A stretch of 64,000 nt of DNA from Candidatus Micrarchaeota archaeon (lineage in GTDB: Archaea > Micrarchaeota > Micrarchaeia > Micrarchaeales > CABMGC01), in the NCBI GenBank assembly GCA_028867025.1, contig JAGWHC010000001.1:574595-638594 (forward strand). Direction: 5' to 3'. Position numbers and translations under genes: made by a program. Positions 1 to 64,000 of this stretch are shown one piece after another. The notes beneath the pieces are model-generated. The model did not search any database. It was not told the origin of the DNA and saw nothing but the letters and a program-made list of their open reading frames with translations. How positions within the stretch are numbered: the first letter of the stretch is position 1; each line of letters begins with the position of its first letter.

Positions 1-387
1 GAGCAGCGCGGAGAACAGCCCGGCCCTGCCGTTGTACAGCTCCCTGCCCATCAGATACACCGCGACCATGGTCACCAGGTAGGAAACCAGCGACCACGCA
101 CCTGCGCCAAGGTTAGTATAGCCGAAGATGCCTATGAAGATGGCCAGCGGGAAGTCAGCCATCAGCCTTATCGAGAATATGTTTATCGACTCGCCGAAGG
201 TTCCGCCGAGTATGCTGGGCACGTACTGCAAGTATGCCGCATCGTCGCCGTAGAAGCTCGGACCCTTGATCAGCAGCAGCGAGAGCACGAGCCCGAATGC
301 GAGTATGGCTATGAGGTACTGCGCTTCCCTCTCAGATAGGTAGCGCACCGCCCGTGTCCAGATCCCTTTTCCTATTCTCTCTCGCAT
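1..387 (-). CDS. GT-C fold membrane glycosyltransferase, PMT_2/ArnT-like (N-terminal 129 aa only; gene runs off the left edge)
   Basis: Not in the ORF track because it is truncated. Reverse complement from ATG at 387-385 reads MRERIGKGIWTRAVRYLSEREAQYLIAILAFGLVLSLLLIKGPSFYGDDAAYLQYV...MGRELYNGRAGLFSALL. TM1, a GDDAAY loop motif and LY-G..G..SALL follow the same layout as the paralogs at 4249, 11756 and 13461. Confidence 0.6.
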   Translation of the reverse strand, partial: MRERIGKGIWTRAVRYLSEREAQYLIAILAFGLVLSLLLIKGPSFYGDDAAYLQYVPSILGGTFGESINIFSIRLMADFPLAIFIGIFGYTNLGAGAWSLVSYLVTMVAVYLMGRELYNGRAGLFSALL

Positions 388-427
388 CGCATTTCCCGCA
401 GGTGTCACGTCACTTTTGGCCATTCAC

Positions 428-2254
428 CTATTTATACAACGGAGTGCCGTTCTTGTAGCTGAGGATTTTGTATATGCTGAAGGTATAGTTCCAGCCGAAA
501 GTGTCATAGGGCGCGCTGACCACGGGGCTCATCGTGAAGTTATCCAGTATCTTTGTGCAGCCCGGAGTCGTGTTGTCCAGTTTGTAGCCGCCCGTGTTGA
601 CGATGCAGTCCAGGCTGTATTCGAAGTACAGGCAGCCGTGCGAGAGGTTCAGCAGCTCGCTCCTGTAAAAAGGCGTGAATATCCAGTCTGCGTACATGTT
701 GCTCACGTTCAGCACGTTCCACAGCGGCGGCTCATAGCTGAGCACGAAGCAGCCGTTTGGTATGAGCGTGTAGTTGCCGAGTATTACATGCTCCTGGAAG
801 CGCTCCGCTGAGAACGGATATATGTCCTGCGGCTGTTTCGCGACGAAGGTCGAGAACTCGAACACCAGGTCGGAGACCATGATTATTATAAGCGCAACCG
901 CCACAGCAGCCGCAAATAGTTTCCTTGATTTCGCGGCCCGTTTTCTCCCCATCTTCCTTTTCCTTCTGGCCTTCGCCACTTTCCAGCGCGCAGCTGAGAC
1001 AAGGCCCGCTATGCCGCCCGCAGCCAGCATGGACACAGCGGGGAACGACACCATGAAATACCTTATGTCGTCCCCGGCTCCGTAGAGCGCCTCCCCGCCG
1101 TAGTAAGATGTGTAGAAGATGAAAACCAGAAAGAACCAGAAGAGGAGCAAGACCGCTTCCGTCCTGTGTTTGCCGCGAAACATGAAGATCGCGCCAAGCG
1201 CTGCGAAAAGCGTGTAGGTCAGCGGGAACTCCAGGTTGTAGCTCTGCCAGCCAGAGGGCGTGATTATGCTCCCGTATCCGCCGAGCCAGAAGACAACGTT
1301 CTCAGCCACGTTCATCCAAAAGTTGTATAGCGAAATCCTTGCTACCCACGGCGCCGCCCCGAAGGTATTCAGGCTCCAGCTGTTGTATATGAAGATCAGT
1401 TGCGGGATGATGAGGATGGCCAGGACAGCCGCGAGCAGCGCATGCATCTTCAGCTCCTTCTTCCCCTTGCCCGAGATGCTCTTCCAGTCGACAGCGACGA
1501 GCAGGGCGAGAGCCACAGGCAGTACAAGTATCGCATCAACCTTCATGGTCAGCGTGTATGCCAGCGCAAGGCACGCCGCCACTCCAGGCAACACCCGTCT
1601 CTCCTTCAGATACGTGAGTAAGAGCGCGATCGCGAGCAGGAACACTGTCAGCTCCGGGGTGTCGATTATCAGCGACCTGGAAAACGTGAGGAAGAGCGGG
1701 GTGAAGCCGAAGAGCGCGGTTGCAAGAAGCGCGACGTCTCCGTCCTTGAGCAGCATGAAGGCGATGTAGAACATAAGCAGTATCGAGATGGAGGACAGCA
1801 GCAGGACGAGATTGTAGCCCGGGGCGAAGCCCACGCCGAACGCGAGGAAGGCGGCGCTCAGCATGGTCGCCCATCCGGTCGGCTGCTGCAGCAGGCCCGC
1901 GGTGTTGCTGACGCAGTGCGGTCCAATGGAAAAGCTGCATATGCCTGCGTAGTGATCATAGACGATTGTCTTCGCAATGCTCATGTGTATGTACTCATCG
2001 TTGAACAGCTGCTGCGTCGGCTGCACGAATGCGAGCTCCAAAACGAGGAAGGCAACGACGATCAACGCCAGCATGGCCAGACGCTTCTTTCCTGCGTATG
2101 AGGCGTTCTTCGCCACGTACCTGAAGGCGAACACAGTACCAACGATCATCGCCGCGAGCAGCGCAATGTCGTAGTAGAAGTAAAAATACTCTCCGCTGGT
2201 CCACTCAAAGTAGCTGAGTATGCTGCCTATCGCTTGAAGCATTAAGTAGCTCAC
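428..2254 (-). CDS. Polytopic membrane protein, probable GT-C fold glycosyltransferase (more divergent PMT/ArnT-like)
   Basis: 608 aa with many TM segments. Has an acidic first-loop motif (FNDEYIH) and a C-terminal soluble domain with N-x-S/T sequons. Stop/start overlap with the upstream surface-protein gene. Confidence 0.5.
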   Translation of the reverse strand: MSYLMLQAIGSILSYFEWTSGEYFYFYYDIALLAAMIVGTVFAFRYVAKNASYAGKKRLAMLALIVVAFLVLELAFVQPTQQLFNDEYIHMSIAKTIVYDHYAGICSFSIGPHCVSNTAGLLQQPTGWATMLSAAFLAFGVGFAPGYNLVLLLSSISILLMFYIAFMLLKDGDVALLATALFGFTPLFLTFSRSLIIDTPELTVFLLAIALLLTYLKERRVLPGVAACLALAYTLTMKVDAILVLPVALALLVAVDWKSISGKGKKELKMHALLAAVLAILIIPQLIFIYNSWSLNTFGAAPWVARISLYNFWMNVAENVVFWLGGYGSIITPSGWQSYNLEFPLTYTLFAALGAIFMFRGKHRTEAVLLLFWFFLVFIFYTSYYGGEALYGAGDDIRYFMVSFPAVSMLAAGGIAGLVSAARWKVAKARRKRKMGRKRAAKSRKLFAAAVAVALIIIMVSDLVFEFSTFVAKQPQDIYPFSAERFQEHVILGNYTLIPNGCFVLSYEPPLWNVLNVSNMYADWIFTPFYRSELLNLSHGCLYFEYSLDCIVNTGGYKLDNTTPGCTKILDNFTMSPVVSAPYDTFGWNYTFSIYKILSYKNGTPLYK

Positions 2255-4170
2255 TTACTTCGCCCTCTACCGCGCAGGCGTGCACCGCGCGCCTCGTGCC
2301 CGCGCCCGAACCTCAGGAATATGTAGGCGTACACGGCAACAAGCGCAAGGCTCAGCGCCGCCAGCTCGTAGAGAGGGTTTATGCTGCCGCTCAACGCGCT
2401 GGAGACAAGCGAGGCGCAGGTGTCGCGCGAGCTGTATATGAATGCGAACTGCCTTATCGCGGTGATGTTGGCCTGACCGCACACCGAAACGTTGTAAACC
2501 TCTATGCCCTCTGAGAACGGTGTGCCTGATGAAGAGAAAACCGAGAAATCGCTGCTGTACCCATTCCCTATGTTGAGATTGTAGAAGCCGACTCCAGACG
2601 CATCGCTTATGTTCACCCCGAAATCCCTCACGCCCGAAGGCTGCAGTGTGAGATTTCTGAAGGTCACTCCCTGCGAGTTCTCTACACTTATCCCGTTTCC
2701 CTCAACCTTGCAATCGCTTATGCCTATGTTGCTCGAATTCATCACATCGATGCCCACCACGGTGTCGTTTATGGTCCCGCCGTTGCAGTTTATGTTTATG
2801 TTGCTGCCTCTCACCACGACCCCAACGCTGCACGGCCTTTGGACCAGCTGGGGAGTTGCGGGCGCGGCTATGGGCAGCAGCGTGCCGCCAGCCATGTCAT
2901 ATGTCCCGCTCCTGTACACCATGATGGCTGACATAGGTATGGAAAGGTTGTACGCCAGCGCGCAGTAACCGAGCCCGAAGCTGAACGACGGAGTCGTTGA
3001 GTCCTGTACGAACGAGCCGAGACCAGGGATGTAGCCCTGCGCGGTCATTATGGACGAGTTTATTCCAAGGGCTACCGAAGCGGTGTAATTGATGAAATAG
3101 AAGCCGGTGCCGTTCGCGGTGTAGTTCGGAGCGGTGCCCGGGTGCGCGAACGCCTTGTAAAGTATTGAATGGCTGCCCACGCCTCCCGATACTGGGTTTG
3201 TGCTGAATTCGGAGGGGTCGTACCTGTACAGGTAGTCGGTAAAGTTCCAGTTGCCGTCCTGCGGCGGCACAGCGACTACATATCTTATCTGTATGGCGCT
3301 GGTGAAGTTGTCCGGCAGTATCTGGAAGTTGAACGGCGGGTATATCGGCTGTATGTACATCGGCGTGAGGTTCACGTTCCTGGTTATGTTCAGCGTGTAC
3401 ATGACCAACTGATCGTAGGCAAGGAACGAGTAATCGATCTGGTACGGGTTGTATCGCACAACGCCGTTCTTGGAGAGCGTGTAATCGGAGACCGGGAAAA
3501 CCCTGTAGCCCTTTATCTGTCCGTAGCTTACGGCAGAGTAGTTGGTCTCTATGTCGCTCTGGGTGATGTTGTATGCGCCCATCGGCACGCTTTCGGCTAT
3601 GAATGAGAAATTGTTAGTGAAGCGGCTGTCGAAGAACTCGCTCATCTGCAGCTCCGTGTTGTTGTACCTGAAAGTGTGATTGAAAAGCGGGAATATGTAG
3701 GAGAAGCCAGCCGCCCTGGGCCCGAAGGCCGACGTGTTGTAGCCGAAAGGCATGAAGACGTTGACACGGAGATAATGCATGACAGTTACGTTGGAGGTGT
3801 TGTCTGCGAACGCTGGCGAGAACGCCGGATTGTCGTCCCCCATTATGTAGAGGCTGGAGTGCGGCGCAAGAGCTATGCTCGGATTGTTTACTGTGCAGTT
3901 GCGCAAGTACACTGACCTGTCGTTGGAGTTAACGGTGATTGATGACCCGCTGCCAATAGCTGCGCCTTTGCAGTTTACGCCGCTGTTGGACACGCTGGGC
4001 GAGAAAGCCACACTGACACTGCTGCAGGAATTGCCGGTCAGGTTGTAGGTCTGATTGCTTGCGCTCAACGTCACGGTGCAGGTCTGCGATGCAGATGCGG
4101 TACCCACTCTAAACATAATTGTCAGGAAAAAGAGCGACAGCACCAGAAGATGCATCTTTTGTAAATACAT
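2251..4170 (-). CDS. Secreted, heavily sequon-decorated beta-helix surface protein with C-terminal TM anchor (S-layer/surface glycoprotein candidate)
   Basis: ORF runs to 4245, but MYLQKMHLLVLSLFFLTIMFRVGTASA (Met at 4170 or 4155) looks like the signal peptide. Parallel beta-helix type repeats are present (NININCNGGTINDTVVGIDVMNSSNIGISDCKVEGNGISVENSQGVTFRNLTL). About two dozen N-x-S/T sites by hand count. C-terminal TM plus Arg-rich tail (LALVAVYAYIFLRFGRGHEARGARLRGRGRSK). Confidence 0.6.
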   Translation of the reverse strand: MYLQKMHLLVLSLFFLTIMFRVGTASASQTCTVTLSASNQTYNLTGNSCSSVSVAFSPSVSNSGVNCKGAAIGSGSSITVNSNDRSVYLRNCTVNNPSIALAPHSSLYIMGDDNPAFSPAFADNTSNVTVMHYLRVNVFMPFGYNTSAFGPRAAGFSYIFPLFNHTFRYNNTELQMSEFFDSRFTNNFSFIAESVPMGAYNITQSDIETNYSAVSYGQIKGYRVFPVSDYTLSKNGVVRYNPYQIDYSFLAYDQLVMYTLNITRNVNLTPMYIQPIYPPFNFQILPDNFTSAIQIRYVVAVPPQDGNWNFTDYLYRYDPSEFSTNPVSGGVGSHSILYKAFAHPGTAPNYTANGTGFYFINYTASVALGINSSIMTAQGYIPGLGSFVQDSTTPSFSFGLGYCALAYNLSIPMSAIMVYRSGTYDMAGGTLLPIAAPATPQLVQRPCSVGVVVRGSNININCNGGTINDTVVGIDVMNSSNIGISDCKVEGNGISVENSQGVTFRNLTLQPSGVRDFGVNISDASGVGFYNLNIGNGYSSDFSVFSSSGTPFSEGIEVYNVSVCGQANITAIRQFAFIYSSRDTCASLVSSALSGSINPLYELAALSLALVAVYAYIFLRFGRGHEARGARLRGRGRSK

Positions 4171-4248
4171 ACCGGAATTTAATCTGTTCTCATCTTTAAA
4201 TCTCTTTGCGCTCAAACTTGTTTTGTTTAAGGAAAGCGCGCGCAAGCG

Positions 4249-5862
4249 ATGCGAATGGCAGCCGCCAGAAAACCACCGGTCAAAAGAGTCAATGGCGTCC
4301 CTCCCAACAAGCGGACCGGAGGGCCGAGCGGCAGGAATAGGGTTTCAGGCAGGCCGGCCTTCGGGCCAGATGCCAAGAGAACCGTGTGCTACGCAGCGCT
4401 GCTTGCAGTGCTCCTCTTCGCTGCGTGGTACTCTCTAAGCCACATCAACGCCCCCTCAAACCTTGACGACGACACAGCCTACATGCAGTACGGCCTGGCT
4501 TTGGCACACGGCACATTCATGGAGAACGCAAATCCGACGCTTATCCTGAGGTCGCTGATGATTGCCCCGATAGGCGTGATCTACGCCCTGTTCGGATTCT
4601 CGCAGTTCACAAGCGCGCTTTGGAGCATACTGTGCTTTCTGGGCTCAATACTTCTAGCCTTCTTCATAGGCAAGCTGCTTTACGGCGAGTACGTGGGCGT
4701 CGTGTCTGCGCTGCTTCTGAGCTTCATGCCCACAGTCTCCGTGCTTGCGACCACTGTAGACGAGATGGTGCCTTTCGTTTTCGTGTCGTCGCTCTCCATG
4801 CTGTGCCTGATCCTTGGGATGAAAACCGGCAAGGCAAAATTCTATTTCTGCTCCGGGCTCGCTGCATTCGCCTCGTTCCTGGTCTCTCCTCTTGGCGCGA
4901 TAACAGCACTGCTTGTGCTTGTGTACTTGGCATTTAACCTGCTGAAGAAGAAAGAGCCTTCAAGAAGCGCGATGGCATTCACCGTTCTCGGGCTCGCATG
5001 TGGCGTACTGCTGGCCGCGGGCTTCAACGTCTACAGCCACGCAAGCCCGCTTATAGAGTTCACAAGCACGTACAGCTTCTACTCAAGCGAAAACGTCGCG
5101 GCGCTGGTCATACTTGACCCCATCTACTACCTTTCGAACATGTTCCCGCTGAACCTGCAGGCAAGCGCTTCTCCAGGGCCGCAGGTTCTCTACTACTATC
5201 TGCTGATACCTGCCGCCTTTTACCTGGTGATCAGGGAGAGGAAAAAGTCAGGAGTGTTGCTGTACTGGTTCGCATTCGCGCTCTCCTACTTGGCAATCGG
5301 GCCGATGCACCTGAGTTTCAACCCGTTCATGTATTACACAATACCAGAGCTGTGGAGATATCTGGACTCGGTGGCAATGCCGCTTGTGCTGATAGTCGCC
5401 GCTGGCATCGTCGGAATCGCCGGCGATGCGTACAGCCTGCTGGGCAGGCCTCTCTTCGCGGCTGTCGCTCTTGTGTCCATAGCGCTGGTGGGCTATGTCC
5501 TATCCCAATCATTCGCGTCGACAATCTGGCTCTACAACGCAAGCATGGCAGGCCTATCCGGGGACAGGCAGGTGGCTGCGTACCTGAGCACGCTTCCGTT
5601 TAGCGCAAACATCTATCTTCCGAGTTCGTCCCCATATGTGTTCACTTTCATACAGCTCTCTAACATGAGCAGAACTGATAACATAACGCTAATCGTTTCT
5701 CCGCCCAACTGCACGAGCGTGCCAAAGCGGGCATACGTGTACCTGCCATACGAGTGGTACAATTCATCCGCAACCGGGCAGCCAGCGCAACGTTACTGCG
5801 GTTGGGACCCAGCCATGTATCTTGAAAACTACGGGACTGTCTATTACACAGGCAGCACCTGA
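4249..5862 (+). CDS. GT-C fold membrane glycosyltransferase, PMT_2/ArnT-like
   Basis: 537 aa, polytopic. After TM1 the loop motif is LDDDTAYMQYG, then LLYGEYVGVVSALLLSFMP. Clear paralog of the genes at 1..387, 11756 and 13461. Confidence 0.65.
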   Translation: MRMAAARKPPVKRVNGVPPNKRTGGPSGRNRVSGRPAFGPDAKRTVCYAALLAVLLFAAWYSLSHINAPSNLDDDTAYMQYGLALAHGTFMENANPTLILRSLMIAPIGVIYALFGFSQFTSALWSILCFLGSILLAFFIGKLLYGEYVGVVSALLLSFMPTVSVLATTVDEMVPFVFVSSLSMLCLILGMKTGKAKFYFCSGLAAFASFLVSPLGAITALLVLVYLAFNLLKKKEPSRSAMAFTVLGLACGVLLAAGFNVYSHASPLIEFTSTYSFYSSENVAALVILDPIYYLSNMFPLNLQASASPGPQVLYYYLLIPAAFYLVIRERKKSGVLLYWFAFALSYLAIGPMHLSFNPFMYYTIPELWRYLDSVAMPLVLIVAAGIVGIAGDAYSLLGRPLFAAVALVSIALVGYVLSQSFASTIWLYNASMAGLSGDRQVAAYLSTLPFSANIYLPSSSPYVFTFIQLSNMSRTDNITLIVSPPNCTSVPKRAYVYLPYEWYNSSATGQPAQRYCGWDPAMYLENYGTVYYTGST

Positions 5863-5989
5863 TGGTGCGGCTCTCAGACCTACAAGTTTTCCGAATTCTT
5901 GAAATTTGACTATTGACGTAGCCGTATTTCACATGGTGTCAAAGTGTCGTCGGAAAGAACGCTTTCAAAACGCTCTAATTAATACATAT

Positions 5990-5999
5990 CTTTATATAC
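5990..5999 (+). promoter_or_regulatory. Archaeal TATA box (CTTTATATAC) for the 6036 gene
   Basis: TTTATATAC lies about 40 nt upstream of the ATG. The same 9-mer precedes the other pilin-signal gene, at 38375. Confidence 0.45.
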
Positions 6000-6035
6000 A
6001 TTCTTACAGCAACTCTACATTAGAGCTGTGCTTGA

Positions 6036-9000
6036 ATGCCGAATAGGGCGCGCAGAAGGAGAGCCGCGGGTGCACGGAGGGGAAGCAAGAAAGCTCAGTC
6101 TGCGCTTGAATATCTACTTACATACAGCTGGGCCATATTGCTTGTAGCAATAATAGTGGCCGTGCTCTACCTCTTCGTATTCGCGCCTTCGAACGTTACT
6201 CCGAGCAGCTGCATATTCACCGGCGGCACTTACTGCCAGGACGTCGTGTTCAGCTCGAACACAGCTGGAACGAGCGTCGCGCTCTTCCTGACCAACACAC
6301 AGTCATATGCGATAGCAAATCCTTCTGTCACGCTCAACTACAGCGGCACTTCAACCGCGGCATCATGCTCGCCAAGCCTCGTTCTTGAGGGCGGTGCTAT
6401 AATATGCAACGTGAACGTACCACTCAAGGCCATAGCGCTAGGTTCTCTGGCATCAGGAAAGGTGGTGCTCAGCGCGGTACCGTGCCCAAGCGCGAACCTG
6501 GCGCAGTGCTCCTCGGGCCAGGTAGTCGCATACACCGGATCTTTCAACACTCACGTCTCGCCCCTTCTCTCGTCCACACCCTCATCAATAACGATCAGCG
6601 TCCTCAACACCACGCAGGCGGCTAACGGCAACAGGGATCCTGTAACTGCCACAGTTCTGCTTCTAGGAAACCCGATCGGCGGCGCTTCTGTAAGCTTTTC
6701 GCAGGGCGTAGTGAGCGGCTCGGGCACACCTTCCTCGTCCTTCGGGCCAAGCGCCACTACCACCGGCAGCAACGGCCAGGCGCTCGCATACATTTCAAGC
6801 ACGCAGACAGGCACAACGAACGTCATCGCGACATTCGCGGGGCAGACTGTCAACGCGATAGTCAATTTCGTCACGCCGGCGATCACCACAGTTAGCCTCG
6901 GACAGGACGTGATAAACACAGTCTGCTCGGGCAATTCCGGAACATATGTTCTCACTATTGACGGCCAGAGCTACACCTGCTCGCAGCTGCCCATACAGTT
7001 CTCCTACAACCCGAACACGCAGCACAGCTACGCCTGCATCTCCCCCATCTCTGGCTCTTCAGGAACAAGATACGTATTCTCTTCAGTGAGCGGCTGCTCC
7101 GCGAGCGGCGGACAGTCAGGCACATTTACAGTAGGAGCCGCTGGCACAAGTTGCTCGCTCAACTGCGAGTACCAGACGCAGTACTCGTTCTCCGATTCCG
7201 CAAGCCCCAGCATAGGGGGCAGCGTCTCTCCTGCAAGCCAGTTCTATCCGGCCGGCAACGGCGTCAGCATAGTCGCAACCCCCAACAGCGGTTATGGGTT
7301 CGTCGACTGGGCGGGCACCGGCCCAGGCAGCTATAGCAGCGGAACATCACAGACGGGCACTGTCACTATGAATGGGCCGATAACAGAGGTAGCGACATTC
7401 ATGCTTCTCACTACAATCACCAACGCGGCAACCAACGCCGCCACCAACGCGGTGACCAACGCTGTCACAAACGCTGTCACAAATGCAGCAACAACGATCA
7501 CCAACGCGGTGACCAACGCAGTCACTAATGCCGCTACATCAATCACCAACGCTGTGACCAATGCTGTAACCAACGCCGCAACCTCCATCACCAACGCAGC
7601 TACATCCATCACCAACGCAGGAACCTCCATCACCAACGCCGCTACATCGATTACCAACGCAGCAACTTCAATCACCAACGCTGTCACCAACGCAGGAACC
7701 TCCATCACCAACGCCGCTACATCGATTACCAACGCAGGAACCTCCATCACCAACGCCGTGACCAACGCAGCCACCAACGCCGCTACATCCATCACCAACG
7801 CCGTGACCAACGCCGCCACCAATGCCGCGACCACGATCACCAATGCTGTGACCAACGCAGCCACCAACGCAGCGACATCCATCACCAACGCCGTGACCAA
7901 CGCTGTAACCAACGCCGTCACAAACGCAGCAACAACGATAACCAATGCCGCGACCACGATCACCAATGCTGTGACCAACGCAGCCACCAACGCCGCTACA
8001 TCGATCACCAACGCTGTTACCAACGCCGCGACGAACGCATGCAACACATGCTCGACCAACAACTACGGCTGCGGAAGCAGCTGCTCCGAACGAGTATGCT
8101 ACTCCTACGCAGGAAACTGCGTTCCTGGCACCCCAGAGGCCACGATAAGCTGCAGCCAGACTAACCCGCCTCCTGCAGCATGGCAGTGCCTGGTACCGAC
8201 CACAATCACCAACGCGGCCACCAACGCCGCCACCAACGCAGCAACAACGATCACCAACGCCGTCACTAATGCCGTCACCAACGCCGCGACCTCAATCACT
8301 AATGCAGTCACCAACGCAGCCACAATAGCATGTGATGTGTGCTACGCCTCCAGCAACCCCGGCTGCCCAGCAGGCTGCCCGACTGCGCTATATTTCAAGG
8401 ATAGCGCATGCAGTCAATCTGGAACGCCATACGCTAGTTTCACCTGCGTCCTCCTTACAACGATCACCAACGCGGCCACCAACGCCGTCACCAACGCAGG
8501 CACCAACGCAGCCACCACAGTCACCAACGCCGTCACCAACGCAGGCACCAACGCAGCAACTACAGTTACCCACTTCACCAACGCGGGCACCAACGCCGCG
8601 ACTACAATTACCCACTTCACCAACGCAGGCACCAACGCCGCTTCCGGTGCGTCCACCAACGCTCCTAGCGTCTGCAGCTTCAGGGGTGGCACTCCGATCT
8701 ACATGGCAAACGGCCAGATCAAGCCCATAGAGGAGCTACAGCCAGGAGAGGTTTACATGTCGTACGATCCGGCTACAAGAAGCCTGTATCCTGATGTGGT
8801 TGAGAAGCTTGTTACCGCAACAGTGCACGGCGAATACGTGATAAATGACGTTGGCACAGACGCGGTGGAAGAATTCTACACCAAGAGCGGCTGGAAGAGC
8901 GCTGATCAGATCAAGGTCGGCGATTCTATCCTGAACGCTATGTCAATGACATGGACGCCTGTTTACAGCGTTTCCTTCGTCAACACCACATTCACTGTTT

Positions 9001-9074
9001 ACGACTTCTTGGGAACCTCGGGCAACAGCGAACTTGTTGCAGGAGGGTATGTGGCAGACGGAACCATATGCTGA
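6036..9074 (+). CDS. Class III (type IV pilin-like) signal peptide surface protein: Ig-like modules, T-N-A-x repeat tracts, Cys knots, C-terminal Hint domain
   Basis: N-terminus MPNRARRRRAAGARRGSKKAQSALEYLLTYSWAILLVAIIVAVLYLF (DUF361-like Q-x-x-x-E-Y). Big_1-like segment (NGNRDPVTATVLLLGNPIGGASVSF...TGTTNVIATFAG). InlB-B-repeat-like segment (GGSVSPASQFYPAGNGVSIVATPNSGYGFVDWAGTG...VTMNGPITEVATF). Repeats and the Hint domain are listed separately. Confidence 0.85.
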   Translation: MPNRARRRRAAGARRGSKKAQSALEYLLTYSWAILLVAIIVAVLYLFVFAPSNVTPSSCIFTGGTYCQDVVFSSNTAGTSVALFLTNTQSYAIANPSVTLNYSGTSTAASCSPSLVLEGGAIICNVNVPLKAIALGSLASGKVVLSAVPCPSANLAQCSSGQVVAYTGSFNTHVSPLLSSTPSSITISVLNTTQAANGNRDPVTATVLLLGNPIGGASVSFSQGVVSGSGTPSSSFGPSATTTGSNGQALAYISSTQTGTTNVIATFAGQTVNAIVNFVTPAITTVSLGQDVINTVCSGNSGTYVLTIDGQSYTCSQLPIQFSYNPNTQHSYACISPISGSSGTRYVFSSVSGCSASGGQSGTFTVGAAGTSCSLNCEYQTQYSFSDSASPSIGGSVSPASQFYPAGNGVSIVATPNSGYGFVDWAGTGPGSYSSGTSQTGTVTMNGPITEVATFMLLTTITNAATNAATNAVTNAVTNAVTNAATTITNAVTNAVTNAATSITNAVTNAVTNAATSITNAATSITNAGTSITNAATSITNAATSITNAVTNAGTSITNAATSITNAGTSITNAVTNAATNAATSITNAVTNAATNAATTITNAVTNAATNAATSITNAVTNAVTNAVTNAATTITNAATTITNAVTNAATNAATSITNAVTNAATNACNTCSTNNYGCGSSCSERVCYSYAGNCVPGTPEATISCSQTNPPPAAWQCLVPTTITNAATNAATNAATTITNAVTNAVTNAATSITNAVTNAATIACDVCYASSNPGCPAGCPTALYFKDSACSQSGTPYASFTCVLLTTITNAATNAVTNAGTNAATTVTNAVTNAGTNAATTVTHFTNAGTNAATTITHFTNAGTNAASGASTNAPSVCSFRGGTPIYMANGQIKPIEELQPGEVYMSYDPATRSLYPDVVEKLVTATVHGEYVINDVGTDAVEEFYTKSGWKSADQIKVGDSILNAMSMTWTPVYSVSFVNTTFTVYDFLGTSGNSELVAGGYVADGTIC
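7410..8663 (+). repeat. In-frame coding tandem repeats: 12-nt ACC-AAC-GCN-NNN (T-N-A-[AVG]) units interspersed with 9-nt T-[ST]-I units
   Basis: Three tracts: 7410-8039 (40 TNA units + 17 T[ST]I units = 210 aa exactly), 8199-8330 (8 units) and 8457-8663 (12 units). Codons are synonymously scrambled. A 53-nt exact duplicate occurs at 7818-7870 and 7941-7993, giving a 123-nt higher-order period. Confidence 0.95.
8673..9071 (+). other. C-terminal Hint (Hedgehog/intein-like) domain, 133 aa, with no C-extein
   Basis: Starts at Cys880: CSFRGGTPIYMANGQIKPIEELQPGEVY (block A-like). Then KLVTATVHGEYVI (Thr/His block B-like), WKSADQIKVGDSIL and VYDFLGTSGNSELVAGGYVADGTIC-stop. There is no terminal His-Asn and no downstream residue. 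Confidence 0.7.
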
Positions 9075-9101
9075 CCGCGCAGCAAAGCAATAGAGGATTA
9101 T

Positions 9102-9770
9102 ATGCATACTAGAAAGAAGCATAAAGCATCTACGCTGCCGACACTGTCCGCGCTGATTGCTTTCGGCCTAATAGCGCTCTATTTCACATATTTTTCCAGT
9201 AATGTTTCAGCCGCATCCTATCTTCCCACACTTAACGAGCTCAACAGCGTTTTCGGAAGCGGTTCTTACGAAACGTACGTTGTGCCGCACTGCATGAATT
9301 CAACCTTATTGTACAACACCAGCAGGGTAAATGACGTATGCTCCGTCATCTTTATACAGAGCACTAACAACAGTCGGGTGCCATATGAGATATCAGGAGT
9401 CTCCTACTCCTTCGCCACTCCCTCTGCAGCTGACGCCTACATAGCCAACGTCATACCCCACTTCAATTCGTCCCCCTGGCCTGGCGGTTCAAATACATCT
9501 AGCGAAGCAATACCTAACTTCAACTCGACTCCATGGTCTCAGGGTCCAAAGACATTTGGCAACCTGACCCCCAGCAGCGCGACTCTCTACTACACTTCGG
9601 TGAACTACGGCCTCGGCACGTACTACAATACAGTAATCACAATGTACGTCCTTTCAGGATCAAGAGTTCTTTCAGTCTCAGGGATCATGAGCTATGCGCA
9701 GAACATGACCAGAGCGCGCGCCGCTGTAGCAGAGCTTCTCCACATCCAGTACCTTAAAGCAACGCAGTAG
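9102..9770 (+). CDS. Secreted/anchored sequon-rich protein of unknown function
   Basis: 222 aa. N-terminal basic region plus hydrophobic helix (TLPTLSALIAFGLIALYFTYF). Several N-x-S/T sites. C-terminal ...LHIQYLKATQ resembles the end of the next gene. Confidence 0.5.
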   Translation: MHTRKKHKASTLPTLSALIAFGLIALYFTYFSSNVSAASYLPTLNELNSVFGSGSYETYVVPHCMNSTLLYNTSRVNDVCSVIFIQSTNNSRVPYEISGVSYSFATPSAADAYIANVIPHFNSSPWPGGSNTSSEAIPNFNSTPWSQGPKTFGNLTPSSATLYYTSVNYGLGTYYNTVITMYVLSGSRVLSVSGIMSYAQNMTRARAAVAELLHIQYLKATQ

Positions 9771-9883
9771 CCGCGCGAAGCTTTAACAATGCTACACTCA
9801 TACCGATGCGGCGTGCACGTAGTAATGCTTTTTAAATGTAGCTGCATATTATTGGCGAGGCTTATCTTCAACACGCTGATTAA

Positions 9884-10618
9884 ATGGTCTCCAGTGTCTC
9901 TAATCCGGATGTTCGAGCTACTCCGACAGCCGGCAAGAAAGGCGGCGGAATACGCTATGTTATCAGTGGCCTGATTGTACTCCTAGTCATCGGCGTTATA
10001 AGCTTCTTTGCGATATCTTCCTATACTCCACCCCAACCTACGACAACAGCCTCAACTACCATCAAGGCTACCACAACGGCTCCGCCCCCACTTCCGTTCA
10101 CATTCAACAGTATACTGCTGGCGTCCAACGCGTTATATGGGTTTCCGCAGCAGCCGCAGTTCACTGACTATTACTTCAACTTCACCAATGCCGGCTGGGC
10201 CCATTCCCAGTACGCGGTGAATTTCACCTACCCGCTGTTTACCAACAACTTCACGCCTCCTGCAAACTATACTGTAAGCGTGCCCGCGCGGTACTCCAAC
10301 CTCACCTCTCCCTTCGCTTCAATAATTAGCGTGTGGGCTTATGCCACAGCAAGCTCTGCGGCGCAGAATTTCCCAGCTGTTGGTTCAACAATGTGTCGCA
10401 ACCTGAACGCTACCGGCTCGATGCGCACGGTCACTTCTGCAATAGGCTCGGTAACCACCTATTGCAGCGGTACTTTGTACGGCAGTAGCACCGAGGGCGT
10501 GCTCTTCAACCAAGGAAACGTTTCTGCTGAGGTCATCTTCTTCGGCGTGCTGCAGAAGCTCAACCCCTCATACCTGAATACCACAGCAAGGCACCTCTAT
10601 CTGAAGCTAACGCAGTAA
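9884..10618 (+). CDS. Membrane-anchored protein with Thr/Pro-rich stalk, unknown function (distant paralog of 9102)
   Basis: 244 aa. TM (YVISGLIVLLVIGVISFFAI) followed by PPQPTTTASTTIKATTTAPPP. Sequon-rich. Ends ...RHLYLKLTQ. Confidence 0.5.
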   Translation: MVSSVSNPDVRATPTAGKKGGGIRYVISGLIVLLVIGVISFFAISSYTPPQPTTTASTTIKATTTAPPPLPFTFNSILLASNALYGFPQQPQFTDYYFNFTNAGWAHSQYAVNFTYPLFTNNFTPPANYTVSVPARYSNLTSPFASIISVWAYATASSAAQNFPAVGSTMCRNLNATGSMRTVTSAIGSVTTYCSGTLYGSSTEGVLFNQGNVSAEVIFFGVLQKLNPSYLNTTARHLYLKLTQ

Positions 10619-10644
10619 AAGGCATCGGGCTGAAGGCCAGAGAA

Positions 10645-11706
10645 TCAAAACAATGCCGTTATCTCCCTGTATCTGAAATCCTTTGGCCTATTTCCTATGA
10701 TCAGTATCTCGCGCCCGCATTTTTTACAGGCAAGGTCCTCGCCCAAGTTCCATTTTCTTATGTAGAAACCGTCCCTCTCTATCACCAGCTCGCCGCAGTT
10801 CGGACAGTAGGTGTTCCCGTAGGGGTTCCCCGGCACATTGCCTATGTACACGTAATTTAGCCCATTCTTCCTGGCGATGTCGTAGTGCTTCTTCAGCGTC
10901 TCGTAAGGCGTTTCGGGGTAGTTGAGCATCTTGTAGTCAGGGTGGAAGCGAGTGAACTGGATAGGTGTCTCCGGACCAAGGCTGTCTGCGACCCATTTCG
11001 TAAGCTCGTTGCAGGCTTCAATCGAATCGCCAACCCCAGGTATTATGAGGTCGGTCAGCTCGAGATGTATACCAACTTTCTTCAGTTCGAGCATCGCCTC
11101 CTTTACTGGTTCATTAGAGACCACTGCCTCGTACTTGTTAACGAATTTCGTTTCTCCGCTGCCCTTGAAATCCACAACCACCGCGTCTATAAGGCCCTTC
11201 ATGGCCTGCACTGCCTCCTTGGTCATGTAGCCATTTGTCACCCAGACATTCTTCAGCCCATTTTCATGCGCCAACCTGGCCACATCGAGTGCGTACTCTA
11301 TGAATATGGTGGGCTCGTTGTACGTGTAGGCTATGCTCTGCGTATTGTTCTCCAGCGCCATCTCCACCGCCCTCTTTGGACTTATGTATACGCCCTTCAC
11401 CTCGCGCTCCTTGCTTATGTTGTGGTTCTGGCAGAAGAGGCAGCCCCAGTTGCAGGAGCTGGTCCCAATTCCAAAGACGTAGGTGCCTGGCATGAAATGA
11501 TTGAAAGGCTTCTTCTCTATCGGGTCTATTTGAATGGCCTCTACAAGGCCGTAGTTCATCAGATATAACTTGCCGCCTATGTTCTGCCTGACAAAACAGA
11601 ATCCATGGGATCCCTCTGGTATCTTGCAGAGCCTAGCGCAGGCGTGGCACTCAATCCTTCTGTCCCGCAACCGACTGTAGAGGCCAGCCTCGCTCTTCAT
11701 AAACAT
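10645..11706 (-). CDS. amrS: AmmeMemoRadiSam system radical SAM enzyme (PflA-like activase family)
   Basis: 353 aa. N-terminal Cys cluster (CHACARLCKIPEGSHGFCFVRQN) and radical SAM motif CNWGCLFCQN. C-terminal Cys pairs CPNCG...CKKCG. Confidence 0.8.
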   Translation of the reverse strand: MFMKSEAGLYSRLRDRRIECHACARLCKIPEGSHGFCFVRQNIGGKLYLMNYGLVEAIQIDPIEKKPFNHFMPGTYVFGIGTSSCNWGCLFCQNHNISKEREVKGVYISPKRAVEMALENNTQSIAYTYNEPTIFIEYALDVARLAHENGLKNVWVTNGYMTKEAVQAMKGLIDAVVVDFKGSGETKFVNKYEAVVSNEPVKEAMLELKKVGIHLELTDLIIPGVGDSIEACNELTKWVADSLGPETPIQFTRFHPDYKMLNYPETPYETLKKHYDIARKNGLNYVYIGNVPGNPYGNTYCPNCGELVIERDGFYIRKWNLGEDLACKKCGREILIIGNRPKDFRYREITALF

Positions 11707-11755
11707 ATATATGATTTCCAGCTATTTAACACTATTCCCATGTGACGGCGTAAAA

Positions 11756-13330
11756 ATGCCCCAAAACCGCACGAGCAAAGCAAATTCGGCAAAAGTGAAA
11801 TGCAGCTCTGCCCTCTACGCCGTAGCCCTCGTCCTTATCATCCTGCTCGGTGTCTTTCTAGCTTACCTTTTCTACTACGGGCCAAGCACCGCCAATGTGT
11901 CAGACAACTTCCTTTACGCCGACTACGCCCACCAGATATACGTGGGTCATGCCGGGTCGCTTCCCAGTAATGACGTGCTGGCGCAGCAGTACCTGCTTCT
12001 GGCCGGAATTGCCGCATTCTACGCTGCTTTCGGAGTCGCAAGCCCGTTCACAGCTTCCCTTTTCGGAGTGCTGTGCTTTGCGCTTACAATAGCCATCATA
12101 TACAAGATTGGCGCGCTACTCTACGGCAGAGGGGCCGGACTCGTCTCAGCGCTCGTGTACTCATTCAATCCCGTAGCGGTAATAAATGCCTCTTATGTAG
12201 GCGATAACGGTCCAATGGCGCTCTTTGCGTCCGCGTGCGTATTGTTCCTGATTCTCGGAATGCAGGAAAAACGTGTGGCGCGCTCAGGAACGTACTTCCT
12301 GCTTTCTGGATTTTCCGCAATGATAGGCGTTCTTGTTACAGTCCAGTCTGCAGAGATACTGGTGTTCGTAGCGCCATTCGCCCTCTTCTACGCGATTAGG
12401 GAAAAGAGCACCGCTTCGCTTCTTAACATAGGTCTGTTTGCTCTTGGAATTGCCATCGCGGTGGCGTGCACCGCGCTTGTCGAGTTTTCTATCGGCAACC
12501 CACCGCTTCTCGTGTTCAGCCTTAATTACAACGCCTATTCCGCCGGAGCAGGACACACGCCACAAATTGGGAACTATACGCGTTGGCTCTTTCCCGCCAA
12601 CCCAGCATCCCAGCTCAACCCCGCACAGGCTGCCTATAGCAGCGGCATGTCGAGCGGGCTTTACGGCTACGCCGCGCTGCTTGGCGCCGTATACCTATTA
12701 TTCCGCAGGAACTTCCGCTTTTTTGTCCCCGCCTTCTGGTCCGTCTCCACTCTCCTTTACATGGGTTACGGCTCGCTGAGCCTGCTTGACTATGTGCCGA
12801 TAAGCTATTCGCGCGTACGCTTTATGCTGATATTCATACCTGCGCTTGCTCTCATAATAGGGTTCTCGCTCCTGGACATGGCAGAAATCCTAAGGAAAAA
12901 CAGGCTCAAGATTTTAGGCCTTCTACTTCCTGGGCTTATTGTCATTGCGCTTTTCATAAACTCAGCCGGTATAATTCAGTTCGTCGGCCTGTCGCAGTAC
13001 AAACACACGTATCAGTTGTCACAGACAGGCAGCTTCCTGCTAGGTCTGCCTGCAGACGTGCCAGTTTACGGCAACATCGAGCCGCTTGACGTATACGCCC
13101 ACTACAAGCCCAATTTTGTAGAATCGGAATACGACTTCTTCCCGCCTTTTTACTTTGGGTCCAACTGCAGCATGCTTGCTGTCCCGAATGCAAGCGTTGC
13201 AAAAATATGCGGCCTCAGGGAGGCATTCGCCTCTTCCCAGCCTCCGGCCTATCTGGATGCGTACCGCCTGTTCGACAACGACAGCTTCAGGATTTATGAA
13301 AACATCACTGTCTACTACAAGGCCGCGTAA
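11756..13330 (+). CDS. GT-C fold membrane glycosyltransferase, PMT_2/ArnT-like
   Basis: ORF opens at 11711. Met at 11756 (MPQNRTSK) sits about 45 nt after an AACATATATATG TATA-like element. Loop motif VSDNFLYADYA, then LLYGRGAGLVSALVYSFNP. Confidence 0.65.
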   Translation: MPQNRTSKANSAKVKCSSALYAVALVLIILLGVFLAYLFYYGPSTANVSDNFLYADYAHQIYVGHAGSLPSNDVLAQQYLLLAGIAAFYAAFGVASPFTASLFGVLCFALTIAIIYKIGALLYGRGAGLVSALVYSFNPVAVINASYVGDNGPMALFASACVLFLILGMQEKRVARSGTYFLLSGFSAMIGVLVTVQSAEILVFVAPFALFYAIREKSTASLLNIGLFALGIAIAVACTALVEFSIGNPPLLVFSLNYNAYSAGAGHTPQIGNYTRWLFPANPASQLNPAQAAYSSGMSSGLYGYAALLGAVYLLFRRNFRFFVPAFWSVSTLLYMGYGSLSLLDYVPISYSRVRFMLIFIPALALIIGFSLLDMAEILRKNRLKILGLLLPGLIVIALFINSAGIIQFVGLSQYKHTYQLSQTGSFLLGLPADVPVYGNIEPLDVYAHYKPNFVESEYDFFPPFYFGSNCSMLAVPNASVAKICGLREAFASSQPPAYLDAYRLFDNDSFRIYENITVYYKAA

Positions 13331-13460
13331 CTCTACAGCAGAGATTCTACGCATCAAGTATCTTAAAGCCTCTTGTAGAGTGCCGCTTCTTTAATCACGT
13401 ATTTTATATAGATTTTGAGGCATTTAACGATATCCTGGGCTCGCTCTGCAAGATGCGCAC

Positions 13461-15074
13461 ATGAGCCCGGATATCGGGGTTCTGAAGCAGATGCTTGACC
13501 AAAAAACAGAGTATTTGGGCATCTTCCTTATACTGGTGCTTGGAGCTTACCTGAGCCTTGGCTTCTTTTACGGTCCGAGCTGGATAAACGGCTCGGACAA
13601 TTTCGTCTATACTTCAGAAGCGCATGCACTGGCCTACAATCCGCACACGGCCTATTTCGGGGACGAAGACAATGTTAAATTTCTTATATATGCCGGAATC
13701 ATCCCTTTTTACCTTCTGCTTGGCTATGGCCCTCTCTCATCTGCGCTGTTCGGAGTTACGTGTTTCCTTGGAAATGTGCTAACAGTTTACATTCTTGGCA
13801 AAAAACTTTACAGTCCGACTGCAGGAATGGTCGCCGCTTTTCTGTATGCGACCTTGCCATTAGTCATCGCCGAGAGCTCTAACGTCGGTGACGATGTGCC
13901 GGCTACGTTCTTCGTCTCCCTCGCAATACTTTTCGCTGTTCTGGCCATGGAAAACGGGAAACGGCGTAATCTCTATTATGCGCTTGCAGGTTTCCTGTCA
14001 GCCATAAGCTACCTTGCCGTACCCGAGGGCGCCATAGGCGCGCTTTTTGTGCTCTTACTTTTCGGAGTCATTGCAGTCATGACAAGAAAGAAAGAGGCGA
14101 TTAGCGGTCTCTTCTTCGGCACCCTCGGTTCCGTATGCGCATTCACTGTAGTAATACTGATCGGCATTGTGCTGCAGAACCCGCTGGCCGTGATAGTAGC
14201 AGAGAACGCCAACCTCAACGCCTACTCGACGGTTCCTGGCTTCCTTAGCTATCTTGGCTGGATGCTGCCAGTGCAGTTTGTCCAGGCATCTCTCCTGAGT
14301 GGCTACCTTCCGATACCAACGCCCCAAAGCTTCTCATTATTGCTTAACTATGTCAACCGCTATAGCCTGGAATCACTAATCTTTGGATACCTTGGCTTCG
14401 TCTTCTTCTTAAGCGCAATCTACCTTATTGCCAGCAACGAACGCAAATCGCTTGTGCCACTGTTCTGGTTTTCCTTTGTCTTTGCATATCTTGGGCTGGG
14501 CAGCCAAAGCTTAACAAGATACCTTCCTGTTCTGACGGTATCCAGATTCCTTATACTTCTCTGCCCCGCGATTGCGCTTGTCGTAGGCATTGCATTATCC
14601 AAAGCGCTGGAGTTTTCACGAAAAAAGAGACCGGTTGTAAGGTTTGCGATCACCTTCGCGATAATTTATTTCTTAGTTTTGACCCTTTTGAATTCCTACT
14701 TTTCAGTAATGTACATACAGTATTCCCAGTATAATGCCATGGTTCCGTTAATTGAGACGGGCAATTACATCAATTCGCTCAGTCCCAATGCAACAATCAC
14801 AGGCCCCGTAGACATTCCTTGGGACGTGTACACAAACTACACGCATGCGATGGTGCAGGTAGGCTATGCGCGGTTTGAGACGAACTGCAGTGTTGTGCAG
14901 CTATTCCAAATGCAGCCTGGTTATTATTTTGTTGGCATGAACAACAGTACACTTTTGTCCTGCGGCCTTGCTCCTGTATTCACACCTTATCCTGTCAGTT
15001 GGCTAAGAAACTACACTCTTTTCACTTATTGGGGAATGAATTTCTCCAATTTCGCTATTTATAGATACCAGTGA
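13461..15074 (+). CDS. GT-C fold membrane glycosyltransferase, PMT_2/ArnT-like
   Basis: 537 aa. GSDNFVYTSEA loop, then KLYSPTAGMVAAFLYATLP. Polytopic, with a sequon-bearing C-terminal domain. TTTTATATAG lies at about 13403. Confidence 0.65.
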   Translation: MSPDIGVLKQMLDQKTEYLGIFLILVLGAYLSLGFFYGPSWINGSDNFVYTSEAHALAYNPHTAYFGDEDNVKFLIYAGIIPFYLLLGYGPLSSALFGVTCFLGNVLTVYILGKKLYSPTAGMVAAFLYATLPLVIAESSNVGDDVPATFFVSLAILFAVLAMENGKRRNLYYALAGFLSAISYLAVPEGAIGALFVLLLFGVIAVMTRKKEAISGLFFGTLGSVCAFTVVILIGIVLQNPLAVIVAENANLNAYSTVPGFLSYLGWMLPVQFVQASLLSGYLPIPTPQSFSLLLNYVNRYSLESLIFGYLGFVFFLSAIYLIASNERKSLVPLFWFSFVFAYLGLGSQSLTRYLPVLTVSRFLILLCPAIALVVGIALSKALEFSRKKRPVVRFAITFAIIYFLVLTLLNSYFSVMYIQYSQYNAMVPLIETGNYINSLSPNATITGPVDIPWDVYTNYTHAMVQVGYARFETNCSVVQLFQMQPGYYFVGMNNSTLLSCGLAPVFTPYPVSWLRNYTLFTYWGMNFSNFAIYRYQ

Positions 15075-15100
15075 CAAGAGGCGGTTTCGGGACCAAGATT

Positions 15101-15382
15101 TCAGGCTTTGGTTCTGGGACTTGATCTTCCCTTCACCAAAAAGAGCACAACAGCAACGACCATCGCCCATATGATTATGTCTGCTATCAGACCGGCATAG
15201 TCTATAGCCCACGGGCTGTACTGCTGCGTGTTCACCACAAGATACCTTATCCATGTCAAAGGGAAACCGTACCATGTGGCACCAACCAGCCCTCCGCCCG
15301 GCGTGCTGTTGTAGAGGAAAGAAACCAATGTTATTACCACTCCGCCTATCACGGACTCCGCGATAAACTTCTTCTCCATCAT
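15101..15382 (-). CDS. Small membrane protein, unknown function
   Basis: 93 aa with two hydrophobic helices. No recognisable motif. Confidence 0.4.
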   Translation of the reverse strand: MMEKKFIAESVIGGVVITLVSFLYNSTPGGGLVGATWYGFPLTWIRYLVVNTQQYSPWAIDYAGLIADIIIWAMVVAVVLFLVKGRSSPRTKA

Positions 15383-15435
15383 GATCTAGAGTATGAAACG
15401 CTAATTTAAAAAGGTTGTTCGGGATGAGATACGCT

Positions 15436-16116
15436 ATGAAAGCAGTGATACTGGCCGGGGGCTACGGCAAGCGCTTGATGCCGCTTACCAATACGCTTCC
15501 GAAACCGCTTCTCGATGTGGCAGGCAAGCCAATAATAGACTGGCAGATGACCTGGCTCAGGCGTGCTGGGATAGCGTCGTTCGTGGTAGCTTGCGGCTAC
15601 CTGAAGGAGAAGATAATGGAGCACGTGACCGCGCTTGAAAGAGAGCTCGACGTTAGCGTTGAATACGCCATTGAAAAGATGCCGCTCGGAACCGGTGGGG
15701 CGCTGAAGAACGCTAGGAAACTTGTGGATGACGGGATATTCATGGCGCTTAACGGTGACGTGATAACGAACCTCGACGTCAAGAAGCTGAACCTCAGAGG
15801 GGCTGTGACTTCGATGGCACTTACGCAACTCAGGAGCCCCTTTGGAATAGTTAGGACAGAAGGCGCAACTATAAGACGGTTTGACGAGAAGCCGTTCATC
15901 AAGAGCTACTGGATAAACGCAGGAGTATACTTGGTTGATCCCAAGATATTCGGCTATCTGCCGAAGAAGGGCGATATAGAACGCACAGCATTCTCCACTC
16001 TTGCGAAACGCGGAATGCTCAGGGGAGTCAAGTATCGCGATGTCTACTGGCACTCCATAGATTCCCTCAAGGATCTGGAAGAAACCGGCAAGGACCTGCA
16101 AAACGGCGCGCTTTAG
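15436..16116 (+). CDS. Sugar-1-phosphate nucleotidyltransferase (NDP-sugar pyrophosphorylase)
   Basis: MKAVILAGGYGKRLMPLTNTLPKPLLDVAGKPII is the classic G-x-G-x-R-L signature. The ORF opens at 15415; Met at 15436 is preferred. Confidence 0.8.
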   Translation: MKAVILAGGYGKRLMPLTNTLPKPLLDVAGKPIIDWQMTWLRRAGIASFVVACGYLKEKIMEHVTALERELDVSVEYAIEKMPLGTGGALKNARKLVDDGIFMALNGDVITNLDVKKLNLRGAVTSMALTQLRSPFGIVRTEGATIRRFDEKPFIKSYWINAGVYLVDPKIFGYLPKKGDIERTAFSTLAKRGMLRGVKYRDVYWHSIDSLKDLEETGKDLQNGAL

Positions 16117-17186
16117 AGTTGTTTCTTTCCGACAGCGGAGCGCAGGGGCCTGAAGTCCTTGGCAATATCTATGTTTCTTATGGCCAACTGGCCCTTGATT
16201 ACGTTCTTTATTGCCGCGAAATGTATCGTCGGCTCGTCTTCATTGTAGATGTTCTTGTGCGCGACCACAACGTCCTTTATCGCCTCCTCCTCGTTCTCGA
16301 AACAGCCAAAGCCGAAAAGTATGTCGCTTCCGCTGACAAGCGAAAGGTACTGGAACTTGTTCACTATCGGCAGAGAGCCGTCAGCGCTTTCGTAATAGTG
16401 TTGCGCTTCAGCAGCCCTGCCCATTATCCCCGGAGAAAGCTTGTAGTTGACGAAGAATAGGACGAGATAGTCCTTCGGGGGTTTGATCATTACTGTGCTG
16501 TACCGCCTTATCAAGTCCATCTCCCCCAACCTTCTCATTCTGTACCTCACAGTTTCAACATGTTCCTTTAGTTCTCTGGCAATTTGCCTATAGCTTCGCC
16601 TTGAGTTTGCGTTCAGCAAGGTAAGTATGCGTATGTCAAGCGCGTCAAGCTTGCTCGTCTTGATGTTTATGTGCTCCAACACGTCGTTCGGCACTGGAAT
16701 AAAGCCGGTGTGGCTGAACGCAATCATCGACGGAAACAGTTCGGGCTTGAAGGGGAGTAGTTTGGCTGCAGTGCTCACGGCCCATTCGGCGTATGCGTCC
16801 CCCGACTCAACCACGATATCCAGGAACAGGTCGAAGTCACCTTCGGTAAGCGCAACGAACTGCACCATTTCGTCGTTCTTGAAGATGTCATTTATTTCCT
16901 GCAGCGTCGGCTTTTTTCCGAACTTCACCCTCCACATGTGCCTCTGCTCGAGTCCAAGCGCGCCCTTGTTGAATTCGACCGTGTATGAAAGCCCAAGCTC
17001 CTTTTCTAAAGACTTCAGGTTGCTTATCACCGTGCTGCGCGAGCATTTTAGCTTCTTGGCAAGGTTCGTAACTGAAACCCTCGAATTTTCCCCAAGCTCC
17101 CTGAGGAGCATCTTCTTTAGATAGCTGTACTCTTTCATAGCAATACACTGGGTTTCAACGTTTATGTTATCTTTTGTTTTGTTCAT
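16113..17186 (-). CDS. Tandem Lrp/AsnC-family transcriptional regulator (two HTH + two ligand domains)
   Basis: Two HTH_AsnC-like segments (ENSRVSVTNLAKKLKCSRSTVISNLKSLEKE and ANSRRSYRQIARELKEHVETVRYRMRRLGE). The ORF extends to 17270, but TTTATATAG (minus strand, about 17224-17236) fits the Met at 17186. Confidence 0.7.
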   Translation of the reverse strand: MNKTKDNINVETQCIAMKEYSYLKKMLLRELGENSRVSVTNLAKKLKCSRSTVISNLKSLEKELGLSYTVEFNKGALGLEQRHMWRVKFGKKPTLQEINDIFKNDEMVQFVALTEGDFDLFLDIVVESGDAYAEWAVSTAAKLLPFKPELFPSMIAFSHTGFIPVPNDVLEHINIKTSKLDALDIRILTLLNANSRRSYRQIARELKEHVETVRYRMRRLGEMDLIRRYSTVMIKPPKDYLVLFFVNYKLSPGIMGRAAEAQHYYESADGSLPIVNKFQYLSLVSGSDILFGFGCFENEEEAIKDVVVAHKNIYNEDEPTIHFAAIKNVIKGQLAIRNIDIAKDFRPLRSAVGKKQL

Positions 17187-17430
17187 AAGGCTTAAATAAA
17201 TTCCTACAAAAATGTAATTCCAATCTATATAAATCGTCTTAATGTCATATATATTAGTACGCGGAATCACAATACTATCTGCGTGGGTGGCCTGAACGTA
17301 AGTGGTGGATACGGCGACAGGTTGTTTTTCCGGTTCTCCGTCCAGGCTTCAAGTAGCCCGTTGCCTTTCGCCACCCATCTATGTTAACTCTGCGGCTCAC
17401 CTCAGGTTTTTGCTAGAGCTTTTTATCTAA

Positions 17431-17501
17431 TGGAGGCACAGGGAGTCGAACCCAGACCTTCACCGTGTAAGGGTGACGTCCTACCGTTAGACAATGCCTC
17501 C
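17431..17501 (-). tRNA. tRNA-Val (anticodon UAC)
   Basis: Hand fold: GGAGGCA/UGCCUCC acceptor; D arm GUCU-AACGGUA-GGAC; anticodon arm UCACC-CUUACAC-GGUGA; T arm CUGGG-UUCGACU-CCCUG (one U-U mismatch). Discriminator A. CCA is not encoded. Confidence 0.85.
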
Positions 17502-17504
17502 GCG

Positions 17505-18719
17505 CTATCTTTTTCTCCTGCAGAATTCATTAAGCCTTGTTATCGCTTCTCCAAGGATTTCCTTCGGAGGCAGCGAGACTATCCTTATATGGCCCGGCGT
17601 TCCGAATCCTGATCCCCTGGTGATCTGCACGTACTTGCTCTTGAGCAGTGAGTCTACGAACTCCTTGTCGCTCTTAAAGTGCAGTTGTTTAAGGTCGATC
17701 CTTGGGAAGATGTAGTATGCGCCCCTAGGTCTTACTGTGCTCAGGTGCTTGTTCTCATCAAGCAGCCTCACAGCAAAGTTCACCCTGTCCTCTATCTCAT
17801 TGACCATGTAGCGTATCGCCCTGCTGTGCTCAATTACGTTGTTCATGCCCTCCGCCAGCGCATATTGTGCCGGCGCATTCGCCGAAACTCTTACTGATGC
17901 GAAATCCGCAAGCTTAGCCTTCAGCTCCTTCGAGAGATTGTCTTCGCCCGGCACTATCGTGAATCCGATCCTGAACCCCGTTGCGTCGAAGTTTTTCGAG
18001 GCGCCATTGAGTATCACGTGGGGTATGCCCCTTGCCACCTGCGCTATGCTCGTGAATCTTGCTCCGTTGAAAACTATCTCATCGTAGATCTCGTCGCTGA
18101 CCAGCAGAAGATTATGCTCGTTCGCCAGGTCAACTATGCCCTCCAGCGTCTTTCTGCTAAGCACGGTGCCTGTGGGATTGTTCGGGTTTGTCAGGAGTAT
18201 GTACTTTATCCTGGCCTTGTGCTTCAGCTTCCTCACGTGCCTGTCAAGCTCGTCCACGTCTATGCTCCAGCCCTCGTTCTCCTTGTAATCAAGCAGATAC
18301 TCACTTCCTCCCGCGAGTCCTATGTACGGGATGTACTGCGTGTAGTAGGGCTTGAAGACAATCACCCTGTCCTTCCTATCTACAAGCGCAGAGCTCAGCA
18401 TATAGAGCGCCTCCGAAACTCCCGCCGTAACTACTATGTCTTCCTCTTCAAGCTCAAGGCCGTACATTCTCCTGTACCTGCCCATTATCGCGGCGACAAG
18501 CTCCCTAACCCCTCTGGTTTCGGTATAGTGCGTCTTGTTCTCAGATATCGCTTCGACGTACGCTTCTTTGATGTACTTCGGGGTTGGGAAATACACTGCG
18601 GGATCGCCCCTGTTTAACTTTATTATCTCCCCGCCCTTTCTCTCGATGGCCTCCGCTATGGCATCATCTTCCTCGAGCGGGTTAACCGCATACTTGCTCC
18701 TTTCCGAAAGAAACCCCAT
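17505..18719 (-). CDS. PLP-dependent aminotransferase class I/II (aspartate/alanine aminotransferase-like)
   Basis: 404 aa. Has NPNNPTG and the SKNFDATGFRIG Lys motif. Confidence 0.8.
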   Translation of the reverse strand: MGFLSERSKYAVNPLEEDDAIAEAIERKGGEIIKLNRGDPAVYFPTPKYIKEAYVEAISENKTHYTETRGVRELVAAIMGRYRRMYGLELEEEDIVVTAGVSEALYMLSSALVDRKDRVIVFKPYYTQYIPYIGLAGGSEYLLDYKENEGWSIDVDELDRHVRKLKHKARIKYILLTNPNNPTGTVLSRKTLEGIVDLANEHNLLLVSDEIYDEIVFNGARFTSIAQVARGIPHVILNGASKNFDATGFRIGFTIVPGEDNLSKELKAKLADFASVRVSANAPAQYALAEGMNNVIEHSRAIRYMVNEIEDRVNFAVRLLDENKHLSTVRPRGAYYIFPRIDLKQLHFKSDKEFVDSLLKSKYVQITRGSGFGTPGHIRIVSLPPKEILGEAITRLNEFCRRKR

Positions 18720-18747
18720 CGTTCCTACTTCTGTTGCAACGCTTAAA

Positions 18748-19416
18748 TTACTTAGCTGTGAGCGCGGCCTTCTCTATCAAGTACACCCCGTTTGCTCCGC
18801 TCTCCTCCACTCTCGCCTTCTCGACCGCTATCCTCTTTTTGAATAGAGGGGCGTCAAGCACGAACGTCTCCGCTTCCCCGCCCTCGAAGACAAGATTTAT
18901 GCCATGCTTCCTGTTCGCTTCCTTGAGCTCTTCTATCACCGTCTCGTCTATGCGCCTTCCGAGGAGCGAAGTACCAAGGCCCTCCGCAGATACGGAGGTG
19001 ATTATCACGTTATACTTTTCAGCCAGCTCGTTCAGCTCATCAAGAGGATCAGTGTGCCATAGCGGAGCAACGTGCTCTATGCCCAGCCTTTTTGCGATTG
19101 CGTTTATCCTGTCGGCCTGGTATCTGCTGAAGGTCGCGCCAGTGACAAGAAGCTTTACGTCGTTGGCCGTGAATGCGTTTTCAAGGTCCTTCAGCTCATC
19201 CTCTTTCCTTCCTTCAGTCTGCGCGAATACCTGCCTTATTCCGAGTGCCTCGGCCTGCAGCTTCGTCTGCTCCACGTTCGGGTAGTGGAACATGTAACTC
19301 TCCCTGTTGGCGCTCTTCATTGTAATCAGCAGATCTATTTTCGCGCCAAGCTCAATTGCCCTGTGCAGTGCAAGAGTCGAGTCCTTGCCGCCGCTAAACA
19401 GGCAGGCGTTGCTCAT
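18748..19416 (-). CDS. PP-loop ATPase, diphthine-ammonia ligase (Dph6/MJ0570)-like
   Basis: MSNACLFSGGKDSTLAL carries the SGGKDS PP-loop. 222 aa. Overlaps the end of atpD. Confidence 0.65.
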   Translation of the reverse strand: MSNACLFSGGKDSTLALHRAIELGAKIDLLITMKSANRESYMFHYPNVEQTKLQAEALGIRQVFAQTEGRKEDELKDLENAFTANDVKLLVTGATFSRYQADRINAIAKRLGIEHVAPLWHTDPLDELNELAEKYNVIITSVSAEGLGTSLLGRRIDETVIEELKEANRKHGINLVFEGGEAETFVLDAPLFKKRIAVEKARVEESGANGVYLIEKAALTAK

Positions 19417-20029
19417 TCTCTCCCTTTTCCAGCTTCTTCTTCACATGCTTGAGCGCGGAGAAAGTGTCCCTCTCCATCTCCTCCAGCCTGAAGGATATGT
19501 AGCTACCCTCCTTCTTCAGTTTAGGAATAAGTATGTATTCGAGGGCATTCACCCTCCTCTTTACCTTGTCTATTTCAAGTATCAGCCTTCTGAGGCTTTG
19601 CTCTCTCTTTGCCGTGTCTATTATCGTCTCCTTAACCCCGCTGAACGCGTCGCTCACATCGCTCACCGCAGTACTGCTCTGGAAAAACGTCTGCGGCTTC
19701 TGCTGCTTCTGTATGTCCTCTATTTCAGGTATCCTGACTCCCATGACGTTCTTGATCCCGACGCTCACTCCGGAGGCGTCGCTGACGTACAGGCTCGCCT
19801 GCTCCAGTTCGAAGTCGCCGGCGAAAGTCGACGCAAGCACAGTCGTCTTGTAGGCCGCCTGAAGCATCTGGTACAGTCGCTCCCTGTCGCTGCTCGACTG
19901 CTTGAGCATCTTGAAAAACTCTATGACCAAGGCCTCCCTCTTCTTCTTAAGCAGCGAGTAGCCCTTGCCTGCTAGCGCCATCCTCTTCCTGGTGTTGATG
20001 AGGTTCATCCTTGTGGGGTTTACCGCCAT
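19394..20029 (-). CDS. atpD: A-type ATP synthase subunit D
   Basis: [34 protein letters not shown]. Position is after atpB. Confidence 0.9.
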   Translation of the reverse strand: MAVNPTRMNLINTRKRMALAGKGYSLLKKKREALVIEFFKMLKQSSSDRERLYQMLQAAYKTTVLASTFAGDFELEQASLYVSDASGVSVGIKNVMGVRIPEIEDIQKQQKPQTFFQSSTAVSDVSDAFSGVKETIIDTAKREQSLRRLILEIDKVKRRVNALEYILIPKLKKEGSYISFRLEEMERDTFSALKHVKKKLEKGENEQRLPV

Positions 20030-21471
20030 TATTTCTCCTTCTTCTTTGCCTCCTTCTTTTCCTCCCGCTCTTTCTCGACCTTGGCCTTGCCCTTGTACTT
20101 GAGGTGGTGCTTCTCTATGTGTTCCCTCTTTATCCTCGTGAGCTCGTTCTCAGGAAGCTCCGAAAGGAGCTCCCAGCCGATGTCAAGGGTCTGCTCTATG
20201 CTTCTGTCCTCGTATTCGCCCTGGGCTATGAATCTCTTTTCGAAATCGTCACCGAACTTGAGGTAGAGCTTGTCGCTGTCGCTCAGCGCCTCAACGCCTA
20301 TTATCGCGCTAAGGCTCCTTGATTCCTGCGCCCTTGCATACGCGCCGTACAGCTGATCCGCCACACCCCTGTGGTCTTCCCTGGTCTTGCCTTCGCCTAT
20401 GCCGTTGTTCATCAGTCTCGAAAGCGAGCCCAGCGGGTTCACCGGCGGATAGAGGCCCTTGTTGCTCAGGTCCCTGCTCATGAATATCTGGCCTTCGGTG
20501 ATGTAACCCGTAAGGTCAGGAATCGGATGTGTGACGTCGTCGCCAGGCATAGTTACAATGTTGAGCTGAGTTATGCTGCCCTTCTTGCCCTCCGCTATGC
20601 CCGCCCTTTCATATATGCTCGCCAAATCAGTGTACATGTAGCCGGGATAGCCCCTCCTTCCAGGCACCTCCTCCCTCGCGCTGGCCATCTCCCTCAACGC
20701 CTCGCAGTAGTTGGTCATGTCCGTAAGTATTACAAGGACATGCATGCCCTTTTCATACGCCAAAAATTCAGCTGTTGTCAGTGCCAGCCTTGGGGTGAGT
20801 ATTCGCTCTATGCTAGGATCGTCTGCGAGGTTCATGAAAGCAACGGTCCTCTTCAGCGCACCGGTCTTCCTGAAGTTGTCTATGAAGAAAGAAGCATCGT
20901 CGTAGGTTATCCCTATGCCCGCGAACACCACGGCGAAGCTCTCGCTCTTTCCAAGTACCTTCGCCTGCCTGGCGATCTGCGCAGCAAGCCTGTTGTGTGG
21001 CAGCCCAGAGCTTGAGAATATAGGAAGCTTCTGGCCCCTCACAAGCGTCATCAGCCCGTCTATTGAGGACACGCCGGTCTGTATGAAGTCGCTGGGCATC
21101 TGTCTTGCCACAGGATTCATCGGTTCGCCGTTTATGTCCCTCGTTTTCTCGATGGCGTATGCAGCCTTGGTATCCTTGGGTCTGCCCTGGCCGTCGAAAA
21201 CTCTGCCGAGCATCTCCTCTCCGACTCCCAGCTTGAACGTGTCTCCGAGGAAGCTCACGCTCGTCGATTTTATGTTTATGCCGCTTGTCGGCCCGAATAC
21301 TTGCACCACAGCGAAGGTATCGGTACTCTCAATCACCTGGCCTAATCTTTCCTCCCCGCTCTCGAGCTTTATCCTGGTCATCTCTCCATATCCAGCGTTC
21401 TTTACCGAGTTCACCACCACCAGCGGGCCCGATACCTTGCCTATCGTCTTATATTCAGCTTCGAACTTCAT
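20029..21471 (-). CDS. atpB: A-type ATP synthase subunit B
   Basis: 480 aa. Typical non-catalytic B subunit sequence ([35 protein letters not shown]). Confidence 0.95.
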
Positions 21472-23252
21472 CAGCTATTCACCCTCTCCTCTTCGATTCC
21501 ATGCTCTGCCACAAGTTTCTTGAACTGCGAGTCTGTCTCCAAGAGTATCTTCTTTACCTCGCCCTCAACAGCGTCCTCTTTCAGCTCTTTCATCCTCGTT
21601 ATCTTTTTCACTACTTCCAGCTCCATTATGTTGTCTGTGCCTACTCCCTTCTCGGCGGCCTCCCCCGCCTTCTCCTCAAAATGAAGCATTGCGCTCATCA
21701 TCAAATCCTGCTTCTTCAGGCTTGTGAATGCGTCAACCTCATCATAGGCATTTTGCCTCAAGAAGTTCTCCCTGACGAGCCTTCCAACTTCTAGAAGCAC
21801 GCGCTCCGTATCAGGCAGAGCATCCTCTCCGACCAGCTGCACTATGTCCTTGAGCTCGGCCTCGCGCTGCAGCAGCCGCATCGCTTTGCCCCTGTTCTGA
21901 AGGAACCTCTCGCCAAGGTTGTCGTCATACCATTTCTGCAGCGCGCCTATGTAAAGCGAATAACTGCTGAGCCAGTTTATCGATGGGAAGTGCCTTGAGC
22001 TCGCGAGCGCGGCATCAAGGGACCAGAAGGTCTTCACAACCCTTAGCGTTCCCTGCGACACAGGCTCCGAAAGGTCGCCTCCTGGAGGCGATACAGCACC
22101 TATTATGCTTACCGAACCGATGGGGCCCCCCAACGTTTCGACCCTGCCGGCGCGCTCGTAGAAGTCAGCGATTCTCTTCGGCAGATACGCTGGATAGCCT
22201 TCCTCTCCAGGCATCTCCTCAAGTCTTGTAGATATCTCTCGCATCGCCTCCGCCCACCTTGATGTGGAATCCGCCATGAGTGCGACGTCGTATCCCATGT
22301 CCCTGAAGTACTCAGCTATTGTTATGCCCGTATAGATGCTCGCCTCCCTTGCCGCCACAGGCATGTTGCTCGTGTTTGCAATGAGCACCGTCCTTTCCAT
22401 CAGCGGCTTGCCTGTCTTCGGATCCTTGAGTTCAGGGAATTCGGTAAGGACCTCGGTCATTTCATTTCCTCGCTCGCCGCAGCCCACGTAAATGACTATG
22501 CTTGCGTTAGCGTACTTCGCGAGCTGGTGCAGTGTCACCGTTTTTCCCGCTCCAAACGGGCCAGGTATTCCAGCGGTTCCTCCCTTTGCTACGGGAAACA
22601 GCGTGTCTATTATCCTCTGTCCGGTGACCAATGGGACCTCCGCTGCTATCTTCGTCTTGAATCTCGCGCCTTGCCTGACCGGCCTTGTCTGCGTCATGCT
22701 TATCTTCACCGCCTTGCTGCCGCTCTTCACCACCGCAATCGTGTCGCTCACTGTGAACCTGCCGGATTTTATGCTCTGCACAGTGCCGTTAATCCCGGTC
22801 GGCACCATTATATAGTGTTTAATCAGCTCTGTTTCGTCAACATAGCCCAGTATCGCGCCCTCGCCAACGCGAGTCCCTTTCTTTATCTTCTTGTCAGCGT
22901 GGAACTGCCACTTCTTTCTCTTGTCCAGCGCCTCAACGTCGCTGCCCCTCCTTATGAAAGTGCCTGACTTTGCCTTTATGATAGTCAGCGGTCTTTGAAC
23001 ACCGTCGAATATCTGCGATAGGATTCCGGGTCCGAGCTCTACGGAAAGCGGCTTTCCTGTAGAGACGACCTTCTCGCCTGGCCTGACGCCGCTCGTGTCC
23101 TCGTAGACCTGGATGATCGCGCGCTCGCCCTCAAGCTTTATTATCTCACCGATGAGCTTGTCATTTCCGACCCTTACCACATCGTACATGCTTGAGCCCA
23201 GCATGTCCTTTGCAACAACGAGCGGACCTGAAATTCTCTCTATCGCTCCCAA
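21471..23252 (-). CDS. atpA: A-type ATP synthase catalytic subunit A (no intein)
   Basis: 593 aa. Walker A GPFGAGKT, and [11 protein letters not shown]. Confidence 0.95.
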
Positions 23253-23261
23253 CCAATCACC

Positions 23262-23615
23262 CTATTTTTTGCCACCGCCCGCCATTATATCTATCCCGAC
23301 CGCCCTGAGTATCAGCCGTCTCAGCGTATCCTCACTAGCGACCTTCTCTTTGTATCCGGCAACAGATATGATCAAGGGGTCTATCGAGTTTTCCATCCTA
23401 TATCTCACTCTTCTGTCCTTTATCGAGTTGGCAAGGCCCTCAGTGATGACTATTATGCCTACGTCAGCCCTGTCGAACAGCGTGTGAAGCAGGCGTTCGG
23501 CCTCTTCGGGTTCTCCCACAGTGTAGCTTTCCTTGACTCCAGCAAGTTTCATGCCCAGGGGTAGCACCTCGGTGCCTATGACCACTATCTTCTTGTGCTG
23601 CATCACTTGAGCCAT
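23262..23615 (-). CDS. atpF: A-type ATP synthase subunit F
   Basis: 117 aa. KIVVIGTEVLPLGMKLAGV. Operon position supports the call. Confidence 0.8.
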   Translation of the reverse strand: MAQVMQHKKIVVIGTEVLPLGMKLAGVKESYTVGEPEEAERLLHTLFDRADVGIIVITEGLANSIKDRRVRYRMENSIDPLIISVAGYKEKVASEDTLRRLILRAVGIDIMAGGGKK

Positions 23616-24667
23616 GATATCATGCCCTTTATCTCCTGGTCGCTGAGCCCGTAGCCCTTGCCCTTCATGATCACCCGCAGCGTGAACACCTCTATCTCTT
23701 TCAGGTAAAGGAACGCTATAAGCGCGCCAAAGGAGAGCACGCTGTGCCTGATTCCGCGCAGCGCGCCTGCGAATATCTCGTTAAGCATAGCTATCTCGAA
23801 TATCAGCACCGGCTTCGTCTTGCTTTCCGCATATTCCTTTGCCGCCTGCTTCAGGTTGAAAGCTTTGACGTTCTCCGCAAGTGCCTCCGGGCTTCTCGAC
23901 TCCCTGAAAAGCGACTCCAGTCTTTTTGAACCAAGGCTTCCATTCGGGAGCAGATATCCTGATATCTTCGCAAAATCGTTTCCGTGCTTCTTGGTCTCAA
24001 GAAGTGTCAGTATGTTCCTCATGTCTATCCTCTTCCTTATCAGATCAGCAGCGCCTGCATCTATCATTTCCAGTTTGCCTATCGTGGCTCCGAGCTGGAG
24101 GTAGTACGAGCGCTCCAGCGCCGCGCTTGCCTCTGCAGCGCTGCCTGTCTTCTTGTATGTATCAAGCGCGTTCTTGATCTGCTTGGCGTACGGTGTTTTC
24201 AGCATAAGCTTCTCCATCGCCCCCTCCACGCTCTTCGATGCCATGGCGTCCTTTATGGCCTCGGACCCCGCATATCTCGAATCTATGAGGTACCTCGAAA
24301 CGCTTTCGAAGCTCTTTCCCGAAGATACCGCCTCTATCGCCGTCTTGATGTTCCCGATGTCCCACACCCCTGCTATCGCTATGACCAGCGACCTTTGGTC
24401 CTTCGGAGCTATCGTGATGAGCTTGCTCGTTTCCCTGCCTTGGTTCTTGCTTAGTACAAAGTCGATCAGCGTGCTCATCGCCTTTACTCCTCCCAGTCTC
24501 TCCACATCCTGCCTGTAGTCTGTCTGGAGCAGCATGGCAGCGATGCTTCCCGGCTCTTTCGCCGCGAGCATCCTTTCAAACATTTCCTTTCGTATGAGCT
24601 TCGATTCCATGGCCTTCACCCTGGTGCTAGAGTACGCGTACTTCATCGCTGCTCTGAATCCCGGCAT
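23603..24667 (-). CDS. atpC: A-type ATP synthase subunit C
   Basis: 354 aa, helical. MKYAYSSTRVKAMESKLI. Operon position supports the call. Confidence 0.8.
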   Translation of the reverse strand: MPGFRAAMKYAYSSTRVKAMESKLIRKEMFERMLAAKEPGSIAAMLLQTDYRQDVERLGGVKAMSTLIDFVLSKNQGRETSKLITIAPKDQRSLVIAIAGVWDIGNIKTAIEAVSSGKSFESVSRYLIDSRYAGSEAIKDAMASKSVEGAMEKLMLKTPYAKQIKNALDTYKKTGSAAEASAALERSYYLQLGATIGKLEMIDAGAADLIRKRIDMRNILTLLETKKHGNDFAKISGYLLPNGSLGSKRLESLFRESRSPEALAENVKAFNLKQAAKEYAESKTKPVLIFEIAMLNEIFAGALRGIRHSVLSFGALIAFLYLKEIEVFTLRVIMKGKGYGLSDQEIKGMISWLK

Positions 24668-24668
24668 T

Positions 24669-25310
24669 CTATCTGCCTCTTTTCTTTCCGCGCGCCTTCT
24701 TTGTTACGCGCTTTTTCTCCGCAGTCTTAGCTGCAGGCGCGCTCCGCTTTCGCCCGAAGGCTTCGTTTATCAGCATAGTCTCTATCTCCGGCCTGTTTTC
24801 TTCGAATAGCCCTTCTATTGTCGCGGTAAGCCTCATTGTTCCGCTCCTGTTTGCGATGACTACACCATTCCCAACGCTTTCGTGCTTTATTCTGCCAGCG
24901 AACTCCTTCACCAGCTTCGCGTCGCTCTTGCTTATGCTCAACGTCAGCGTCTCCTGCGGGATAAGTCTGCTCGCCTCTTCTATCGCGCGATTTATCAGTT
25001 TGGCATAGCCGTCTTTCTTTACCCTCTTGACTGTGAGGCTTCTCAGCCTCGGAATGACTTTTTCGACAGCCTTGTTTCTTGCTTCAAGCATCAGGCTTCG
25101 CTCTTGGAGCTCAACATTCTCTCTCTCCTCTTGCTCCATCCTCTCCGCTTCCCGCGCTATCTCAGAGCTTGCGGCCTCCATTATGGCCGCGGCCCTTGCC
25201 TCGGCGGCACTTATTATCGCATCCGCTTGCTTCCTTCCCTCTCCCTCTGCCGCGCGTGCTTTACGCTCGCCCTCCTCAGTTATCTGTCTCTCCAGCTTCT
25301 CCAGAGGCAT
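24669..25310 (-). CDS. atpE: A-type ATP synthase subunit E
   Basis: 213 aa. Charged coiled-coil N-terminal half plus a globular C-terminal half. Operon position supports the call. Confidence 0.8.
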   Translation of the reverse strand: MPLEKLERQITEEGERKARAAEGEGRKQADAIISAAEARAAAIMEAASSEIAREAERMEQEERENVELQERSLMLEARNKAVEKVIPRLRSLTVKRVKKDGYAKLINRAIEEASRLIPQETLTLSISKSDAKLVKEFAGRIKHESVGNGVVIANRSGTMRLTATIEGLFEENRPEIETMLINEAFGRKRSAPAAKTAEKKRVTKKARGKKRGR

Positions 25311-25317
25311 GGAACAC

Positions 25318-25554
25318 CTATATGATGCCCGCTGAAAGCATTATCAGTATTGCTATGACGAAACCGAAGATCAGTATGGTCTCGGGCAGCACCAGGAAAA
25401 GCAAGGCTTTGCCCAGTTCCTCAGGTTTCTCAGCTATGAGTCCAAGTCCAGCTCCGCCGATTGCGGACTGTGCAATACCCGTCCCTATGGCACCGCCAAG
25501 TATCGCAATGCCAGCGCCAACTGCCGCAACAGCGGTCTCTATTCCTATCGCCAT
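25318..25554 (-). CDS. atpK: A-type ATP synthase proteolipid subunit K
   Basis: 78 aa. Two Gly/Ala-rich TM helices, with Glu in helix 2 (LVLPETILIFG). Confidence 0.85.
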   Translation of the reverse strand: MAIGIETAVAAVGAGIAILGGAIGTGIAQSAIGGAGLGLIAEKPEELGKALLFLVLPETILIFGFVIAILIMLSAGII

Positions 25555-25556
25555 GA

Positions 25557-27428
25557 TTAAACCTCTTTAGTGTAACGCCTTCTGTAAAAGAAGGGCTTGA
25601 ATTTCACGCCTCCGCCGGTGTAGAACTTGGAGAAGAACTCAACGAAGTTGAGCCTCGCACCTTGAACCAAACCCTCGAAGATTCCCAGGATCATATTCAC
25701 GAAATGCAGCAATATAAAGATTACCGAGGTGAGCAGGAAGGGAAGTATGCCCGCCGCAAGCGAAGGGGTGAACGTCTTGTCGATTAGGAGGGCGAGTATC
25801 ACGCTCGCTAGCCCGAAACCCATTATCCTCGCGTAGCTCAGTGGATGCGATATCAGGCTGACCACCTCTGTTGCCTCGATTCCGCTTAGGGCCACAGTGG
25901 CCACTACTGAAAGTATTCCGAGTCCCGCCGCAACGTCCGTTATGGCGGGGCTGAAAAGGCCGAACAGCGCTCCCCCCACCGCGACTGTGCCCGTAACTAC
26001 GGCTGCTATTGAAGTTAGCCTGGCAAAAGCGAGTTTCCTGTGCCCGTGGCTGTTGCTGTTTACGAACCCAAAAAGCAGGCCCACCACCACCTGGGCTATT
26101 CCGAATATGACAGTTGCGGCAAGTATTATTGGCGTGTTTTTGAGCCAGTCGAAGCCAGTGAAGCCAGGAACGAGGTACTGGTTGAGCCCGAAACCGAAGT
26201 ACTGGTTCGAAAGGAAGCCAAAGACGATGATCGCAACTGAAGATATCTGCCAGATCTTTGCCACGCTGTTCATCAGGCTGTCCGGCTCTGTTTTAGCGGC
26301 TATGAGCCACGCGAACACGAAAGATGCGATCCCGTAGCCTACATCAGACACCATAAGCCCGTAGAATATTGGGAAGGCGATTATGAAGATCCACGTAGGA
26401 TCAAGCTCGTCACTCCTCGGCAGAGAGAAGAACTCCATCAGGTTGTCAAACGGCCTGAAGAACCTGGGCCTCGAAACAAGCGTGGGTGCAAGCTCGCCGT
26501 CCTCAAGCTCTTCGATAACGAAATGATCTCCGGTCACCCGAGAAACCTGCGCCGAAACCTCCGGCAGCTTCTTTTTCTCGATCCAGCCCTCGGCAGCAAA
26601 TGTGGATTCTGTGCGCTTGAAGCTTATGCTCACGCTCGCCCTTTCCGCCTCAACGGAAAGCATCTCAAGTACACTTGCTATGTGATTATAATCCTTGGCC
26701 GCGTGCTCCTCAAGCTTTGCAACCGCGCTCTTCAACTCAAGCTCTTCTTCCTTTCTGGTTTTAGACAGTTCTGCAAGCACTTTTTCCGGAGTGGAATCGA
26801 ATCTTTCGCTAGATATGTCGATCTCTTTTACACCGTTCAGGTGCGCGAATTCATCAATGGTCGATACCTCATCCTTTTTGTAAGCCACAAATACGACCAA
26901 ACCCCCCTTGACCCTGTTCTCTATCACTTCGCAGTTGTGCCTCATGGCCGCAATGTGCTTTTGCGCTTTCCCGCGGGTTCCCCGGCTAAGCAGAAACGCC
27001 GCGAAATCCAGCGTCTCGCTTCTGAGCTGCGAGAAATCGATTCCAGAGTCAAGGAAAAGCGTTATTGTCTTGGTTTCGGTGTCGAGTCTTGAGATGTCTC
27101 CTTCCAGCGCCGTTTTCCTCTCGTCAAGCGCTATGGTATCATTGACTGCCTGCAGCCTCGAGGCCGTCTTCATCAGCGGTTCAAGTTGCGATTGCTTCTC
27201 CTTTGCGTGGTGCCCTGCCTGACTTCCCTTTTTCATATGCTTCGAGAGGATCGATATCGCAGAATTGTACCTTACCACAAGCTCAGAGACGCTTGGAAGG
27301 GATTCACCAGGTTTGTCGTCTTCTATCGACAGCGCGCTCTTCCTTATGTCTATGACGCCAAGCCTGTGGAGTTCAGCGATAATCCTGCCCTTCTGGCTCT
27401 GAAGCCCCACTATTCTGATTTTCTGCAT
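25557..27428 (-). CDS. atpI: A-type ATP synthase subunit I (stator a-subunit)
   Basis: The ORF opens at 27485 and would overlap atpH. Met at 27428 (MQKIRIVGL) is preferred. Soluble N-terminal half plus a polytopic C-terminal half. Confidence 0.85.
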   Translation of the reverse strand: MQKIRIVGLQSQKGRIIAELHRLGVIDIRKSALSIEDDKPGESLPSVSELVVRYNSAISILSKHMKKGSQAGHHAKEKQSQLEPLMKTASRLQAVNDTIALDERKTALEGDISRLDTETKTITLFLDSGIDFSQLRSETLDFAAFLLSRGTRGKAQKHIAAMRHNCEVIENRVKGGLVVFVAYKKDEVSTIDEFAHLNGVKEIDISSERFDSTPEKVLAELSKTRKEEELELKSAVAKLEEHAAKDYNHIASVLEMLSVEAERASVSISFKRTESTFAAEGWIEKKKLPEVSAQVSRVTGDHFVIEELEDGELAPTLVSRPRFFRPFDNLMEFFSLPRSDELDPTWIFIIAFPIFYGLMVSDVGYGIASFVFAWLIAAKTEPDSLMNSVAKIWQISSVAIIVFGFLSNQYFGFGLNQYLVPGFTGFDWLKNTPIILAATVIFGIAQVVVGLLFGFVNSNSHGHRKLAFARLTSIAAVVTGTVAVGGALFGLFSPAITDVAAGLGILSVVATVALSGIEATEVVSLISHPLSYARIMGFGLASVILALLIDKTFTPSLAAGILPFLLTSVIFILLHFVNMILGIFEGLVQGARLNFVEFFSKFYTGGGVKFKPFFYRRRYTKEV

Positions 27429-27447
27429 CCTTTCCGTGCGGAACAGT

Positions 27448-27774
27448 CTAATCACCAAGGATAAGTTCCACCGCCTTCTTCGCAACCGTCTCGATGGCGC
27501 GCCTGCTTATCTTGCTGTTTGCCATCTTCTGTGCAGTTTTCTGCGCTGCCTCTATGCTTTTCTGCCTCAATTCCTCAAGCCGTCTCCTTTGCTCCTCTAT
27601 TTTAGCTATTTTCGTCTGCTCCGCCTTTTCCTCAGCGTCCCTTACTATCTGCTGGGACCTCACGTTTGCATCCTCGACCAAAGCCTTAGCCTTTTCATTA
27701 GCCTTTTCTACGGCATTCTTCGCTGCCGTTTCAGCTTCCTCGACCTTCTTGATTGCACTCATTCCTTGCTTCAT
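27448..27774 (-). CDS. atpH: A-type ATP synthase subunit H
   Basis: 108 aa charged coiled coil. First gene of the operon. Confidence 0.7.
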   Translation of the reverse strand: MKQGMSAIKKVEEAETAAKNAVEKANEKAKALVEDANVRSQQIVRDAEEKAEQTKIAKIEEQRRRLEELRQKSIEAAQKTAQKMANSKISRRAIETVAKKAVELILGD

Positions 27775-27808
27775 TCTCTCCCAACAAATTGGCAGGATTA
27801 ATTCAAAC

Positions 27809-28480
27809 TTAATTCTTATTAGGCTTTACATCGCTGCTCGGACATATGTCCTTGAGCGCGCATCTATAGCATTCCTTGTTCCTCGCCTTGCAGGTGTCCC
27901 TGCCGAGCTCTATGAACGTGTTCGATACCCTTCCCCAGTCCTTCCTTGGATAGATGCGCAGGAGCGACATTTCCACCTTGTATGGATCCTTGCTGCGTGA
28001 AAAACCCAAGCGCCTTGCCACCCTGCCTGCATGCGTATCCACCGCTATGCCCTCGTCTATTCCATAGCCCTCGTTCAGCACCACGTTTGCCACCTTTCTT
28101 CCCACTCCCGGCAGCTCAATCAGTTCGCTCAACGTTTTCGGAACCCGTCCGTGGAACCTCCCAGCTATGATTCTCGCCGATTCCCTGAGGTGCCTGGCCT
28201 TGGTTTTGTAGTAGTTCATGCCACTAAGGCACCGCCTGAGCATCTTCGGGTCTGCGTTCGCATAATCCCTAAATGTTTTAAATCTCCTGAACAGTTTTTC
28301 TGTGGTTTTGTTTGTCTGCGCATCTGTGGACTGCGGCGAAAGCAGGACAGCGACAAACAGGTGCGTCATGTTCTGGTGCCTCAGCTGCGTGTGAATGTTG
28401 TATCCATATCTTTTCGACAGCCTGCTGAGGACGAGCCGCGCGTACCTATCGCTGGGCATAGTATGTAAAAAAGATTCCAT
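27809..28480 (-). CDS. nth: Endonuclease III (HhH-GPD DNA glycosylase with 4Fe-4S cluster)
   Basis: LPGVGRKVANVVL is the HhH motif. C-terminal CKARNKECYRCALKDIC is the Cys cluster. Confidence 0.85.
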   Translation of the reverse strand: MESFLHTMPSDRYARLVLSRLSKRYGYNIHTQLRHQNMTHLFVAVLLSPQSTDAQTNKTTEKLFRRFKTFRDYANADPKMLRRCLSGMNYYKTKARHLRESARIIAGRFHGRVPKTLSELIELPGVGRKVANVVLNEGYGIDEGIAVDTHAGRVARRLGFSRSKDPYKVEMSLLRIYPRKDWGRVSNTFIELGRDTCKARNKECYRCALKDICPSSDVKPNKN

Positions 28481-28501
28481 TCCAAGTAATAAAAGGGTTT
28501 C

Positions 28502-29323
28502 GTGATCAGAAGACCGGCAGTCGCAGGAACCTTCTATCCCGCGGATCCGAGGGAGCTAGAGGAGCTGATAGGCCGGCAGCTGGAGAAAACAGAATCTGCG
28601 GCACTTGCCGAAACAAAAGCTTTCGTGGCGCCGCATGCCGGATACAAGTACTCAGGCCAGGTGGCGGCATACACGTACTCCGCATTGCAGCAAGCCCATT
28701 CCAAGAAAAAGTTCGACACCATAATTATAATCGGACCTAACCACACCGGTTATGGCAGGCCGATAGCCGTGTCGCTCGACGATTGGCAGACGCCGCTGGG
28801 CGTGGTCAAGAACGACCGGGAACTTTCCGAAATGATCGCCGAGATGCCTGACATGTATGCGGATGAGATGGCACACGCGTTCGAGCATTCCGTGGAGGTG
28901 CAGCTTCCATTCATCCAGAAGGCGTTGGGTGAGGTAAACTGCGCGTTCATCTGCATGGGCGATCAGTCGTACGAGGCCAGCGTGGCGCTGAGCCAGGCGA
29001 TAATGTCTGCTTGCAAGAGGAAAAAGAGGAACACGGCCGTGCTCGCGAGCTCTGACTTCAACCACTATGAATCGGCTGTGATAGCAAAGAAGAAGGACGC
29101 GCCTGCGATAGACGCGGTACTGAAGCTTGATCCCGAGGGGTTTCACGATCTTATCAAGAAGAGCAACGACAGTGCTTGCGGCTACGGGCCGATAACAACA
29201 GCGGCGATAATCGCCAGGAGAAACGGCGCAAAATCAGGCATGCTGCTCAAGTACGCCACATCAGGTGACGTCACAAACGACTACGATTCTGTAGTCGCCT
29301 ATGCGAGCATTGTCTTTGCATGA
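28502..29323 (+). CDS. amrB: AmmeMemoRadiSam system protein B (Memo family)
   Basis: GTG start. IRRPAVAGTFYPADPRELEELI plus the conserved His/Asp/Cys pattern (APHAGYKYSG, GPNH, HSVEVQLPF). Confidence 0.85.
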   Translation: MIRRPAVAGTFYPADPRELEELIGRQLEKTESAALAETKAFVAPHAGYKYSGQVAAYTYSALQQAHSKKKFDTIIIIGPNHTGYGRPIAVSLDDWQTPLGVVKNDRELSEMIAEMPDMYADEMAHAFEHSVEVQLPFIQKALGEVNCAFICMGDQSYEASVALSQAIMSACKRKKRNTAVLASSDFNHYESAVIAKKKDAPAIDAVLKLDPEGFHDLIKKSNDSACGYGPITTAAIIARRNGAKSGMLLKYATSGDVTNDYDSVVAYASIVFA

Positions 29324-29364
29324 ATAGGCTTAAATAGAATCACGTCACATTAAATTCAAATTCT

Positions 29365-31092
29365 ATGTCAGTGCTAGGTATTCATGACGCGCACGATGCT
29401 GGGGCCGCGATTGCGCAGAACGGCGAAGTCGCGGGTGCAGTCAATGAGGAAAGATTCACAAAAAAGAAGAACGACGTCGGCTTCCCTGTAAACGCCATAA
29501 ACTACATGCTGAAGAACTCGGACGACGACATCACAAAAATAGCGATTCCCTGGATAGGGGGCAGCGCGCTGTTCGCGCGCCTTTATCCGGACCTGGAGGT
29601 AAGGCGCAGGCTCCTCTGGAGAAGGCAGGCACCCAAGCCCAGCGGGTTCAAGATGAAGGTCACGGACATGATCTTCAAGGTCGTGCAGGACCAGCAGCCG
29701 AAGTGGTTCTGGAACGCGACCGGAAAAGGCATAGGAGGCAGCATCCTGAGAGGCAAGCTAAGAAACCTCGGAATAAACAAGGAGCTTGTTTTTGTTGAGC
29801 ACCACCTTGCGCACGCGGCTACTGCATACTATGCGTCGGGCTTCAAGGAGGCTCTCGTTATAACCCTTGATGGCGCAGGAGACGGACTCAGCGGCACAGT
29901 CAGCATAGGCGAAAACGGCAAGCTGAAAAGAATCAACGAATTCAAGGCGAGCGCAAGCCTTGGTCTGCTCTACGGTGCGGCGACGCTGGCATGCGATTTG
30001 AGGTTCAGCGAGGACGAGGGCAAGCTCATGAGCCTGGCAGCGTATTCCTACCCCTCGGAGATGAAGGAGCTGGACAGTTTCGTGAGATACGATGAAAGGA
30101 AGAAGCAGCTTGTAAGCGACATGGGCATAAAGTATGAGTTCCTGCTTGCCGAGTACATAAAGAACACCCTTCTCTGGAAGTACAACAGGGAAGCACTCGC
30201 CTATGCGGTCCAGAAGCACGTGCAGAACCAGGTAATGAAGATAGTCGAAAGCTACATCAGGGAGACGAAGATAAGGAACGTTGCAGTCTCGGGCGGCTAT
30301 TTCTCAAACATAATCACCAACATGGCGATAAACGAGCACCCCGAAGTGAAGAACTTCTTCGTGTTTCCGCAGATGGGCGATGGGGGCCTGGCTTTGGGAG
30401 CAGCCTACTACGTTGACTTCCAGGAAAGCGGCAGGTTCAACCCGAAGCAGATAGACAACCTCTACTATGGACCCGAGTATTCAGATTCGGAGATCGAGGA
30501 GGCGCTCAAGAAGCAGAAGAAGGCCAAGAAGATACAGTACCACGAGGTCAGGGACATAGCCAAGTATGCCGCCGAGAAGGTGGCGGAGGAGAACAAGATA
30601 GTTCTTTGGTTCCAGGGAAGGATGGAGTTCGGCCCTAGGGCACTCGGCAACAGGAGCGTCGTGGCGCTGGCCAACCACAAGGAGAACAGGAACGAGATCA
30701 ACATAATAATAAAGCGCAGGCCCTACTACCAGCCTTTCGCAAGCACGATACTCGAGGAGGACGCGAAATCGCTGCTTGACCCTTATCCGAGGGGCACAAA
30801 ATTCATGACAGTGGGCTACAAGGTCAAGCCTGACAAATTCCCCGAGCTCGAGGCGGCATCGCACATAGACATGACCACCAGGCCGCAGACTCTCGGGAAG
30901 GAGAACAAGCTGTACAGGGAGCTGATATCCCACATAAAGAAGAAGGTGGGCTACGGCGCCGTGCTGAACACAAGCTTCAACAAGCATGGCATGCCAATAG
31001 TAATGACTCCCGAGGACGCGCTCTGGACGCTTGAGAATACGGGCGCCAAATATATGGCAATAGGCAACTTCTTCGTGGAGAAAGCAAAGTGA
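29365..31092 (+). CDS. Carbamoyltransferase, NodU/CmcH family
   Basis: 575 aa. MSVLGIHDAHDAGAAIAQNGEVAGAVNEERFTKKKND, and C-terminal NTSFNKHGMPIV. Confidence 0.8.
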   Translation: MSVLGIHDAHDAGAAIAQNGEVAGAVNEERFTKKKNDVGFPVNAINYMLKNSDDDITKIAIPWIGGSALFARLYPDLEVRRRLLWRRQAPKPSGFKMKVTDMIFKVVQDQQPKWFWNATGKGIGGSILRGKLRNLGINKELVFVEHHLAHAATAYYASGFKEALVITLDGAGDGLSGTVSIGENGKLKRINEFKASASLGLLYGAATLACDLRFSEDEGKLMSLAAYSYPSEMKELDSFVRYDERKKQLVSDMGIKYEFLLAEYIKNTLLWKYNREALAYAVQKHVQNQVMKIVESYIRETKIRNVAVSGGYFSNIITNMAINEHPEVKNFFVFPQMGDGGLALGAAYYVDFQESGRFNPKQIDNLYYGPEYSDSEIEEALKKQKKAKKIQYHEVRDIAKYAAEKVAEENKIVLWFQGRMEFGPRALGNRSVVALANHKENRNEINIIIKRRPYYQPFASTILEEDAKSLLDPYPRGTKFMTVGYKVKPDKFPELEAASHIDMTTRPQTLGKENKLYRELISHIKKKVGYGAVLNTSFNKHGMPIVMTPEDALWTLENTGAKYMAIGNFFVEKAK

Positions 31093-31096
31093 GCCG

Positions 31097-32302
31097 ATGG
31101 GGAAGCCGAACATAACAATAATAGTGCTAGACACACTCAGGCTCGACGCGTTCATGAAGCTGAAGGACACAAGAGGGCGCAGGCTTTCCGACCTTGGCGA
31201 CTTTCACGTGTTCGGGAACTGCATAGCCCCGGCTTCGTGGACCCTTCCCTCGCACGCATCGCTCTTCACTGGCATGTACCCTAGCGAGCACGGCGCGCAC
31301 GAGACCAAGAGGGTCAAGGCGCTGGACATAGCCGAGATAAAGCTAAGGAAGAGGACATTTGTCAGCGACCTGAAGGAGTTGGGATACGAGACCTACGCGA
31401 TATCCGCAAACCCGTACGTGCATCCTGTCTACGGATTCGACGAGTTCGACAGCTTCAGGGAGGAGTCGTATTTCGTCGACATATGGGGCAGCGTCTTCGA
31501 AGTCGCGAGCAAGCTCAAGCCGCTCATAGCCAAATACAGGAACGAGTACGGCAGCGACATCTTCAAGATATCGGCATCGATGCTGAGGCAGGATCCCAAC
31601 CTGTTTCTCGAGGCTGCGGCAAGCGGCATGATTCTCACCCCCATAGCTGCGCTGAAGAAACTCAGGGCAAAGTTCGTGGAGGGCTGGCCGATAGAGAAGG
31701 GAGGGAAGAACATAGTCAAGACGGTGAAGGGCATGAAGCTTGGAAAGCCGTTCTTCATGTTCATCAACATCATGGAGGCCCACGACCCATACACGGACTC
31801 GAAGAAGACAGCGATGAGCTGGGTCACCCCTTTCCTGAAGAAGCGCCCGGATGCCGGGACCATCAGCCTTTGGAAGAGGCTCTATGGAAAGGCATCACAA
31901 AGGGCGTACGAGTACGCATACAGGATAGTGCAGGATCTCATCGGAAGGTTCGGGGAGAACCAGATAATCATACTGACGAGCGACCACGGGCAAGAATTCA
32001 ACGAACATGGATTCATCGGCCACGGCGCGGTGTTGCACGACGAGGTAGTGAAGGTGCCAATCGCCGTCCTGCTCCCCAAAGGCTTCAGAACACCGAAGGC
32101 CAAGGGCTACTCATCGCTGGTCAGCATCAGGGACTTCCTGCTCGCTGCGCTCGATGGAGATAAGAACGCCGCCGAACGAATCTTCCGCAGCCATGTCATC
32201 GCAGAAAGCTTCGGGGTGCCGGCGCAGATATCGCAGGTCAAGGGGATAGACTCAAAGAAGCTGCGTTCGTACGAGAAGACCACAAGAAGGAAGTTTGGCT
32301 AG
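31097..32302 (+). CDS. Alkaline-phosphatase-superfamily (sulfatase-fold) enzyme with Thr nucleophile motif
   Basis: NITIIVLDTLRLD is the metal-binding Asp region. SWTLPSHASLFTG stands in place of the sulfatase C/S-x-P-x-R...TG signature. LTSDHGQEFNEHG is also present. No TM segments. Confidence 0.65.
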   Translation: MGKPNITIIVLDTLRLDAFMKLKDTRGRRLSDLGDFHVFGNCIAPASWTLPSHASLFTGMYPSEHGAHETKRVKALDIAEIKLRKRTFVSDLKELGYETYAISANPYVHPVYGFDEFDSFREESYFVDIWGSVFEVASKLKPLIAKYRNEYGSDIFKISASMLRQDPNLFLEAAASGMILTPIAALKKLRAKFVEGWPIEKGGKNIVKTVKGMKLGKPFFMFINIMEAHDPYTDSKKTAMSWVTPFLKKRPDAGTISLWKRLYGKASQRAYEYAYRIVQDLIGRFGENQIIILTSDHGQEFNEHGFIGHGAVLHDEVVKVPIAVLLPKGFRTPKAKGYSSLVSIRDFLLAALDGDKNAAERIFRSHVIAESFGVPAQISQVKGIDSKKLRSYEKTTRRKFG

Positions 32303-33519
32303 TCAAACGTGCCTATTCCGGCGAACTTACCTTCACTATAAAGGACGAACCTTCCCAGCTCTCTCGTTATGCCGTAGCGCTCCACTGGCACCTTCCTCGC
32401 AAGCTGCACCTCCGCCTCCGCCGCTTCCAGCACTTTCGCCTTCTTGGTGCTGTGGGACTCGCCCGTAGTGGTATCGATGTCGTGCAGTATCCTCACGCTC
32501 CTGCACGCTATGTCTACGCCGTTGAACTTCACAAATGTCTTCTTGCCAAACTTCCCTGTGACGAATATCTTGAGCCTTACCTTGTCTTTCAGTTCTGGCT
32601 TATGGTTGCTGCCAGCTATGACCGAGCCGCGCAGCTCTCTGCCAAAGTTTCCGTCAAGTTTAAGGGCGACATTCTCTCCAACTATTCCATTCCTGACCTT
32701 CTTGCCTTTAACCGCAATCTCCCTGACTGTCGCATTGCCTCCTGACGGCAGCACGCTGACCCTTTCCCCGACCTTAACACTGCCGCTCACAACTCGTCCA
32801 ACAACAAACTCGTCATTCTCCCCAGGTATCGCACCCTGAGCTATTATCCTGAGCGCGCCTTCCTGCTTCCCGCCCTCGTTCTTCGCCTCGTCGTAGAGCA
32901 CGTCTATGAGCGGCTTTCCCCTATACCACTTCAGCCTAGAGCTCTTTTTCACTAGGTTCTCGCCCTTGTATGCAGACACAGGCACGAAATGGACCTTCTC
33001 TCGCGCAAAGCCGATCTTGAATATGAATGTCTTCAGCTCGCGTTCCACCTCTTCGAACCTTTCCTGAGAGTAGCCAACAGTGTCCATCTTGTTTACCGCT
33101 ACTATGAGCCTGTCTAGGCCAAGCATCCTCGATATGAACAGGTGCCTTTTCGTCTGGTCCCTTATCCCTTCGTCCTGCTTTGCAGAGACCAGAAGCAGCG
33201 CTATCTCCCCGTACGAAGCACCGCTGATCATGTTCTTTATGAGTTCCTCGTGGCCCGGCACGTCTATCAGGGCAAATGCGAGTCCCTTGTGCTTTATCTC
33301 GGCCCGCGTGGTGTCGAAGGTCATCTCTCCGAGCCGCTCCTCTGCGAAGCTGTCAAGGATGAAGGCTGGCTCAAAATCCTTATGTAGTCTTCTACTGTAT
33401 TCTTCTGCTTCTCTTATTCTCGCCTGTGTTGCAGCGCCGGTCTGCATCAAAAGGCTGCCTATGAGTGTCGACTTACCGTGGTCCTTGTGACCAAGAAGCG
33501 CTATGTTAGTTACTCTCAT
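32299..33519 (-). CDS. cysN: EF-1alpha/CysN-family GTPase (sulfate adenylyltransferase subunit 1-like; no APS kinase domain)
   Basis: G1 GHKDHGKS, G3 DVPGH, G4 NKMD. 406 aa. Downstream partner of the CysD-like gene. Confidence 0.65.
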   Translation of the reverse strand: MRVTNIALLGHKDHGKSTLIGSLLMQTGAATQARIREAEEYSRRLHKDFEPAFILDSFAEERLGEMTFDTTRAEIKHKGLAFALIDVPGHEELIKNMISGASYGEIALLLVSAKQDEGIRDQTKRHLFISRMLGLDRLIVAVNKMDTVGYSQERFEEVERELKTFIFKIGFAREKVHFVPVSAYKGENLVKKSSRLKWYRGKPLIDVLYDEAKNEGGKQEGALRIIAQGAIPGENDEFVVGRVVSGSVKVGERVSVLPSGGNATVREIAVKGKKVRNGIVGENVALKLDGNFGRELRGSVIAGSNHKPELKDKVRLKIFVTGKFGKKTFVKFNGVDIACRSVRILHDIDTTTGESHSTKKAKVLEAAEAEVQLARKVPVERYGITRELGRFVLYSEGKFAGIGTFD

Positions 33520-33523
33520 AAAT

Positions 33524-34231
33524 TCACGCCAAAATTGATGGAGTACTGCCGGATCTATTAGCGATGAGACCCTGCAGTTTAAGATAGTTCGAATGTTTTC
33601 TTTCTAAATAAACGTGTGCATCATGATAAATCCAGTCGAGGATTTTTGGTATCTGAAAAGTTCCAGTAATGTGAAAAAACCAAGAGTTTTCGCTCGCTCT
33701 TAATATATGATTCGCTTTTGATCTGCATACTGCTTTAAGTATTTCAAGAACTGCGTTCACCATCCCATAGTCTCCATCTACAAAACCGAGATAAGGATTA
33801 CGATTTTTATAGTTAAATCCGAATGAACCGTCACCATCGATTAAGCCTCTTATAAAATGATGTACCAAAGAAGATGGCACAAAATCAAACTGCTTTGAAG
33901 TTTTAACTCCCAAGCCATTCAAATCATTATACAGTTCTACTGATGTTATTTTCAACTCTGCAGATTCGTAATGTTTTCCTGTTCTCGCATCATTGTGATA
34001 TCTAAAATATATGTGATGCTCCGACTTAATTGCTCTTTTAAACTTCTCAAGATGTTTTGCATCGTCTCTTGTCACTTCCAATCGCAATAGACGACCATTT
34101 TCTTTAGTTCTGAAAACTGTACCATCGGCTGATATAAAACCAAGCCAGTACGCCTTTTCTTCAGTATCTATCCTTTTGAAAAAATTGTGGTCAAATTGAT
34201 ATTTTCTTGCGTGATCAGGCAGGCTAGACAC
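33524..34231 (-). mobile_element. Free-standing double-motif LAGLIDADG homing endonuclease gene
   Basis: 235 aa. Motifs YWLGFISADGTVF and FIRGLIDGDGSFGF. No Hint blocks; has its own start and stop. Sits 8 nt after the cysD stop and 4 nt before the cysN start. Strongly AT-rich relative to the flanks. Confidence 0.85.
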
Positions 34232-34239
34232 AAAATCAC

Positions 34240-35028
34240 CTACATATATCCGAGTGCCCTCAATTTTTGCATCGTATACTCCCGTTCCTTGTCCATACTC
34301 CTTCCTGACCTCTCTTCTTGCGTTGTGCTTTCTAATTCTCTTATTATGTCATCTACATTCTTCGCGTTAGATTTCAGCGGAATCGTGCAATGTGTACATC
34401 CAAGACTTCTATATCTATAACCGTTTCTTGAGAAGTACAATGGATTAACTGGTATGTGCTCTTGCTTTACGTACTGCCAAATGTCTATCTCATTGAAATC
34501 TAGTAGGGGATGAACTCTTATGTGTCCTTTAACATCGAGCTTCGACGCATAGTCATCCCAAAGCTCAGCAGGCTGGTCCTTGTAGTTCCATTTGAAGTTC
34601 TGATCACGTGGGCTCATGTATCTCTCCTTGGCCCTTATGCCGTGCTCGTCCCTTCTTATTGATACGATAAGCGCGTCAAATCCATACTCTTTCATTATCT
34701 TCTTCAATGTCTCTGGTTTGTTCTTGCCGCAGCACGCCGAGCCCACGAGATCCGGCTTAATCTCGCTCTGACCCACGATGACCTTGAAGTTCCATTTCTT
34801 TGCTAGGTACTCTCTGAAAGCATAAGTCTCTGGAAAATCGATAGAATTGTCAATATGAATGACTGGGAAAGGTATCTTGCCAAGGAACGCCTTCCTTGTG
34901 AGCGCGAGCATCGTGGTTGAGTCCTTGCCCATGCTCCACAGCGCAGCCACATTCTTGAACTTCAGCTTCGTCTCTCGTATTATGTATATGCTCTTCTCTT
35001 CCAAGGTTTTGAGGTCTTGTTTTATCAT
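34240..35028 (-). CDS. cysD: Sulfate adenylyltransferase subunit 2-like (CysD, PAPS-reductase/PP-loop family)
   Basis: 262 aa. ALWSMGKDSTTMLALTRKAF, RRDEHGIRAKERYMSPRD, IRVHPLLDFNEIDIWQY and RYRSLGCTHCT run collinear with CysD as I recall it. Confidence 0.75.
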   Translation of the reverse strand: MIKQDLKTLEEKSIYIIRETKLKFKNVAALWSMGKDSTTMLALTRKAFLGKIPFPVIHIDNSIDFPETYAFREYLAKKWNFKVIVGQSEIKPDLVGSACCGKNKPETLKKIMKEYGFDALIVSIRRDEHGIRAKERYMSPRDQNFKWNYKDQPAELWDDYASKLDVKGHIRVHPLLDFNEIDIWQYVKQEHIPVNPLYFSRNGYRYRSLGCTHCTIPLKSNAKNVDDIIRELESTTQEERSGRSMDKEREYTMQKLRALGYM

Positions 35029-35337
35029 CTAATCCACCAGGTTCGAAACCTTCAACCCTTCCAGGTATATCGTGGCACCGCGCAACCTCTTGCCCTCCTT
35101 CTTGAATATGGGCACCGAGGTGACTGGCCTGAACCTAGAGTCGTAAAGTTCAACCGAGGACTTCGCAAGGTCCTGCATCTTGCTCAGCTTCCCTTCGTTA
35201 GCGAACATGGCCTTGTAGTACACTATGCCGCTGCCCTTCAGTGCCTTCGAGAACTCCTCCCAGTTCTGATCCGTTGGCGCCTTCCAGAGCATGCTGGCTA
35301 TCTCCTTTATGTTTGCCTTTGCCATGAACATCTCCAC
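35029..35337 (-). CDS. Hypothetical protein, translationally coupled between the RHH gene and cysD
   Basis: 102 aa with no Cys and no motif recognised. Its start overlaps the RHH stop by 1 nt; its stop abuts the cysD start. Confidence 0.45.
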   Translation of the reverse strand: MEMFMAKANIKEIASMLWKAPTDQNWEEFSKALKGSGIVYYKAMFANEGKLSKMQDLAKSSVELYDSRFRPVTSVPIFKKEGKRLRGATIYLEGLKVSNLVD

Positions 35338-35558
35338 TAAGCGTAACCGAGGGCCCTGAGCTTGTTGAGCACGCCCTCCTTCTCGCTCTTCGACCCCTTC
35401 ATCGCCATCTCAGACATGGTCTCCCTGAGCACGTACGTGGCGTAGTCCGATACAGATGAGAAGCCCGTCGTCTTTATCATCGCCTGTATCTTCTGGAAGA
35501 GCGGAGCAGGTATCGTTATCGTCGTATACTTCCTCTTCGTCCCCATCGTCTTTGCCAT
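35337..35558 (-). CDS. Ribbon-helix-helix (CopG/Arc-like) DNA-binding protein with CysD-like C-terminal tail
   Basis: 73 aa. KYTTITIPAPLFQKIQAMI (beta strand + helix), then SSVSDYATYVLRETMSE. Ends EKEGVLNKLRALGYA. Confidence 0.65.
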   Translation of the reverse strand: MAKTMGTKRKYTTITIPAPLFQKIQAMIKTTGFSSVSDYATYVLRETMSEMAMKGSKSEKEGVLNKLRALGYA

Positions 35559-35579
35559 ATAATCTATAATGTTACTGCA

Positions 35580-35900
35580 TTATGAAGTATATAAAGGTTT
35601 GCTTCCGTTGCGTGCGAGCCTCTGGCGAGATTCCGATTTCCTGATCTTGTAGCCCCTGTGAACCCGTGACGCAATCCTCTCATAGCCTATGTAGTAAAGG
35701 GTGTTGAACACAAGGTTCGCGACTCCTGTGGCTGCTATGAATGCCGCGGCGACGTTCAGACTTATCGTGCCTGTGGTCTGCCACTCGACGAAGATTGCCG
35801 TCAGCGGGGTCACCGTCAACAGCGACCCGATCCTGTAAACCGCGGCCTTCGAAACACTCCTGAACAGAGTCTCGAAAGGCGTCCATCTTTTGTTCTTCAT
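35580..35900 (-). CDS. Small membrane protein (DUF2061-like), first gene of the cysDN operon
   Basis: 106 aa. Two TM helices, then YYIGYERIASRV and a basic tail. The family assignment is from memory only. Confidence 0.4.
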   Translation of the reverse strand: MKNKRWTPFETLFRSVSKAAVYRIGSLLTVTPLTAIFVEWQTTGTISLNVAAAFIAATGVANLVFNTLYYIGYERIASRVHRGYKIRKSESRQRLARNGSKPLYTS

Positions 35901-35909
35901 ATCACCATC

Positions 35910-35937
35910 TTAATGTATTTCAATTATAATACATTAA
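35910..35937. promoter_or_regulatory. Perfect 10-bp inverted repeat TTAATGTATT-N8-AATACATTAA in the operon promoter (candidate RHH operator)
   Basis: Arms at 35910-35919 and 35928-35937. Located 10 nt upstream of the ATG at 35900. The AT-rich spacer looks like a TATA box. Confidence 0.5.
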
Positions 35938-36086
35938 AATATAAACGTTTCGTTGCATATATCATCAGCGGGCCTGGAGGGCGGGAACTCTTTTAGAAAA
36001 TTCCCCACCCATATCTCCCCGAAAGCCAGGCCCGCCCGAATTCTGTACAAAACGATTAAGAAGCATCCAGACTCAAGCATCATCGT

Positions 36087-36560
36087 ATGCTGACTTTAGG
36101 GAGGAAGGACTCGCTGAGGAAGACAGAGGCTGCCCTATCTGACATAGTGTCCAGCGTCTTCAGCGACGAGCACTGCTACGGCGTCGTATCGAACAGCATA
36201 TCGCTCATGGGAAGCATTCTGTACGAATTCAGGTCCTCTGAAGGAGGCGACAGGTTCTTTATGTACGTGAGCTCCGGCAAGGCGGAATTTGCGCACGGTG
36301 CCCTCCCCGAAGCGCACAAATTCTTCAAGCATCTCGTCAGATACAGCAATACGAGCAAGGAGTACAAGAAGTGGTTCGAGGGCAAGCTCCACGCCAGTAA
36401 GGTCAGATTCGAGGGATATGAGTCTGCCCACGCGACCCTCAATACAATACTGGGCACCTTCAGGACCAACATAGTGCCCGAAAGGGAAAGACACTTCATG
36501 GAGGTTGTCAAAGCAGCCAGGAGGCATTACGGCAGCATGGGTATCGGCGTCCAGATGTAG
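36087..36560 (+). CDS. Hypothetical protein
   Basis: 157 aa with balanced, protein-like composition. The overlapping minus-strand ORF is Arg/Ala/Leu-rich, which is shadow-like. Confidence 0.45.
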   Translation: MLTLGRKDSLRKTEAALSDIVSSVFSDEHCYGVVSNSISLMGSILYEFRSSEGGDRFFMYVSSGKAEFAHGALPEAHKFFKHLVRYSNTSKEYKKWFEGKLHASKVRFEGYESAHATLNTILGTFRTNIVPERERHFMEVVKAARRHYGSMGIGVQM

Positions 36561-36599
36561 GCGAGATGATGGCGAAAGGTGTATCCTTCCAAACAGCAT

Positions 36600-36640
36600 G
36601 CTCCTAGCAGGAGCCCTGGCAGTTGCCTCTCTTTTTATTC
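36600..36640 (+). terminator. Hairpin GCTCCT-AGC-AGGAGC followed by a T-run
   Basis: Perfect 6-bp stem at 36600-14, then CTCTCTTTTTATT at about 36628-40. Lies 40 nt after the stop of the 36087 ORF. Confidence 0.3.
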
Positions 36641-36671
36641 GTTCTGTTTCCAATAGTAGCGAGGTTTCTCA

Positions 36672-38366
36672 ATGAAGATACTCCAGCTTGACGTAGAGAA
36701 GCTCGCATACGATGTGCTAAAGCCAGAGGCGAGCGTCTACGAGGAGACGAAGGAGAAGCACGCTGAGTTCGATGATGCCCTGGTAATGTGGGTGTGCGTC
36801 GAAAAGGGCGATACCAACGAAACCGCCGATGCTGCGCTTAAGGACGCTCTTGCTTTCATGGATCAGATTGGCAGGAAGAAGCTCGTCGTATATCCGTTCG
36901 CCCATCTGAGCAGCAACCTTGCAGAGCCCAAGGAGGCGATGAGCATACTTGACCACATGTACAAGAGCGTGCCGAAGGGCATAAAGGCGTCGAAGGCGCC
37001 GTTCGGCTGGACGAAGAAGTTCACGATAGAGATGAAGGGCCATCCGCTTGCGGAGCAGGCGAAGAGCTACGACAGCGCTGGCAAGGGCAAGAAGACGTAC
37101 AAGAAGACAAAGCCGGCGAGCGTGAACACCGCGATAGTCAAGAAAAGCGATTGGGCGGGGCTCCCGGAGAACGACCACAGGACCATAGGCGAGAGGCTCG
37201 ACCTCTACAGCTTTCAGGAGGTCTCACCAGGCATGACTTATTGGCACCCCAATGGTTACATAATCTACAAGGAGCTTTTCAAGTACATAAGGGAGAAGCT
37301 GGACGAGTACGGCTATCAGGAGATAGCCACACCTGCCTTTGCGAACATAGCGCTGTGGCAAGTTAGCGGTCACTACGACCACTACAAAGACAACATGTTC
37401 ATTCTCGAGTCTGACGGACAGGAGTTTGGTCTCAAACCGATGAACTGCCCTTCAACGATAATGATATTCAAGTCAAGGAGATGGAGCTACAGGGATCTGC
37501 CTGTGAGGTTCGCAGACTTCGACAAGCTATACAGGAACGAGATAAGCGGAGCACTGACAGGGCTTCTTAGGGTTAGGGAACTTACCCAGGACGACGCGCA
37601 TCTCTTCGTAAGAGAGGATCAGGTCGAACACGAGCTTGTGTCTGTACTGAAGATGGTAGATGAACTCTACAAGATATTCGGGCTCAAATATATTGCAAAG
37701 CTTTCCACCATGCCGGATGACCACATGGGTGACGCGAAGCTCTGGGATAAGGCGACTTCCGCGCTTGAGAACGCCCTTAAGGCAAACAAGATGAAATACG
37801 AGACAAAGGAGAAGGAGGGAGCATTCTACGGGCCAAAGATAGATTTCGATGTTCAAGACTCACAGGGAAGGCTGTGGCAGTGCGCAACCGTGCAGCTCGA
37901 CTATCAGCTGCCCCAGAGGTTCAAGCTTGAATACACCGGCGAAGATGGCAGGCAGCACACGCCGGTGATAATACACAGGGTCATATACGGTTCGCTCGAG
38001 AGATTCATAGCCATACTGGTCGAGCACTACCAGGGCAAGTTCCCGACCTGGCTGGCTCCGGTGCAGGTAAAGGTAATCTCCATATCAGACCAGTCAAATG
38101 AGTACGCGCACAAGGTCTACGAGCAGCTTAGAAAGGCGAGGATCAGGGCAGAAGAAGATCTCGGCGACCGCACCATGGAGTACAAGCTGAGGGAGGCGAT
38201 AGAGCAGAAGGTGCCTTATATGCTAGTGGTGGGCAAGAAGGAGGTCGACGCCAACATCGTGGCAGTGAGGACGAGGAGCGGAGGCCAGAAGTTCGGGGTC
38301 AAACTTGATGACTTCATAGAAAAGGTAAAGGCAGAGACAGAGAAACGGCTCTCAAGCCCGAACTAG
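36672..38366 (+). CDS. thrS: Threonyl-tRNA synthetase, archaeal type with N-terminal editing domain
   Basis: 564 aa. Class II motifs (FRNEISGALTGLLRVRELTQDDAH, GAFYGPKIDF). The N-terminal ~140 aa are unlike the bacterial N1/N2 domains. C-terminal anticodon-binding domain. Confidence 0.9.
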   Translation: MKILQLDVEKLAYDVLKPEASVYEETKEKHAEFDDALVMWVCVEKGDTNETADAALKDALAFMDQIGRKKLVVYPFAHLSSNLAEPKEAMSILDHMYKSVPKGIKASKAPFGWTKKFTIEMKGHPLAEQAKSYDSAGKGKKTYKKTKPASVNTAIVKKSDWAGLPENDHRTIGERLDLYSFQEVSPGMTYWHPNGYIIYKELFKYIREKLDEYGYQEIATPAFANIALWQVSGHYDHYKDNMFILESDGQEFGLKPMNCPSTIMIFKSRRWSYRDLPVRFADFDKLYRNEISGALTGLLRVRELTQDDAHLFVREDQVEHELVSVLKMVDELYKIFGLKYIAKLSTMPDDHMGDAKLWDKATSALENALKANKMKYETKEKEGAFYGPKIDFDVQDSQGRLWQCATVQLDYQLPQRFKLEYTGEDGRQHTPVIIHRVIYGSLERFIAILVEHYQGKFPTWLAPVQVKVISISDQSNEYAHKVYEQLRKARIRAEEDLGDRTMEYKLREAIEQKVPYMLVVGKKEVDANIVAVRTRSGGQKFGVKLDDFIEKVKAETEKRLSSPN

Positions 38367-38374
38367 CGCAAGCA

Positions 38375-38384
38375 ATTTATATAC
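38375..38384 (+). promoter_or_regulatory. Archaeal TATA box (ATTTATATAC) for the 38412 gene
   Basis: Lies about 30 nt upstream of the ATG. Shares the 9-mer TTTATATAC with the promoter at 5990. Confidence 0.45.
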
Positions 38385-38411
38385 TTATTAACCCATAAAA
38401 TAGAGAGCTGG

Positions 38412-39392
38412 ATGTTCAAGGATATGCGTCTTTACCTGGCAGCGATGGCCGGTGGGAAGAGGAAAGGCAAGGGCAAGCCATTCGGCAAAAAGGCCCGGGA
38501 GCAGGCCGCAATCGAATATATCATGACCTACGGCCTGACCCTCATTGTTGTAGCACTGGTGCTTGGGGCGCTGTACCAGCTAGGGGTCTTCAATTCGCTT
38601 ATTCTCGGCCCAAGGGCTCTGCCTGGCTCATGCTCAGTTGTCAGAACCGCAGCCGGAGAGTCGCTTGTAGGGTTTTGCAGCGGAATACTGCCGGAGTTTG
38701 TCGCGGTTCTTTCAGGCCAAACAACAGGCTCGGGCGGAGGTGGAGGCGGCGGGGGTGGCGGTGGAGGCGGTGGAGGCGGCGGAGGCCAGGCATGCGTGAA
38801 CATGACTGCGCCAAGCATTAACATAAACACACATGGATACAACACAGTGGTGCTTTGGATGTACTGGAATGGCACGCTGAACGAGAGCCCGGTTGGATTC
38901 CCCGGATACTTCGTCTGGCTGTCTACAAACAGTTGCATAGGCTTCTCCACGGGCAACAGCGACGACTATGGGGTCAGCGCAAACAACCTAGTGGATAGGT
39001 GGACCATGGTGGCAGTGAACTTTTACAACGGACCGTACACGCTGAACAACACCCTGTACCTCAACGCAGTGAACGAGACGCCATACCAGTGTCTGCCAAC
39101 TGCGCATACCGGAATAGCGAAGAACGTTCTGCTGATAGGAAGCTCCACAGGCTCGAAATACAGATTCACGGGCGCAATAGCTGACGTTCAGATCTACAAC
39201 ACCTCTCTAGGCGACGCCGAGATACAAGGTCTCTATAATGAGGGGCTCGGAGGCGCGCCGATAGATCTGCGAAACCTTGTGGCGTGGTTCCCGCTCAATG
39301 CCAACGCCAACGACTACGGCGGCACCAACCAGAATCTCGTGTTCGCAAAGTGCGCCTACGGCTACCTCAGCTCTTATACTCCGCCTCCGTAG
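38412..39392 (+). CDS. Class III (pilin-like) signal peptide protein with Gly18 linker and LamG/concanavalin-like lectin domain
   Basis: KKAREQAAIEYIMTYGLTLIVVALVLGALY parallels the 6036 N-terminus. 18 consecutive Gly codons at 38733-38786. C-terminal W.MVAVNF...LYLNAV...FTGAIADVQIYNTSLGDAEIQGLYNEG is LamG-like. Confidence 0.75.
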   Translation: MFKDMRLYLAAMAGGKRKGKGKPFGKKAREQAAIEYIMTYGLTLIVVALVLGALYQLGVFNSLILGPRALPGSCSVVRTAAGESLVGFCSGILPEFVAVLSGQTTGSGGGGGGGGGGGGGGGGGGQACVNMTAPSININTHGYNTVVLWMYWNGTLNESPVGFPGYFVWLSTNSCIGFSTGNSDDYGVSANNLVDRWTMVAVNFYNGPYTLNNTLYLNAVNETPYQCLPTAHTGIAKNVLLIGSSTGSKYRFTGAIADVQIYNTSLGDAEIQGLYNEGLGGAPIDLRNLVAWFPLNANANDYGGTNQNLVFAKCAYGYLSSYTPPP

Positions 39393-39423
39393 AAGCCGGA
39401 GTTAGTTGATCTTTATACGTGGC

Positions 39424-39969
39424 CTAATCGTGATATTTTTTCTCCCCGGCCTTTATCTCTACAGAAAGCCAATTCTCTTTTGGCGCAAAAGGGCACACAT
39501 AATCGTTGCTATACGCACAATATGGATTGTAGGCAGCGTTGAAATCTAGCACATAATTGTCACTGTCTTTCTTCATATCAAGATCCAGGTACCTGCTTGA
39601 GCCGTAGCTCTCTTTTCCCGAGGTCTTGTCCCTGAACGGGACAAACAGGCTATCATCCTCTCTCTCGGCGGACCTGTAGGCCTGAAGCACTACCTTCGTT
39701 TTGCTTATTTCAAACTCGAAATACCCCATCCTGTAGAATTTCTGCACTGTCCCTTTGCTTGTGGTCATCGTCACTATGTTCGGCTTTTCATACCTTTTTA
39801 GCTTCGCATTTATCACATAGTGCTTGTCAGGAGAAAAATACTTGAGCCCTTCAAAACTTGCGCGTTCATTTTCAGGTATTGGTGACTCATGTCCCGTCTT
39901 ATAGAACTGGTCCTTTTCCCTTCTGAACTCATTTACCGTTGTATCCCAGTCTTCTGCCATCAGGCACAC
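39424..39969 (-). CDS. DUF1684 family protein
   Basis: 181 aa. FRREKDQFYKTGHESPIPENERASFEGLKYFSPDKHY is typical of this family as I recall it. Confidence 0.6.
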   Translation of the reverse strand: MCLMAEDWDTTVNEFRREKDQFYKTGHESPIPENERASFEGLKYFSPDKHYVINAKLKRYEKPNIVTMTTSKGTVQKFYRMGYFEFEISKTKVVLQAYRSAEREDDSLFVPFRDKTSGKESYGSSRYLDLDMKKDSDNYVLDFNAAYNPYCAYSNDYVCPFAPKENWLSVEIKAGEKKYHD

Positions 39970-40024
39970 CCTGTTTTAGAAACATGCGTTCTCTCATTTA
40001 TAAATTAGCGCGCTAACGAACAGG

Positions 40025-40057
40025 AAAAAAGAAAATAAAAAAAAAGAAAAGAAAAAA
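40025..40057 (-). terminator. Oligo-T tract (minus strand) after the small ORF at 40073
   Basis: The plus strand reads AAAAAAGAAAATAAAAAAAAAGAAAAGAAAAAA, i.e. long T-runs on the minus strand. This is the usual archaeal termination signal. Confidence 0.4.
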
Positions 40058-40072
40058 GGGCAGGGAGGAGAA

Positions 40073-40240
40073 TCAGTTTTTCTTCTGCAGTTCCTTTATC
40101 CTCTCTTCGACTCCCTTCGCTTCCTCCTCAAGGTTCTTCTTGTACTCCTTCAGGATCTCTAACTTCTCATCCGTGGTCAGGAAGCTCCTCATGCCGTTGC
40201 CGTAGCCGTATCCGCCTCCGCAGTTGCAATCTCCGTGCAT
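40073..40240 (-). CDS. Small Gly/Tyr-head coiled-coil protein (DUF5320-like), 55 aa
   Basis: Below the ORF-track cutoff. Hand translation: MHGDCNCGGGYGYGNGMRSFLTTDEKLEILKEYKKNLEEEAKGVEERIKELQKKN. Divergent from the PadR gene. Confidence 0.55.
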   Translation of the reverse strand: MHGDCNCGGGYGYGNGMRSFLTTDEKLEILKEYKKNLEEEAKGVEERIKELQKKN

Positions 40241-40336
40241 TTTGTTTCACCAAATTGTCCTACGTATAGGACATCATATATTATGCTTGCGCATATATTT
40301 AAATATATCGGATATCCTATACTGCCTATAGGTAAA

Positions 40337-40669
40337 ATGCACGGTCATCACGGCTCGCGTGGCGGTTATTGCTGCGACATGCGGGGCATGCTATCATTCC
40401 AGATACTCTGGCTACTTTCTAGAAAGCCGATGCACGGCGAGGAAATAGCCGAGGAGATAGAAAAGCGCAGAGGCAGCAAGCCCAAGGCAGGTACCATCTA
40501 CCCGGCGCTCAAGGAGCTGAGTGAAAACGGCCTGATTGAAGGTTCAAGGGAGGGCAAGAAAGTAGTATATTCAATAACTCCCACGGGCAGGTACGGAGTC
40601 AAGCGGGCAGCGATGCATTTCTACCGCTCTTTTGGCGACATATTCGAAAGCGAACGCGTTCAATCCTGA
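40337..40669 (+). CDS. padR: PadR-family transcriptional regulator
   Basis: LSFQILWLLSRKPMHGEEIAEEIEKRRGSKPKAGTIYPALKELSENGLIEG. The ORF opens at 40235; Met at 40337 is preferred. Confidence 0.8.
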   Translation: MHGHHGSRGGYCCDMRGMLSFQILWLLSRKPMHGEEIAEEIEKRRGSKPKAGTIYPALKELSENGLIEGSREGKKVVYSITPTGRYGVKRAAMHFYRSFGDIFESERVQS

Positions 40670-41754
40670 GGCCCACCGCCACCAGTCCACCCGCCGCCGC
40701 TGCCTGGAATCTCGCAATAGGAATCGCCATACACAGGTATGGGGAAAGGAGTAGTTTTGCTCCAGTTTCCTACTCCGTCGCCTGAAACCTTCGCATACCA
40801 CGATTGGTGACCTGCGCTGGAGGAATCGCGGCTGCCAACACAGTATACGTATCCATTATGTATTGCGCAACCGGTCTGTACTAAGGGTATCGGCGCATCT
40901 GTTGTGCGCATCCACTGCCCTATGCCCCCGCTCGAGACGTGGGCGAAGTACGTCAGATTGTTTCCTCCTCCCTCGCCTCCGAAACAGTAAATATAGCTGT
41001 TGTATATTGAGCAGCCGTCAAGGGTGAACGGCTCCGGATACGGGGTGGTTTGCTTCCACTTGCCTATCCCCCTCCCCGATACGTTTGCAAAGAAAGTCAG
41101 GCTGCTGCTCCTATTTCCTATTATGGAGAAGACGTCGTCGTCCTCTGCACCTACCTGGTGCAGCACCTGCGCGCCGCCCACGCAGTATATGTAGCCGTTG
41201 CTTATGGCGCAACTGCCCCAGTAAAATGGAATCGGATAGGGTGTCGAATCCATCCACTGCCCTATGCCCGAGCCGGACAGCGGCGCATACTCGGTAGCGT
41301 TCTGCTTCGGATACCACCAATCTCCCACGCAGTAGATGTATCCTCTGTAAGCGGAGCAGCTCTGATACGAGGCACGGAACGGATAGGGAGTGGTGGCGAT
41401 CCAGTTTCCTATGCCGTTGGGAGACAGTCCGGCATAGTACGATTCGTTCTCCGAGGAGGTGGCGTTCGTGCCGGTGCAGTAAACGACATTGTGGTATATG
41501 TCACAGCCAACGTCGTCCACGCCCACGGGGTAGGGGGTCGTGTTGTGCCATTGCCCAATGCCGTTCGTCGTGATCGGCGCATAAAAGGTGAGATTCTGGG
41601 ACCCATGGCCAGAGTCGCCCACGCAATATATGTAAGTGGAGTTGCTCGTGACGTTTTGGGGTGCAAGATATGCATGCACGCTCATCGTGGTCGCGAACGC
41701 CACGAATGCCACAGAAGCCAGCGCAAAAAGAAGTTCCGCGAATCCAAGCTTCAT
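40660..41754 (-). CDS. Secreted six-bladed Kelch-like beta-propeller protein
   Basis: Signal peptide MKLGFAELLFALASVAFVAFA. Six repeats of [YV]-[IV]-Y-C-[VFT]-G ... G-[IV]-G-x-W-x-x-T-T-P-[YF]-P ... G-C. Gly-rich C-terminus. Confidence 0.7.
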   Translation of the reverse strand: MKLGFAELLFALASVAFVAFATTMSVHAYLAPQNVTSNSTYIYCVGDSGHGSQNLTFYAPITTNGIGQWHNTTPYPVGVDDVGCDIYHNVVYCTGTNATSSENESYYAGLSPNGIGNWIATTPYPFRASYQSCSAYRGYIYCVGDWWYPKQNATEYAPLSGSGIGQWMDSTPYPIPFYWGSCAISNGYIYCVGGAQVLHQVGAEDDDVFSIIGNRSSSLTFFANVSGRGIGKWKQTTPYPEPFTLDGCSIYNSYIYCFGGEGGGNNLTYFAHVSSGGIGQWMRTTDAPIPLVQTGCAIHNGYVYCVGSRDSSSAGHQSWYAKVSGDGVGNWSKTTPFPIPVYGDSYCEIPGSGGGWTGGGGPQD

Positions 41755-41854
41755 CAGGTCACGCTGTTCGCAGTATATGATTTTCTACAGGCTTTTAATA
41801 CCAGCATGACGCGATCCTGCCAATGTATTTAAAGGCAGGAAACGATATCGATGC

Positions 41855-42436
41855 ATGACAGAATACAACACGCTTCCGGTCTCCAGGGCGTTCATGGCCA
41901 AGAAGGAAGACGTGCTTGCGCAGGGACTTGTGTCGCTGAGAAGGACAAGCGATCAGTCAAGGAACGTCTACATTGTTCCTGTGCCGAAAGAGGCGATAAT
42001 CGTTGCAGGTTCCAGGGGCATATCGCCCGCACACGAGGGGCAGCTGTGCAACGCCATAGATTTTTACGTGCCCGAGGCCACTCCCGTGCTTGCGGCAGAG
42101 AATGGCACTGTCATAAGCGTCTTTGATCAGTCCAACGAGCACGGAATAACGGTGGATTTCTGGGACAGGGGGAACTACATAGAGATAAAGCACAGGCATG
42201 GAGAGACAACGTGGTACGAGCATCTGGCGTTTCAGGGCGCGAAGGTCAAGGTGGGAGACAGAGTGAAGAAGGGCCAGGTGATAGCGCTGAGCGGCAACAC
42301 AGGATTCAGCGAGAACCCTCACCTTCATTTCCAGGTCAACAGGCACTACGGCCCTGGAACCGAGGACTACGAGACCCTCATGGCAAGGCTTTCTAACCTT
42401 GTCGATGTATACAGCTCTGTCAAGAGGTTCAAGTAG
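41855..42436 (+). CDS. M23/LytM-like metallopeptidase-fold protein, cytoplasmic, variant first motif
   Basis: GNTGFSENPHLHFQV is the HxH motif. The upstream motif reads CNAID where HxxxD is expected. No signal peptide. Confidence 0.65.
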   Translation: MTEYNTLPVSRAFMAKKEDVLAQGLVSLRRTSDQSRNVYIVPVPKEAIIVAGSRGISPAHEGQLCNAIDFYVPEATPVLAAENGTVISVFDQSNEHGITVDFWDRGNYIEIKHRHGETTWYEHLAFQGAKVKVGDRVKKGQVIALSGNTGFSENPHLHFQVNRHYGPGTEDYETLMARLSNLVDVYSSVKRFK

Positions 42437-42442
42437 CCGCAT

Positions 42443-42856
42443 GTGATTGGTATGAAGAGCTGCATTTTCTGCAAGATGCCCGAAAGCGAGATTGCAAGGA
42501 GAATATACCAAGACAGGGTCTGCAACGTGATACTAAACAGGTATCCTGTAGAAAAGGGGCACATTCTTGTCATCTCGAAGAAGCACTATCTAGATATGCT
42601 CTCCACTCCGGACAGCGTCATATCGCACATGTTCAAGGTCGCCAAGAGGTTCGGGAAAATCGACAAGAGGAAGATGAAGAGCATGGGGATGGACATCGGA
42701 GTCAACGTGGGCGGGGCCGGCTCGATACGCCACTTCCACATACACATACTGCCGAGATACAGCAACCGCATGCTTCACTTTGCGTCAGTTAAAACCAGGA
42801 GGAACGAGATACGCAAGGACGAGGTGAAGGAACTCACGCGCCTTCTCAAGCTCTAG
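42443..42856 (+). CDS. HIT (histidine triad) family nucleotide hydrolase/transferase
   Basis: CIFC near the N-terminus and HFHIHILPR. Confidence 0.85.
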   Translation: MIGMKSCIFCKMPESEIARRIYQDRVCNVILNRYPVEKGHILVISKKHYLDMLSTPDSVISHMFKVAKRFGKIDKRKMKSMGMDIGVNVGGAGSIRHFHIHILPRYSNRMLHFASVKTRRNEIRKDEVKELTRLLKL

Positions 42857-43157
42857 CCAAAGCGCCTTCCTGCCTCAGCATCCTTTCCTTGGTCTTCGTG
42901 CCGCCCCTGCCTGAGTAGTCGCCAAGGCTTCCATCGCTTTTTACCACCCTGTGGCAGGGTATCGTTGGCGCGAGCGGATTGATTCTCATCACGCTGCCTA
43001 CGGCGCGGTAGGCATGCGGCCTGTGCACCGCAGCGGCTATCTGCTTGTAGGTGCGCGTCTCGCCCTTCGGAATTGCGGCAGTCGCAATCAGGACCTCCTT
43101 CTGGAAGGAAGTCAGATCGTATTTCCCAAGAAGTTCCTTTGCTTTTGCAGCCTTCAT
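42846..43157 (-). CDS. ogt: Methylated-DNA--protein-cysteine methyltransferase
   Basis: IPCHRVV active site. The ORF opens at 43277; Met at 43157 (MKAAKAKELL) gives the usual short form. Confidence 0.8.
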   Translation of the reverse strand: MKAAKAKELLGKYDLTSFQKEVLIATAAIPKGETRTYKQIAAAVHRPHAYRAVGSVMRINPLAPTIPCHRVVKSDGSLGDYSGRGGTKTKERMLRQEGALARA

Positions 43158-43237
43158 GCCTGATTGTAGGCGCAATCTAATTAATAACTTTTCAAGTCGT
43201 GAGCAAGACATATATGTGTTGATGGTGTTAGCCAAGT

Positions 43238-43507
43238 GTGATAAGCATGGACAAACTGAGCGTGAAAGGTCTGGCACTGGGGATTGGCGTACCCTGGGCG
43301 TTGTGCGTCCTCGTGGGCGGATGGACGTCTCCTATCTGGGCATCGGGCTTCGTGCAGGTGTTTTCTACTGTCTACCCGGGCTACGGCGCCGGGTTTGTGG
43401 GCGGCATAATAGGAGGTATTGAGGCTTTCTTTGATGGCGCGATAGCCGGGGCAATAATAGCCCTGATATACAACTGGACAATTGCGCCAAGCAAAAGGCG
43501 CAGGTAA
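43238..43507 (+). CDS. Small Gly-rich membrane protein, unknown function
   Basis: 89 aa with two or three hydrophobic Gly-rich helices. Confidence 0.4.
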   Translation: MISMDKLSVKGLALGIGVPWALCVLVGGWTSPIWASGFVQVFSTVYPGYGAGFVGGIIGGIEAFFDGAIAGAIIALIYNWTIAPSKRRR

Positions 43508-43545
43508 GGCAGCAAGCATAAAAAATGTTCACCTAGTGAGCTGGA

Positions 43546-43617
43546 AGCCTCAGGAGGGGATTGAACCCTCGACTTCCAGTTTACAAAACTGGCGCTCTAC
43601 CACTGAGCTACTGAGGC
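43546..43617 (-). tRNA. tRNA-Thr (anticodon UGU)
   Basis: Hand fold: GCCUCAG/CUGAGGC acceptor; D arm GCUC-AGUGGUA-GAGC; anticodon arm CCAGU-UUUGUAA-ACUGG; T arm GAGGG-UUCAAUC-CCCUC. Discriminator U. Confidence 0.9.
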
Positions 43618-43685
43618 ATGCTAATAGCTATGGTTTAAACCTTTTAAGCGCTTGCGCTGAGACTTAGAGCAATCGCATAGCCAGG

Positions 43686-44036
43686 TCACTTTCTTATCGG
43701 CGGGTACTCAAAATCCGTGTGCTGCGGCCCCATGTGGTCGAAGCTCGTGCCCGCGATCTCCTCAAGATTCTCCCTCAGTACGCCAGGCTGCTTCTTTCCC
43801 CACTCCGCGCCTTCGTTAGATCTGGCATCAAGCAGTTTTCTCCTCGCACCCTCTATGTGCACAGACGGCATTCCCGACACTACTTTCTCTGCGCATCTCT
43901 CGATGCCATCCAGCAATATGGGGTTGACACTGCCTCTGCTCCTTGCTATCTGGTTTACTTCTGACACGGCTATCCAGATTACTCCACCACGTATCTTTAA
44001 AAATGCCCTTTCGGAGTGCGTCACGAAACGTAGCAT
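43686..44036 (-). CDS. Hypothetical protein
   Basis: 116 aa, soluble. No motif recognised. Confidence 0.35.
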   Translation of the reverse strand: MLRFVTHSERAFLKIRGGVIWIAVSEVNQIARSRGSVNPILLDGIERCAEKVVSGMPSVHIEGARRKLLDARSNEGAEWGKKQPGVLRENLEEIAGTSFDHMGPQHTDFEYPPIRK

Positions 44037-44096
44037 TTCGGCGTTCGTCGAGAGATAAGGTAAAAAAGGTTAATCGTCGACTATCTACAGAATTGC

Positions 44097-45149
44097 ATGC
44101 GGGTTCTGCTTGTCGGCAGGGATTTCGACTTCAGCGGAGGCGACGGCATAAGCAGGTACTCTGCGGAGATGTACAAGGGTCTGTCCAGGCGCGTGCAGCT
44201 CAGGATCATAGCGACGCAGAAGCTGCCCAGGACAATGCGCGTCTTCTATCCGGTCAGCGCGAAGAGCGAGGACATAGTGCACCTGATGTATCCTGACGTG
44301 CTCAAGGTGAGCAAGGGCGACGCCAGTATGCTCACGATGTGGCACGACATGAGAGTGTTCACGAAATACTCTGAGGGAAGCCAGCAGCGCTACAAACCCA
44401 AGCTGGTAGAGAGGTTCAACATCGCAAGCTCGATAATCAAGAGCTGGGCCGTGGGAAACTACCACCAGAGCGACGCGCTACTGTACAACAGCAGCCAGAC
44501 GCTGAAGGAGCTCAGTGCGTACATGAGGAAGCACGGGTTCTACGAGCGCGGCAAGTCGCATGCGGTGATACCTCTAGGGGTCGATCCCGCTTTCCTTCGC
44601 TCCAGGGTCTGGGACGGTGAGCGAAAGGATTTCGCGTACATAGGTTCCATACATCTGAAGCACAAGAACCTCACCGGAATGCTGCGCGTTTTCGAGAGGA
44701 TAGCCGCAAGGAGCGATTCCAGGCTGCACGTATTCACCTCCAGCATTGACGCGCAAATGATACTGAAAGAGCACATGAAGCATTTCAAGGGACTCTCTGA
44801 CAGCAACGTGATACTGCACTTCAGGGCCTCAGACGCTGTGGTGGCTCGGTACCTGCAGACGCTCGCCGGATACCTGCACCTCTCCAAGTACGAGGGCCAG
44901 GGCATACCGATACTCGAAGCGATCGCCGCAGGCACAAACGCACTGACGCTCAAGGGCAGCACGATACCTCCGGAGACCACCCGGTACGCATTCAGGGGCA
45001 CCGAGGCTGAGATAGTGGAAAAGGCGATAAGCCTGGCGCAGGATTCAAGGTCCGCATCAAAGCAGGCGGTAAAGTACGCGCGCAGCTTCACATGGGAGCG
45101 CACGGTCAAGGAAACTATGGATGTTTATAGGAGACTGCTCGGAAGATAA
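44097..45149 (+). CDS. GT-B glycosyltransferase (GT4/Glycos_transf_1-like)
   Basis: 350 aa. MRVLLVGRDF...GGDGISRY, and C-terminal LSKYEGQGIPILEAIAAGT (E-x7-E region). Confidence 0.7.
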   Translation: MRVLLVGRDFDFSGGDGISRYSAEMYKGLSRRVQLRIIATQKLPRTMRVFYPVSAKSEDIVHLMYPDVLKVSKGDASMLTMWHDMRVFTKYSEGSQQRYKPKLVERFNIASSIIKSWAVGNYHQSDALLYNSSQTLKELSAYMRKHGFYERGKSHAVIPLGVDPAFLRSRVWDGERKDFAYIGSIHLKHKNLTGMLRVFERIAARSDSRLHVFTSSIDAQMILKEHMKHFKGLSDSNVILHFRASDAVVARYLQTLAGYLHLSKYEGQGIPILEAIAAGTNALTLKGSTIPPETTRYAFRGTEAEIVEKAISLAQDSRSASKQAVKYARSFTWERTVKETMDVYRRLLGR

Positions 45150-45154
45150 CCGCG

Positions 45155-45400
45155 CTAATAGATCCTACGCTTCCTTGCCCATCTGTCGAAGAGGATTATG
45201 ACCTTAGAGGTGACGTATGCAAGCGCCAAGTCATAAGGTATTGAGAAGATAAAGTACTCTTCCCATTGAGTAAGGTTATAGCTGAGGATCAGTCCGAATG
45301 GTGACCAGAAAACCATCCACACCACCTCTGTGAATAGCGTCAGTATTATGACCTCTCTTGAAAATCTCCCGACATTGAATTTCGGCTTTTTGGCAGCCAT
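45155..45400 (-). CDS. Small membrane protein, unknown function
   Basis: 81 aa with two TM helices. Confidence 0.35.
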   Translation of the reverse strand: MAAKKPKFNVGRFSREVIILTLFTEVVWMVFWSPFGLILSYNLTQWEEYFIFSIPYDLALAYVTSKVIILFDRWARKRRIY

Positions 45401-45459
45401 CTTATCGGATCATAGTTGCGCAGCAACCTTATTATATTTCTCTCGACAAAAACAGAACC

Positions 45460-48400
45460 ATGATGCAGGCGAGCGAACTCAAGGGCGCTGTTCCCAACGA
45501 GATGTTCGAGACTCTCGAGCAGCGCGGCATAAAGAGCCTCACCCCGCCGCAGGAGATGGCACTTAAGCGCGGCCTGCTCAACGGAGGCAGCATGGTAGTG
45601 GCTTCTCCCACCGCGAGCGGAAAGACGTTCATAGCCGAAATGGCAATGATCAACAGCGTGATCAGGAACAGGAAGAAGGCCGTTTACGTTGCGCCAATGC
45701 GAGCCCTCGTGAGCGAGAAGTACGAGGAGCTCAAGTCAGCTTATCCTTTCCTGAAGATAGCCATGTCAATAGGCGATCTTGATTCCCTTGACCCGTGGCT
45801 CTCCGGCTATGACATAATATTCGCCTCGACCGAGAAGCTGGACAGCCTGATAAGGCACGGGCTCAACTGGCTCGACGACGTGGGCTGCGTTGTGATAGAC
45901 GAGGTGCACATGCTCGACGACGCAAGCCGCGGACCTACCCTTGAGATACTCATGACCAAGCTGCGCAGGCTGTGCAAGAGCGCCCAGATACTTGCGCTCA
46001 GCGCCACGATAGGGAACGCTAAGGAGATAGCCGAATGGCTCGGCGCAGAGCTTGTCGAGAGCGACTACAGACCGGTGAGGCTGGAGAAGGGCGTGACGTT
46101 CAGCGGCAAAGCCTACTATCTTGACAGAGAGGAGGAGCTCGAAGGTGCTAGCTCCATACCCGAGATAAGGATAGTGCAAGATACGCTGGAAAGGGGCAAG
46201 CAGATACTTGTGTTCTATGGGACAAAACGCAACGCTGAGGCAAGTGCGGAAAGGCTGTCGCAGGTAGTCAGCGAAAAGCTCTCGCCAACTGAGCGCGCAA
46301 AGCTCGCAGAACTAAGCGACGACATTCTGCATGCGCTCGGCAAGCCCACAGCGCAGTGCGAGAAGGAGGCGAAGTTGGTTGCGAAGGGCGTGGCATTCCA
46401 CCACAGCGGGCTTGTCAACGCGCAGAGGCATGCTATAGAGGACGCGTTCAAGAGCAACGCACTCAAAGTAATTTGTGCTACACCTACTTTGTGTTTGCCT
46501 GCAGATCAAGATATTCTCTGCTTCAATCCTGGCCCTAACCCCATAAGTAATATTAAAACCGGCGATAAAGTTTTATCAAAAAACGGGAGCTTCGAACAAG
46601 TCATAATTCCCACAAAACGCCAATTTGATGGAAACCTTATCAACGTAATTCCATATGGGCAATTTGGAATGAAAATGACTCCGGAACATAGGGTTTTATC
46701 ATGCAGGAGAAAAATGCATTCTATCCACTCAAAAACAATCAATAAGAAATGGCGGACCTATTCTGCTCCAGAGTGGATTGAGGCTGGAAATCTTAAAGCA
46801 AGCGATATGGTTCTCTTCCCTAGAATAAAAGAAGCTAGAAGCCTAAAGAAACTAAAATTGCCAGAAAGAGGGCCTACTGCCAACCAAACCGGAGTCGTTG
46901 GTACGCATTGGACACAGCTTTTGGTTGGTGCGCTTAAATTGGACAGTAAAACCCTAGAGGCGATGGGGTTGTTTATAGCCGAAGGTTCAACGGGCAGAAA
47001 TGGAGTGATAAACTTCGATATCAATACAAAGGAAGAGGACCTTACAAAGATAATTGTAGAATGGTTCGCAGGCATCGGTCTAAAATACACTGTTAAAGAC
47101 CAAGAGAGGCATAGAAGACGCGTTCGGGCCTGTTCGAAGCAGATAGCAGCTAAATTCAGAGAGCTATTTGGAACCAACGCTCACAATAAGCACATACCTT
47201 CAGAATTTATGTTTTTACCCAAAGGCAGCCTTTTGCACCTCGTAAGAGGAATGTGGTTGGGTGACGGAAGCCTTTCAGTGAAAATTGGTGGTAACGAATC
47301 AAGGTATTCAACAGTTTCTAAGGTATTGGCGCATCAGTTGTTTGCAATTTTAGTTAAACTGGGATACATGCCGCGCATCTCGAAGAAAAAGAACACAGGA
47401 TTTGGAAATTTGGGTCTCCCAAAGGACGTTTTTGTTCTAGGAATCTCTGGAAGACAGTTGAAGAAATTTACAAACGATGTGCTCAATAAGAAAGTAAATT
47501 TTCTAGGAAATAGGGATTACAACTTAGGCCATATCGACAAGAACTATTACTACATGCCTATCAGAAAAATAGAAACATTATCCTATTCGGGTACCGTTTA
47601 TAATCTCGAAGTTGAAAAAGAGTCGAGTTATGTCGGTTCATTCATAGTTCATAATTCATTAGGCGTCAACCTCCCCGCTCACACCGTACTGGTTAGGGAC
47701 ACAAGCAGATACAGCGAGGGCATGGGCTCGGAGAAGCTGAGCGTCAACGAAGTGACGCAACTGTTCGGAAGGGCAGGTAGGCCGAAGTACGACAAGGAAG
47801 GCAGGGGCCTGCTCATAGCAAAGGCACACGCGGAGATAATGGACCTGTACGAGAGGTACATAAACGCCAAGCTTGAGCCGATAAGTTCCAAGCTCGGGAT
47901 GCAGCCGATCCTTCGGATGCACGTGCTCGCTTTCATAGCCACGCGCATGCTGAAGACAAAGGAGGGCATACACGCTTTCCTGCGCGAAACGCTCTACGGC
48001 TATCAGTTCGCCAACACGCACGAGCTTGATGTGATACTCACCAATGTGCTCAGCGAACTCGAGGCATGGAGATTCATAGAAAGAAAGGGCAGTGTATACG
48101 AACCCACGCGCATAGGTCAGAGGGTGAGCGAGCTCTACATAGACCCGCTCTCTGCGAAGTGGCTGATAGACACGCTGCCCAAGGTCACGGACGATGTAGG
48201 CTACCTGTTCACCATCTGCAACACGCTCGAGATGAGGCCGCATGTCAAGGCGACTGAGGAGGCGTTCGAGCTGCTTCCAGGCTACGACCTTCTACTCGAG
48301 GGCTCTGTCATCAACTATGAGGTGGACGAGCCCGAAAAATCGCTCGGCACTGCGCTCGCCCTCCGCGACTGGGCCAACGAGACCCCGGAGAGGGACATAG

Positions 48401-48723
48401 TGAAGAGCTACAACACAACTCCCGGAACGCTGTTCGTGAAGCTGAACAACGCAGACTGGATGCTGTACGCGAGTACAGAGCTCGCAAAGCTGCTGCATCT
48501 CGGGGTCGCGCGCATGCTTGAGCTAAGGGTCAGGACAAAGTACGGAGTGAGGAAGGAGCTGCTCGATCTCATACGCCTCGAGCAGGTCGGAAGGGTGAGG
48601 GCCAGGCTGATGTACAACAATGGCATAAAACGGGTGGCAGACCTCAGGCTTCCGGGTTCAGCGGAAAAAGTGCAGAGGCTCTTCGGCAAGGAAGTGGCAA
48701 AGAAGATACTGGAGCAACTGTAA
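45460..48723 (+). CDS. hel308: Hel308/Hjm (Ski2-like) DNA helicase interrupted by an intein
   Basis: Walker A SPTASGKT and a DEVH box (VVIDEVHMLDD). Motif V is split as ATPTL | intein | SLGVNLPA. The C-terminal ratchet/HhH region ends GIKRVADLRLPGS. Confidence 0.9.
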   Translation: MMQASELKGAVPNEMFETLEQRGIKSLTPPQEMALKRGLLNGGSMVVASPTASGKTFIAEMAMINSVIRNRKKAVYVAPMRALVSEKYEELKSAYPFLKIAMSIGDLDSLDPWLSGYDIIFASTEKLDSLIRHGLNWLDDVGCVVIDEVHMLDDASRGPTLEILMTKLRRLCKSAQILALSATIGNAKEIAEWLGAELVESDYRPVRLEKGVTFSGKAYYLDREEELEGASSIPEIRIVQDTLERGKQILVFYGTKRNAEASAERLSQVVSEKLSPTERAKLAELSDDILHALGKPTAQCEKEAKLVAKGVAFHHSGLVNAQRHAIEDAFKSNALKVICATPTLCLPADQDILCFNPGPNPISNIKTGDKVLSKNGSFEQVIIPTKRQFDGNLINVIPYGQFGMKMTPEHRVLSCRRKMHSIHSKTINKKWRTYSAPEWIEAGNLKASDMVLFPRIKEARSLKKLKLPERGPTANQTGVVGTHWTQLLVGALKLDSKTLEAMGLFIAEGSTGRNGVINFDINTKEEDLTKIIVEWFAGIGLKYTVKDQERHRRRVRACSKQIAAKFRELFGTNAHNKHIPSEFMFLPKGSLLHLVRGMWLGDGSLSVKIGGNESRYSTVSKVLAHQLFAILVKLGYMPRISKKKNTGFGNLGLPKDVFVLGISGRQLKKFTNDVLNKKVNFLGNRDYNLGHIDKNYYYMPIRKIETLSYSGTVYNLEVEKESSYVGSFIVHNSLGVNLPAHTVLVRDTSRYSEGMGSEKLSVNEVTQLFGRAGRPKYDKEGRGLLIAKAHAEIMDLYERYINAKLEPISSKLGMQPILRMHVLAFIATRMLKTKEGIHAFLRETLYGYQFANTHELDVILTNVLSELEAWRFIERKGSVYEPTRIGQRVSELYIDPLSAKWLIDTLPKVTDDVGYLFTICNTLEMRPHVKATEEAFELLPGYDLLLEGSVINYEVDEPEKSLGTALALRDWANETPERDIVKSYNTTPGTLFVKLNNADWMLYASTELAKLLHLGVARMLELRVRTKYGVRKELLDLIRLEQVGRVRARLMYNNGIKRVADLRLPGSAEKVQRLFGKEVAKKILEQL
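46492..47655 (+). mobile_element. Intein (388 aa) with LAGLIDADG homing endonuclease domain
   Basis: Starts at Cys345 (CLPADQDILCF...GDKVLS). Block B is MKMTPEHRVLS. LAGLIDADG motifs are GLFIAEGS and GMWLGDGSLS. Ends VYNLEVEKESSYVGSFIVHN, followed by Ser +1. AT-rich island. Confidence 0.9.
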
Positions 48724-48827
48724 TCAGCAATCTCATGAAACACTAGCAACAAGTCCGCAAACTCCAAATAGGCTCAGAGCGACTTTACCAGTAAATCGAG
48801 AACAAGGAAAAGGTTAAAAAGCTGATG

Positions 48828-48837
48828 CATTATATAG
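48828..48837 (+). promoter_or_regulatory. TATA box (CATTATATAG) for sepF
   Basis: Centred about 26 nt before the ATG at 48859, implying a leaderless or near-leaderless transcript. Confidence 0.4.
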
Positions 48838-48858
48838 TTGATTGCGACCGGTGAAAAA

Positions 48859-49239
48859 ATGGGAGTTTTCGACAAACTAGGACAAGCCTTTGGCGTTGCT
48901 TCTTCCAAGGAGCTGAACATAGAAGAGTACATGAACTCAGCTGAGATGGACGAAGTGGACGTGATGCATGAGCCAGCGGACATGTATGTGAAGCCCGTGT
49001 CTATATCCAGCGAGGACGAGCTGAAGCTGATAGAGGACGAGCTTGCAAAGAAGAACATACTGCTGCTTAGCATTGAGGAACTGCAGAAGAGGCCCACGAC
49101 GAGGAACAACGTTATTGCGAACCTCAAGGCCTACGTCACAAAGATAAACGGCGACATAGCGCAGATTGACGACACGCGCATACTCCTCACGCCTGCGAAG
49201 GTAAAGATAATAAAAAGGAAGAAGCCAGCGCAGCAGTAG
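48859..49239 (+). CDS. sepF: SepF-like cell division protein (FtsZ membrane anchor)
   Basis: MGVFDKLGQAFG amphipathic N-terminus. DUF552-like core (DMYVKPVSISSEDELKLIEDELAKKNILLLSIEEL...GDIAQIDDTRILLTP). The ORF opens at 48838. Confidence 0.7.
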   Translation: MGVFDKLGQAFGVASSKELNIEEYMNSAEMDEVDVMHEPADMYVKPVSISSEDELKLIEDELAKKNILLLSIEELQKRPTTRNNVIANLKAYVTKINGDIAQIDDTRILLTPAKVKIIKRKKPAQQ

Positions 49240-49243
49240 GCGG

Positions 49244-49933
49244 CTATTTTAGCGCTGTTATCAGTGCATGCAGCTCCGGCTCTGTCGGCTGCGATTTCCT
49301 TACCATACGCCTGAACGCCCCGAGAACAGCCTTCCTGTTCCTCATGCTTTTCCTGCTTATCATGCTCTCGAACAGCGAGAGCAGCTTTCGCACCTCCCTC
49401 GCATCAGGCTTCTTCTCCCTCATGCCCTCCTCATTGTGCGTGCGCAGCTCTCCGCGCCTTAGCAGATACAAGAACACGGCTATGGCGTGCGAGATGTTCA
49501 TCACCGGATATTCAGGACTGGTTCCTATGTAGGCGAGCATGTCGCATTTCTCGATCTCCTCGCCGCGCAGTCCGGTGTCGTCCCTCCCCATCAGCAGTCC
49601 GACAGTCGCATTGCTTTTCATCTTCCTTATCCTTGCGACAGCGTCCTCTGCGAAATAGATGCGCCTGAAACTCGCCTTCGCCTTCTGCCTTATGCCGGTT
49701 GTTCCAAGCAGCAGGTCGCAATCGCGCGATGCCTCGTCAAGTGTTTTGCAGATCTTCGCCCCCTCAAGCAGCCTGTATGCGTGCTTCGCGTACATCCTTG
49801 CCTGCTTGCCGTCAGGTCTCGCCCTCGGGTTTATCAGATAGAGCTTTCCCACCCCGAAGTTCATCGCTGTCCTGGCTATATAGCCGAGGTTGACCTGATA
49901 CTTGGGTTCCATCAGTATTAGCTTGATGTGCAT
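49244..49933 (-). CDS. SpoU/TrmH-family RNA 2'-O-methyltransferase
   Basis: LMEPKYQVNLGYIARTAMNFGVGKLYLINPRA and C-terminal MNISHAIAVFLY, consistent with the SPOUT knot region. Confidence 0.7.
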   Translation of the reverse strand: MHIKLILMEPKYQVNLGYIARTAMNFGVGKLYLINPRARPDGKQARMYAKHAYRLLEGAKICKTLDEASRDCDLLLGTTGIRQKAKASFRRIYFAEDAVARIRKMKSNATVGLLMGRDDTGLRGEEIEKCDMLAYIGTSPEYPVMNISHAIAVFLYLLRRGELRTHNEEGMREKKPDAREVRKLLSLFESMISRKSMRNRKAVLGAFRRMVRKSQPTEPELHALITALK

Positions 49934-49948
49934 GCCAGCGCCAGATGC

Positions 49949-50584
49949 TCAGAATGTTGTGACAAGCGTCAACAGGTTGACAAGCATGTGCGCCACTATC
50001 GACGGATACAGCGAGCCTGTTTTCTTGTACACATAACCTGCAAGCAGCCCGAAGATGAAAGCGGCGATGAACTCTATCGCGAAGGTGGAATCGTAGCTGA
50101 GGTGCGGTATGGCGAAGAATATGGCGCTGAGGAAGATGCCGAGCCGCGGCACAAGCAGCCCGCGGAAGAGCACCTCCTCGTTTACCGGTGCAACTATCGA
50201 GGCGAAAATGATGAACCATGTAGGTGCGCCAGCGAAGAGAAGCGCCACGTTTGTGTTTATCTGCACGCCGGTGACGCTGCTCGCGATACCTATGGCAATC
50301 TCGAGCATGAAGATTATGAAGAAAAGAAGCAGGCCCAGGCCGATGTTGCCGAGGGTCAGCCTGCTGCCTCCGAGTCCCAGCCTAGCAGCTATCCCCTTCC
50401 TGCTCTTGTCTACGGCGTAGAGGTAGAAGAGGGTGCTCGCGGTGAACGAGAGGGATACCGCTGCAGTGGAGAGGAAGTTGAGCGTGCCATAGTCTATGTA
50501 CGAGAGGGTGTAGAGCAGAACCGGAATGGCGTTGAATGCCAGCAGGAAGACTATGAGTATTATTATGAAGTATACGGCGCGCAT
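49949..50584 (-). CDS. CPBP-family intramembrane glutamic endopeptidase (CAAX protease-like)
   Basis: EEVLFRGLL, FAIPHL and HMLVNL motifs. The ORF-track entry extends to 50902 through an Arg-rich stretch that overlaps rps27ae out of frame. Met at 50584 is preferred. Confidence 0.7.
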   Translation of the reverse strand: MRAVYFIIILIVFLLAFNAIPVLLYTLSYIDYGTLNFLSTAAVSLSFTASTLFYLYAVDKSRKGIAARLGLGGSRLTLGNIGLGLLLFFIIFMLEIAIGIASSVTGVQINTNVALLFAGAPTWFIIFASIVAPVNEEVLFRGLLVPRLGIFLSAIFFAIPHLSYDSTFAIEFIAAFIFGLLAGYVYKKTGSLYPSIVAHMLVNLLTLVTTF

Positions 50585-50622
50585 TATCGCAGTAGTGGGG
50601 TCCTTTTTCGCTTGCAAGAGCT

Positions 50623-50790
50623 CTACCTGCCCTTCTCCTTCCATTCGGTGAAGCCGCACTTCCCGCACGCGTATCTGTCCTTGTGGTCGGCCATCCTCGA
50701 GCCGCACTTCGGGCAGAATTTTGCCGCAGGCTTGTACGGCTTTATGACCTTCTTCTTCGCCTCCTTCTTTACAGCTTTTTCCTCTGCCAT
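50623..50790 (-). CDS. rps27ae: Ribosomal protein S27ae (eS31), 55 aa zinc ribbon
   Basis: Below the ORF-track cutoff. Hand translation: [55 protein letters not shown]. Canonical position after S24e. Confidence 0.85.
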
Positions 50791-50798
50791 AAGCCCGC

Positions 50799-51158
50799 CT
50801 ACTTGGCCTCGCCCTCCTTGGCCTGCGCGGCCTGCGGCGCTGCCGCTGCGGTCTGCTGCGCAGGCGCCTTCTCCTTCTTCTTGTTGGGCCTTGAGACCGC
50901 ATGCTTCTGCGCTATGCGCATCGCCTCCTTGTCCTTGTACTCGTGCACGAGCACGCTGCCTTCCATGGTGCCGTAGTCCTGCTGCGTCCTCACAACCACA
51001 AGATTCTCCTGCTTGAGGTTCAGCTTGTCAGCCAGCACCCTCTTTATCTCCTCGCGCGAAGGCGTCGGGCCCTCGAACTCGAGCGAGACCAGCAGCTCCC
51101 TGCGCTTCAGCAGCTTGTTGTCGAAATCCTTCTCTATGTTTGCTCTTTTTATTCCCAT
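50799..51158 (-). CDS. rps24e: Ribosomal protein S24e (eS24)
   Basis: [44 protein letters not shown] matches the archaeal S24e pattern. Confidence 0.85.
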
Positions 51159-51598
51159 CAGCCACCACCTACCATTCTAGTTATCGCCTTCCTTCCCATC
51201 GTCTCCAGGACCTCGACCTCCGCTCCCGCCTTGATCGAACCCTTCAGCTCCGCGGGTATCACAGAATCGAATATCTCATAGCTCTCAAGATCCATAAGCT
51301 GCGCGGTGTTCTCGCTTATCGAGACCACCTGCGCCCTCTTCTTCAGTATCTCAGGCACAGGTACCTCCCCGTGTCCCGACAGCAGAAGCGTCTTCTTAGC
51401 TCCGTCGAAGATGCCCACTGCGGTAATCCTGGACTTCGCCGCTCCGTGCTTGCCCGGCGCAGAAGTCTCTATCTCGACTATCCTGCAGGGTATGCCGTCT
51501 ATTATGATGAAGCTGCCCTTGCCTATCTCCTTCGCAGACTTAAGGTTGTAGTTCGTTTCCTCTGCCAAATGACCACTAACAAAATCCAGACTAGACAA
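51158..51598 (-). CDS. eif5a: Translation initiation factor 5A (aIF5A)
   Basis: Hypusine loop TSAPGKHGAAK. 146 aa. Confidence 0.9.
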   Translation of the reverse strand: MSSLDFVSGHLAEETNYNLKSAKEIGKGSFIIIDGIPCRIVEIETSAPGKHGAAKSRITAVGIFDGAKKTLLLSGHGEVPVPEILKKRAQVVSISENTAQLMDLESYEIFDSVIPAELKGSIKAGAEVEVLETMGRKAITRMVGGG

Positions 51599-51630
51599 GA
51601 TAAGGAAAGAAAGTTAAAATACCTTGCCGC

Positions 51631-52653
51631 CTACCAGATTTGGTCAACAGCTTCAAGCCTGAGTCTCTCCGCGCCCTCGATCTTCGTCTTGAGCCCGAAC
51701 TTGGCCTTCACTCCAGTGACTATGGACATCACCCTTATCTGGTCCCTTAGCTCCGGTATCAGCCTGGCTCCGAAGATCACGTTCGCGTCCGGCGCAAGCC
51801 CTTCTGTGACTCCCGCTCCTATCCTCGTGGCCTCCTCTATCGTGAGGTCCGCTCCTCCTGAGACGTGGACCATGGCGCCCTTCGCGCCTTCGTAGTCTAC
51901 GCTTAGTAGAGGATGAGTGCGTGTTGATCTGACCACCTGTTCTGCGCGGTCAGTTCCCGTTCCAGTGCCAATGCTGATTACAGCTGTGCCTGTGTCGTGC
52001 ACTACCGTCCTGAGGTCTGCGAAGTCAAGATTGATCAGGCTGGGCAGCATTATCGTGTCAGCTATGCCCTTGACTGCGTTGCCAGTGATGTTGTCCGAAA
52101 GCTCGAACGCCTTCTCCATCGGCAGGTTCGGCACGTAGTCGAGAAGCTTCTGGTTCTCCACCACTATGACGGCGTCAGCCTCCTTGCTCAGCTGCTGTAC
52201 GCCCCACTCGGCCTTCAGCTTCCTGCTCCTCTCGAGCTCGAACGGGAAGGTGACTGTAGCTATGACAGTTGCGCCCATCTCCTTCGCGACCCTCGCGACA
52301 GTTGGTGCGGCTCCAGTGCCGGTTCCTCCTCCCATTCCCGCTGCAACGAACACAAGGTTGTAGCCCTCGAGCACCTTCTCGAGGTCGCCCTTGCTCATGT
52401 CTGCGCACTTCGCGGCCACTTCAGGGAACCCGCCGGCCCCTAGGCCCTGGGTTATCTCCCTGCCTATCAGCACCTTCTTGTGCGCCTTTATCACGTTCAG
52501 GTGCGCAAGGTCGGTGTTGATCGCTATCGTTGCGGCGCTCTTTATGCCGTTGACGAACAGCCTGTTCACCAGGTTGCTTCCCTGTCCTCCGACGCCCGCA
52601 ATCGCAACGCGGGGCGTGAAGGAGTCATAGTCGAACTCGTCTCCCATTCCCAT
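51631..52653 (-). CDS. ftsZ: Cell division GTPase FtsZ (paralog 2)
   Basis: GVGGQGSN and AGMGGGTGTGAAP tubulin signature. The ORF opens at 52713 inside the upstream gene; Met at 52653 (MGMGDEFDY) is preferred. Confidence 0.9.
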   Translation of the reverse strand: MGMGDEFDYDSFTPRVAIAGVGGQGSNLVNRLFVNGIKSAATIAINTDLAHLNVIKAHKKVLIGREITQGLGAGGFPEVAAKCADMSKGDLEKVLEGYNLVFVAAGMGGGTGTGAAPTVARVAKEMGATVIATVTFPFELERSRKLKAEWGVQQLSKEADAVIVVENQKLLDYVPNLPMEKAFELSDNITGNAVKGIADTIMLPSLINLDFADLRTVVHDTGTAVISIGTGTGTDRAEQVVRSTRTHPLLSVDYEGAKGAMVHVSGGADLTIEEATRIGAGVTEGLAPDANVIFGARLIPELRDQIRVMSIVTGVKAKFGLKTKIEGAERLRLEAVDQIW

Positions 52654-52657
52654 CGCC

Positions 52658-53716
52658 CTATATCGAGTCAATGCCCGCGTAGTTTGTCTCTTTCTTCTCC
52701 GCGAACTTGCCAAGTATGCTCTCGCCCTTGACTCCGGTCACTATCGCGACGATCTCGAGCTGGCCCTCGTAGCCGGGCACTATCCTGGCGCCCCACTTCA
52801 CAGTGGCCTTGGGGTCCATGCGCTCCGTGATTATCTCTCCGGCCTTTATCGCGTCGCCCAGCGTTAGGTCGCTCGCGCCCGATATGTGTATCAGCGCGCC
52901 CTTCGCGTTCTCGAAGTCAACGTCAAGCAGCTTGTTCTTCAGCACGGACTCGCTGGCGCTGGTCACCTTGTCGGTGCCCTTGCCCGTGCCCACGGATATG
53001 AAGCCCACGTCTCCGCTTCCCATTATCGCGCGCACGTCCGCGAAGTCTATGTTGATCAGGCTCGGCTGTGTGATCGTCCACACCAGTCCGCCGATCGCCT
53101 TTGCAAGCACGTCATCAGCAACAGCGAACGCCTCATTCATAGGCAGGTTAGGCACAAGCCTGACCAGCCTGTTGTTGTCCACTATGACTACGCTGTCGCA
53201 GTACTTCCTGAGCTGCTGGATGCCCTCCTCGGCCTTAACCTTCCTCACTCGCTCGAGGTCGAACGGATACGTGACCATCGCCACTACTATCGCTCCGGCC
53301 TCCTTTGCTATCTGCGCTATCACTGGCGCAGCGCCAGTGCCGGTTCCTCCTCCCATTCCTGCGCACAGGAAGACCAGCTGCGAGTTTGCAAGCACTTCCT
53401 CAAGCACCTGCCTGTCCACTTCTGCGGCCTTCAGCCCAATCGACGGGTCTCCACCCGCTCCCAGTCCTTTCGTTATTGTTTTTCCAATAAGCACTTTCTT
53501 GATTCGGTCGTCAACTATCTTGAAGTGTGTTACGTCAGTGTTGACCGCAACCAACTCCGTTCCCTTGACACCTACCTTCAAGAGCCTGTTGACAGTGTTG
53601 TTTCCAGCCCCGCCAACTCCGATAGTTACTATCTTTATCTGTGGTGTAGAAGCACCATTGCCTCCGGTACCCAAGAACTCTGTTCCAAAGTCGCCCATCT
53701 GATCGCCAATTAACAT
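52658..53716 (-). CDS. ftsZ: Cell division GTPase FtsZ (paralog 1)
   Basis: GVGGAGNNTVNRL and AGMGGGTGTGAAPVIAQIAKE. 352 aa. Confidence 0.9.
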   Translation of the reverse strand: MLIGDQMGDFGTEFLGTGGNGASTPQIKIVTIGVGGAGNNTVNRLLKVGVKGTELVAVNTDVTHFKIVDDRIKKVLIGKTITKGLGAGGDPSIGLKAAEVDRQVLEEVLANSQLVFLCAGMGGGTGTGAAPVIAQIAKEAGAIVVAMVTYPFDLERVRKVKAEEGIQQLRKYCDSVVIVDNNRLVRLVPNLPMNEAFAVADDVLAKAIGGLVWTITQPSLINIDFADVRAIMGSGDVGFISVGTGKGTDKVTSASESVLKNKLLDVDFENAKGALIHISGASDLTLGDAIKAGEIITERMDPKATVKWGARIVPGYEGQLEIVAIVTGVKGESILGKFAEKKETNYAGIDSI

Positions 53717-53896
53717 CTTGCAATTAAGTTTAAATATCTTGTGTAAATCGTGTAGGTAGAGTAAGGGTAGAACTTTCCCTATATTATATGTTATCTATAA
53801 GGCGGGTCTTTTATTCCAGTATCCGCGCGTGTATGCCCATCGCATGCGATTTTTACTATTTTTTGCGGAAAATTTGTTAAAATTTGCTTTGGAATT

Positions 53897-54535
53897 TCAC
53901 GCTCTCCCCGCCCTTCCCATTTCCGCAATCACTTTCCCAACTATGTGCTGCGCGATGCTTTGCTTGTCACCGCGAGCATCCAGTTCGATGAACCTGCCGT
54001 CGCCCACGTAGTCGCGCAGCGCCTTCTTAAGCTCGGAATCATCATGGAATATCTGCCTTTTATGCATCGCGTCCCTGTGATCGTCCCTATGCTCGAACCT
54101 GCTCAGGAGGACACCGTCGTCTGCAGAGAGATAGACTATAATGTTTGCGTTGAAAAGCCTTGCCACGGGCCTCACGAGCTTGTAGGCACTGTGATGCGAG
54201 TCCTTGTCAGCTGATTCGACGCTGTATCCGTACGTGTATGGGGTGCTCTCCATCACAAGCACGTCGACATTCTTCCTGATGTTGGAAAGATAAGATGCGG
54301 ATATCGCGAAGAAGGACAGCGCATCTGATATCGCGAGTTCAAGCGAGCTCTTTCCAGACCTCTGCCTGGTAAGTTCCGCAGCATCCACTATGCCGCGGAG
54401 CAGGGCATTAGCGCGTGAATACTCCTTTATGTTAACTGCGTTCACACCCCTGTCTCTGAGTTCCTGCGCCACCAGGCTCGCCTGAGTCGTCTTTCCCGCG
54501 CAAGGTTTGCCGTCTATTACGACAGTGAATGACAT
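53897..54535 (-). CDS. P-loop nucleotide kinase (thymidylate kinase-like)
   Basis: VVIDGKPCAGKTTQASLVAQEL P-loop. 212 aa. Substrate not determinable. Confidence 0.45.
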   Translation of the reverse strand: MSFTVVIDGKPCAGKTTQASLVAQELRDRGVNAVNIKEYSRANALLRGIVDAAELTRQRSGKSSLELAISDALSFFAISASYLSNIRKNVDVLVMESTPYTYGYSVESADKDSHHSAYKLVRPVARLFNANIIVYLSADDGVLLSRFEHRDDHRDAMHKRQIFHDDSELKKALRDYVGDGRFIELDARGDKQSIAQHIVGKVIAEMGRAGRA

Positions 54536-54566
54536 TCCCCGATCATCTTCGTATGCTTTGGGCGCG

Positions 54567-55178
54567 TCACGTCCCCGCAGCCGCCCTGACTGCCTTGTCC
54601 ATCGATTTCGCGTCCGCGACGCTCGCTATGCGAAGCGAACCCATCAAGTATGAGGAAACTGAATTGTGGGCGCCGCTGAAAAGCACTGACTTTCTGCGCA
54701 GCCCTTTGACCACGGCCTGCGCTGTCTCCAGCATGCTGTCGTTTACAGAGACCACGCGCTTGTCCGGGTTGCCGGCAACCACGGCCCTGACGAAATCCGC
54801 CTTCTTGCTTGGATTGCAGTGAAACGCAGTGACTTCTACGCTATTCTCCGACATTATGCCTCTTATCTCATTCGCGTGACCGTTTGACGTGAGCATTATT
54901 ATCTCGGCCCCCTCCTCCCTGTGCGCCCTAAGCATCTCGATCATGTAAGGATTCAGGCTTGCTTTTCCGGTTCTTGCAATGCCCATTACCTCCTTCTTTC
55001 CGGTGCCCGTGAGTTCTCCGAATACGAAGAGCGTGTTGGCCGCGACCTTTCTCAGTTTTTCGTGCTTTCTCACGAACTCAGGCAGATACCTGTTTATAGT
55101 AGGCTCGACGGTATTCGCCACGCTGCCGTCGAAATCGTGTATCTCTATCACGCCCCTGAGCCTGTTGCCCTGCGCCAT
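54567..55178 (-). CDS. HAD-superfamily hydrolase
   Basis: Motif I IHDFDGSV. 203 aa. Confidence 0.5.
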   Translation of the reverse strand: MAQGNRLRGVIEIHDFDGSVANTVEPTINRYLPEFVRKHEKLRKVAANTLFVFGELTGTGKKEVMGIARTGKASLNPYMIEMLRAHREEGAEIIMLTSNGHANEIRGIMSENSVEVTAFHCNPSKKADFVRAVVAGNPDKRVVSVNDSMLETAQAVVKGLRRKSVLFSGAHNSVSSYLMGSLRIASVADAKSMDKAVRAAAGT

Positions 55179-55250
55179 GGCTTTCCTTCTTTTCCTGCAT
55201 TTTTAATGCTTCGTTCCCTATTCGTTTGAAGTCTAATTCCGCGTGAAGAG

Positions 55251-57029
55251 TCAGGCTTCTTCCCCCACCTTTGTCTTGCGCTGCTGCTTGAACATCTCGA
55301 GTATCTCCTTCGTTGTCGTCGCCTCCTCAGGGCTCTTGTCCTCGCGTATGCCGTTGCTCACGATTCTTGGGAAACGGAGCGCGTACCCTATCTCCTCCTC
55401 GCCCTCCTTGTGCCTGCCTGCCGTATGCATCGGCGATTTCGTTATCTCATCGGCCCTGACAGTGACCACGTACTTCGGCTCCACCCAGTAGTCGGGCTCG
55501 ACGAGCGAGCTCACCCTCGCAGGCTTCTTTGCAACCTTTATGTCTCCGAATAGCTTCTTGAACGTGCGCATGTTCTCCTCGCTGAATCCGGTGCCAATCC
55601 TAGTTATCGTCTCGAACATATCCGTCTTGTCATTGTATACCGCCGCAAGCATTCCCCCGAACCCGAATTCGGTGCGTATGCCCTTGCCCACATAGTAGCC
55701 AACAACAACGAGGTCAACTGTGTCTGAGAGTTCGCCCTTGTAGCTCCTCTTCATCTTTATCCAGCTGAACTTCCTGGCGCCGGCAATGTACGGTGCGTCG
55801 AGGTCCTTTGCGACTATCCCCTCAAGCCCATCAGAGATCATTTCCTCAAAGTATTTCTCTATCTCCCTCGGTTTTGTAGCAATTATCCTGCCGGAGAGCC
55901 TGAACATCCCATTTCCCTTAACGATCTTCTCCAGCCTGGCCCGCCTGTCGCTGTATTTCTTATTAAGGTAGCTTTCGCCGTCGAGAGACAGAAGGTCGAA
56001 GGAAAACACGCGCAGCGGCAGTTCCAGGCTCTTCTCCTCTATCCCGTGCTTTCTCTTCCTCTGCATCGTCTCTTGGAAGGCGTGGAACTGGTCTGTTGTC
56101 TCGTCGTAGGCGATGGCCTCGCCCTCGAGTATGACCTTCTCTGCATTCACTTCTTTCAGCGCCGCGCTTGTTATGTCAGGGAACATCTCTGTCATGCGCT
56201 CCAGCCTGCGCGAGAAGATTTCCACCCTCCTGTTTTTCTTATCCATGTGCACCTGTACTCGCAAGCCATCGTACTTGCTCTCTACCGCGCACTTGCCGTG
56301 CATCCTCTCCAGTATCTCCTCCGCTGTAGGCAGCCTCTCTGCGAGCGCGGGTCTTATCGGATTGAATAATGTGACCTTGAAGTCCTCTATTCCTCTCTTC
56401 CCTTCCTTCATCAGCGTCTCGCCCACGAGTCCGAGGTCACTGCATATGTTGAAAGCTTCCTCGAGCTTGGGCTTGAACTCCCTGTTTCCCGTGGCCGCTT
56501 TCGAAAGCGCCTCGAGTATTGTGGCGTCTCCGGCCCCGAGCCTCAGTTGTCCCAGCGCGAACCTCACGATGTACCTTGCCTCGAGAGGAGTGCTCGCGGC
56601 CAGAAGATTTGCGAGCATCTTTATCTTCGCATCCTTGCTTCCTGCGCCGTTTGTCTTCGCGATCTTCAGCATCGTTTCGAAGACTTCGTTTATCTCGAAC
56701 TTCTCCCTGCTCATGCGCCTAAGCTTGCTGGCAGAGATGAACTGCTCTGCGCTGAGTCCCAGGTCTCCAGTTTTCTTGAAGCTCGCCTCCACCTTCTGCT
56801 TCTCTGCTCCTGTAGCTGTCGCGATTGCCTCCTCCGCGAGTTTCTCAGCAATGCCAAGGTCGACCCCCTGGAACGGCGGGGCCGGCGAGCCCACGGTCAT
56901 GTATATTATGTCCTTTATCTCGTTCTTCTTCGCCTTCGAGAACATCTCTGTGAGTATGTCAATCATTCCCAGCCTTGAGCTAGTCCCCTCTAGCTTGCTG
57001 TAGTAATTGGCTACCTCCTCAAACAGCAT
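55251..57029 (-). CDS. lig: ATP-dependent DNA ligase
   Basis: Adenylation motif AVESKYDGLRVQVH, plus EGIVAK and the conserved C-terminal OB region. 592 aa. Confidence 0.9.
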   Translation of the reverse strand: MLFEEVANYYSKLEGTSSRLGMIDILTEMFSKAKKNEIKDIIYMTVGSPAPPFQGVDLGIAEKLAEEAIATATGAEKQKVEASFKKTGDLGLSAEQFISASKLRRMSREKFEINEVFETMLKIAKTNGAGSKDAKIKMLANLLAASTPLEARYIVRFALGQLRLGAGDATILEALSKAATGNREFKPKLEEAFNICSDLGLVGETLMKEGKRGIEDFKVTLFNPIRPALAERLPTAEEILERMHGKCAVESKYDGLRVQVHMDKKNRRVEIFSRRLERMTEMFPDITSAALKEVNAEKVILEGEAIAYDETTDQFHAFQETMQRKRKHGIEEKSLELPLRVFSFDLLSLDGESYLNKKYSDRRARLEKIVKGNGMFRLSGRIIATKPREIEKYFEEMISDGLEGIVAKDLDAPYIAGARKFSWIKMKRSYKGELSDTVDLVVVGYYVGKGIRTEFGFGGMLAAVYNDKTDMFETITRIGTGFSEENMRTFKKLFGDIKVAKKPARVSSLVEPDYWVEPKYVVTVRADEITKSPMHTAGRHKEGEEEIGYALRFPRIVSNGIREDKSPEEATTTKEILEMFKQQRKTKVGEEA

Positions 57030-57159
57030 CCAATCAATTAGAAAACCCTCTCAAAGCTTTTATCCCTGCTGGCTATTGAAAAAAATTCGCTAGGCACAGG
57101 TAGAAGCCGCGCTCTCCCAAAGCATTTAAAATGTTGAACCCCCAAAAGCTCTTGACCGA

Positions 57160-57846
57160 ATGACCTTCGTTGATATAATTGCGCTACAGCTCTTTACCCT
57201 TGCATTCATCGCGATCCTTCTTTTCTATGCAGGGATAAGCGCCTACTGGGCTTACCTCAAGCGCGGATTCCGCGAGGCATACAGGCAAATGCGGGCTTCG
57301 GCTGTTGTGCTCGCTATGCTGGGCGTTGCGGTGCTTGTCATCGGCTTTTGGGGAGACCTCACGTGGCCCATATCAACGATAGTGAACGGCGCCAACGTTC
57401 TTGGCGCATACGACATCCTGTTCTACGATCCATATCTTATGCTTGGCGTGGTTCTGCTGGGCTTCTCTACCAGCGTCCTTCTTCGCCTCAACACCAGGTA
57501 CGCGGGGCTGCTCGCCCTGATGATAGGCGCGCTTAGCATCTATTACGGAGTCAACGCTTATGGTCTTGGGCTTACCAAAGAGCCAATGGTGATGCTGCTG
57601 CTTTACGTGGCTTTCGGGATCACTGGAATCTTCTCCTTCCCGTTCACGCTGCTGATAGACAGAATAATAATGGAGCCGCTGCAGGGCGGAACCGCAAGCA
57701 AGCTTACCCAGAAGCTTGTAACTCTGCCGTGGAAGTTTGCCCTGGCCAGCTTCGTGATATTCCTCCTTTTCTCTGCGATTTCCGCCATATTGGCTATTGC
57801 CATTGGGGGAGGCGCGCTGGCGCCGCACCTGGCCAACCCGCCATAG
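57160..57846 (+). CDS. Integral membrane protein, unknown function
   Basis: 228 aa, about 7 TM helices. Confidence 0.5.
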   Translation: MTFVDIIALQLFTLAFIAILLFYAGISAYWAYLKRGFREAYRQMRASAVVLAMLGVAVLVIGFWGDLTWPISTIVNGANVLGAYDILFYDPYLMLGVVLLGFSTSVLLRLNTRYAGLLALMIGALSIYYGVNAYGLGLTKEPMVMLLLYVAFGITGIFSFPFTLLIDRIIMEPLQGGTASKLTQKLVTLPWKFALASFVIFLLFSAISAILAIAIGGGALAPHLANPP

Positions 57847-57875
57847 GCATGGCCCTGACACTCTGAGTTAGAAGA

Positions 57876-58523
57876 CTAACGGCGTTTCAGCATGCTAAAG
57901 TCGAAGAAGCCCAGCCAAAGCATCACCAAGCCCGCGAACTCAGTGTAGTATATGGAGGCGGGAAAGGAGGCGACATACAGTATGCCCCCGAATGCGAATG
58001 TGAGCATGCCGAGTATTATCCATATTACTTTCTTTCTCTTTGTCCTCATGTAGCTTAGCGCGGCTATGGCTACTATTATGATCAGAGCCGGGAAGGTTAT
58101 GAACGAAGAGAGGATTATGACATTCACCGGCGCGTTCCCGTTCACCACCGAGTCCGTGACAAAATTGCTCACCTGGCTTGTGAAGGTCACATAGGCAAGT
58201 GCGGCCGCTGCCACCAAAGAGTAGCCCAGATACGCGTTCTTCGCCAGCCGAGACTTGATAAGTTCTAGTGATCCCATCGCGAGAGGTATGACAAGCAGGG
58301 CGGTGACGAAGAGGTAGAACTGCGCCATAGCCTGGCTGTACACTCCAAAAGCGAACAGCACCTCGAGTAGGTCCGAAAGCGCGAATATCCACATGCCCGC
58401 GCTCCAGTAGAGGTAGTTCCTTTTCCTCTCAGCCAAGTAGTTCCTGGTCAGATAAAATGCCAGGACCGAGCTCAGTACAAGAAACACTATGGTAGATGCC
58501 TCTACCGACACGTCCGCTGCCAC
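57876..58523 (-). CDS. Integral membrane protein, unknown function
   Basis: 215 aa, about 7 TM helices. Confidence 0.5.
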   Translation of the reverse strand: MAADVSVEASTIVFLVLSSVLAFYLTRNYLAERKRNYLYWSAGMWIFALSDLLEVLFAFGVYSQAMAQFYLFVTALLVIPLAMGSLELIKSRLAKNAYLGYSLVAAAALAYVTFTSQVSNFVTDSVVNGNAPVNVIILSSFITFPALIIIVAIAALSYMRTKRKKVIWIILGMLTFAFGGILYVASFPASIYYTEFAGLVMLWLGFFDFSMLKRR

Positions 58524-58589
58524 GCAATCATTTAGCTCATAAGGCTAAAACTTATACGCTTTTCTTTCAGTGTAAGTATAGGAGAGCCG

Positions 58590-60053
58590 ATGGCGACCAT
58601 ACGCGAGGTTTCGGCAGCTTCGCATACCCATACGTATCACATATCGCTCAAGGAGGCGACTTGGGCCACCGCGCTCATTATACTCGTAATGACGCTGCTC
58701 TTCCCGATACTCCAGTTTCCGCCCAAGTTCGGCACAGCGTCTTCAGACAACTACTTCCATTCGATCGGCCTGAGCATGGTCGCGCTCGTCACATGCCTCA
58801 CTCTACTCTTCTTCGACATTCCCAGGCACGAGCCCGTGATAGACTTCCCGCTGCATTACCGCGCTCTGCTCACGTCGATCCTTGCCGCTCTCTCAGGAAT
58901 CTTCTATCTTACCCCCGCGCTCAGTTCCATACCCCAGATACCCACGATTCTTTTCGTGCTCGCTGTGCTTTTCACGATAGACATCACCGGGGCTCTCTTC
59001 ATCGAGCTGCTCTTCCTTCCGCGCAAGCTTGCAGGATCGTACGCCACTGAGCGCGTGTCGCATCTCCGCTTCCCCTATAGGTATCTCAAGATGTTCGCGT
59101 ACAGCAAAGACGATTTCAGGTCGTACTCGAAAACGAATGCGGCATATTGGCTAGTGCTCGCCGGCGACGGCTGCCTGTTCGTCGGCGAGATAATGGGCCT
59201 GGTCCTGCTTTGGCTGACCATCTTCGGAACCAGCTTCCTCGGCTTCTACGTGGGCTCGCTCGGCGGTTTGCAGAGCACGCTTGGCAGCATACTCGATCCG
59301 CACTCCCACGGGGTTGCGGTCTCGCTCATGGCCATGGTGATAGGCCTCGCTGTGCAGCGCTTCGGAGTCCTTGAAAGGAAGGGCTGGAAGATGCAGCTTA
59401 CTCGCATTGGAATATGGATCTCCATCCTGAGCATTATTGCGTTGACGCTTGTATATGTCGCCGGAGCTGCGGTCAATTACTCTCCTCCGACGCTTTTCTC
59501 AAGCGGACCGAACGGAATAAACGGCATGGCCGGAGACGATGCGCTGATAACGCTGGTGTTCATCGGCGGGCTGCTCGCGCTGTTGCCCATGGCACTGACG
59601 CAGTTCCATGGTAAGAGGTCGTGGCACGACACGATACGCTGCGCGCTGCTGTTCACGCTTTTCATGTGGGTGTTCGCGAACTCGCTGGCTGGCTTCCTCA
59701 TAGAGTTCAACGAGACCTCGTTCCAGAACGCGCTTCTTTCCAACGATGAAGCGTTTGCACAGTTTCAGCCAATGTTCGGCATATTCTTCCTTACAATAGC
59801 GGCGATGGTGCTGCTCGCTGCAGATTACTATGGCACAGGCAGCACTGAGAGGAGGAACATCGGCGTCTCCGCTGGAGTTGGAGTGCTCATTGCCGCTGCC
59901 GGAGGCCTGGCCTGGGTATTCATAGACCCGTCAACGAGCGGCTACTACTTCTGGGCGTACATATTCGGCATACTGCTCGTGTGTGCCTCGATCCTCCTGT
60001 CGGTTGTGGCGATCTACAGGGCAAAGACGACAGGCATCAAGGTAATGAAGTAA
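58590..60053 (+). CDS. Large polytopic membrane protein, unknown function
   Basis: 487 aa with at least 12 hydrophobic helices. Conserved-looking DPHSHG loop. Confidence 0.5.
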   Translation: MATIREVSAASHTHTYHISLKEATWATALIILVMTLLFPILQFPPKFGTASSDNYFHSIGLSMVALVTCLTLLFFDIPRHEPVIDFPLHYRALLTSILAALSGIFYLTPALSSIPQIPTILFVLAVLFTIDITGALFIELLFLPRKLAGSYATERVSHLRFPYRYLKMFAYSKDDFRSYSKTNAAYWLVLAGDGCLFVGEIMGLVLLWLTIFGTSFLGFYVGSLGGLQSTLGSILDPHSHGVAVSLMAMVIGLAVQRFGVLERKGWKMQLTRIGIWISILSIIALTLVYVAGAAVNYSPPTLFSSGPNGINGMAGDDALITLVFIGGLLALLPMALTQFHGKRSWHDTIRCALLFTLFMWVFANSLAGFLIEFNETSFQNALLSNDEAFAQFQPMFGIFFLTIAAMVLLAADYYGTGSTERRNIGVSAGVGVLIAAAGGLAWVFIDPSTSGYYFWAYIFGILLVCASILLSVVAIYRAKTTGIKVMK

Positions 60054-60062
60054 CAAGTAGTT

Positions 60063-61304
60063 CTAGGCGCCTATCTTCAGAACTTCCCTGACCTTGCCCA
60101 GCGCCGCGACCGCTGTGTCAATCTCCGCCTGCGTATTGTAAATGTAGAAGCTCATCCTTGGCACCGCGGGCTCCCCAAGCACCTTCGTCACCAGCGGCAT
60201 CGCGCAGTGATGGCCAGACCTTATCGCCACGCCCTCGCTGTCTAGCACCTGGGCTATGTCGTGCGCGTGAGCGCCCTTCATGGAAAACGATATCACGCCA
60301 GCCCTCCTTTCGATGTCTTCTATTCCCGGGCCGTAGGTCGTGACCCCCGCCTGTCCCAGCTTCTCCAAAGCGTATCTTGTCAGCGCTTTTTCATGCTCCC
60401 TCACATTCTCCATTCCCAGCTTCTTGAGGTACTTCACCGCAGCCGCAAGTCCGATAGCGCCCTCTATGTTCTGCGTGCCCGCCTCGAACTTCCAGGGCAG
60501 CTCGTTCCATGTCGACTCCTGGAAATCTACGCTGCGTATCATGTCCCCGCCTCCGTGGAACGGCTCCATTCCTTCAAGCACCTCCTCCTGTCCGTAAAGC
60601 ACCCCTATGCCGCTTGGGCCGAGCATCTTGTGGCCCGAGAAAGCGAAAAAGTCAGCGTCTATGTCCCTAACATCTACAGGCATGTGCGGCACCGACTGCG
60701 CCGCATCAATCAGCACAGCTGCTCCCGCCTCATGAGCGAGCTTTGTCATCTCCTTCGCCATGTTTATGGTGCCGAGAACGTTCGAGACGTGGGTGAACGC
60801 CACCATCTTGGGCTTGAGCGCGAGTTTCGAGATGAAATCCTGGTGGTCGATAAACTTCCCTTCTGAAAGTTTGGCATAGTCGAGTATCGCGCCCTTCCTC
60901 TTCGCAAGCATCTGCCACGGAACTATGTTGCTGTGGTGCTCCATCTCAGTGATGAGTATGTGGTCGCCCTTTCCCACATTGACGTCGCCCCACGCCCTAG
61001 CAACAGCGTTTATGGCCTCTGTGGTGCTTCTGAAATAGATTATGCTCCTGTAGCCCTCGGTCCCGATAAACTTCGCGACGATCTCCTTGGACTTTATGTA
61101 CTGAGCCGTCGCCTCTTCGGCGAGCTTGTATATGCCCCTATGTATATTCGCGTTGTTCTTCCTGTAGTGCTTCGATACCGCGTTGATTACCTGCCTCGGT
61201 TTCTGCGACGTGGCCGCGCTGTCAAGATAGACGAGCGGCTTGCCATTTGTCACAGTGTTCAGTATGGGGAAATCCCTCCTTACCTTCTCGACGTCTAGCG
61301 GCAT
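60063..61304 (-). CDS. sufS: Cysteine desulfurase SufS (class V aminotransferase)
   Basis: FPILNTVTNGKPLVYLDSAATSQKP, SGHKMLGPSG (PLP Lys) and RSGHHCA (catalytic Cys). The ORF opens at 61379 and would overlap sufC; Met at 61304 is preferred. Confidence 0.9.
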   Translation of the reverse strand: MPLDVEKVRRDFPILNTVTNGKPLVYLDSAATSQKPRQVINAVSKHYRKNNANIHRGIYKLAEEATAQYIKSKEIVAKFIGTEGYRSIIYFRSTTEAINAVARAWGDVNVGKGDHILITEMEHHSNIVPWQMLAKRKGAILDYAKLSEGKFIDHQDFISKLALKPKMVAFTHVSNVLGTINMAKEMTKLAHEAGAAVLIDAAQSVPHMPVDVRDIDADFFAFSGHKMLGPSGIGVLYGQEEVLEGMEPFHGGGDMIRSVDFQESTWNELPWKFEAGTQNIEGAIGLAAAVKYLKKLGMENVREHEKALTRYALEKLGQAGVTTYGPGIEDIERRAGVISFSMKGAHAHDIAQVLDSEGVAIRSGHHCAMPLVTKVLGEPAVPRMSFYIYNTQAEIDTAVAALGKVREVLKIGA

Positions 61305-61308
61305 TAAA

Positions 61309-62031
61309 TCAGAACTTGTATCCTTCCTTCTCGATCCTGTCAGCGAGATCTCTTCCGCCTTCCTTAACGATTTTTCCATCCACCATCACATGTACGAACT
61401 CGGGCTTCATATAATTTAGTATTCGGCTGTAGTGGGTTATGAGCAGCAGGCCCGCCTTGCTCTTCTGCTGGTAGTCGTTCACGTTTTCTGCAACCACCCT
61501 GACAGCGTCCACATCAAGCCCCGAATCAGGCTCGTCAAGTATGGCGATCTTGGGCTTGAGCAGCTGCATCTGCAGCACCTCTATCTTCTTCTTCTCCCCA
61601 CCTGAGAAGCCGTAGTTGAGCGAGCGGCCGATTATGTCTTCCTTTACGTGTAGGTTCTTCGCCGTGCCCTTTACCTCCTCCATGAAATCCTTGAACGGCG
61701 TGTTGCCTTGGAGTGATGCTTTTGCAGTATTTAGGAAGTTCAGAAGGCCGAGGCCCTCGACCTCTATCGGGCTCTGGAAGAGCAGGAAGAGCCCGAGCTT
61801 TGCCCGCTTGTCTGTGCTCATCTTCAGTATGCTCTCTCCGTCCACTAGTATGTCGCCCTTCGTGACCTTCATCTTCGTATGCCCCAGTATTGTTCGCGAC
61901 AGCGTTGTCTTTCCAGAACCATTCGGACCCATCAATACGTGGAACTCGCCCTCGTTGATCGTGAGGCTTATCCCTTTTATGACTTCCTTGTCCTCCACTT
62001 CCACATGTAGGTCCTTTATCTCAAGCTTCAT
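61309..62031 (-). CDS. sufC: Fe-S cluster assembly ATPase SufC
   Basis: Walker A GPNGSGKTT, signature FSGGEKKK, Walker B ILDEPDSGLD. Confidence 0.9.
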   Translation of the reverse strand: MKLEIKDLHVEVEDKEVIKGISLTINEGEFHVLMGPNGSGKTTLSRTILGHTKMKVTKGDILVDGESILKMSTDKRAKLGLFLLFQSPIEVEGLGLLNFLNTAKASLQGNTPFKDFMEEVKGTAKNLHVKEDIIGRSLNYGFSGGEKKKIEVLQMQLLKPKIAILDEPDSGLDVDAVRVVAENVNDYQQKSKAGLLLITHYSRILNYMKPEFVHVMVDGKIVKEGGRDLADRIEKEGYKF

Positions 62032-62035
62032 AGAT

Positions 62036-63262
62036 TCACCTTTTCTTCGGCACTATCCACAGGTTCTGCATGCTTATCTTCGGAACCGCAGAGTGCCTGC
62101 CGTTGTCCAGCTTGTCGAGCAGTATCGATATGGCGATTTCCTTCACTATATCATTCTCTATGTCTGCAAGGTATTTAGATAGGAAGCTCGCCACGAAGAT
62201 GCGTTTCGCCTTCGCCTCGTCTATTCCCCTCGACATAAGGTAGAAGAGCGCCTCCTTATCAAGGGGTGCTGTTGCTGCGCTGTGCGACGCAAAGGCGACG
62301 TCCTTGCAGTCTATCGACATGTCGGGCAGCGGCTGTATCCTGGCATCGGGATCGAGCACGAGGCCCTTCTCCTCCACGTTCGAGTAGGAGCCGTTTGTGC
62401 CTTTGGACACCTTGGCATAGCCCTTGAGTATGCAGAACGACTTTCCTTTGAGCACAGCCCCGGTTTTCAGCATCGCCTTTGTCAGCTGGTTGGAATTAAG
62501 TATGAAGGTGTTGATGTCGAATTTCTGTTCAGCATTTCCGAGCACTATCTCGTTGACTAGCAGATCGCTTCCCCTGCCCGCGGCCTCAGCGAAAGTCGAC
62601 GACCTGGTTATCTTTCCGCCATTGTAGACGCAATTCAACCTTACCTTAGAGTCCTCCCCCGCGGAGACCCTGTTCAATGCGCCAACGCTTGTTTCCAGGC
62701 CCTCGTTGTGAAGCATATTAATCTCGACATTCGATTTTTCCCCCGCATTTACAACATGAAGCGGGGCGCTCATGCACACGGACTCCGAAGAGGAGCCAAA
62801 CCACTCGAAGAGGCTGAGTCGCGATCCGGGACCCGTGTTTACGACCACTTCTACCGGCGTGTTGGAGCTGTCGCACAGGAAGAGGAAGTTGAGCTTGGCT
62901 TCTTTCCCTTCAGGGACGTTCACTTCAACAATGGCCCCTGATCTTTTCGATATGTATCCGCCGAGCCTCTCCTCGAAGCCCGCCTTCGCATTCTCCTTGT
63001 ACTCCGCAGAGCTCTTGCTCGAAATCTTGACGAATTCGCTGTTTGACACAAGGCCGTCTTTTCCATTGTAGAGATCAAACCTCAGCCGGGACTCATCTGT
63101 TATCTCCTTTCTGAGTTCCTCTGATTCCGCACCATCTTTCTTTTCTGCACTCGAGAGTAGCGGGAAGGCCACCACGTACTTCTTGTAAAGCTCGGCTGTC
63201 TCGAAAGGCATCTGCTTGAAGCTCGCAATAGCTTGCTCTACAATGTTCTCCGCGTTCTCCAC
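62036..63262 (-). CDS. sufD: Fe-S cluster assembly protein SufD
   Basis: 408 aa beta-helix type sequence with C-terminal LDKEALFYLMSRGIDEAKAK. Confidence 0.8.
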   Translation of the reverse strand: MENAENIVEQAIASFKQMPFETAELYKKYVVAFPLLSSAEKKDGAESEELRKEITDESRLRFDLYNGKDGLVSNSEFVKISSKSSAEYKENAKAGFEERLGGYISKRSGAIVEVNVPEGKEAKLNFLFLCDSSNTPVEVVVNTGPGSRLSLFEWFGSSSESVCMSAPLHVVNAGEKSNVEINMLHNEGLETSVGALNRVSAGEDSKVRLNCVYNGGKITRSSTFAEAAGRGSDLLVNEIVLGNAEQKFDINTFILNSNQLTKAMLKTGAVLKGKSFCILKGYAKVSKGTNGSYSNVEEKGLVLDPDARIQPLPDMSIDCKDVAFASHSAATAPLDKEALFYLMSRGIDEAKAKRIFVASFLSKYLADIENDIVKEIAISILLDKLDNGRHSAVPKISMQNLWIVPKKR

Positions 63263-63280
63263 AGTTGTTACCTCTTGTTG

Positions 63281-64000
63281 CTAGCCTACAGAACCCGCCA
63301 TGTCCAGTTTGATCAATCGCTTAAGCTCAAGCGAGTACTCCATCGGAAGCACCTTTGTGAGGTCGTTGAGGAATCCAAGTATTATCATCGCAATCGCATC
63401 GCTTTCCGGTATGCCCCTGGACATGAGGTAGAACACCTCGTCCTCGCTTATCTTCCCGACCTTAGCCTCGTGGCTTATCATCGCGTCGTTTCTCTGTATG
63501 TCGACGTATGGGAAAGTATTTGTCTTCGCGTTCTCGTCCATCAGCAGCGCATCGCAGGTCGTGTTGACCTTGGCGTTCTCCGCCTCCTTGCTTACGTACA
63601 CAAGCCCGCGGAAGGTGGTGAGTCCGCTCCCTTTCGAGATGCTTTTAGAGACCATCCTTGAGGTGGTGTTTGGCGCGAGGTGATAAACTTTTCCGCCAGA
63701 ATCTTGTGTCTGCCCTTCTGCTGCAAGCGCGATGGACAGGATCTCGCCCTGAGCGTTCTTTTCCCTCAGATATATTGACGGATATTTCATGTTGATTTTA
63801 CTGCCTATATTCGCGTCAATCCAGGACATGTAACCGTTCTCATAAGTGTATGCTCTTTGAGTAACAAGATTGTAAACGTTTTTTGCCCAGTTCTGGATTG
63901 TTACATATTTGACCTTGGCGTTCTTGTGAACCACAATTTCTACAACCGCGGCATGCAGAGCATTAGCGGCATAAACAGGTGCGGTGCAGCCCTCTATGTA
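63281..64000 (-). CDS. sufB: Fe-S cluster assembly protein SufB (C-terminal part; gene continues past the right edge)
   Basis: ISHEAKVGKISEDEVFYLMSRGIPESDAIAMIILGF...LDMAGSVG. The reading frame stays open from 63934 to 64000. Confidence 0.85.
   Translation of the reverse strand, partial: YIEGCTAPVYAANALHAAVVEIVVHKNAKVKYVTIQNWAKNVYNLVTQRAYTYENGYMSWIDANIGSKINMKYPSIYLREKNAQGEILSIALAAEGQTQDSGGKVYHLAPNTTSRMVSKSISKGSGLTTFRGLVYVSKEAENAKVNTTCDALLMDENAKTNTFPYVDIQRNDAMISHEAKVGKISEDEVFYLMSRGIPESDAIAMIILGFLNDLTKVLPMEYSLELKRLIKLDMAGSVG

What the first reader, a model, noticed from the sequence alone, without database searches (positions are those of the whole stretch)
1..16116. Surface-glycosylation island with five GT-C (PMT_2/ArnT-like) paralogs around secreted proteins
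Seen in sequence:
- Four clearly paralogous polytopic proteins lie at 1-387 (partial), 4249, 11756 and 13461. They share TM1, a D-[DN]-x-x-Y loop (GDDAAY, DDDTAY, SDNFLY, SDNFVY) and an L-Y-G...G..SAL motif.
- A fifth, more divergent member lies at 428-2254 (FNDEYIH).
- They interleave with at least four secreted or anchored proteins. An NDP-sugar pyrophosphorylase and a tandem Lrp regulator flank them.
- No AglB-type WWDYG motif is visible in any of them.

Established knowledge: PMT/ArnT-type GT-C enzymes transfer sugars from polyprenyl-phosphate donors on the outer face of the membrane. PMTs O-mannosylate Ser/Thr.

Inference: five paralogs in 15 kb point to a dedicated, multi-step or multi-substrate extracytoplasmic glycosylation system for the co-encoded surface proteins.
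Basis: partly seen in the sequence, partly recalled or inferred. Interest (0 to 1): 0.6.

Follow-up and report, generated by a model that had tools for sequence, protein, structure and literature searches.

The report
Surface glycosyltransferase gene cluster in Micrarchaeota
A tiny symbiotic archaeon (Micrarchaeota) carries five related membrane sugar-transferases packed among genes for its own surface proteins, an arrangement kept in related genomes. The enzymes belong to a known, already annotated family, and what they glycosylate is still untested.

Summary
All five proteins pass Pfam's PMT_2 threshold. Models of two of them (GTCe, GTCb) match only GT-C glycosyltransferases among solved structures. 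An invariant Asp lies just after TM1 in the GTCe and GTCb orthologue sets and aligns between them. The window comes from a Candidatus Micrarchaeota MAG, and NCBI already names two of these proteins (GTCb, GTCe) "glycosyltransferase family 39".

The paralogues are old (17-30% identity), and each has its own orthologues elsewhere. Linkage to surface proteins recurs in relatives:
- The 664-aa anchored protein ("sec664") ends in a GTGA overlap with the start of the divergent GT-C (428-2254). Three other genomes show the same 4-nt overlap, and a fourth has the homologue within 5 kb.
- The 1012-aa pilin-signal protein plus small anchored proteins sits beside GT-Cs in two relatives, and a truncated Hint-like ORF does in a third.

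The neighbours carry 3-4 N-glycosylation sequons per 100 aa, against 0-0.9 for cytoplasmic proteins, or Ser/Thr-rich stalks and repeats.

What is not shown:
- The donor and the acceptor are unknown: Ser/Thr, N-glycans, lipid, or the neighbours acting as subunits rather than substrates.
- The nucleotidyltransferase is only loosely conserved, and the Lrp regulator was not found in any fetched locus.

Verdict: a real, ordinary-family cluster of moderate interest, and a candidate for the unidentified archaeal O-glycosylation enzymes.

The parts
1..387 (-). GTCa: N-terminal 129 aa of a GT-C/PMT_2 protein; the gene runs off the left end of the window (orthologues are 562-573 aa)
   Evidence: PMT_2 26.4 bits against a cut-off of 26.1. 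GDDAAY follows TM1. Orthologues lie directly after GTCb in L010 and L013 and after a beta-propeller gene in L011.
428..2254 (-). GTCb: divergent GT-C, 608 aa from the GTG start (604 aa from the ATG at 2242 in the NCBI protein); NDE motif after the second TM
   Evidence: PMT_2 32.7 bits and PMT 26.4 bits, both above cut-off. hhalign to the other paralogues 97.3%. AF2 model pLDDT 62.7, with top Foldseek hits STT3, ArnT, PglB and Pmt4. D82 is invariant in 9 orthologues. The GTG start overlaps the sec664 stop as GTGA.
2251..4245 (-). sec664: surface protein with a signal-like N-terminus (likely start at 4170 or 4155), 27 N-x-S/T sequons, a C-terminal beta-helix-like region, then a TM anchor and Arg-rich tail
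   Evidence: Translation. Sequon density 4.1 per 100 aa. TM-like segments at 33-51 and 628-646. Beta_helix and NosD hits at E 1.3e-3, below cut-off. Orthologues are found upstream of GTCb in L010, L011 and L013 and nearby in L012.
4249..5862 (+). GTCc: GT-C/PMT_2, DDDTAY motif; the identical 535-aa database protein P0014 implies a start at 4255
   Evidence: PMT_2 40.3 bits. P0014 is an exact match. It is transcribed divergently from sec664 across an 80-bp AT-rich spacer.
6036..9074 (+). pil1012: 1012-aa surface protein with a class-III-signal-like N-terminus, Ig-like and InlB-B-repeat domains, TNAxT low-complexity repeats, Cys-rich inserts and a C-terminal Hint-like module (8673-9071)
   Evidence: Translation. 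Flg_new_2 39 bits passes; Big_1 31.4 bits is below cut-off; three Hint families hit at E 1e-3 to 0.03. Tandem repeats. S+T 28% but only 4 sequons. Orthologues in L002 and L010, and a truncated Hint-like ORF at the end of the L011 contig.
9102..9770 (+). sm222: small protein with one N-terminal TM and 9 sequons
   Evidence: Orthologue in L002/L003 at E 1e-50.
9884..10618 (+). sm244: small protein with one N-terminal TM, a Thr/Pro-rich stalk and 8 sequons
   Evidence: Orthologues in L002 and L010, and a weak match in L011.
10645..11706 (-). AmmeMemoRadiSam radical SAM enzyme; probably a passenger, though it is adjacent to a GT-C in L002 as well
   Evidence: TIGR04337 350 bits against a cut-off of 220. 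L002 orthologue 74% identical, lying between two GT-Cs.
11711..13330 (+). GTCd: GT-C/PMT_2, SDNFLY motif; the identical 524-aa database protein P0012 implies a start at 11756
   Evidence: PMT_2 34.5 bits. P0012 is an exact match. Orthologues at 36-44% identity.
13461..15074 (+). GTCe: GT-C/PMT_2, SDNFVY motif, about 100-aa sequon-rich C-terminal domain
   Evidence: PMT_2 34.4 bits. AF2 pLDDT 73.7, pTM 0.78. All 25 Foldseek hits with E<=1e-3 are GT-C enzymes; ArnT TM-score 0.56/0.56. Identical to an NCBI protein named 'glycosyltransferase family 39 protein'.
15101..15382 (-).
   Evidence: Translation. Its N-terminal 60 residues align without gaps to the 101-aa gene beside the nucleotidyltransferase in L002 (by eye; no alignment run). 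No Pfam hit.
15415..16116 (+). Sugar-1-phosphate nucleotidylyltransferase; likely start at 15436 (MKAVILAGG)
   Evidence: NTP_transferase E 3.6e-31. No NCBIfam equivalog reaches its cut-off, so the sugar is unassigned.
16113..17270 (-). Tandem Lrp/AsnC-type regulator with two HTH_AsnC domains; a link to the cluster is not supported by synteny
   Evidence: HTH_AsnC-type E 4.8e-17 in 2 stretches. No convincing counterpart in any fetched locus; the only hit, a partial ORF in L007 at E 1.7e-5, has a radical-SAM-like N-terminus.

Best explanation
The cluster encodes five anciently diverged GT-C glycosyltransferases of the PMT_2 family in a Micrarchaeota (DPANN) archaeon.

Proposed mechanism:
- Each enzyme sits in the cytoplasmic membrane with a basic N-terminus inside.
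- An invariant Asp in the first outside loop and a small, sequon-rich C-terminal domain face outwards.
- Each takes a single sugar from a polyprenyl (dolichyl) phosphate-sugar that has been flipped to the outer face.
- It adds that sugar to cell-surface glycoproteins encoded next to it.

The cluster is made of two modules that recur in relatives:
- (i) sec664 -> GTCb -> GTCa, with GTCc beside it here. sec664 and GTCb are translationally coupled.
- (ii) The pilin-signal/Hint-like protein plus small anchored proteins, next to GTCd and GTCe.

I favour different paralogues serving different acceptors or linkages. That would be direct O-glycosylation of the Ser/Thr-rich stalks and repeats, decoration of N-glycans already on the sequon-rich proteins, or both.

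Shown: family, fold, conserved Asp, inferred topology, and conserved gene linkage. Inferred: donor, acceptor, and the division of labour.
For: Family and fold:
- PMT_2 is above cut-off for all five proteins.
- The only strong Foldseek matches are GT-C enzymes, for both GTCe and GTCb.
- D46 is invariant in 12 sequences and D82 in 9; hhalign aligns them to each other.

Topology:
- Of the 29 sequons in the four full-length enzymes, 23 lie in the roughly 100 residues after the last TM segment. The rest are in the membrane part, four of them in GTCd.

Neighbouring proteins:
- They carry 3.3-4.1 sequons per 100 aa, against 0-0.9 in cytoplasmic proteins of the same window.
- pil1012 is 28% Ser+Thr. 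Its repeat region keeps that composition but not its sequence in the L002 orthologue, which has SSTSV repeats instead of TNAxT.

Conserved linkage:
- A 4-nt overlap joins the sec664 stop to the GTCb start in the window and in the gene calls of L010, L011 and L013.
- A sec664 homologue and three further GT-Cs lie within 9 kb of GTCb in L012.
- The pil/sm genes lie beside GT-Cs in L002/L003 and L010, and Hint-like plus small anchored ORFs do in L011.
- A small anchored, sequon-rich protein lies next to GTCb in L015/L016.

Literature:
- A Micrarchaeota S-layer protein is glycosylated (bioRxiv 10.1101/2021.04.28.441871).
- An archaeal enzyme reported as distantly PMT-related, AglS, adds Dol-P-mannose-derived mannose to a protein-bound N-glycan outside the cell (PMC3871713, PMC4973528).
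Against: - No donor-synthesis gene (GT2 Dol-P-sugar synthase) and no flippase was found in the window. They appear only in relatives (L002, L012).
- More distant orthologues of GTCd and GTCe stand alone among housekeeping genes (L001, L004, L006-L008), so linkage is not universal for the family.
- Secreted proteins may simply be common in these small genomes.
- Translational coupling of a presumably abundant surface protein to an enzyme is as compatible with a subunit relationship as with an enzyme-substrate one.
- Nothing here distinguishes O-linked from N-glycan or lipid acceptors.
Confidence: 0.55

Rival explanations
1. Glycan-elongation series. The five GT-Cs do not touch protein side chains. 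They add successive or branching sugars from Dol-P-sugars to a lipid-linked oligosaccharide, or to N-glycans already on proteins. This would resemble ALG3/9/12/6/8/10 in the ER lumen or AglS in Haloferax, and would serve all N-glycoproteins of the cell.
For: - The ALG12 and ALG9 structures are among the good whole-length matches (TM 0.54/0.59).
- The tightest neighbour, sec664, and the small proteins are extremely sequon-rich.
- Relatives place a GT2, an epimerase and a MOP-type flippase in the same clusters (L002, L012), as in three-component glycan-modification systems (PMC11127046).
- AglS is a precedent (PMC3871713).
- Five old paralogues fit five different linkages.
Against: - pil1012, a recurrent neighbour, has only 4 sequons in 1012 aa but 28% Ser+Thr.
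- GTCb also passes the PMT (protein O-mannosyltransferase) model.
- A general pathway would not need conserved 4-nt coupling to one particular surface protein.
Confidence: 0.25
2. Lipid or polysaccharide glycocalyx synthesis. The GT-Cs build or decorate a membrane-anchored lipoglycan or exopolysaccharide, comparable to ArnT acting on a lipid or the mycobacterial GT-Cs acting on lipomannan and arabinan. The neighbouring proteins would be unrelated surface components.
For: - ArnT is the best equal-length structural match (537 vs 537 aa, TM 0.56/0.56).
- EmbB/C and AftA also appear among the matches.
- From my own knowledge, characterised prokaryotic PMT_2 members often act on lipids or glycans.
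- sec664 has a beta-helix/NosD-like (carbohydrate-binding type) region.
Against: - Linkage to the same surface-protein families persists across five or more genomes despite rearrangements.
- There is no Wzy/Wzz-type or polymerase gene in the window.
- Lipid A does not exist in archaea.
Confidence: 0.12
3. The neighbours are partners, not substrates. sec664, and the beta-propeller protein inserted in L011 and L012, would be membrane-anchored accessory subunits supplying the acceptor-binding lectin domain that GTCb and GTCa lack. They would play the role of the MIR domain of PMTs, the TPR of TMTCs or the CBMs of EmbC and AftD.
For: - The GTGA translational coupling is conserved in four genomes.
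- sec664 has a C-terminal TM anchor and a beta-helix-like domain.
- GTCb has only about 140 extracytoplasmic C-terminal residues.
- A secreted beta-propeller sits between GTCb and GTCa in L011 and next to them in L012.
Against: - No complex prediction could be run.
- sec664 is itself among the most sequon-dense proteins (4-5.6 per 100 aa), as expected of a substrate.
- In L012 the pair is not adjacent.
Confidence: 0.08

Closest known systems
ArnT (GT83, 4-amino-arabinose:lipid A transferase; PDB 5EZM/5F15)
   Same: Both match Pfam PMT_2. Both have the GT-C fold at nearly identical length (TM-score 0.56/0.56). Both have an acidic residue in the first outside loop and use, or are presumed to use, a polyprenyl-phosphate-monosaccharide donor.
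   Different: Identity is only 13-14%. No sequence-level PDB hit was found. No NCBIfam model of any GT-C family reached its cut-off. The ArnT acceptor, lipid A, is absent from archaea.
Protein O-mannosyltransferases (GT39: fungal/animal PMT/POMT, actinobacterial Pmt)
   Same: NCBI names GTCb and GTCe GT39. GTCb passes the PMT model PF02366 (26.4 vs 22.7 bits) and has an N-D-E motif where PMTs have D-E. The neighbours have Ser/Thr-rich regions like PMT substrates.
   Different: There is no MIR domain. The other four paralogues fail PF02366. Structural matches to Pmt1/2/4 are partial (TM 0.25-0.5). O-mannosylation had not been described in archaea as of 2016 (PMC4973528).
AglS of Haloferax volcanii (Dol-P-mannose mannosyltransferase of the N-glycosylation pathway)
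   Same: AglS is an archaeal, outer-face enzyme that transfers mannose from Dol-P-Man onto a glycan already attached to a surface glycoprotein. It has been reported as distantly PMT-related (PMC3871713, PMC4973528).
   Different: As described in PMC3871713, AglS is a single enzyme acting in one N-glycosylation pathway, not five paralogues interleaved with surface-protein genes.
AglB/STT3/PglB oligosaccharyltransferases (GT66)
   Same: These give the best Foldseek E-values (5e-8 to 1e-5), and they share the GT-C core and an EL1 Asp.
   Different: There is no WWDYG-type motif anywhere in the window and no STT3 Pfam hit. The C-terminal domain is about 100 aa rather than several hundred.
ER-lumen ALG3/9/12 and ALG6/8/10 series; bacterial three-component (GT2 + flippase + GT-C) glycan-modification systems
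   Same: Both involve several paralogous GT-Cs, or a GT-C working with a Dol-P/Und-P-sugar synthase and a flippase. ALG12 matches at TM 0.54/0.59. A GT2 and a flippase lie beside GT-Cs in L002 and L012.
   Different: No GT2 or flippase was found in this window, and the acceptor is unknown.

Membership tests
GT-C superfamily (fold) | Polytopic membrane protein with roughly 8-13 TM helices | tested here: met
   8-11 hydrophobic segments per full-length paralogue; helical bundles in the AF2 models.
GT-C superfamily (fold) | Structural similarity to solved GT-C enzymes | tested here: met
   GTCe: all 25 hits with E<=1e-3 are GT-C enzymes (STT3, AglB, PglB, ArnT, ALG12, ALG9, Pmt4). GTCb: 8 hits with E<=1e-3, all GT-C, but the model is of modest quality (pLDDT 62.7). 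GTCa, GTCc and GTCd were not modelled.
GT-C superfamily (fold) | Conserved acidic residue or motif in the first extracytoplasmic loop | tested here: met
   D46 is invariant in A2 and D82 in A3. The motifs are DD, DDD, DN, DN and DE in the five paralogues, and hhalign aligns them to each other.
GT-C superfamily (fold) | Uses a polyprenyl-phosphate-linked sugar donor on the outer face | not testable with these tools
   Inferred from family membership only.
Pfam PMT_2 (PF13231) | Score at or above the gathering cut-off of 26.1 bits | tested here: met
   26.4, 32.7, 40.3, 34.5 and 34.4 bits. The partial protein passes only marginally.
PMT / GT39 protein O-mannosyltransferase | Match to PF02366 at or above 22.7 bits | tested here: inconclusive
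   Only GTCb passes (26.4 bits); the other four have no hit. Among GTCb orthologues the precomputed PF02366 hit is present in 5 of 9.
PMT / GT39 protein O-mannosyltransferase | Luminal MIR (beta-trefoil) domain in loop 5 (eukaryotic members) | tested here: not met
   No MIR hit at E<=0.1 in any paralogue. From my own knowledge, bacterial Pmt also lacks it.
PMT / GT39 protein O-mannosyltransferase | Transfers mannose from Dol-P-Man to Ser/Thr | not testable with these tools
   Only circumstantial evidence: Ser/Thr-rich neighbours.
ArnT / GT83 | Sequence-level match to ArnT models or structures | tested here: not met
   No NCBIfam hit above cut-off and no PDB sequence hit even with a profile. 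The similarity is at fold level only.
AglB/STT3 oligosaccharyltransferase (GT66) | WWDYG catalytic motif and a match to the STT3 family | tested here: not met
   No WW[DE][YWF][GA] in six frames of the window; no STT3 Pfam hit.
Agl23 (TIGR03663) | Score at or above 126 bits | tested here: not met
   Best is GTCb at 12.5 bits, E 0.053.
   Not among the hits at E<=0.1 for any of the five proteins.
AglS-type Dol-P-Man:N-glycan mannosyltransferase | Sequence homology to HVO_1526 | not tested

The most novel reading that the evidence does not exclude
These GT-Cs, above all the sec664-coupled, PMT-model-positive GTCb, are the so far unidentified archaeal protein O-glycosyltransferases. They would put sugars from dolichyl-phosphate donors onto the Ser/Thr-rich stalks and mucin-like repeats of a host-contact surface apparatus in a DPANN symbiont. 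The archaeal O-glycosylation pathway was still described as 'elusive' in 2021 (PMC8241124), and I found no later paper naming the enzymes.
Probability: 0.25. Interest if true: 0.7.

Novelty: new member of a known kind. Interest (0 to 1): 0.4.

Why it matters
Micrarchaeota are tiny symbionts with reduced genomes that live attached to wall-less Thermoplasmatales, so their surface is their interface with the host. Five outer-face glycosyltransferases packed within 16 kb of such a reduced genome, and kept beside the same surface-protein families in relatives, suggests that surface glycans matter for that lifestyle.

The cluster also offers concrete enzyme-plus-candidate-acceptor pairs (sec664/GTCb, and pil1012 with GTCd and GTCe). 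These could be used to test whether archaea use PMT-like GT-Cs for O-glycosylation, a pathway whose enzymes are not known. If instead the enzymes only extend N-glycans, the finding is a routine extension of the AglS paradigm.

Tried and rejected
Searches that led nowhere:
- Fetching the window's own contig to extend leftwards and complete GTCa failed. Four look-ups found no record, and the genome is not among the GTDB representatives hit.
- PDB sequence searches with GTCb, GTCc and the A2 profile gave nothing meaningful.
- A homologue search with the Hint-like domain found nothing.
- The AglS primary paper is not held.
- The metagenome scan with GTCb gave only three contigs of about 2 kb. tblastn found no sec664 or GTCa in their short flanks.
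- sm222 and sm244 are not detectably paralogous.

Readings considered and rejected:
- AglB-type oligosaccharyltransferase: there is no WWDYG motif and no STT3 hit.
- Recent tandem duplication: identities are 17-30%, and each paralogue has its own orthologues (NJ tree without bootstrap).
- Mobile or foreign island: no integrase ORF was seen, GC is 0.49-0.57 against about 0.53 for the window, and the order of the flanking V-ATPase, Dph and aminotransferase genes is shared with L002.
- Radical SAM enzyme as part of the system: it is the AmmeMemoRadiSam enzyme and is probably a passenger, although its adjacency recurs in L002.

Full report
**Source and gene content.** A protein search with the product of 13461-15074 returned an identical NCBI protein. 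It comes from a 658-kb contig of a "Candidatus Micrarchaeota archaeon" MAG and is named "glycosyltransferase family 39 protein". The product of 428-2254 has an equivalent NCBI record. The rest of the window is ordinary archaeal housekeeping: a V-type ATPase operon, ThrRS, two FtsZ genes, DNA ligase and SUF genes. No AglB, no GT2 Dol-P-sugar synthase and no flippase turned up among the ORFs I scanned.

**Checking the observation.** All five candidates exceed the Pfam PMT_2 gathering score of 26.1 bits:

| Label | Coordinates | PMT_2 bits | Note |
|---|---|---|---|
| GTCa | 1-387(-) | 26.4 | partial, N-terminal 129 aa |
| GTCb | 428-2254(-) | 32.7 | also PMT PF02366, 26.4 vs 22.7 |
| GTCc | 4249-5862(+) | 40.3 | |
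| GTCd | 11711-13330(+) | 34.5 | |
| GTCe | 13461-15074(+) | 34.4 | |

- The quoted motifs GDDAAY, DDDTAY, SDNFLY, SDNFVY and FNDEYIH are all present a few residues after a TM helix that follows a basic N-terminus.
- BLAST links d-e (30% identity, E 5e-51), c-e (5e-26), c-d (4e-21) and a-c (32%, 5e-14). GTCb reaches the others only at E 0.007-0.1.
- Profile-profile comparison of nine GTCb orthologues (A3) against the d/e/c alignment (A2) gives 97.3% probability, E 2e-11. It superposes NDEYIH on SDNFVY.
- Database proteins identical to these ORFs but shorter imply starts at 11756 (GTCd), 4255 (GTCc) and 2242 (GTCb).

**Fold.**
- No PDB entry is detectable by sequence, even with a profile.
- An AlphaFold2 model of GTCe (pLDDT 73.7, pTM 0.78) has 25 Foldseek PDB hits at E<=1e-3, and all are GT-C enzymes. 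They include STT3/AglB/PglB (E 5e-8 to 1e-5), ArnT (537 vs 537 residues, TM 0.56/0.56), ALG12 (0.54/0.59), ALG9 and Pmt4.
- The GTCb model is weaker (pLDDT 62.7), but its eight hits at E<=1e-3 are again only GT-C enzymes.
- D46 is invariant across A2 and D82 across A3.
- No WWDYG-like motif exists in any frame of the window.
- Most sequons of the enzymes fall in the roughly 100 residues after the last TM, together with paired cysteines. This fits an outward-facing C-terminal domain.

**Age of the paralogues.**
- A full HMMER search with A2 finds 7479 cluster representatives at E<=1e-3 and 240 at E<=1e-30.
- Each window paralogue has its own closer relatives among them: e at 35-51%, d at 36-44%, c at 30-40%, a at 50%.
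- A neighbour-joining tree, without bootstrap, puts a and c on one major branch and d and e on another.
- The five are therefore old subfamilies, not a recent local expansion.

**The neighbouring proteins.**
- *sec664 (2251-4245).* It has a signal-like N-terminus, 27 sequons, a sub-threshold beta-helix/NosD-like region, a C-terminal TM and an Arg-rich tail.
- *pil1012 (6036-9074).* It begins KKA|QSALEYLLTY, which resembles an archaeal class III (pilin-type) signal; this rests on the motif only. It has a Flg_new_2 domain above cut-off and a Big_1-like domain below cut-off. About 400 residues are TNAxT repeats, with two Cys-rich inserts, and the C-terminal 133 residues give weak hits to three Hint families.
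- *sm222 and sm244.* Each has one N-terminal TM. sm244 follows it with a Thr/Pro-rich stalk.
- *Sequon density.* It is 4.1, 4.1 and 3.3 per 100 aa for sec664, sm222 and sm244, against 0-0.9 for cytoplasmic proteins of the window. pil1012 has 0.4 per 100 aa but is 28% Ser+Thr.

- *L010 (GCA_027364065.1).* The order is sm, sm, pil943, GT-C, DUF1761, sec634, GTCb', GTCa', NMD3, GT-C, SecF, SecD.
- *L011 (GCA_027371795.1).* The order is sec635, GTCb', a secreted beta-propeller, GTCa', three small anchored proteins, then a truncated Hint-like ORF at the end of the contig.
- *L013.* The order is sec633, GTCb', GTCa'.
- *L012.* This is the most distant GTCb orthologue (38%). It has GTCb', two further GT-Cs, the beta-propeller and a sec664 homologue (E 2.5e-107) within 9 kb, plus a GT2 and a MOP-type flippase.
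- *L002/L003.* The order is GT-C, radical SAM, GTCe', sm, sm, pil1003, with a GT2 and an epimerase nearby. This locus lacks sec664, GTCb and GTCa.
- *L015/L016.* A 208-aa anchored, Ser/Thr- and sequon-rich protein lies next to GTCb.
- *Translational coupling.* The sec664 stop and the GTCb start overlap as GTGA in the window. The called genes overlap by the same 4 nt in L010, L011 and L013.
- *Counter-examples.* More distant orthologues of GTCd and GTCe are single genes in unrelated contexts (L001/L005, L004, L006, L007, L008). L009 has a tandem pair.
- *Flanking genes.* No locus has a convincing match to the Lrp regulator. The nucleotidyltransferase is matched only by position in L002, at 27% identity.

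Taken together, the cluster consists of two recurrent modules rather than one fixed island.

**Mechanism.**
- *What family membership implies.* This rests on established knowledge of ArnT, PMT, STT3 and the ALG enzymes. A sugar is taken from a polyprenyl-phosphate carrier on the outer face, with the loop-1 Asp in catalysis.
- *What conserved linkage adds.* The acceptors, or partners, are the co-encoded surface proteins.
- *What I cannot resolve.* Whether sugars go directly onto Ser/Thr or onto N-glycans.
  - Favouring Ser/Thr: GTCb passes the PMT model; pil1012 and the stalks are Ser/Thr-rich and sequon-poor; the repeat composition is conserved but its sequence is not.
  - Favouring N-glycans: the neighbours are extremely sequon-dense; AglS is a precedent (PMC3871713); GT2 and flippase genes occur in relatives.
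- *Also open.* A lipid or polysaccharide acceptor, and a reading in which sec664 is a lectin-like subunit, both remain possible.

**Literature.**
- A Micrarchaeota S-layer protein is glycosylated, and N-glycosylation genes are expressed (bioRxiv 10.1101/2021.04.28.441871).
- My searches found no paper on GT39 or GT-C clusters in DPANN.

**Verdict.** The proteins are new members of a known, already annotated family. The conserved enzyme/surface-protein modules are the new element and make a testable candidate for archaeal O-glycosylation. Interest is moderate (0.4).

Noticed in passing
window 6036-9074 (+), especially 8673-9071: This 1012-aa surface protein combines a pilin-type (class III-like) signal, Ig-like and InlB-B-repeat domains, about 400 aa of TNAxT repeats and a C-terminal Hint-like module. 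The module starts CSFRGGTPIYMANGQIKPIEELQPGEV, which resembles a Hedgehog/intein motif A, and ends in Cys. Three Hint Pfam families hit weakly (E 1e-3 to 0.03). The L002 orthologue keeps Cys1. The L010 and L011 ORFs carry two tandem copies without it, and the block-B His is not conserved, so self-cleavage is uncertain.
   Followed up: partly
window 7417-8638; L002:13124-16135: The repeat region of the 1012-aa protein is built from 12-, 21-, 42- and 45-nt tandem units. In the L002 orthologue it is replaced by SSTSV/SSTSI repeats, while the flanking domains stay about 69% identical. The linker is therefore hypervariable but always Ser/Thr-rich. The 243-aa ORF on the opposite strand (7331-8062) is a shadow of the repeats.
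   Followed up: partly
Its N-terminal 60 residues align without gaps to the 101-aa gene in the same position in L002 (by eye; no alignment run). It has no Pfam family.
   Followed up: partly
window 10645-11706 (-) and 28502-29323 (+): The AmmeMemoRadiSam radical SAM enzyme (TIGR04337, 350 bits) lies inside the GT-C cluster, 17 kb from its usual partner Memo. It is also wedged between two GT-Cs in L002. A different radical SAM protein sits next to the GT-C in L001/L005, and a partial ORF with a similar N-terminus does so in L007.
   Followed up: partly
L002:3316-5328 and L012:3880-5907: A 670-675-aa family with about 13 TM segments, no Pfam hit and a sequon-rich C-terminus sits next to a GT2 in two relatives (E 1.8e-183 between them). 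It may be a further, unrecognised GT-C-like enzyme. It has no match among the window proteins I compared.
   Followed up: no
L010:14637-16304: In the closest syntenic relative, another weak PMT_2 protein (555 aa) follows GTCa and NMD3, ahead of SecDF. A sixth GT-C may therefore lie just left of this window.
   Followed up: no
window 4171-4254: An 80-bp AT-rich divergent spacer separates sec664 and GTCc. It has TTTAAA-type boxes about 25 nt from each start codon, which is consistent with two leaderless archaeal transcripts.
   Followed up: no
window 45460-48723 (+) and 33524-34231 (-): An archaeal helicase carries an intein with a LAGLIDADG endonuclease. A separate free-standing LAGLIDADG ORF lies upstream of a translation-factor-like GTPase.
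   Followed up: no
window 41855-42436 (+): A Peptidase_M23 (lysostaphin-type) domain protein, E 1e-22, occurs in an archaeon, next to sequon-rich secreted proteins at 40660-41754 and 38412-39392 (LamG-like).
   Followed up: no
window 29365-32302 (+): A NodU-like carbamoyltransferase is followed directly by a sulfatase-superfamily protein, which could be glycan-modifying enzymes. A GT4 glycosyltransferase lies at 44097-45149.
   Followed up: no
window 17431-17501 (-): tRNA-Val lies at the right edge of the cluster, between the Lrp regulator and the aminotransferase. I saw no integrase or repeat evidence for a mobile element.
   Followed up: no

Follow-up and report, generated by a model that had tools for sequence, protein, structure and literature searches.

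The gene analysed here, which lies in a window of 64,000 nucleotides, is best explained as specifying a modular adhesin, with an intimin/invasin-like Ig body, on the surface of an archaeon of the Micrarchaeota (DPANN), and the match of the C-terminal ~132 residues of its product to the Hint fold far exceeds chance. This Hint domain is a member of a distinct clade with Ser (at times Cys or Thr) at position 1, a DxxE motif at block B, Asn/Asp in place of the block F histidine, and Asp/Thr in place of that of block G. Judging from alignments and predicted structure, we consider it somewhat favoured (roughly 55%) that the domain cleaves itself at its own N-terminus by an N-to-O acyl shift and would thereby detach from the adhesin stalk. 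The 1012-residue protein comprises, in order, a class III signal, the Ig-like body, a repeat stalk, and the terminal Hint domain (Table 1). The ORF list and its translation show the reading frame proposed in the first-pass annotation to be real, and its description of a secreted, repeat-bearing surface protein with a pilin-type signal and a stand-alone terminal Hint is borne out.

Table 1. Positions of the gene, its parts, and neighbouring features in the window.
Feature	Position	Strand	Basis
Whole gene: 1012-aa modular surface protein	6036..9074	+	ORF list and translation
Lys/Arg-type positive n-region and predicted prepilin-peptidase site (…GSKKA/Q21)	6036..6095	+	sequence motif
Pilin-like hydrophobic N-terminal segment QSALEYLLTYSWAILLVAIIVAVLYLFVFAP, Glu25 at +5	6096..6188	+	sequence; AlphaFold helix
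Conserved beta-rich body	6198..7400	+	Pfam; AlphaFold pLDDT 74.7; Foldseek
Repeat tract 1: T-N-A-x and (S/T)-I-T-N-A-x units, Thr/Ala/Asn stalk	7417..8038	+	Tandem Repeats Finder
Cys-rich module 1, aa 669-718, 9 Cys	8040..8189	+	sequence
Repeat tract 2: TNAx units	8197..8323	+	Tandem Repeats Finder
Cys-rich module 2, aa 766-804, 7 Cys	8331..8447	+	sequence
Repeat tract 3: TNAx and THFTNAG units	8464..8638	+	Tandem Repeats Finder
Predicted scissile junction, Cys880 (-1) / Ser881 (Hint position 1, nucleophile)	8673..8678	+	alignments
Terminal Hint domain, aa 881-1012 (132 aa)	8676..9071	+	AlphaFold, Foldseek, profile, phmmer
Block B equivalent D942-A-V-E945 in place of T-x-x-H	8859..8870	+	alignment with BIL2 T-V-N-H and canonical T-x-x-H
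Block F Asp990 (VYD)	9003..9005	+	clade tally
Asn997 at block F His position	9024..9026	+	clade tally
Asp1008 at penultimate-His position, then G-T-I-C; no terminal Asn	9057..9071	+	alignment
Gene next downstream of the adhesin: 222 aa, sequon-rich, with signal or anchor sequence	9102..9770	+	translation
A-family gene, linked downstream: membrane protein with one transmembrane pass and a sequon-rich ectodomain	9884..10618	+	profile, phmmer
Canonical intein in the window's own helicase	45460-48723		C1, T-P-E-H, H-N/S kept

The N-terminus (MPNRARRRRAAGARRGSKKA followed by QSALEYLLTYSWAILLVAIIVAVLYLFVFAP, the residues at -2, -1, +1, and +5 being Lys, Ala, Gln, and Glu) reads as a class III (prepilin-type) signal with predicted cleavage between A20 and Q21, as had been suggested before. 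The charged -2 residue, Ala -1, and Gln +1 match archaeal class III rules and EppA-type sites, and the same signal pattern has been reported for EppA-type archaeal prepilins, at sites such as KGQV and RAQI (PMC4371748). K19, Q21, S22, A23, and E25 were invariant or nearly so in an alignment of 12 relatives, and AlphaFold predicted residues 24-48 to form a helix. As Pfam PF04021 gave no match to the protein, the class III assignment rests on the motif. No pilin fold was found among the Foldseek matches of the body model, and neither a prepilin peptidase nor other pilus machinery was found among the large ORFs of the window that were scanned, in agreement with the first-pass annotation.

The body consists of a family-specific Cys-containing domain, a Big_1 Ig-like domain (aa 185-278; E = 2e-7, under the Big_1 cut-off), and an InlB B-repeat/Flg_new_2 domain (aa 390-455; Flg_new_2 E = 1.7e-9), and its model found its best Foldseek matches in the Ig arrays of the adhesins intimin and invasin. 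Searches with the N-terminal 455 residues recovered 22 protein-database relatives (E<=1e-3) and 228 relatives in GTDB genomes, nearly all of them from Micrarchaeota. The stalk between body and Hint (aa 456-880) holds 60 TNA units. Repeat tract 1, with periods of 12, 21, 42, and 45 nt, stands where orthologues have Ser/Thr-rich linkers. Linker-flanked Cys-rich modules like module 1 also occur in P0001, P0002, L006, and L023, and module 2 is comparable to CNTCYATTNPGCPGGCP in P0001. The C-termini of the adhesin family vary, with about one fifth of members bearing this Hint type and others carrying NHL or Kelch propellers or Gly-rich modules at the same position.

The Hint domain was modelled with a pLDDT of 93.1 and a pTM of 0.87, and its top Foldseek matches were the bacterial intein-like (BIL) domains 2lwy and 6y75 (TM 0.85-0.87), with mini-inteins and Hedgehog 1at0 next in rank. 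A family profile searched against PDB sequences matched BIL2 at 6e-17 and 2lwy at 1.3e-16, while phmmer identified 571 relatives of the domain at E<=1e-3, the best at 7e-49. Pfam Hint-type families were sub-threshold on the query alone (PT-HINT, 16.2 bits against a cut-off of 27.7), and the relatives P0042 (28.0 bits) and P0030 (29.4 bits), for which PT-HINT is the best Pfam family, exceeded the same cut-off. Some canonical-type Hint matches bear the source label 'pretoxin HINT domain-containing protein'. The domain is most similar to BIL and pretoxin-HINT domains, and the Hint fold first proposed for the last ~133 residues holds. Past the last Hint strand there is GTIC alone, with no His-Asn and no C-extein, which supports the earlier view that protein splicing is impossible and leaves the domain's own N-terminal junction as the sole possible place of action.

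Three independent alignments, with Pfam Hom_end_hint, with the family, and with PDB BIL2 (a C1A structure sequence), place canonical Cys1 on Ser881, and F882 aligns with canonical Phe2. The segment G-Y-V-A-D-G lines up with canonical G-x-L-V-H-N, and these alignments show replacement of every canonical histidine (three in all) as well as of the block B Thr and the terminal Asn. D942 and E945 are invariant in the A1 subfamily alignment of 33 sequences, and we infer from homology that Ser881, Asp942, Glu945, Asp990, and Asp1008 may cluster in one site. Because the Thr/His pair is replaced by an invariant Asp/Glu pair, the chemistry of Hedgehog proteins and inteins cannot simply be assumed.

The 78 clade domains tallied were picked by the D/E pair at block B, so that D/E in 78/78 is definitional. 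Position 1 was Ser in 49, Cys in 4, and Thr in 2, a nucleophile in 55/55 informative cases, while position -1 was variable (Cys in 9/55, otherwise Ser, Ala, Gly, Thr, or Ile). Canonical relatives had Cys in 200 versus Ser in 13 at position 1, and T (177) and H (172) at the block B columns. The Asp990 column was Asp in 70/78 clade domains and Asn in 159 canonical relatives, the Asn997 column Asn in 46 and Asp in 23 versus His in 117 canonical relatives, and the Asp1008 column, that of the penultimate His, Asp in 45 and Thr in 23, with a variable Asn column. The nucleophile at position 1 in every informative case beside a varying position -1, the invariance of D942 and E945, and the near-constant Asp990 point to selection acting on an active site and not to decay. 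Second copies of tandem pairs in P0182, P0185, and L024 lack the block B Glu, a loss that illustrates drift under relaxed constraint.

The Ser1/DxxE type was found in 55 distinct proteins, 34 of which carry a tandem pair. The last Hint lies 0-8 residues from the protein end in 53/55, the other two being cut by a contig end, and no non-Hint domain follows the Hint in any of the 55; of the canonical-type Hint matches in the same search, 43% end <=15 residues from the protein C-terminus. All named carriers belong to Micrarchaeota, and the cultivated Ca. Micrarchaeum sp. strain A_DKE has a family gene whose Hint contains a related TxxD block. The combination of adhesin and terminal Hint recurs in P0001, P0026, P0035, L002, L003, L006, L009, L024, L032, L023, L080, and L081. 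The architecture recurs across Micrarchaeota, often with two Hints, which tempers the novelty first claimed for it; the literature searched contained no description of an archaeal pilin-signal surface protein with a terminal Hint, and to that extent the claim stands.

Under the favoured reading, export and prepilin-peptidase processing would leave the adhesin anchored through its N-terminal helix, whether to the membrane or within a pilus-like fibre. Ser881 would then attack the carbonyl of Cys880 in an N-to-O acyl shift, the only reaction that the topology permits, with the carboxylates of Asp942, Glu945, Asp990, and Asp1008 assisting instead of histidines, and the resulting oxyester would be resolved by water or another nucleophile, freeing the Hint and leaving a stalk that ends at Cys880. 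Such chemistry is established: inteins with Ser at position 1 undergo autoproteolysis driven by Ser/Thr N-to-O acyl shifts. Cleavage by BIL domains is described at either of their termini, N or C (PMC7765530), and the reference list of PMC8616854 includes work on an intein with a compensated block B His.

No catalytic residue of Hint domains is more conserved than the block B His, we know of no characterised Hint domain with a DxxE block, and a Hint lacking this His and two other histidines could be inactive. A catalytically dead Hint, serving without cleavage as a compact beta-fold binding module, cap, or folding unit at the adhesin tip, is the alternative we take most seriously, although we think it rather unlikely. 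It would fit the wholesale replacement of the canonical residues, and the propellers and Gly-rich modules at the tips of other family members, which are non-catalytic, suggest that the C-terminus is an exchangeable recognition module. A purely structural domain, however, would gain nothing from keeping a nucleophile at position 1 throughout the clade, nor from an invariant Asp and Glu exactly at the TxxH positions and an Asp at block F, and these residues do drift in the degenerate-looking second copies.

Conserved membrane-protein genes of two families, A and B, lie downstream of the Hint-bearing copies of the adhesin. The A-family profile matched at 7/7 Hint loci versus 1/20 non-Hint loci and the B-family profile at 7/7 versus 0/20, counts whose Fisher tests are not corrected for shared ancestry. 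A genes likewise occur at L080 and L081, and a pairwise search found an A-like gene at one further non-Hint locus, L022. The A-family product encoded in our window scored 1.4e-25 with a profile compiled from seven other Hint-bearing loci, using the first gene downstream in each, and pairwise phmmer searches gave 1e-14 to 1e-22. The gene immediately downstream of the adhesin, named a hypothetical protein by NCBI (KGH57_03505), occupies the slot of an A or B gene at other Hint loci, and its product had no match by phmmer or the B profile.

These membrane proteins are obvious partner candidates for Hint-bearing adhesins, and their linkage would suit a transfer of the Cys880 ester to an acceptor (A/B proteins, an envelope glycan or lipid, an adhesin subunit, or a host surface) that fixes the distal end of the stalk. 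The Hedgehog-like topology, with a terminal Hint and its cargo upstream, points the same way, as does the ability of BIL2 to place its upstream domain onto substrate lysines through isopeptide bonds without ATP (PMC8616854), and the tandem Hints are hard to square with simple self-removal. We nevertheless regard such a transfer as improbable, though less so than the two readings below: no sterol- or adduct-recognition region follows the Hint, and the A/B linkage may reflect co-assembly rather than chemistry.

The first-pass annotation had made Cys880 position 1, 'KLVTATVHGEYVI' block B, with 'TATVH' as a mis-spaced TxxH, and an N-to-S shift and thioester the route to cleavage between Val879 and Cys880. 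Cys880 does directly precede the domain, as in the closest relative P0023, and a thiol is the commoner Hint nucleophile, but the register described above predicts cleavage between Cys880 and Ser881 through an oxyester, the Cys880 column is seldom Cys in the clade, TxxH falls on D942-A-V-E945, and 'KLVTATVH' aligns with a non-catalytic strand whose His is not conserved, making this version very improbable. Least credible is a remnant of a polymorphic-toxin pretoxin HINT whose toxin was lost or moved to a separate cassette, for which the PT-HINT scores of relatives, the variable C-termini, and the small genes that follow, as immunity genes do, would speak, since PT-HINT is defined by its place just before a toxin (PMC3482391), nothing but Hint ends the clade proteins, and the A/B products differ from immunity proteins in being ectodomain proteins anchored in the membrane and conserved from locus to locus.

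The best structural and profile matches, the A-type BILs (Clostridium thermocellum, 2LWY) and the ciliate BUBL BIL2 (6Y75, 6TMM), belong to a group of mini-Hints in non-conserved, often secreted proteins that perform autocleavage or acyl transfer rather than true splicing (PMC7765530, PMC8616854). BILs keep Cys1, TxxH, and a C-terminal His-Asn (A-type, BIL2), and normally a C-terminal flank, whereas the Micrarchaeota Hint has Ser1, DxxE, no catalytic His, no Asn, and nothing downstream, and sits in an archaeal protein with a class III signal. Pretoxin HINT (PF07591), the closest Pfam family, is also found in secreted modular proteins with variable ends, directly ahead of a toxin domain whose release it is predicted to bring about (PMC3482391); the 55 clade members have no toxin, and the query is below threshold. 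Hedgehog HhC (1AT0) shares the fold (TM 0.68) and, as predicted here, a terminal Hint acting only at its own N-terminus, although sequence likeness is marginal (Pfam Hint E = 0.025). In Hedgehog, this reaction frees the secreted domain upstream and can also modify it. Hedgehog is eukaryotic and has Cys, TxxH, and a sterol-recognition region after the Hint, all of which the Micrarchaeota Hint lacks. Canonical inteins have the fold and block order in common with the terminal Hint, and many start with Ser, as it does, but they are inserted in conserved host proteins and carry TxxH, a terminal (His-)Asn, and a +1 nucleophile; the terminal Hint is without the C1, T-P-E-H, and H-N/S of the helicase intein in the same window. 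At the other end, Streptococcus sanguinis PilB and EppA-type archaeal prepilins (PMC8179133, PMC4371748) have the same class III signal, Gln +1, Glu +5, and hydrophobic helix, and modular type IV pilins, like our protein, add a functional module for adhesion on the C-terminal side (PMC8179133). The 1012-residue protein is far larger, has no adjacent pilus genes, and would be processed and built into a filament only by prediction; we know of no self-processing module reported for these pilins or prepilins.

The Micrarchaeota domain is thus an undescribed Hint variant in which the catalytic Cys/Thr/His are swapped for Ser/Asp/Glu and which recurs across the phylum. If active, it may offer these tiny symbionts a way to trim or covalently fix their adhesins.

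Database searches agree with structure prediction on the last 133 residues of the 1012-residue product, which the first-pass annotation had read as a Hint domain. With the query alone, all Pfam matches were sub-threshold: Hom_end_hint (E = 1.4e-3), PT-HINT (PF07591; E = 0.013, 16.2 bits; cut-off 27.7) and Hint (PF01079; E = 0.025, 14.6 bits; cut-off 29.7). The PT-HINT cut-off is passed by two database relatives of the same clade, P0042 (28.0) and P0030 (29.4), with a third, P0001 (27.2), just below it. NCBIfam gave only noise, a word-index protein search with the 133-aa C-terminus gave no match, and a PDB sequence search gave three weak matches, all to chains containing an intein or Hint. An exhaustive phmmer search with the same 133 residues retrieved 571 proteins at E ≤ 1e-3, of which 52 reached E ≤ 1e-10 and the best 7e-49, and a profile of the family matched, among PDB sequences, Tetrahymena BIL2 (6e-17), a bacterial intein-like (BIL) domain of C. 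thermocellum (1.3e-16) and 8w20 (7e-13), whose chain of 1368 aa bears the name 'Intein C-terminal splicing domain-containing protein'. The terminal Hint was modelled with AlphaFold on 33 relatives (pLDDT 93.1, pTM 0.87), and Foldseek placed the BIL domains 2lwy and 6y75/6tmm nearest to this model (TM 0.85-0.87, rmsd 1.7-2.2 Å), followed by mini-inteins and the Hedgehog autoprocessing domain 1at0 (TM 0.68); the best 50 of 51 PDB matches at E ≤ 1e-3 were BIL, intein or Hedgehog Hint domains. With the N- and C-terminal blocks found in canonical order, the profiles and the predicted structure point decisively to a Hint fold.

While the earlier observation largely stands, its residue assignments need correction. 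Cys880 had been taken as Hint position 1, but three independent alignments place the canonical Cys1-Phe2 on Ser881-Phe882: position 2 of the Hom_end_hint profile falls on Phe882, MAFFT family alignments pair the canonical C-F-x-x-G-T with S-F-R-G-G-T of the query, and the mutated position 1 of the BIL2 C1A crystal sequence pairs with Ser881. Cys880 is therefore position -1. Similarly, the proposed Thr/His block, KLVTATVH, is an upstream strand, and Thr-x-x-His (T-V-N-H in BIL2) aligns instead with D942-A-V-E945, a pair invariant in the 33-sequence subfamily alignment. At the C-terminal end, G-Y-V-A-D1008-G1009 aligns with the canonical G-x-L-V-H-N, with Asp for the penultimate His and Gly in the terminal Asn column, which is variable in relatives. 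The Hint ends four residues before the stop codon, and with only GTIC after its last strand the domain has neither the terminal His-Asn nor a C-extein, as had been noted.

From the phmmer matches and the loci fetched from genomes we tabulated 342 distinct Hint domains, 78 of which are of the DxxE type, that is, with Asp and Glu at the block B Thr and His positions. Ser, Cys or Thr occupies position 1 in all 55 informative cases of the clade. The Glu is lost in a few second copies of tandem pairs (P0182, P0185 and the fetched locus L024), which shows how catalytic positions behave once constraint is relaxed. By these alignments, the DxxE clade has kept a nucleophile and swapped the Thr/His machinery for carboxylates.

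Residues at catalytic positions of DxxE-type Hint domains and their canonical relatives; Asp and Glu in block B define the DxxE type and are not an independent result
Position	DxxE type (n = 78)	Canonical relatives
Position 1	S 49, C 4, T 2, rest truncated	C 200, S 13, T 2
Position -1	variable	variable
Block B	D and E 78/78 (selection criterion)	T 177, H 172
Block F (VYD)	D 70	N 159
Block F His position	N 46, D 23	H 117
Penultimate His position	D 45, T 23	H 115

Protein splicing, the lipidation of Hedgehog and the release of toxins all rest on Hint domains. The terminal Hint is closest to BIL domains by structure, to PT-HINT by Pfam and to Hedgehog by topology, yet it lacks a defining feature of each of these and of inteins. 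Inteins are in-frame insertions in a conserved host protein, flanked by exteins on both sides and ending in Asn, usually His-Asn, before a +1 Cys, Ser or Thr, none of which applies to the query Hint. The window itself offers an internal contrast, a canonical intein within the gene for a Hel308/Ski2-type helicase (ATPTL/C-LPADQ…, block B M-T-P-E-H, …FIVHN/S-LGVNLPA), such that the standard Cys/TxxH/His-Asn set is kept in a cytoplasmic intein of the same genome. In Hedgehog proteins a sterol- or adduct-recognition region follows the Hint, where the query has its four terminal residues, and the Pfam Hint match expected of a Hedgehog domain falls short of significance here. PT-HINT is defined as lying immediately N-terminal to a toxin domain (PMC3482391), whereas neither a toxin nor any other domain follows the Hint among 55 distinct DxxE carriers; the last Hint stops 0-8 residues before the protein end in 53 of these, the other two being without a visible end. 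This terminal position is not unique to the clade, as 43% of 139 canonical-type Hint proteins also end within 15 residues of the Hint, and some canonical-type matches are labelled 'pretoxin HINT domain-containing protein'. A-type BIL domains have a conserved C-terminal His-Asn and B-type BIL domains all intein splicing motifs but the C-terminal one (PMC7765530); the terminal Hint, although BIL domains are its closest structures, has neither His-Asn nor TxxH. In the literature searched, neither a DxxE Hint nor a Hint domain on an archaeal protein with a class III signal was described, in keeping with the earlier remark that no described archaeal surface or pilin-like protein was known to use a Hedgehog-style terminal Hint.

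The ORF that carries this domain is uninterrupted over its 1012 codons and, as first proposed, begins with what reads as an archaeal class III signal. Its exact product was not found in the protein collection, while the two genes downstream encode exact matches to KGH57_03505 and KGH57_03510 of a 'Candidatus Micrarchaeota archaeon' MAG. The N-terminal sequence of the product is MPNRARRRRAAGARRGSKKA/QSALEYLLTYSWAILLVAIIVAVLYLFVFAP, with the slash at the predicted cleavage site. Archaeal class III signals have a charged residue at -2 and Gly, Ala or Ser at -1, with a hydrophobic H-domain immediately following the cleavage site, and EppA-type prepilins have Gln at +1 and Glu at +5, with example sites KGQV and RAQI (PMC4371748). 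In the query, Lys19 lies at -2, Ala20 at -1, Gln21 at +1 and Glu25 at +5, and about 26 hydrophobic residues come next. Across 12 aligned relatives K19, Q21, S22, A23, E25, Y26, Y30 and W32 are invariant or nearly so, and AlphaFold predicts a helix at residues 24-48 followed by beta domains. Pfam Class_IIIsignal (PF04021) did not match residues 1-60, and in a Foldseek search with residues 1-455 intimin and invasin Ig arrays dominated, with no pilin among the best 50 matches; for these two reasons the pilin-type signal, well supported by its motif, is not proven. A pilus ATPase, platform protein or prepilin peptidase was not found among the large ORFs scanned in the window, in line with the first-pass annotation for the peptidase and ATPase, and pilin genes are frequently encoded apart from their machinery (PMC4858521).

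The N-terminal 455 residues have 22 database relatives at E ≤ 1e-3 and, in genomes scanned with an N-terminal alignment of this adhesin family, 228 tblastn-confirmed relatives across GTDB. Nearly all are labelled Micrarchaeota, with a few 'Marsarchaeota' and a Methanothrix-labelled MAG that holds 2 of the 78 family loci listed; database names are 'hypothetical protein' or 'Ig-like domain-containing protein'. Several paralogues per genome are common, and the complete genome of the cultivated Ca. Micrarchaeum sp. strain A_DKE has three family loci. In the conserved N-terminal two-thirds the signal is joined to a beta domain containing Cys, to Big_1 and to an InlB B-repeat. Beyond these come linkers, either Ser/Thr-rich or of TNAx type, that carry small Cys-rich modules, and then a variable C-terminal tip of NHL or Kelch propellers, Gly-rich modules or a Hint. 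In the TNAx tract of the query, 425 aa long, the T-N-A-x unit recurs in frame about 60 times, with variants of the form (S/T)-I-T-N-A-x (25% Thr, 24% Ala, 16% Asn); at this stalk position orthologues have ordinary Ser/Thr linkers, and L002 and P0187 carry related TNA(A/G/S)T repeats. The family was also considered as the Micrarchaeota S-layer protein and rejected, as that protein is the product of a PF05123-type gene of another family, Micr_00292 (bioRxiv 10.1101/2021.04.28.441871).

A survey of related genomes for the class III signal joined to a C-terminal Hint revealed that 6 of the 43 family genes readable to their stop codon end in this way. Four end in two Hints (L002, the closest relative at 78% identity, L003, L024 and L032) and two in one (L006 and L009, the latter identical to P0001). 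Two further family genes, cut by contig ends, also reach a Hint, and P0026 and P0035 have the same architecture as the query. In A_DKE the terminal Hint of locus L023 (NZ_CP060530.1, 448153-461517, reverse strand) lies in an ORF frame-shifted relative to the N-terminal part, at about 7207-7275 of the locus; the shift may mark a pseudogene, an error in sequencing or a programmed event. This Hint has Cys1 and T-P-S-D in block B, so that an acid replaces the His there too. Of the 55 DxxE carriers, 34 contain a pair of Hints, 20 a single Hint and one carries four. Database entries of about 240 aa made up of two Hints are not stand-alone Hint proteins but gene-calling fragments, since at L080 and L081 the stop-to-stop ORF runs upstream into a class III N-terminal domain; public gene calls shorten many genes of this kind (P0172-P0186, L080 and L081) to fragments that start at an internal Met, despite continuous ORFs.

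Every Hint-terminated adhesin gene has, directly downstream, genes from two families, A (about 240-320 aa) and B (about 165-260 aa), whose products cross the membrane once and bear sequon-rich ectodomains; neither is matched by any Pfam family, and both are almost always absent behind non-Hint paralogues. The loci concerned are the window (with its A gene), L001-L003, L006, L023, L024, L032, L080 and L081. Profiles of A and of B each match 7 of 7 Hint loci; of the 20 non-Hint loci for which 2 kb or more could be read downstream, A matches one and B none (Fisher p about 1e-5 and 1e-6, respectively, ignoring phylogeny). Pairwise phmmer indicates that the A and B proteins are homologous between loci, with the exception of the B-position gene of L023, which has no match to any other locus. 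At L080 and L081, which were found independently, both A and B are present, and L022, a non-Hint locus of A_DKE, carries an A-like gene. In the window, the A member was recognized without being a profile seed (1.4e-25). Between it and the Hint gene lies a gene for a secreted or anchored, sequon-rich protein of 222 aa that matches neither A nor B and for which no homologue was detected in any fetched locus. Speculatively, the A and B proteins may act either as acceptors or as partners for docking.

The query locus is syntenic with that of P0001 in its small membrane-protein genes, opposite-strand radical SAM gene and PMT_2 glycosyltransferase gene, and the radical SAM gene and one PMT_2 gene are also syntenic in L001 and L002. 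Around it, the adhesin has at least four PMT_2 genes (GT-C, dolichyl-phosphate-mannose-type) in the window, a set that would fit a heavily glycosylated Thr-rich stalk, of which these enzymes may be the glycosylators. Upstream, a gene for a 664-aa secreted, sequon-rich protein that is membrane-anchored at its C-terminus and has an Arg-rich tail, without a Pfam match, is kept beside family genes in L002 (71% identity), L005 and L035. Elsewhere in the window a second protein has the same N-terminal motif (…KKAREQAAIEYIMTYGLTLIVVALVLGAL…), and goes on into a poly-Gly linker, behind which lies a concanavalin-like domain, Laminin_G_3. It resembles a further modular surface protein with a class III-like signal, with Glu rather than Gly, Ala or Ser before the Gln.

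Coordinates of features in the window
Feature	Position	Strand
PMT_2 glycosyltransferase	428-2254	-
664-aa secreted, membrane-anchored protein	2251-4245	-
PMT_2 glycosyltransferase	4249-5862	+
Hint-terminated adhesin ORF	6036-9074	+
TNAx tract within the adhesin ORF	7417-8638	+
222-aa sequon-rich protein (KGH57_03505)	9102-9770	+
A-family membrane protein (KGH57_03510)	9884-10618	+
Radical SAM/zinc-ribbon protein	10645-11706	-
PMT_2 glycosyltransferase	11711-13330	+
PMT_2 glycosyltransferase	13461-15074	+
Laminin_G_3 putative surface protein	38412-39392	+
Hel308/Ski2-type helicase with intein	45460-48723	+
FtsZ/tubulin-family paralogue	51631-52713	-
FtsZ/tubulin-family paralogue, adjacent to the preceding	52658-53716	-

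Because nothing follows the Hint, the only reaction available to it would be at its N-terminal junction, and with a conserved Ser at position 1 this would be an N-to-O acyl shift on the Cys880-Ser881 bond, yielding an oxyester. Resolution by water or another nucleophile would free a 132-aa Hint and leave the stalk ending at Cys880; the acid/base and bond-straining roles would fall to the carboxylates that stand in place of Thr/His and in blocks F and G. The mechanistic inference of the first-pass annotation, which had placed self-cleavage between Val879 and Cys880, is in this respect plausible. BIL domains undergo autocleavage at either end (PMC7765530), in BIL2 the upstream domain is transferred to lysines without ATP (PMC8616854), and compensation for the block B His is the subject of work cited in the reference list of the latter paper. 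We put the chances that the DxxE Hint is catalytically competent slightly above even, the main doubt being that every canonical histidine is absent and the main ground for belief being the conservation pattern. The exchange of His for carboxylates may, speculatively, be an adaptation to acidic or oxidising surroundings, an idea prompted by the description of Micrarchaeota as acidophilic. A disulfide between Cys880 and Cys1012 may likewise form, again speculatively; Cys is present at both equivalent positions only in the query, P0023 and P0001.

The most far-reaching proposal, to which we assign a probability of roughly one in six, is that an active, His-free Ser/Asp/Glu Hint at the tip of a pilin-anchored stalk converts the final peptide bond of that stalk into the oxyester and then passes the C-terminus of the stalk to a nucleophile on a partner. 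The partner could be the co-encoded A or B membrane protein, the cell's own envelope, another subunit or the surface of a Thermoplasmatales host; the module would possibly be acid-adapted, and tandem Hints would permit two successive transfers.

All characterised Hint domains that we know of depend on the histidine of block B or on a compensated form of it, and a conserved clade that keeps the nucleophile, has Asp/Glu for Thr/His and drops every other histidine would widen the known catalytic repertoire. If active, it could provide a self-cleaving tag for acidic or oxidising conditions. As a member of the family is encoded in the cultivated A_DKE, the idea is directly testable. Little is known about host attachment in Micrarchaeota and other DPANN cells. 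The adhesin family represents a phylum-wide, multi-copy pilin-signal set with exchangeable tips, of which the Hint tip is potentially reactive and linked to A and B; were the transfer of the stalk to a partner true, it would amount to a Hedgehog/BIL2-like, enzyme-free covalent tethering system of a DPANN episymbiont.

What the first reader, a model, noticed from the sequence alone, without database searches (positions are those of the whole stretch)
7410..8663. Sixty T-N-A-x units: a 4-residue-period Thr/Asn/Ala repeat that systematically avoids N-glycosylation sequons
Seen in sequence (hand parse):
- Tract 1 is exactly 40 T-N-A-[A/V/G] units plus 17 T-[S/T]-I units (210 aa). Tract 2 has 8 units and tract 3 has 12.
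- The fourth residue is only A, V or G. T[ST]I always follows a TNAA unit.
- Each tract opens the same way after a hydrophobic pair: LLTTITNAATNA, VPTTITNAATNA, LLTTITNAATNA.
- The tracts are built almost entirely of N, T, S and A, yet I find no N-x-S/T sequon in them. Asn is always followed by A-x-T, one residue out of register. Neighbouring surface proteins are packed with sequons.
- At DNA level the 12-nt units use scrambled synonymous codons (GCG/GCC/GCT/GCA, ACC/ACA/ACT). A 53-nt exact duplication at 7818-7870 and 7941-7993 shows recent 123-nt (41-aa) block expansion.

Inference: selection acts on the peptide periodicity. The tract may be a regular Thr-ladder solenoid or fibre and/or a mucin-like O-glycosylation substrate for the adjacent PMT-like GT-C enzymes. 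It is also likely to vary in length between strains.
Basis: partly seen in the sequence, partly recalled or inferred. Interest (0 to 1): 0.7.

Follow-up and report, generated by a model that had tools for sequence, protein, structure and literature searches.

The report
Uncharged Thr-Asn-Ala repeat stalk in archaeal adhesin
The Thr-Asn-Ala repeats are real and form the spacer segments of a large surface adhesin of a tiny symbiotic archaeon; they most likely build a long, charge-free helical rod, which is unusual but not a new kind of biology.

Summary
ORF 6036-9074 (+, 1012 aa) carries three tracts of TNA[A/V/G] four-residue units mixed with T[S/T][I/V] three-residue units. The tracts contain no N-x-S/T sequon, use scrambled synonymous codons, and show recent internal block duplications.

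The protein is a Candidatus Micrarchaeota (DPANN) surface protein. It has a type-IV-pilin-like N-terminus, Ig-like domains and an InlB B-repeat domain. Three [repeat tract + capping module] cassettes follow: two end in small Cys-rich modules and the last in a Hint-like domain.

In the syntenic ortholog and in paralogs, poly-Ser/Thr linkers sit where the tracts sit here. The tracts are therefore inter-domain spacers.

The tracts are not a beta-solenoid.
- AlphaFold2 folds tract 1 alone as one continuous helix of about 219 residues (mean pLDDT 91.5).
- 16 of 17 super-units are 7, 11, 15 or 19 residues long, the periodicities open to alpha-helical coiled coils (p about 0.001 against shuffled unit order).
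- The nearest sequence analogues are phage tail-fibre heptads and tape-measure hendecads.

Evidence against a helix: relatives carry pure 4.0-period or proline-containing variants.

"Sequon avoidance" cannot be separated from the repeat itself. The link to the PMT-like GT-C genes rests on adjacency only and is absent from three paralog loci. Strain-level length variation could not be tested.

Verdict: a new variant of a known kind, of moderate interest.

The parts
6036..9074 (+). Whole gene: 1012-aa modular type-IV-pilin-like surface adhesin of a Candidatus Micrarchaeota archaeon
   Evidence: ORF list. Thirty homologs were found, and the named ones are Micrarchaeota/Micrarchaeia. P0001 is the syntenic ortholog.
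6036..6197 (+). Class III (type IV pilin-like) signal peptide and hydrophobic N-terminal helix: KKA|QSALEYLLTYSWAILLVAIIVAVLYLFVFAP
   Evidence: The motif is read from the sequence. AF2 predicts a helix at aa 23-54. Pfam Class_IIIsignal matches only at E 0.84. JGI names homolog P0006 'UPF0333 family'. A Peptidase_A24 gene lies next to family genes in L123.
6198..7403 (+). Confidently folded beta-rich ectodomain: pilin head, a Big_1 Ig-like domain (aa 185-278) and an InlB B-repeat domain (aa 390-456)
   Evidence: Pfam Big_1 2e-7 and Flg_new_2 3e-10. AF2 pLDDT is 80-94. Foldseek matches intimin and invasin Ig domains.
7410..8042 (+). Tract 1: 39 TNA[AVG] units, one TNAC and 17 T[ST]I units (211 aa). 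Super-units are 27, 15, 15, 7, 7, 7, 7, 11, 7, 7, 15, 15, 15, 19, 7, 15 and 15 residues.
   Evidence: AF2 on the isolated tract gives one helix over residues 3-221, mean pLDDT 91.5.
7609..7758 (+). Recent 75-nt block duplication inside tract 1 (about 95% identity)
   Evidence: TRF finds period 75 with 94% matches. The shift-75 identity is 94.7%.
7818..7993 (+). 53-nt exact duplicate at a 123-nt offset (7818-7870 = 7941-7993)
8040..8192 (+). Cys-rich module 1 (CNTC...GCGSSC..., 8 Cys), which starts directly at the end of tract 1
   Evidence: Read from the sequence. It is homologous to the modules of P0001, P0004 and P0008.
8199..8321 (+). Tract 2: 8 TNA[AV] units and 3 T[ST]I units (41 aa; 3.73 residues per unit)
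   Evidence: AF2 predicts a helix at aa 722-760 with low pLDDT.
8331..8447 (+). Cys-rich module 2 (CDVC...GCPAGC...)
   Evidence: It aligns to the P0001 module CNTCYATTNPGCPGGCP.
8457..8669 (+). Tract 3: 11 TNA[AVG] units, TTI/TTV/THF three-residue units and a tail SGASTNAPS (3.65 residues per unit)
   Evidence: AF2 predicts coil with pLDDT below 30. The P0031 fragment has TNAGTNAGTNAAS before its Hint-like domain.
8673..9071 (+). C-terminal Hint/BIL-like domain starting at Cys880 (CSFRGGTPIYMANG). The TxxH histidine and the C-terminal Asn are both absent.
   Evidence: The A2 profile against PDB hits 6y75/6tmm at 6e-9, the BIL domain 2lwy at 4e-7, and inteins. Weak Pfam Hint and PT-HINT matches. 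Micrarchaeia-specific relatives exist.

Best explanation
The three TNAx/T[ST]I tracts are the spacer (stalk) segments of a modular, type-IV-pilin-like surface adhesin of an acidophilic DPANN archaeon (Candidatus Micrarchaeota).

Shown: each tract lies between folded modules. The order is Ig/B-repeat domains, tract 1, cystine module, tract 2, cystine module, tract 3, Hint-like domain. The tracts occupy the positions where the ortholog and paralogs carry poly-Ser/Thr linkers. The peptide is under purifying selection, while the DNA evolves by block duplication.

Inferred: the repeat encodes an entirely uncharged amphipathic alpha-helix, with Thr and Asn on one face and Ala, Val and Ile on the other. 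TNAA-T[ST]I is a heptad, and each extra TNAx unit acts as a 4-residue 'stutter'. This yields 7-, 11-, 15- and 19-residue periods, averaging 3.65-3.77 residues per turn. Such a helix cannot stand alone. It probably self-associates into a slightly right-handed coiled-coil rod, about 33 nm long for tract 1, possibly stapled by the CxxC cystine modules that start right at the tract ends. The rod would hold the distal modules away from the cell surface, towards a host cell. The exposed Thr stripe may additionally be O-glycosylated, but nothing here shows that.
For: Architecture and position:
- ORF and homologs.
- The alignment to the syntenic ortholog P0001 shows S/T/Q-rich linkers in place of all three tracts.
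- In relatives L033, L111 and P0031, TNAx runs sit immediately before Cys modules or the Hint-like domain.

Peptide-level selection:
- Codon positions 1 and 2 of T, N and A are invariant in 60 units, while third positions are scrambled.
- The same holds for the (TNAA)12 run of L033.

Helix:
- AF2 on isolated tract 1 gives one helix over residues 3-221, mean pLDDT 91.5; two of five models exceed 90.
- In the full-length model, helices span 468-523, 546-674 and 722-760 at pLDDT 47-69.
- The hydrophobic-moment peak is at 95.5-99 degrees in all three tracts, with none at 170 degrees.

Coiled-coil grammar:
- 16 of 17 super-units are 7, 11, 15 or 19 residues, against 9.3 expected when unit order is shuffled (P = 0.0008).
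- No two 3-residue units are adjacent (P = 0.001).
- 93% of local windows have period 3.5-3.8, against 69% expected.
- These are the periodicities described as accessible to coiled coils, whereas 4.0 is not (PMC4786415).
- Coiled coils can accommodate long hydrophilic stretches (PMC13580157 abstract).

Analogues:
- Among 1.84 billion proteins, the nearest matches to the tract are phage tail-fibre TSETNAA heptads, which share the 3+4 grammar, and tape-measure 11-residue repeats.
- The best PDB sequence hit is a tape measure protein.

The mature protein has only 4.3% D+E+K+R. Micrarchaeota are described as acidophilic (bioRxiv 10.1101/2021.04.28.441871).
Against: - Relatives do not keep the helical arithmetic. 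L033 has (TNAA)12 and L111 about 21 consecutive TNAA units, giving a period of 4.0. P0008 has TNSP-TSI-THI with a proline every 10 residues. L033 also has TNAP/TNPA/TNGA units.
- The ortholog makes do with S/T/Q-rich, presumably disordered, linkers.
- Thr and Asn are poor helix formers, and seven units carry Gly.
- The first super-unit (27 residues, 3.86 per turn) lies outside the accessible range.
- AF2 without an alignment is biased towards helices for periodic Ala-rich sequences. Three of five models scored only 58-68. In the full-length model the middle of tract 1 and all of tract 3 were coil.
- The shuffle tests assume independent units, but the array grew by block duplication.
- Oligomerisation was not tested.
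Confidence: 0.5

Rival explanations
1. The tracts are extended, mucin-like, O-glycosylated linkers. The Thr residues (one in every 3-4 positions) are modified, possibly by the flanking PMT_2 GT-C enzymes. The glycans stiffen and protect an otherwise unstructured spacer, and Asn and Ala merely provide an uncharged, sequon-free context.
For: - The tracts are positionally equivalent to poly-S/T linkers in the ortholog and paralogs.
- In L033 the TNAA run directly continues a linker of about 180 aa made of S and T.
- The tracts are 29-31% Thr.
- Four PMT_2 genes lie in the window and one in the ortholog locus.
Against: - O-glycosylation of Thr does not explain why Asn and Ala are invariant at the peptide level.
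- The tracts contain no proline.
- AF2 gives a confident helix rather than disorder.
- The 7/11/15/19 grammar is unexplained.
- PMT_2 adjacency is absent from three paralog loci that also carry S/T linkers.
- No glycan data exist.
Confidence: 0.3
2. The tracts are flexible low-complexity spacers with no defined fold and no modification. Replication slippage and unequal recombination generate the periodicity. Selection only keeps the composition polar, uncharged and protease- and acid-resistant. At most, local T-N Asx/ST turns form, as in the NANP repeats of the Plasmodium circumsporozoite protein (comparison from my own knowledge).
For: - DNA periods of 12, 21, 33, 45 and 75 nt, together with recent exact or near-exact block duplications.
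- Family variants tolerate Pro, Gly, Tyr, Asp and Phe inside the unit while keeping only 'TN'.
- Simple TNAx runs occur in many unrelated metagenomic ORFs.
- Tract 3 is predicted as coil.
Against: - Strict invariance of three of the four unit positions despite saturated synonymous divergence.
- Non-random ordering of 3- and 4-residue units.
- High-confidence helix in the isolated AF2 run.
Confidence: 0.15
3. The tracts form a beta-solenoid or Thr-ladder fibre, like an antifreeze protein.
For: The Thr spacing is regular, and the 15-residue super-unit resembles the coil length of some insect antifreeze beta-helices (from my own knowledge).
Against: - Super-unit length varies between 7, 11, 15, 19 and 27 residues.
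- AF2 predicts no beta strand in either run.
- The hydrophobic moment at 160-180 degrees is negligible.
Confidence: 0.02
4. The tracts are an array of non-canonical N-glycosylation sites (Asn-Ala-X). Here the invariant Asn, not Thr, would be the modified residue.
For: Asn is as invariant as Thr. From my own knowledge and not checked here: Halobacterium salinarum was reported to glycosylate the Asn of an Asn-Ala-Ser site even after Ser was replaced by Val, Leu or Asn.
Against: There is no evidence for such an enzyme in this window or in this lineage. Canonical sequons are abundant in neighbouring proteins, which suggests a standard AglB-type system.
Confidence: 0.03

Closest known systems
Modular type IV pilins (e.g. 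Streptococcus sanguinis PilB; PMC8179133) and archaeal class-III-signal-peptide adhesin-like proteins with Ig folds (bioRxiv 10.64898/2026.04.22.720090)
   Same: An N-terminal pilin-type signal and anchor helix is fused to extra functional domains. Ig-like domains are present, and an adhesion role is presumed.
   Different: This protein is archaeal (DPANN). It has three long repeat stalks, cystine modules and a terminal Hint-like domain. The Pfam class III signal model matches only below threshold, and no pilus machinery was examined in the window.
Coiled-coil stalks with mixed heptad, hendecad and pentadecad periodicity (trimeric autotransporter adhesin stalks, tetrabrachion; PMC4786415, PMC13580157)
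   Same: The 7/11/15/19-residue periods are built as a heptad plus 4-residue stutters. The mean is 3.65-3.77 residues per turn. The sequences are rich in Ala, Asn, Thr, Ile and Val, and the function is a spacer in a surface adhesin.
   Different: The tract has no charged residue at all. Oligomeric state and knobs-into-holes packing are untested. There is no sequence homology. Relatives with a pure 4.0 period fall outside the coiled-coil range.
Phage tail-fibre shafts with A-T-S-E-T-N-A heptad arrays, and tape-measure proteins with 11-residue repeats
   Same: These are the best sequence-level matches to the tract. The TSE+TNAA unit has the same 3+4 grammar as TSI+TNAA. Both are long fibrous helical segments.
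   Different: The phage heptad has Glu where this tract has Ile. The phage arrays have no runs of consecutive 4-residue units. The similarity is compositional or convergent, with E-values no better than 1e-24 and no shared flanking domains.
Poly-Ser/Thr (mucin-like) linkers of surface glycoproteins, including the O-glycosylated Thr-rich region of haloarchaeal S-layer glycoproteins
   Same: The tracts have the same position and presumed spacer role as the S/T linkers of the ortholog and paralogs. Thr content is high.
   Different: This is a strictly periodic 4/3-residue unit with invariant Asn and Ala. It is predicted helical, and O-glycosylation is undemonstrated.
Type I fish antifreeze proteins (Ala-rich helices with Thr and Asx at 11-residue spacing; from my own knowledge)
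   Same: A Thr/Asn/Ala composition arranged periodically along an amphipathic helix.
   Different: The organism and context differ: an acidophilic archaeal adhesin. Ala content is much lower, and nothing indicates ice binding.

Membership tests
Alpha-helical coiled coil (heptad/hendecad/pentadecad) | Apolar residues recur with a period between about 3.5 and 3.8 residues | tested here: met
   There are 3.70, 3.73 and 3.65 residues per unit in tracts 1-3. The moment peak is at 95.5-99 degrees. Sixteen of 17 super-units are 7, 11, 15 or 19 residues long. The accessible range is taken from PMC4786415.
Alpha-helical coiled coil (heptad/hendecad/pentadecad) | Continuous alpha-helix | tested here: inconclusive
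   The isolated tract folds as one helix at pLDDT 91.5, but three of five models score 58-68. In the full-length model pLDDT is 47-69, with a coil gap at 524-545, and tract 3 is coil. No alignment depth was available.
Alpha-helical coiled coil (heptad/hendecad/pentadecad) | Two or more helices packed knobs-into-holes | not testable with these tools
   Only single-chain prediction was available.
Mucin-like O-glycosylated linker | High Ser/Thr content in an inter-domain position | tested here: met
   About 35% S+T. The tracts replace the S/T linkers of P0001 and the paralogs.
Mucin-like O-glycosylated linker | Predicted disorder or extended conformation, usually Pro-rich | tested here: not met
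   There is no Pro in the tracts apart from one in the tail. AF2 predicts a helix.
Mucin-like O-glycosylated linker | O-glycans on Ser/Thr and a dedicated transferase | not testable with these tools
   PMT_2 genes are adjacent here and in L001. They are absent near family members in L122-L124.
Beta-solenoid / Thr-ladder repeat protein | Constant coil length and beta-strand periodicity | tested here: not met
   Super-units range from 7 to 27 residues. No strand is predicted, and there is no 160-180 degree moment.
Archaeal type IV pilin-like (class III signal peptide) protein | A [KR][GA]|[Q..] cleavage motif followed by a hydrophobic helix, with Glu at +5 | tested here: met
   The motif KKA|QSALEYLLTYSWAILLVAIIV is read directly from the sequence. 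AF2 predicts a helix at aa 23-54. The motif definition is from my own knowledge of FlaFind-type rules.
Archaeal type IV pilin-like (class III signal peptide) protein | Match to the curated family model, and an associated prepilin peptidase | tested here: inconclusive
   Pfam Class_IIIsignal matches at E 0.84, below its cut-off. JGI names homolog P0006 UPF0333. A Peptidase_A24 gene lies beside family genes in L123. The window itself was not searched for one.
Hint / bacterial intein-like domain | Sequence similarity to Hint-fold domains | tested here: met
   The A2 profile against PDB hits 6y75/6tmm at 6e-9, the BIL domain 2lwy at 4e-7, and several inteins.
Hint / bacterial intein-like domain | Catalytic residues: N-terminal Cys/Ser, block-B TxxH, and (for splicing) a C-terminal His-Asn | tested here: not met
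   Cys880 is present. The block-B position reads TDAV here, TDAG in P0001 and TPTD in P0002, so no His is present. The protein ends ...ADGTIC with no His-Asn. Autoprocessing therefore cannot be assumed.

The most novel reading that the evidence does not exclude
The tracts are a natural, completely uncharged coiled coil: heptads (TNAA-TSI) interspersed with TNAx 'stutter' units. This would give an acid-proof, slightly right-handed rod. The rod would be stapled by CxxC cystine modules and tipped by a His-less Hint-like domain, and a DPANN episymbiont would use it to bridge the gap to its host. In addition, the solvent-exposed Thr stripe could be the substrate of the four flanking PMT-like GT-C enzymes. 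That would give a first genetic handle on the still-unknown archaeal O-glycosylation pathway.
Probability: 0.15. Interest if true: 0.75.

Novelty: new variant of a known kind. Interest (0 to 1): 0.42.

Why it matters
If the helical-rod reading is right, this is a rare natural example of a long coiled-coil-type stalk built without a single charged residue (Thr/Asn outside, Ala/Val/Ile inside). Its periodicity would be set by mixing 3- and 4-residue units. That bears on how fibrous proteins are stabilised at very low pH and on coiled-coil design.

For DPANN biology, it defines a family of pilin-anchored, cassette-built adhesins. Their variable stalks and distal modules (Kelch, NHL, Gly-rich, Cys-rich, Hint-like) are candidates for host attachment.

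If instead the tracts are O-glycosylated, the locus with its four PMT-like GT-C genes would be a concrete place to look for the unknown archaeal O-glycosylation machinery.

If neither holds, it is an ordinary fast-evolving low-complexity linker.

Tried and rejected
1. Beta-solenoid or Thr-ladder fold. Rejected because of variable super-unit length, no predicted strands and no beta-type hydrophobic moment.

2. Sequon avoidance as evidence of selection. Residue shuffles look striking (0 observed against about 20 expected). At the level of the repeating unit, however, two thirds of arrangements are sequon-free anyway. A/V/G at position 4 is equally explained by a helical core position.

3. Conserved association with PMT_2 GT-C genes. 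It is present in the window and in the ortholog locus L001 but absent around family members in L122, L123 and L124.

4. Strain-level length polymorphism. No exact-protein record exists for this gene or for two neighbours. Peptide-pattern scans of genome and metagenome contigs found no close relative. This remains untestable here.

5. Pfam and NCBIfam on the whole protein found nothing. Domains appeared only when the segments were scanned separately.

6. A second homology search with the C-terminal 358 aa was swamped by low-complexity words and gave only P0031.

7. The antisense ORF 7331-8062 (ALVTALV...) and the +2-frame ORF 8332-8730 (PT-rich) are by-products of the repeat, not genes.

8. A literature search for the repeat strings TNAATNAA, TNAVTNA, ATSETNA and TSITNA found nothing relevant.

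9. Testing whether unit order minimises drift of the helical stripe gave a non-significant result (P about 0.10). The run-length statistics were the informative ones.
Full report
**What is at the coordinates.** The finding lies inside one long ORF, 6036-9074 on the + strand (1012 aa). An automated parse gives three tracts.
- Tract 1 (aa 459-669, nt 7410-8042) has 39 TNA[A/V/G] units, a closing TNAC and 17 T[S/T]I units, 211 aa in all.
- Tract 2 (aa 722-762) has 8 four-residue and 3 three-residue units.
- Tract 3 (aa 808-869, with a tail reaching aa 878) has 11 TNA[A/V/G] units, a later TNAP, and six three-residue units (TTI, TTV, THF).

All three tracts open with LL/VP-TTITNAATNA. Two details are slightly off. 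T[ST]I follows TNAG three times as well as TNAA fifteen times, and never follows TNAV. The fourth residue is Cys or Pro at tract ends.

**DNA-level checks.** The 53-nt exact duplicate 7818-7870 / 7941-7993 is real. A 75-nt block is also duplicated at about 95% identity. Tandem Repeats Finder sees periods of 12, 21, 33, 45 and 75 nt.

**Sequons.** The tracts contain no N-x-S/T, whereas shuffling their residues gives about 14, 2.6 and 4.1. Neighbouring secreted proteins carry 3.3-4.1 sequons per 100 aa, against 0.4 for this ORF. The raw observation is therefore correct. The tract is essentially one unit repeated, however, and only 20 of 60 tandem arrangements of T, N, A and x would create a sequon. 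'Systematic avoidance' therefore has an effective sample size near one. Position 4 is never Ser or Thr, although Ala-to-Thr is a single transition. That is suggestive, but it is explained equally well if position 4 is an apolar structural position.

**Selection on the peptide.** Across 60 four-residue units, the first and second codon positions of Thr, Asn and Ala never vary. Third positions carry 0.6-1.9 bits of entropy, and 30 TNAA units are written in 14 different ways. The same holds for the (TNAA)12 run of a relative, which uses 8 DNA versions.

**What the protein is.**
- *Family.* Homologs are proteins of Candidatus Micrarchaeota/Micrarchaeia (DPANN archaea), and they share only the N-terminal ~45% of the query.
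- *N-terminus.* It reads KKA|QSALEYLLTYSWAILLVAIIV..., a type-IV-pilin-like (class III) signal and anchor with Glu at +5. AF2 predicts a helix at aa 23-54. JGI names one homolog 'UPF0333 family'. A prepilin-peptidase (Peptidase_A24) gene sits beside tandem family genes in L123. The Pfam class III model matches only at E 0.84.
- *Ectodomain.* The next ~400 residues fold confidently (pLDDT 80-94) into beta domains. These include a Big_1 Ig-like domain and a divergent InlB B-repeat domain, and they resemble intimin and invasin.
- *Cassettes.* Three cassettes follow: tract 1 plus a Cys module (CNTC...GCGSSC...), tract 2 plus a Cys module (CDVC...GCPAGC...), and tract 3 plus a C-terminal domain.
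- *C-terminal domain.* A four-sequence profile identifies it as Hint/BIL-like: PDB 6y75/6tmm at 6e-9, BIL domain 2lwy at 4e-7, plus inteins. It keeps the N-terminal Cys (C880) but lacks the block-B His and a C-terminal His-Asn, as do its Micrarchaeia relatives. Autoprocessing cannot be assumed.
- *Charge.* The mature protein has only 4.3% D+E+K+R. This fits an extracellular protein of an acidophile, and Micrarchaeota are described as acidophilic (bioRxiv 10.1101/2021.04.28.441871).

**Comparative evidence: the tracts are spacers.** P0001 is 67% identical over the N-terminal ~45% of the query and shares downstream synteny (small secreted proteins, a radical SAM gene on the minus strand, and a PMT_2 gene). 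It has the same module order, but S/T/Q-rich linkers stand where all three tracts stand here. Other family members have TSTSTT-type linkers followed by varied distal domains, including Kelch-like, NHL, Gly-rich, Cys-rich and Hint-like domains.

A metagenome scan for DNA encoding TNAxTNAxTNAxT returned mostly unrelated simple repeats, but it also found two family members.
- L033 has a ~180-aa S/T linker running into IATNFA(TNAA)12 and then a Cys module.
- L111 has about 29 TNAA units with TNSA and TSV units before a Cys module, and a second fragment reading ...STNAATNSATNAATNSATNAP-TCECSTC.

P0031 has TNAGTNAGTNAAS just before its Hint-like domain. TNAx runs therefore recur at junctions to Cys or Hint modules in this family. 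In the window's protein they have expanded to fill the whole linker.

**Conformation.**
- *AF2.* With a 16-sequence alignment of the whole protein, AF2 puts helices at 468-523, 546-674 and 722-760 at pLDDT 47-69, and leaves tract 3 as coil. Given tract 1 alone (aa 454-680), it returns a single unbroken helix over residues 3-221 with mean pLDDT 91.5. Two of five models exceed 90 and three score 58-68.
- *Hydrophobic moment.* The spectrum peaks at 95.5-99 degrees (period 3.64-3.77) in all three tracts and is flat near 170 degrees.
- *Unit arithmetic.* Each three-residue unit plus the four-residue units that follow it makes a super-unit of 27, 15, 15, 7, 7, 7, 7, 11, 7, 7, 15, 15, 15, 19, 7, 15 and 15 residues. 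According to PMC4786415, a heptad extended by 4-residue stutters gives 11/3, 15/4 and 19/5, all within the range accessible to coiled coils, while 4.0 and 3.0 are not. Here 16 of 17 super-units fall in {7, 11, 15, 19} against 9.3 expected for shuffled unit order (P = 0.0008). No two three-residue units are adjacent (P = 0.001). In addition, 93% of local four-unit windows have a period of 3.5-3.8, against 69% expected.
- *Register.* With Ile of T[ST]I as position a, Ala and Val fall on d, e and h, which are the core positions of hendecads. Thr and Asn fall on the outside. This is my inference from the sequence.
- *Analogues.* A HMMER scan of 1.84 billion representative proteins found nothing closer than E = 2e-24. 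The two classes of hits are phage tail-fibre proteins with A-T-S-E-T-N-A heptads (TSE+TNAA, the same 3+4 grammar) and tape-measure proteins with 11-residue repeats, as confirmed by PHROGs. The best PDB sequence hit is a tape measure protein. Recent work shows that coiled coils can accommodate long hydrophilic stretches that are confidently predicted as disordered (PMC13580157).

**Evidence against a helical rod.**
- Relatives do not keep the arithmetic. L033 and L111 have long pure 4.0-period runs. P0008 has TNSP-TSI-THI with a proline every ten residues. L033 has TNAP/TNPA/TNGA/TNYA units.
- What is conserved family-wide is mainly the 'T-N' pair plus small residues.
- The ortholog uses presumably disordered S/T linkers.
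- Thr and Asn are weak helix formers, and seven units contain Gly.
- AF2 without an alignment favours helices for periodic Ala-containing sequences, and its two runs disagree about the middle of tract 1.
- The shuffle tests treat units as independent, although the array grew by block duplication.

I therefore hold the spacer role with high confidence (about 0.85). I hold the specific helical, probably oligomeric, rod model at about 0.5.

**O-glycosylation and the GT-C genes.** Four PMT_2-family GT-C genes lie in the window: 428-2254 (-), 4249-5862 (+), 11711-13330 (+) and 13461-15074 (+). One lies in the ortholog locus. None lies within 10 kb of family members in three other loci, although those proteins also carry S/T linkers. 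[quoted passage not shown] Here it rests on adjacency alone. It is also not exclusive of the rod model, because the Thr stripe of a helix would be solvent-exposed.

**Length variation.** Recent internal duplications, the very different linker lengths in the ortholog (about 55 aa against 211 aa) and the varying TNAx run lengths among relatives all show that these segments change length over evolutionary time. Strain-level polymorphism could not be tested. The window's genome is not in the searchable collections.

**Verdict.** The solenoid is rejected, sequon avoidance is not demonstrable, and the GT-C link and strain polymorphism remain untested. The feature is best described as a lineage-specific, peptide-conserved repeat that replaces poly-S/T linkers in a Micrarchaeota pilin-like modular adhesin. 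It most likely forms an uncharged amphipathic helical stalk. That makes it a new variant of known kinds, namely repeat stalks of surface adhesins and non-heptad coiled coils. It is moderately interesting for coiled-coil structural biology and for DPANN host attachment.

Noticed in passing
window 8673-9071 (aa 880-1012); relatives P0182-P0196: The C-terminal Hint/BIL-like domain keeps the N-terminal Cys but lacks the block-B His and a C-terminal His-Asn. Micrarchaeia-specific relatives exist, often as tandem Hint-like pairs (many are truncated gene calls), and none has the His. Whether it autoprocesses is unknown.
   Followed up: partly
window 8040-8192 and 8331-8447: Two homologous small Cys-rich modules (CxxC...GCxxxC...) begin exactly where tracts 1 and 2 end (TNA-C-NTC, TIA-C-DVC). 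They have no Pfam match. They could be disulfide knots or inter-chain staples.
   Followed up: partly
window 428-2254(-), 4249-5862(+), 11711-13330(+), 13461-15074(+): Four paralogous PMT_2-family GT-C glycosyltransferase genes flank the adhesin within 15 kb. That is an unusual density, and their substrates are unknown.
   Followed up: partly
window 2251-4245(-), 9102-9770(+), 9884-10618(+): Three ORFs with no Pfam match carry very high N-x-S/T densities: 26, 9 and 8 sequons, or 3.3-4.1 per 100 aa. The two small ones have counterparts downstream of the ortholog in L001.
   Followed up: partly
window 45460-48723(+): A DEAD-box archaeal helicase gene is interrupted by an intein with a LAGLIDADG homing-endonuclease domain (Pfam DEAD, Intein_splicing, LAGLIDADG_3, Helicase_dom4_arc).
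   Followed up: no
window 7331-8062(-) and 8332-8730(+): Long spurious ORFs (ALVTALV... on the antisense strand and PT/Q-rich in the +2 frame) are generated purely by the repeat. Gene callers could mis-annotate them.
   Followed up: yes
window 6036-9074; family proteins P0001-P0014: The mature adhesin has only 4.3% charged residues (D+E+K+R), and the family ranges from 3 to 9%. This fits exposure to an acidic environment.
   Followed up: partly
L123 2490-14566; L122 1383-12432: Family members occur as tandem paralogs with different distal domains (Kelch-like, Gly-rich). In L123 they lie next to a Peptidase_A24 prepilin-peptidase gene, which supports pilin-type processing of the family.
   Followed up: partly
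P0008 (aa ~480-560): A relative carries a 10-residue variant, TNSP-TSI-THI, with a proline in every repeat. The period of 3.33 residues per unit is incompatible with an alpha-helix. The family therefore uses related T-N-based units in what must be different conformations.
   Followed up: no
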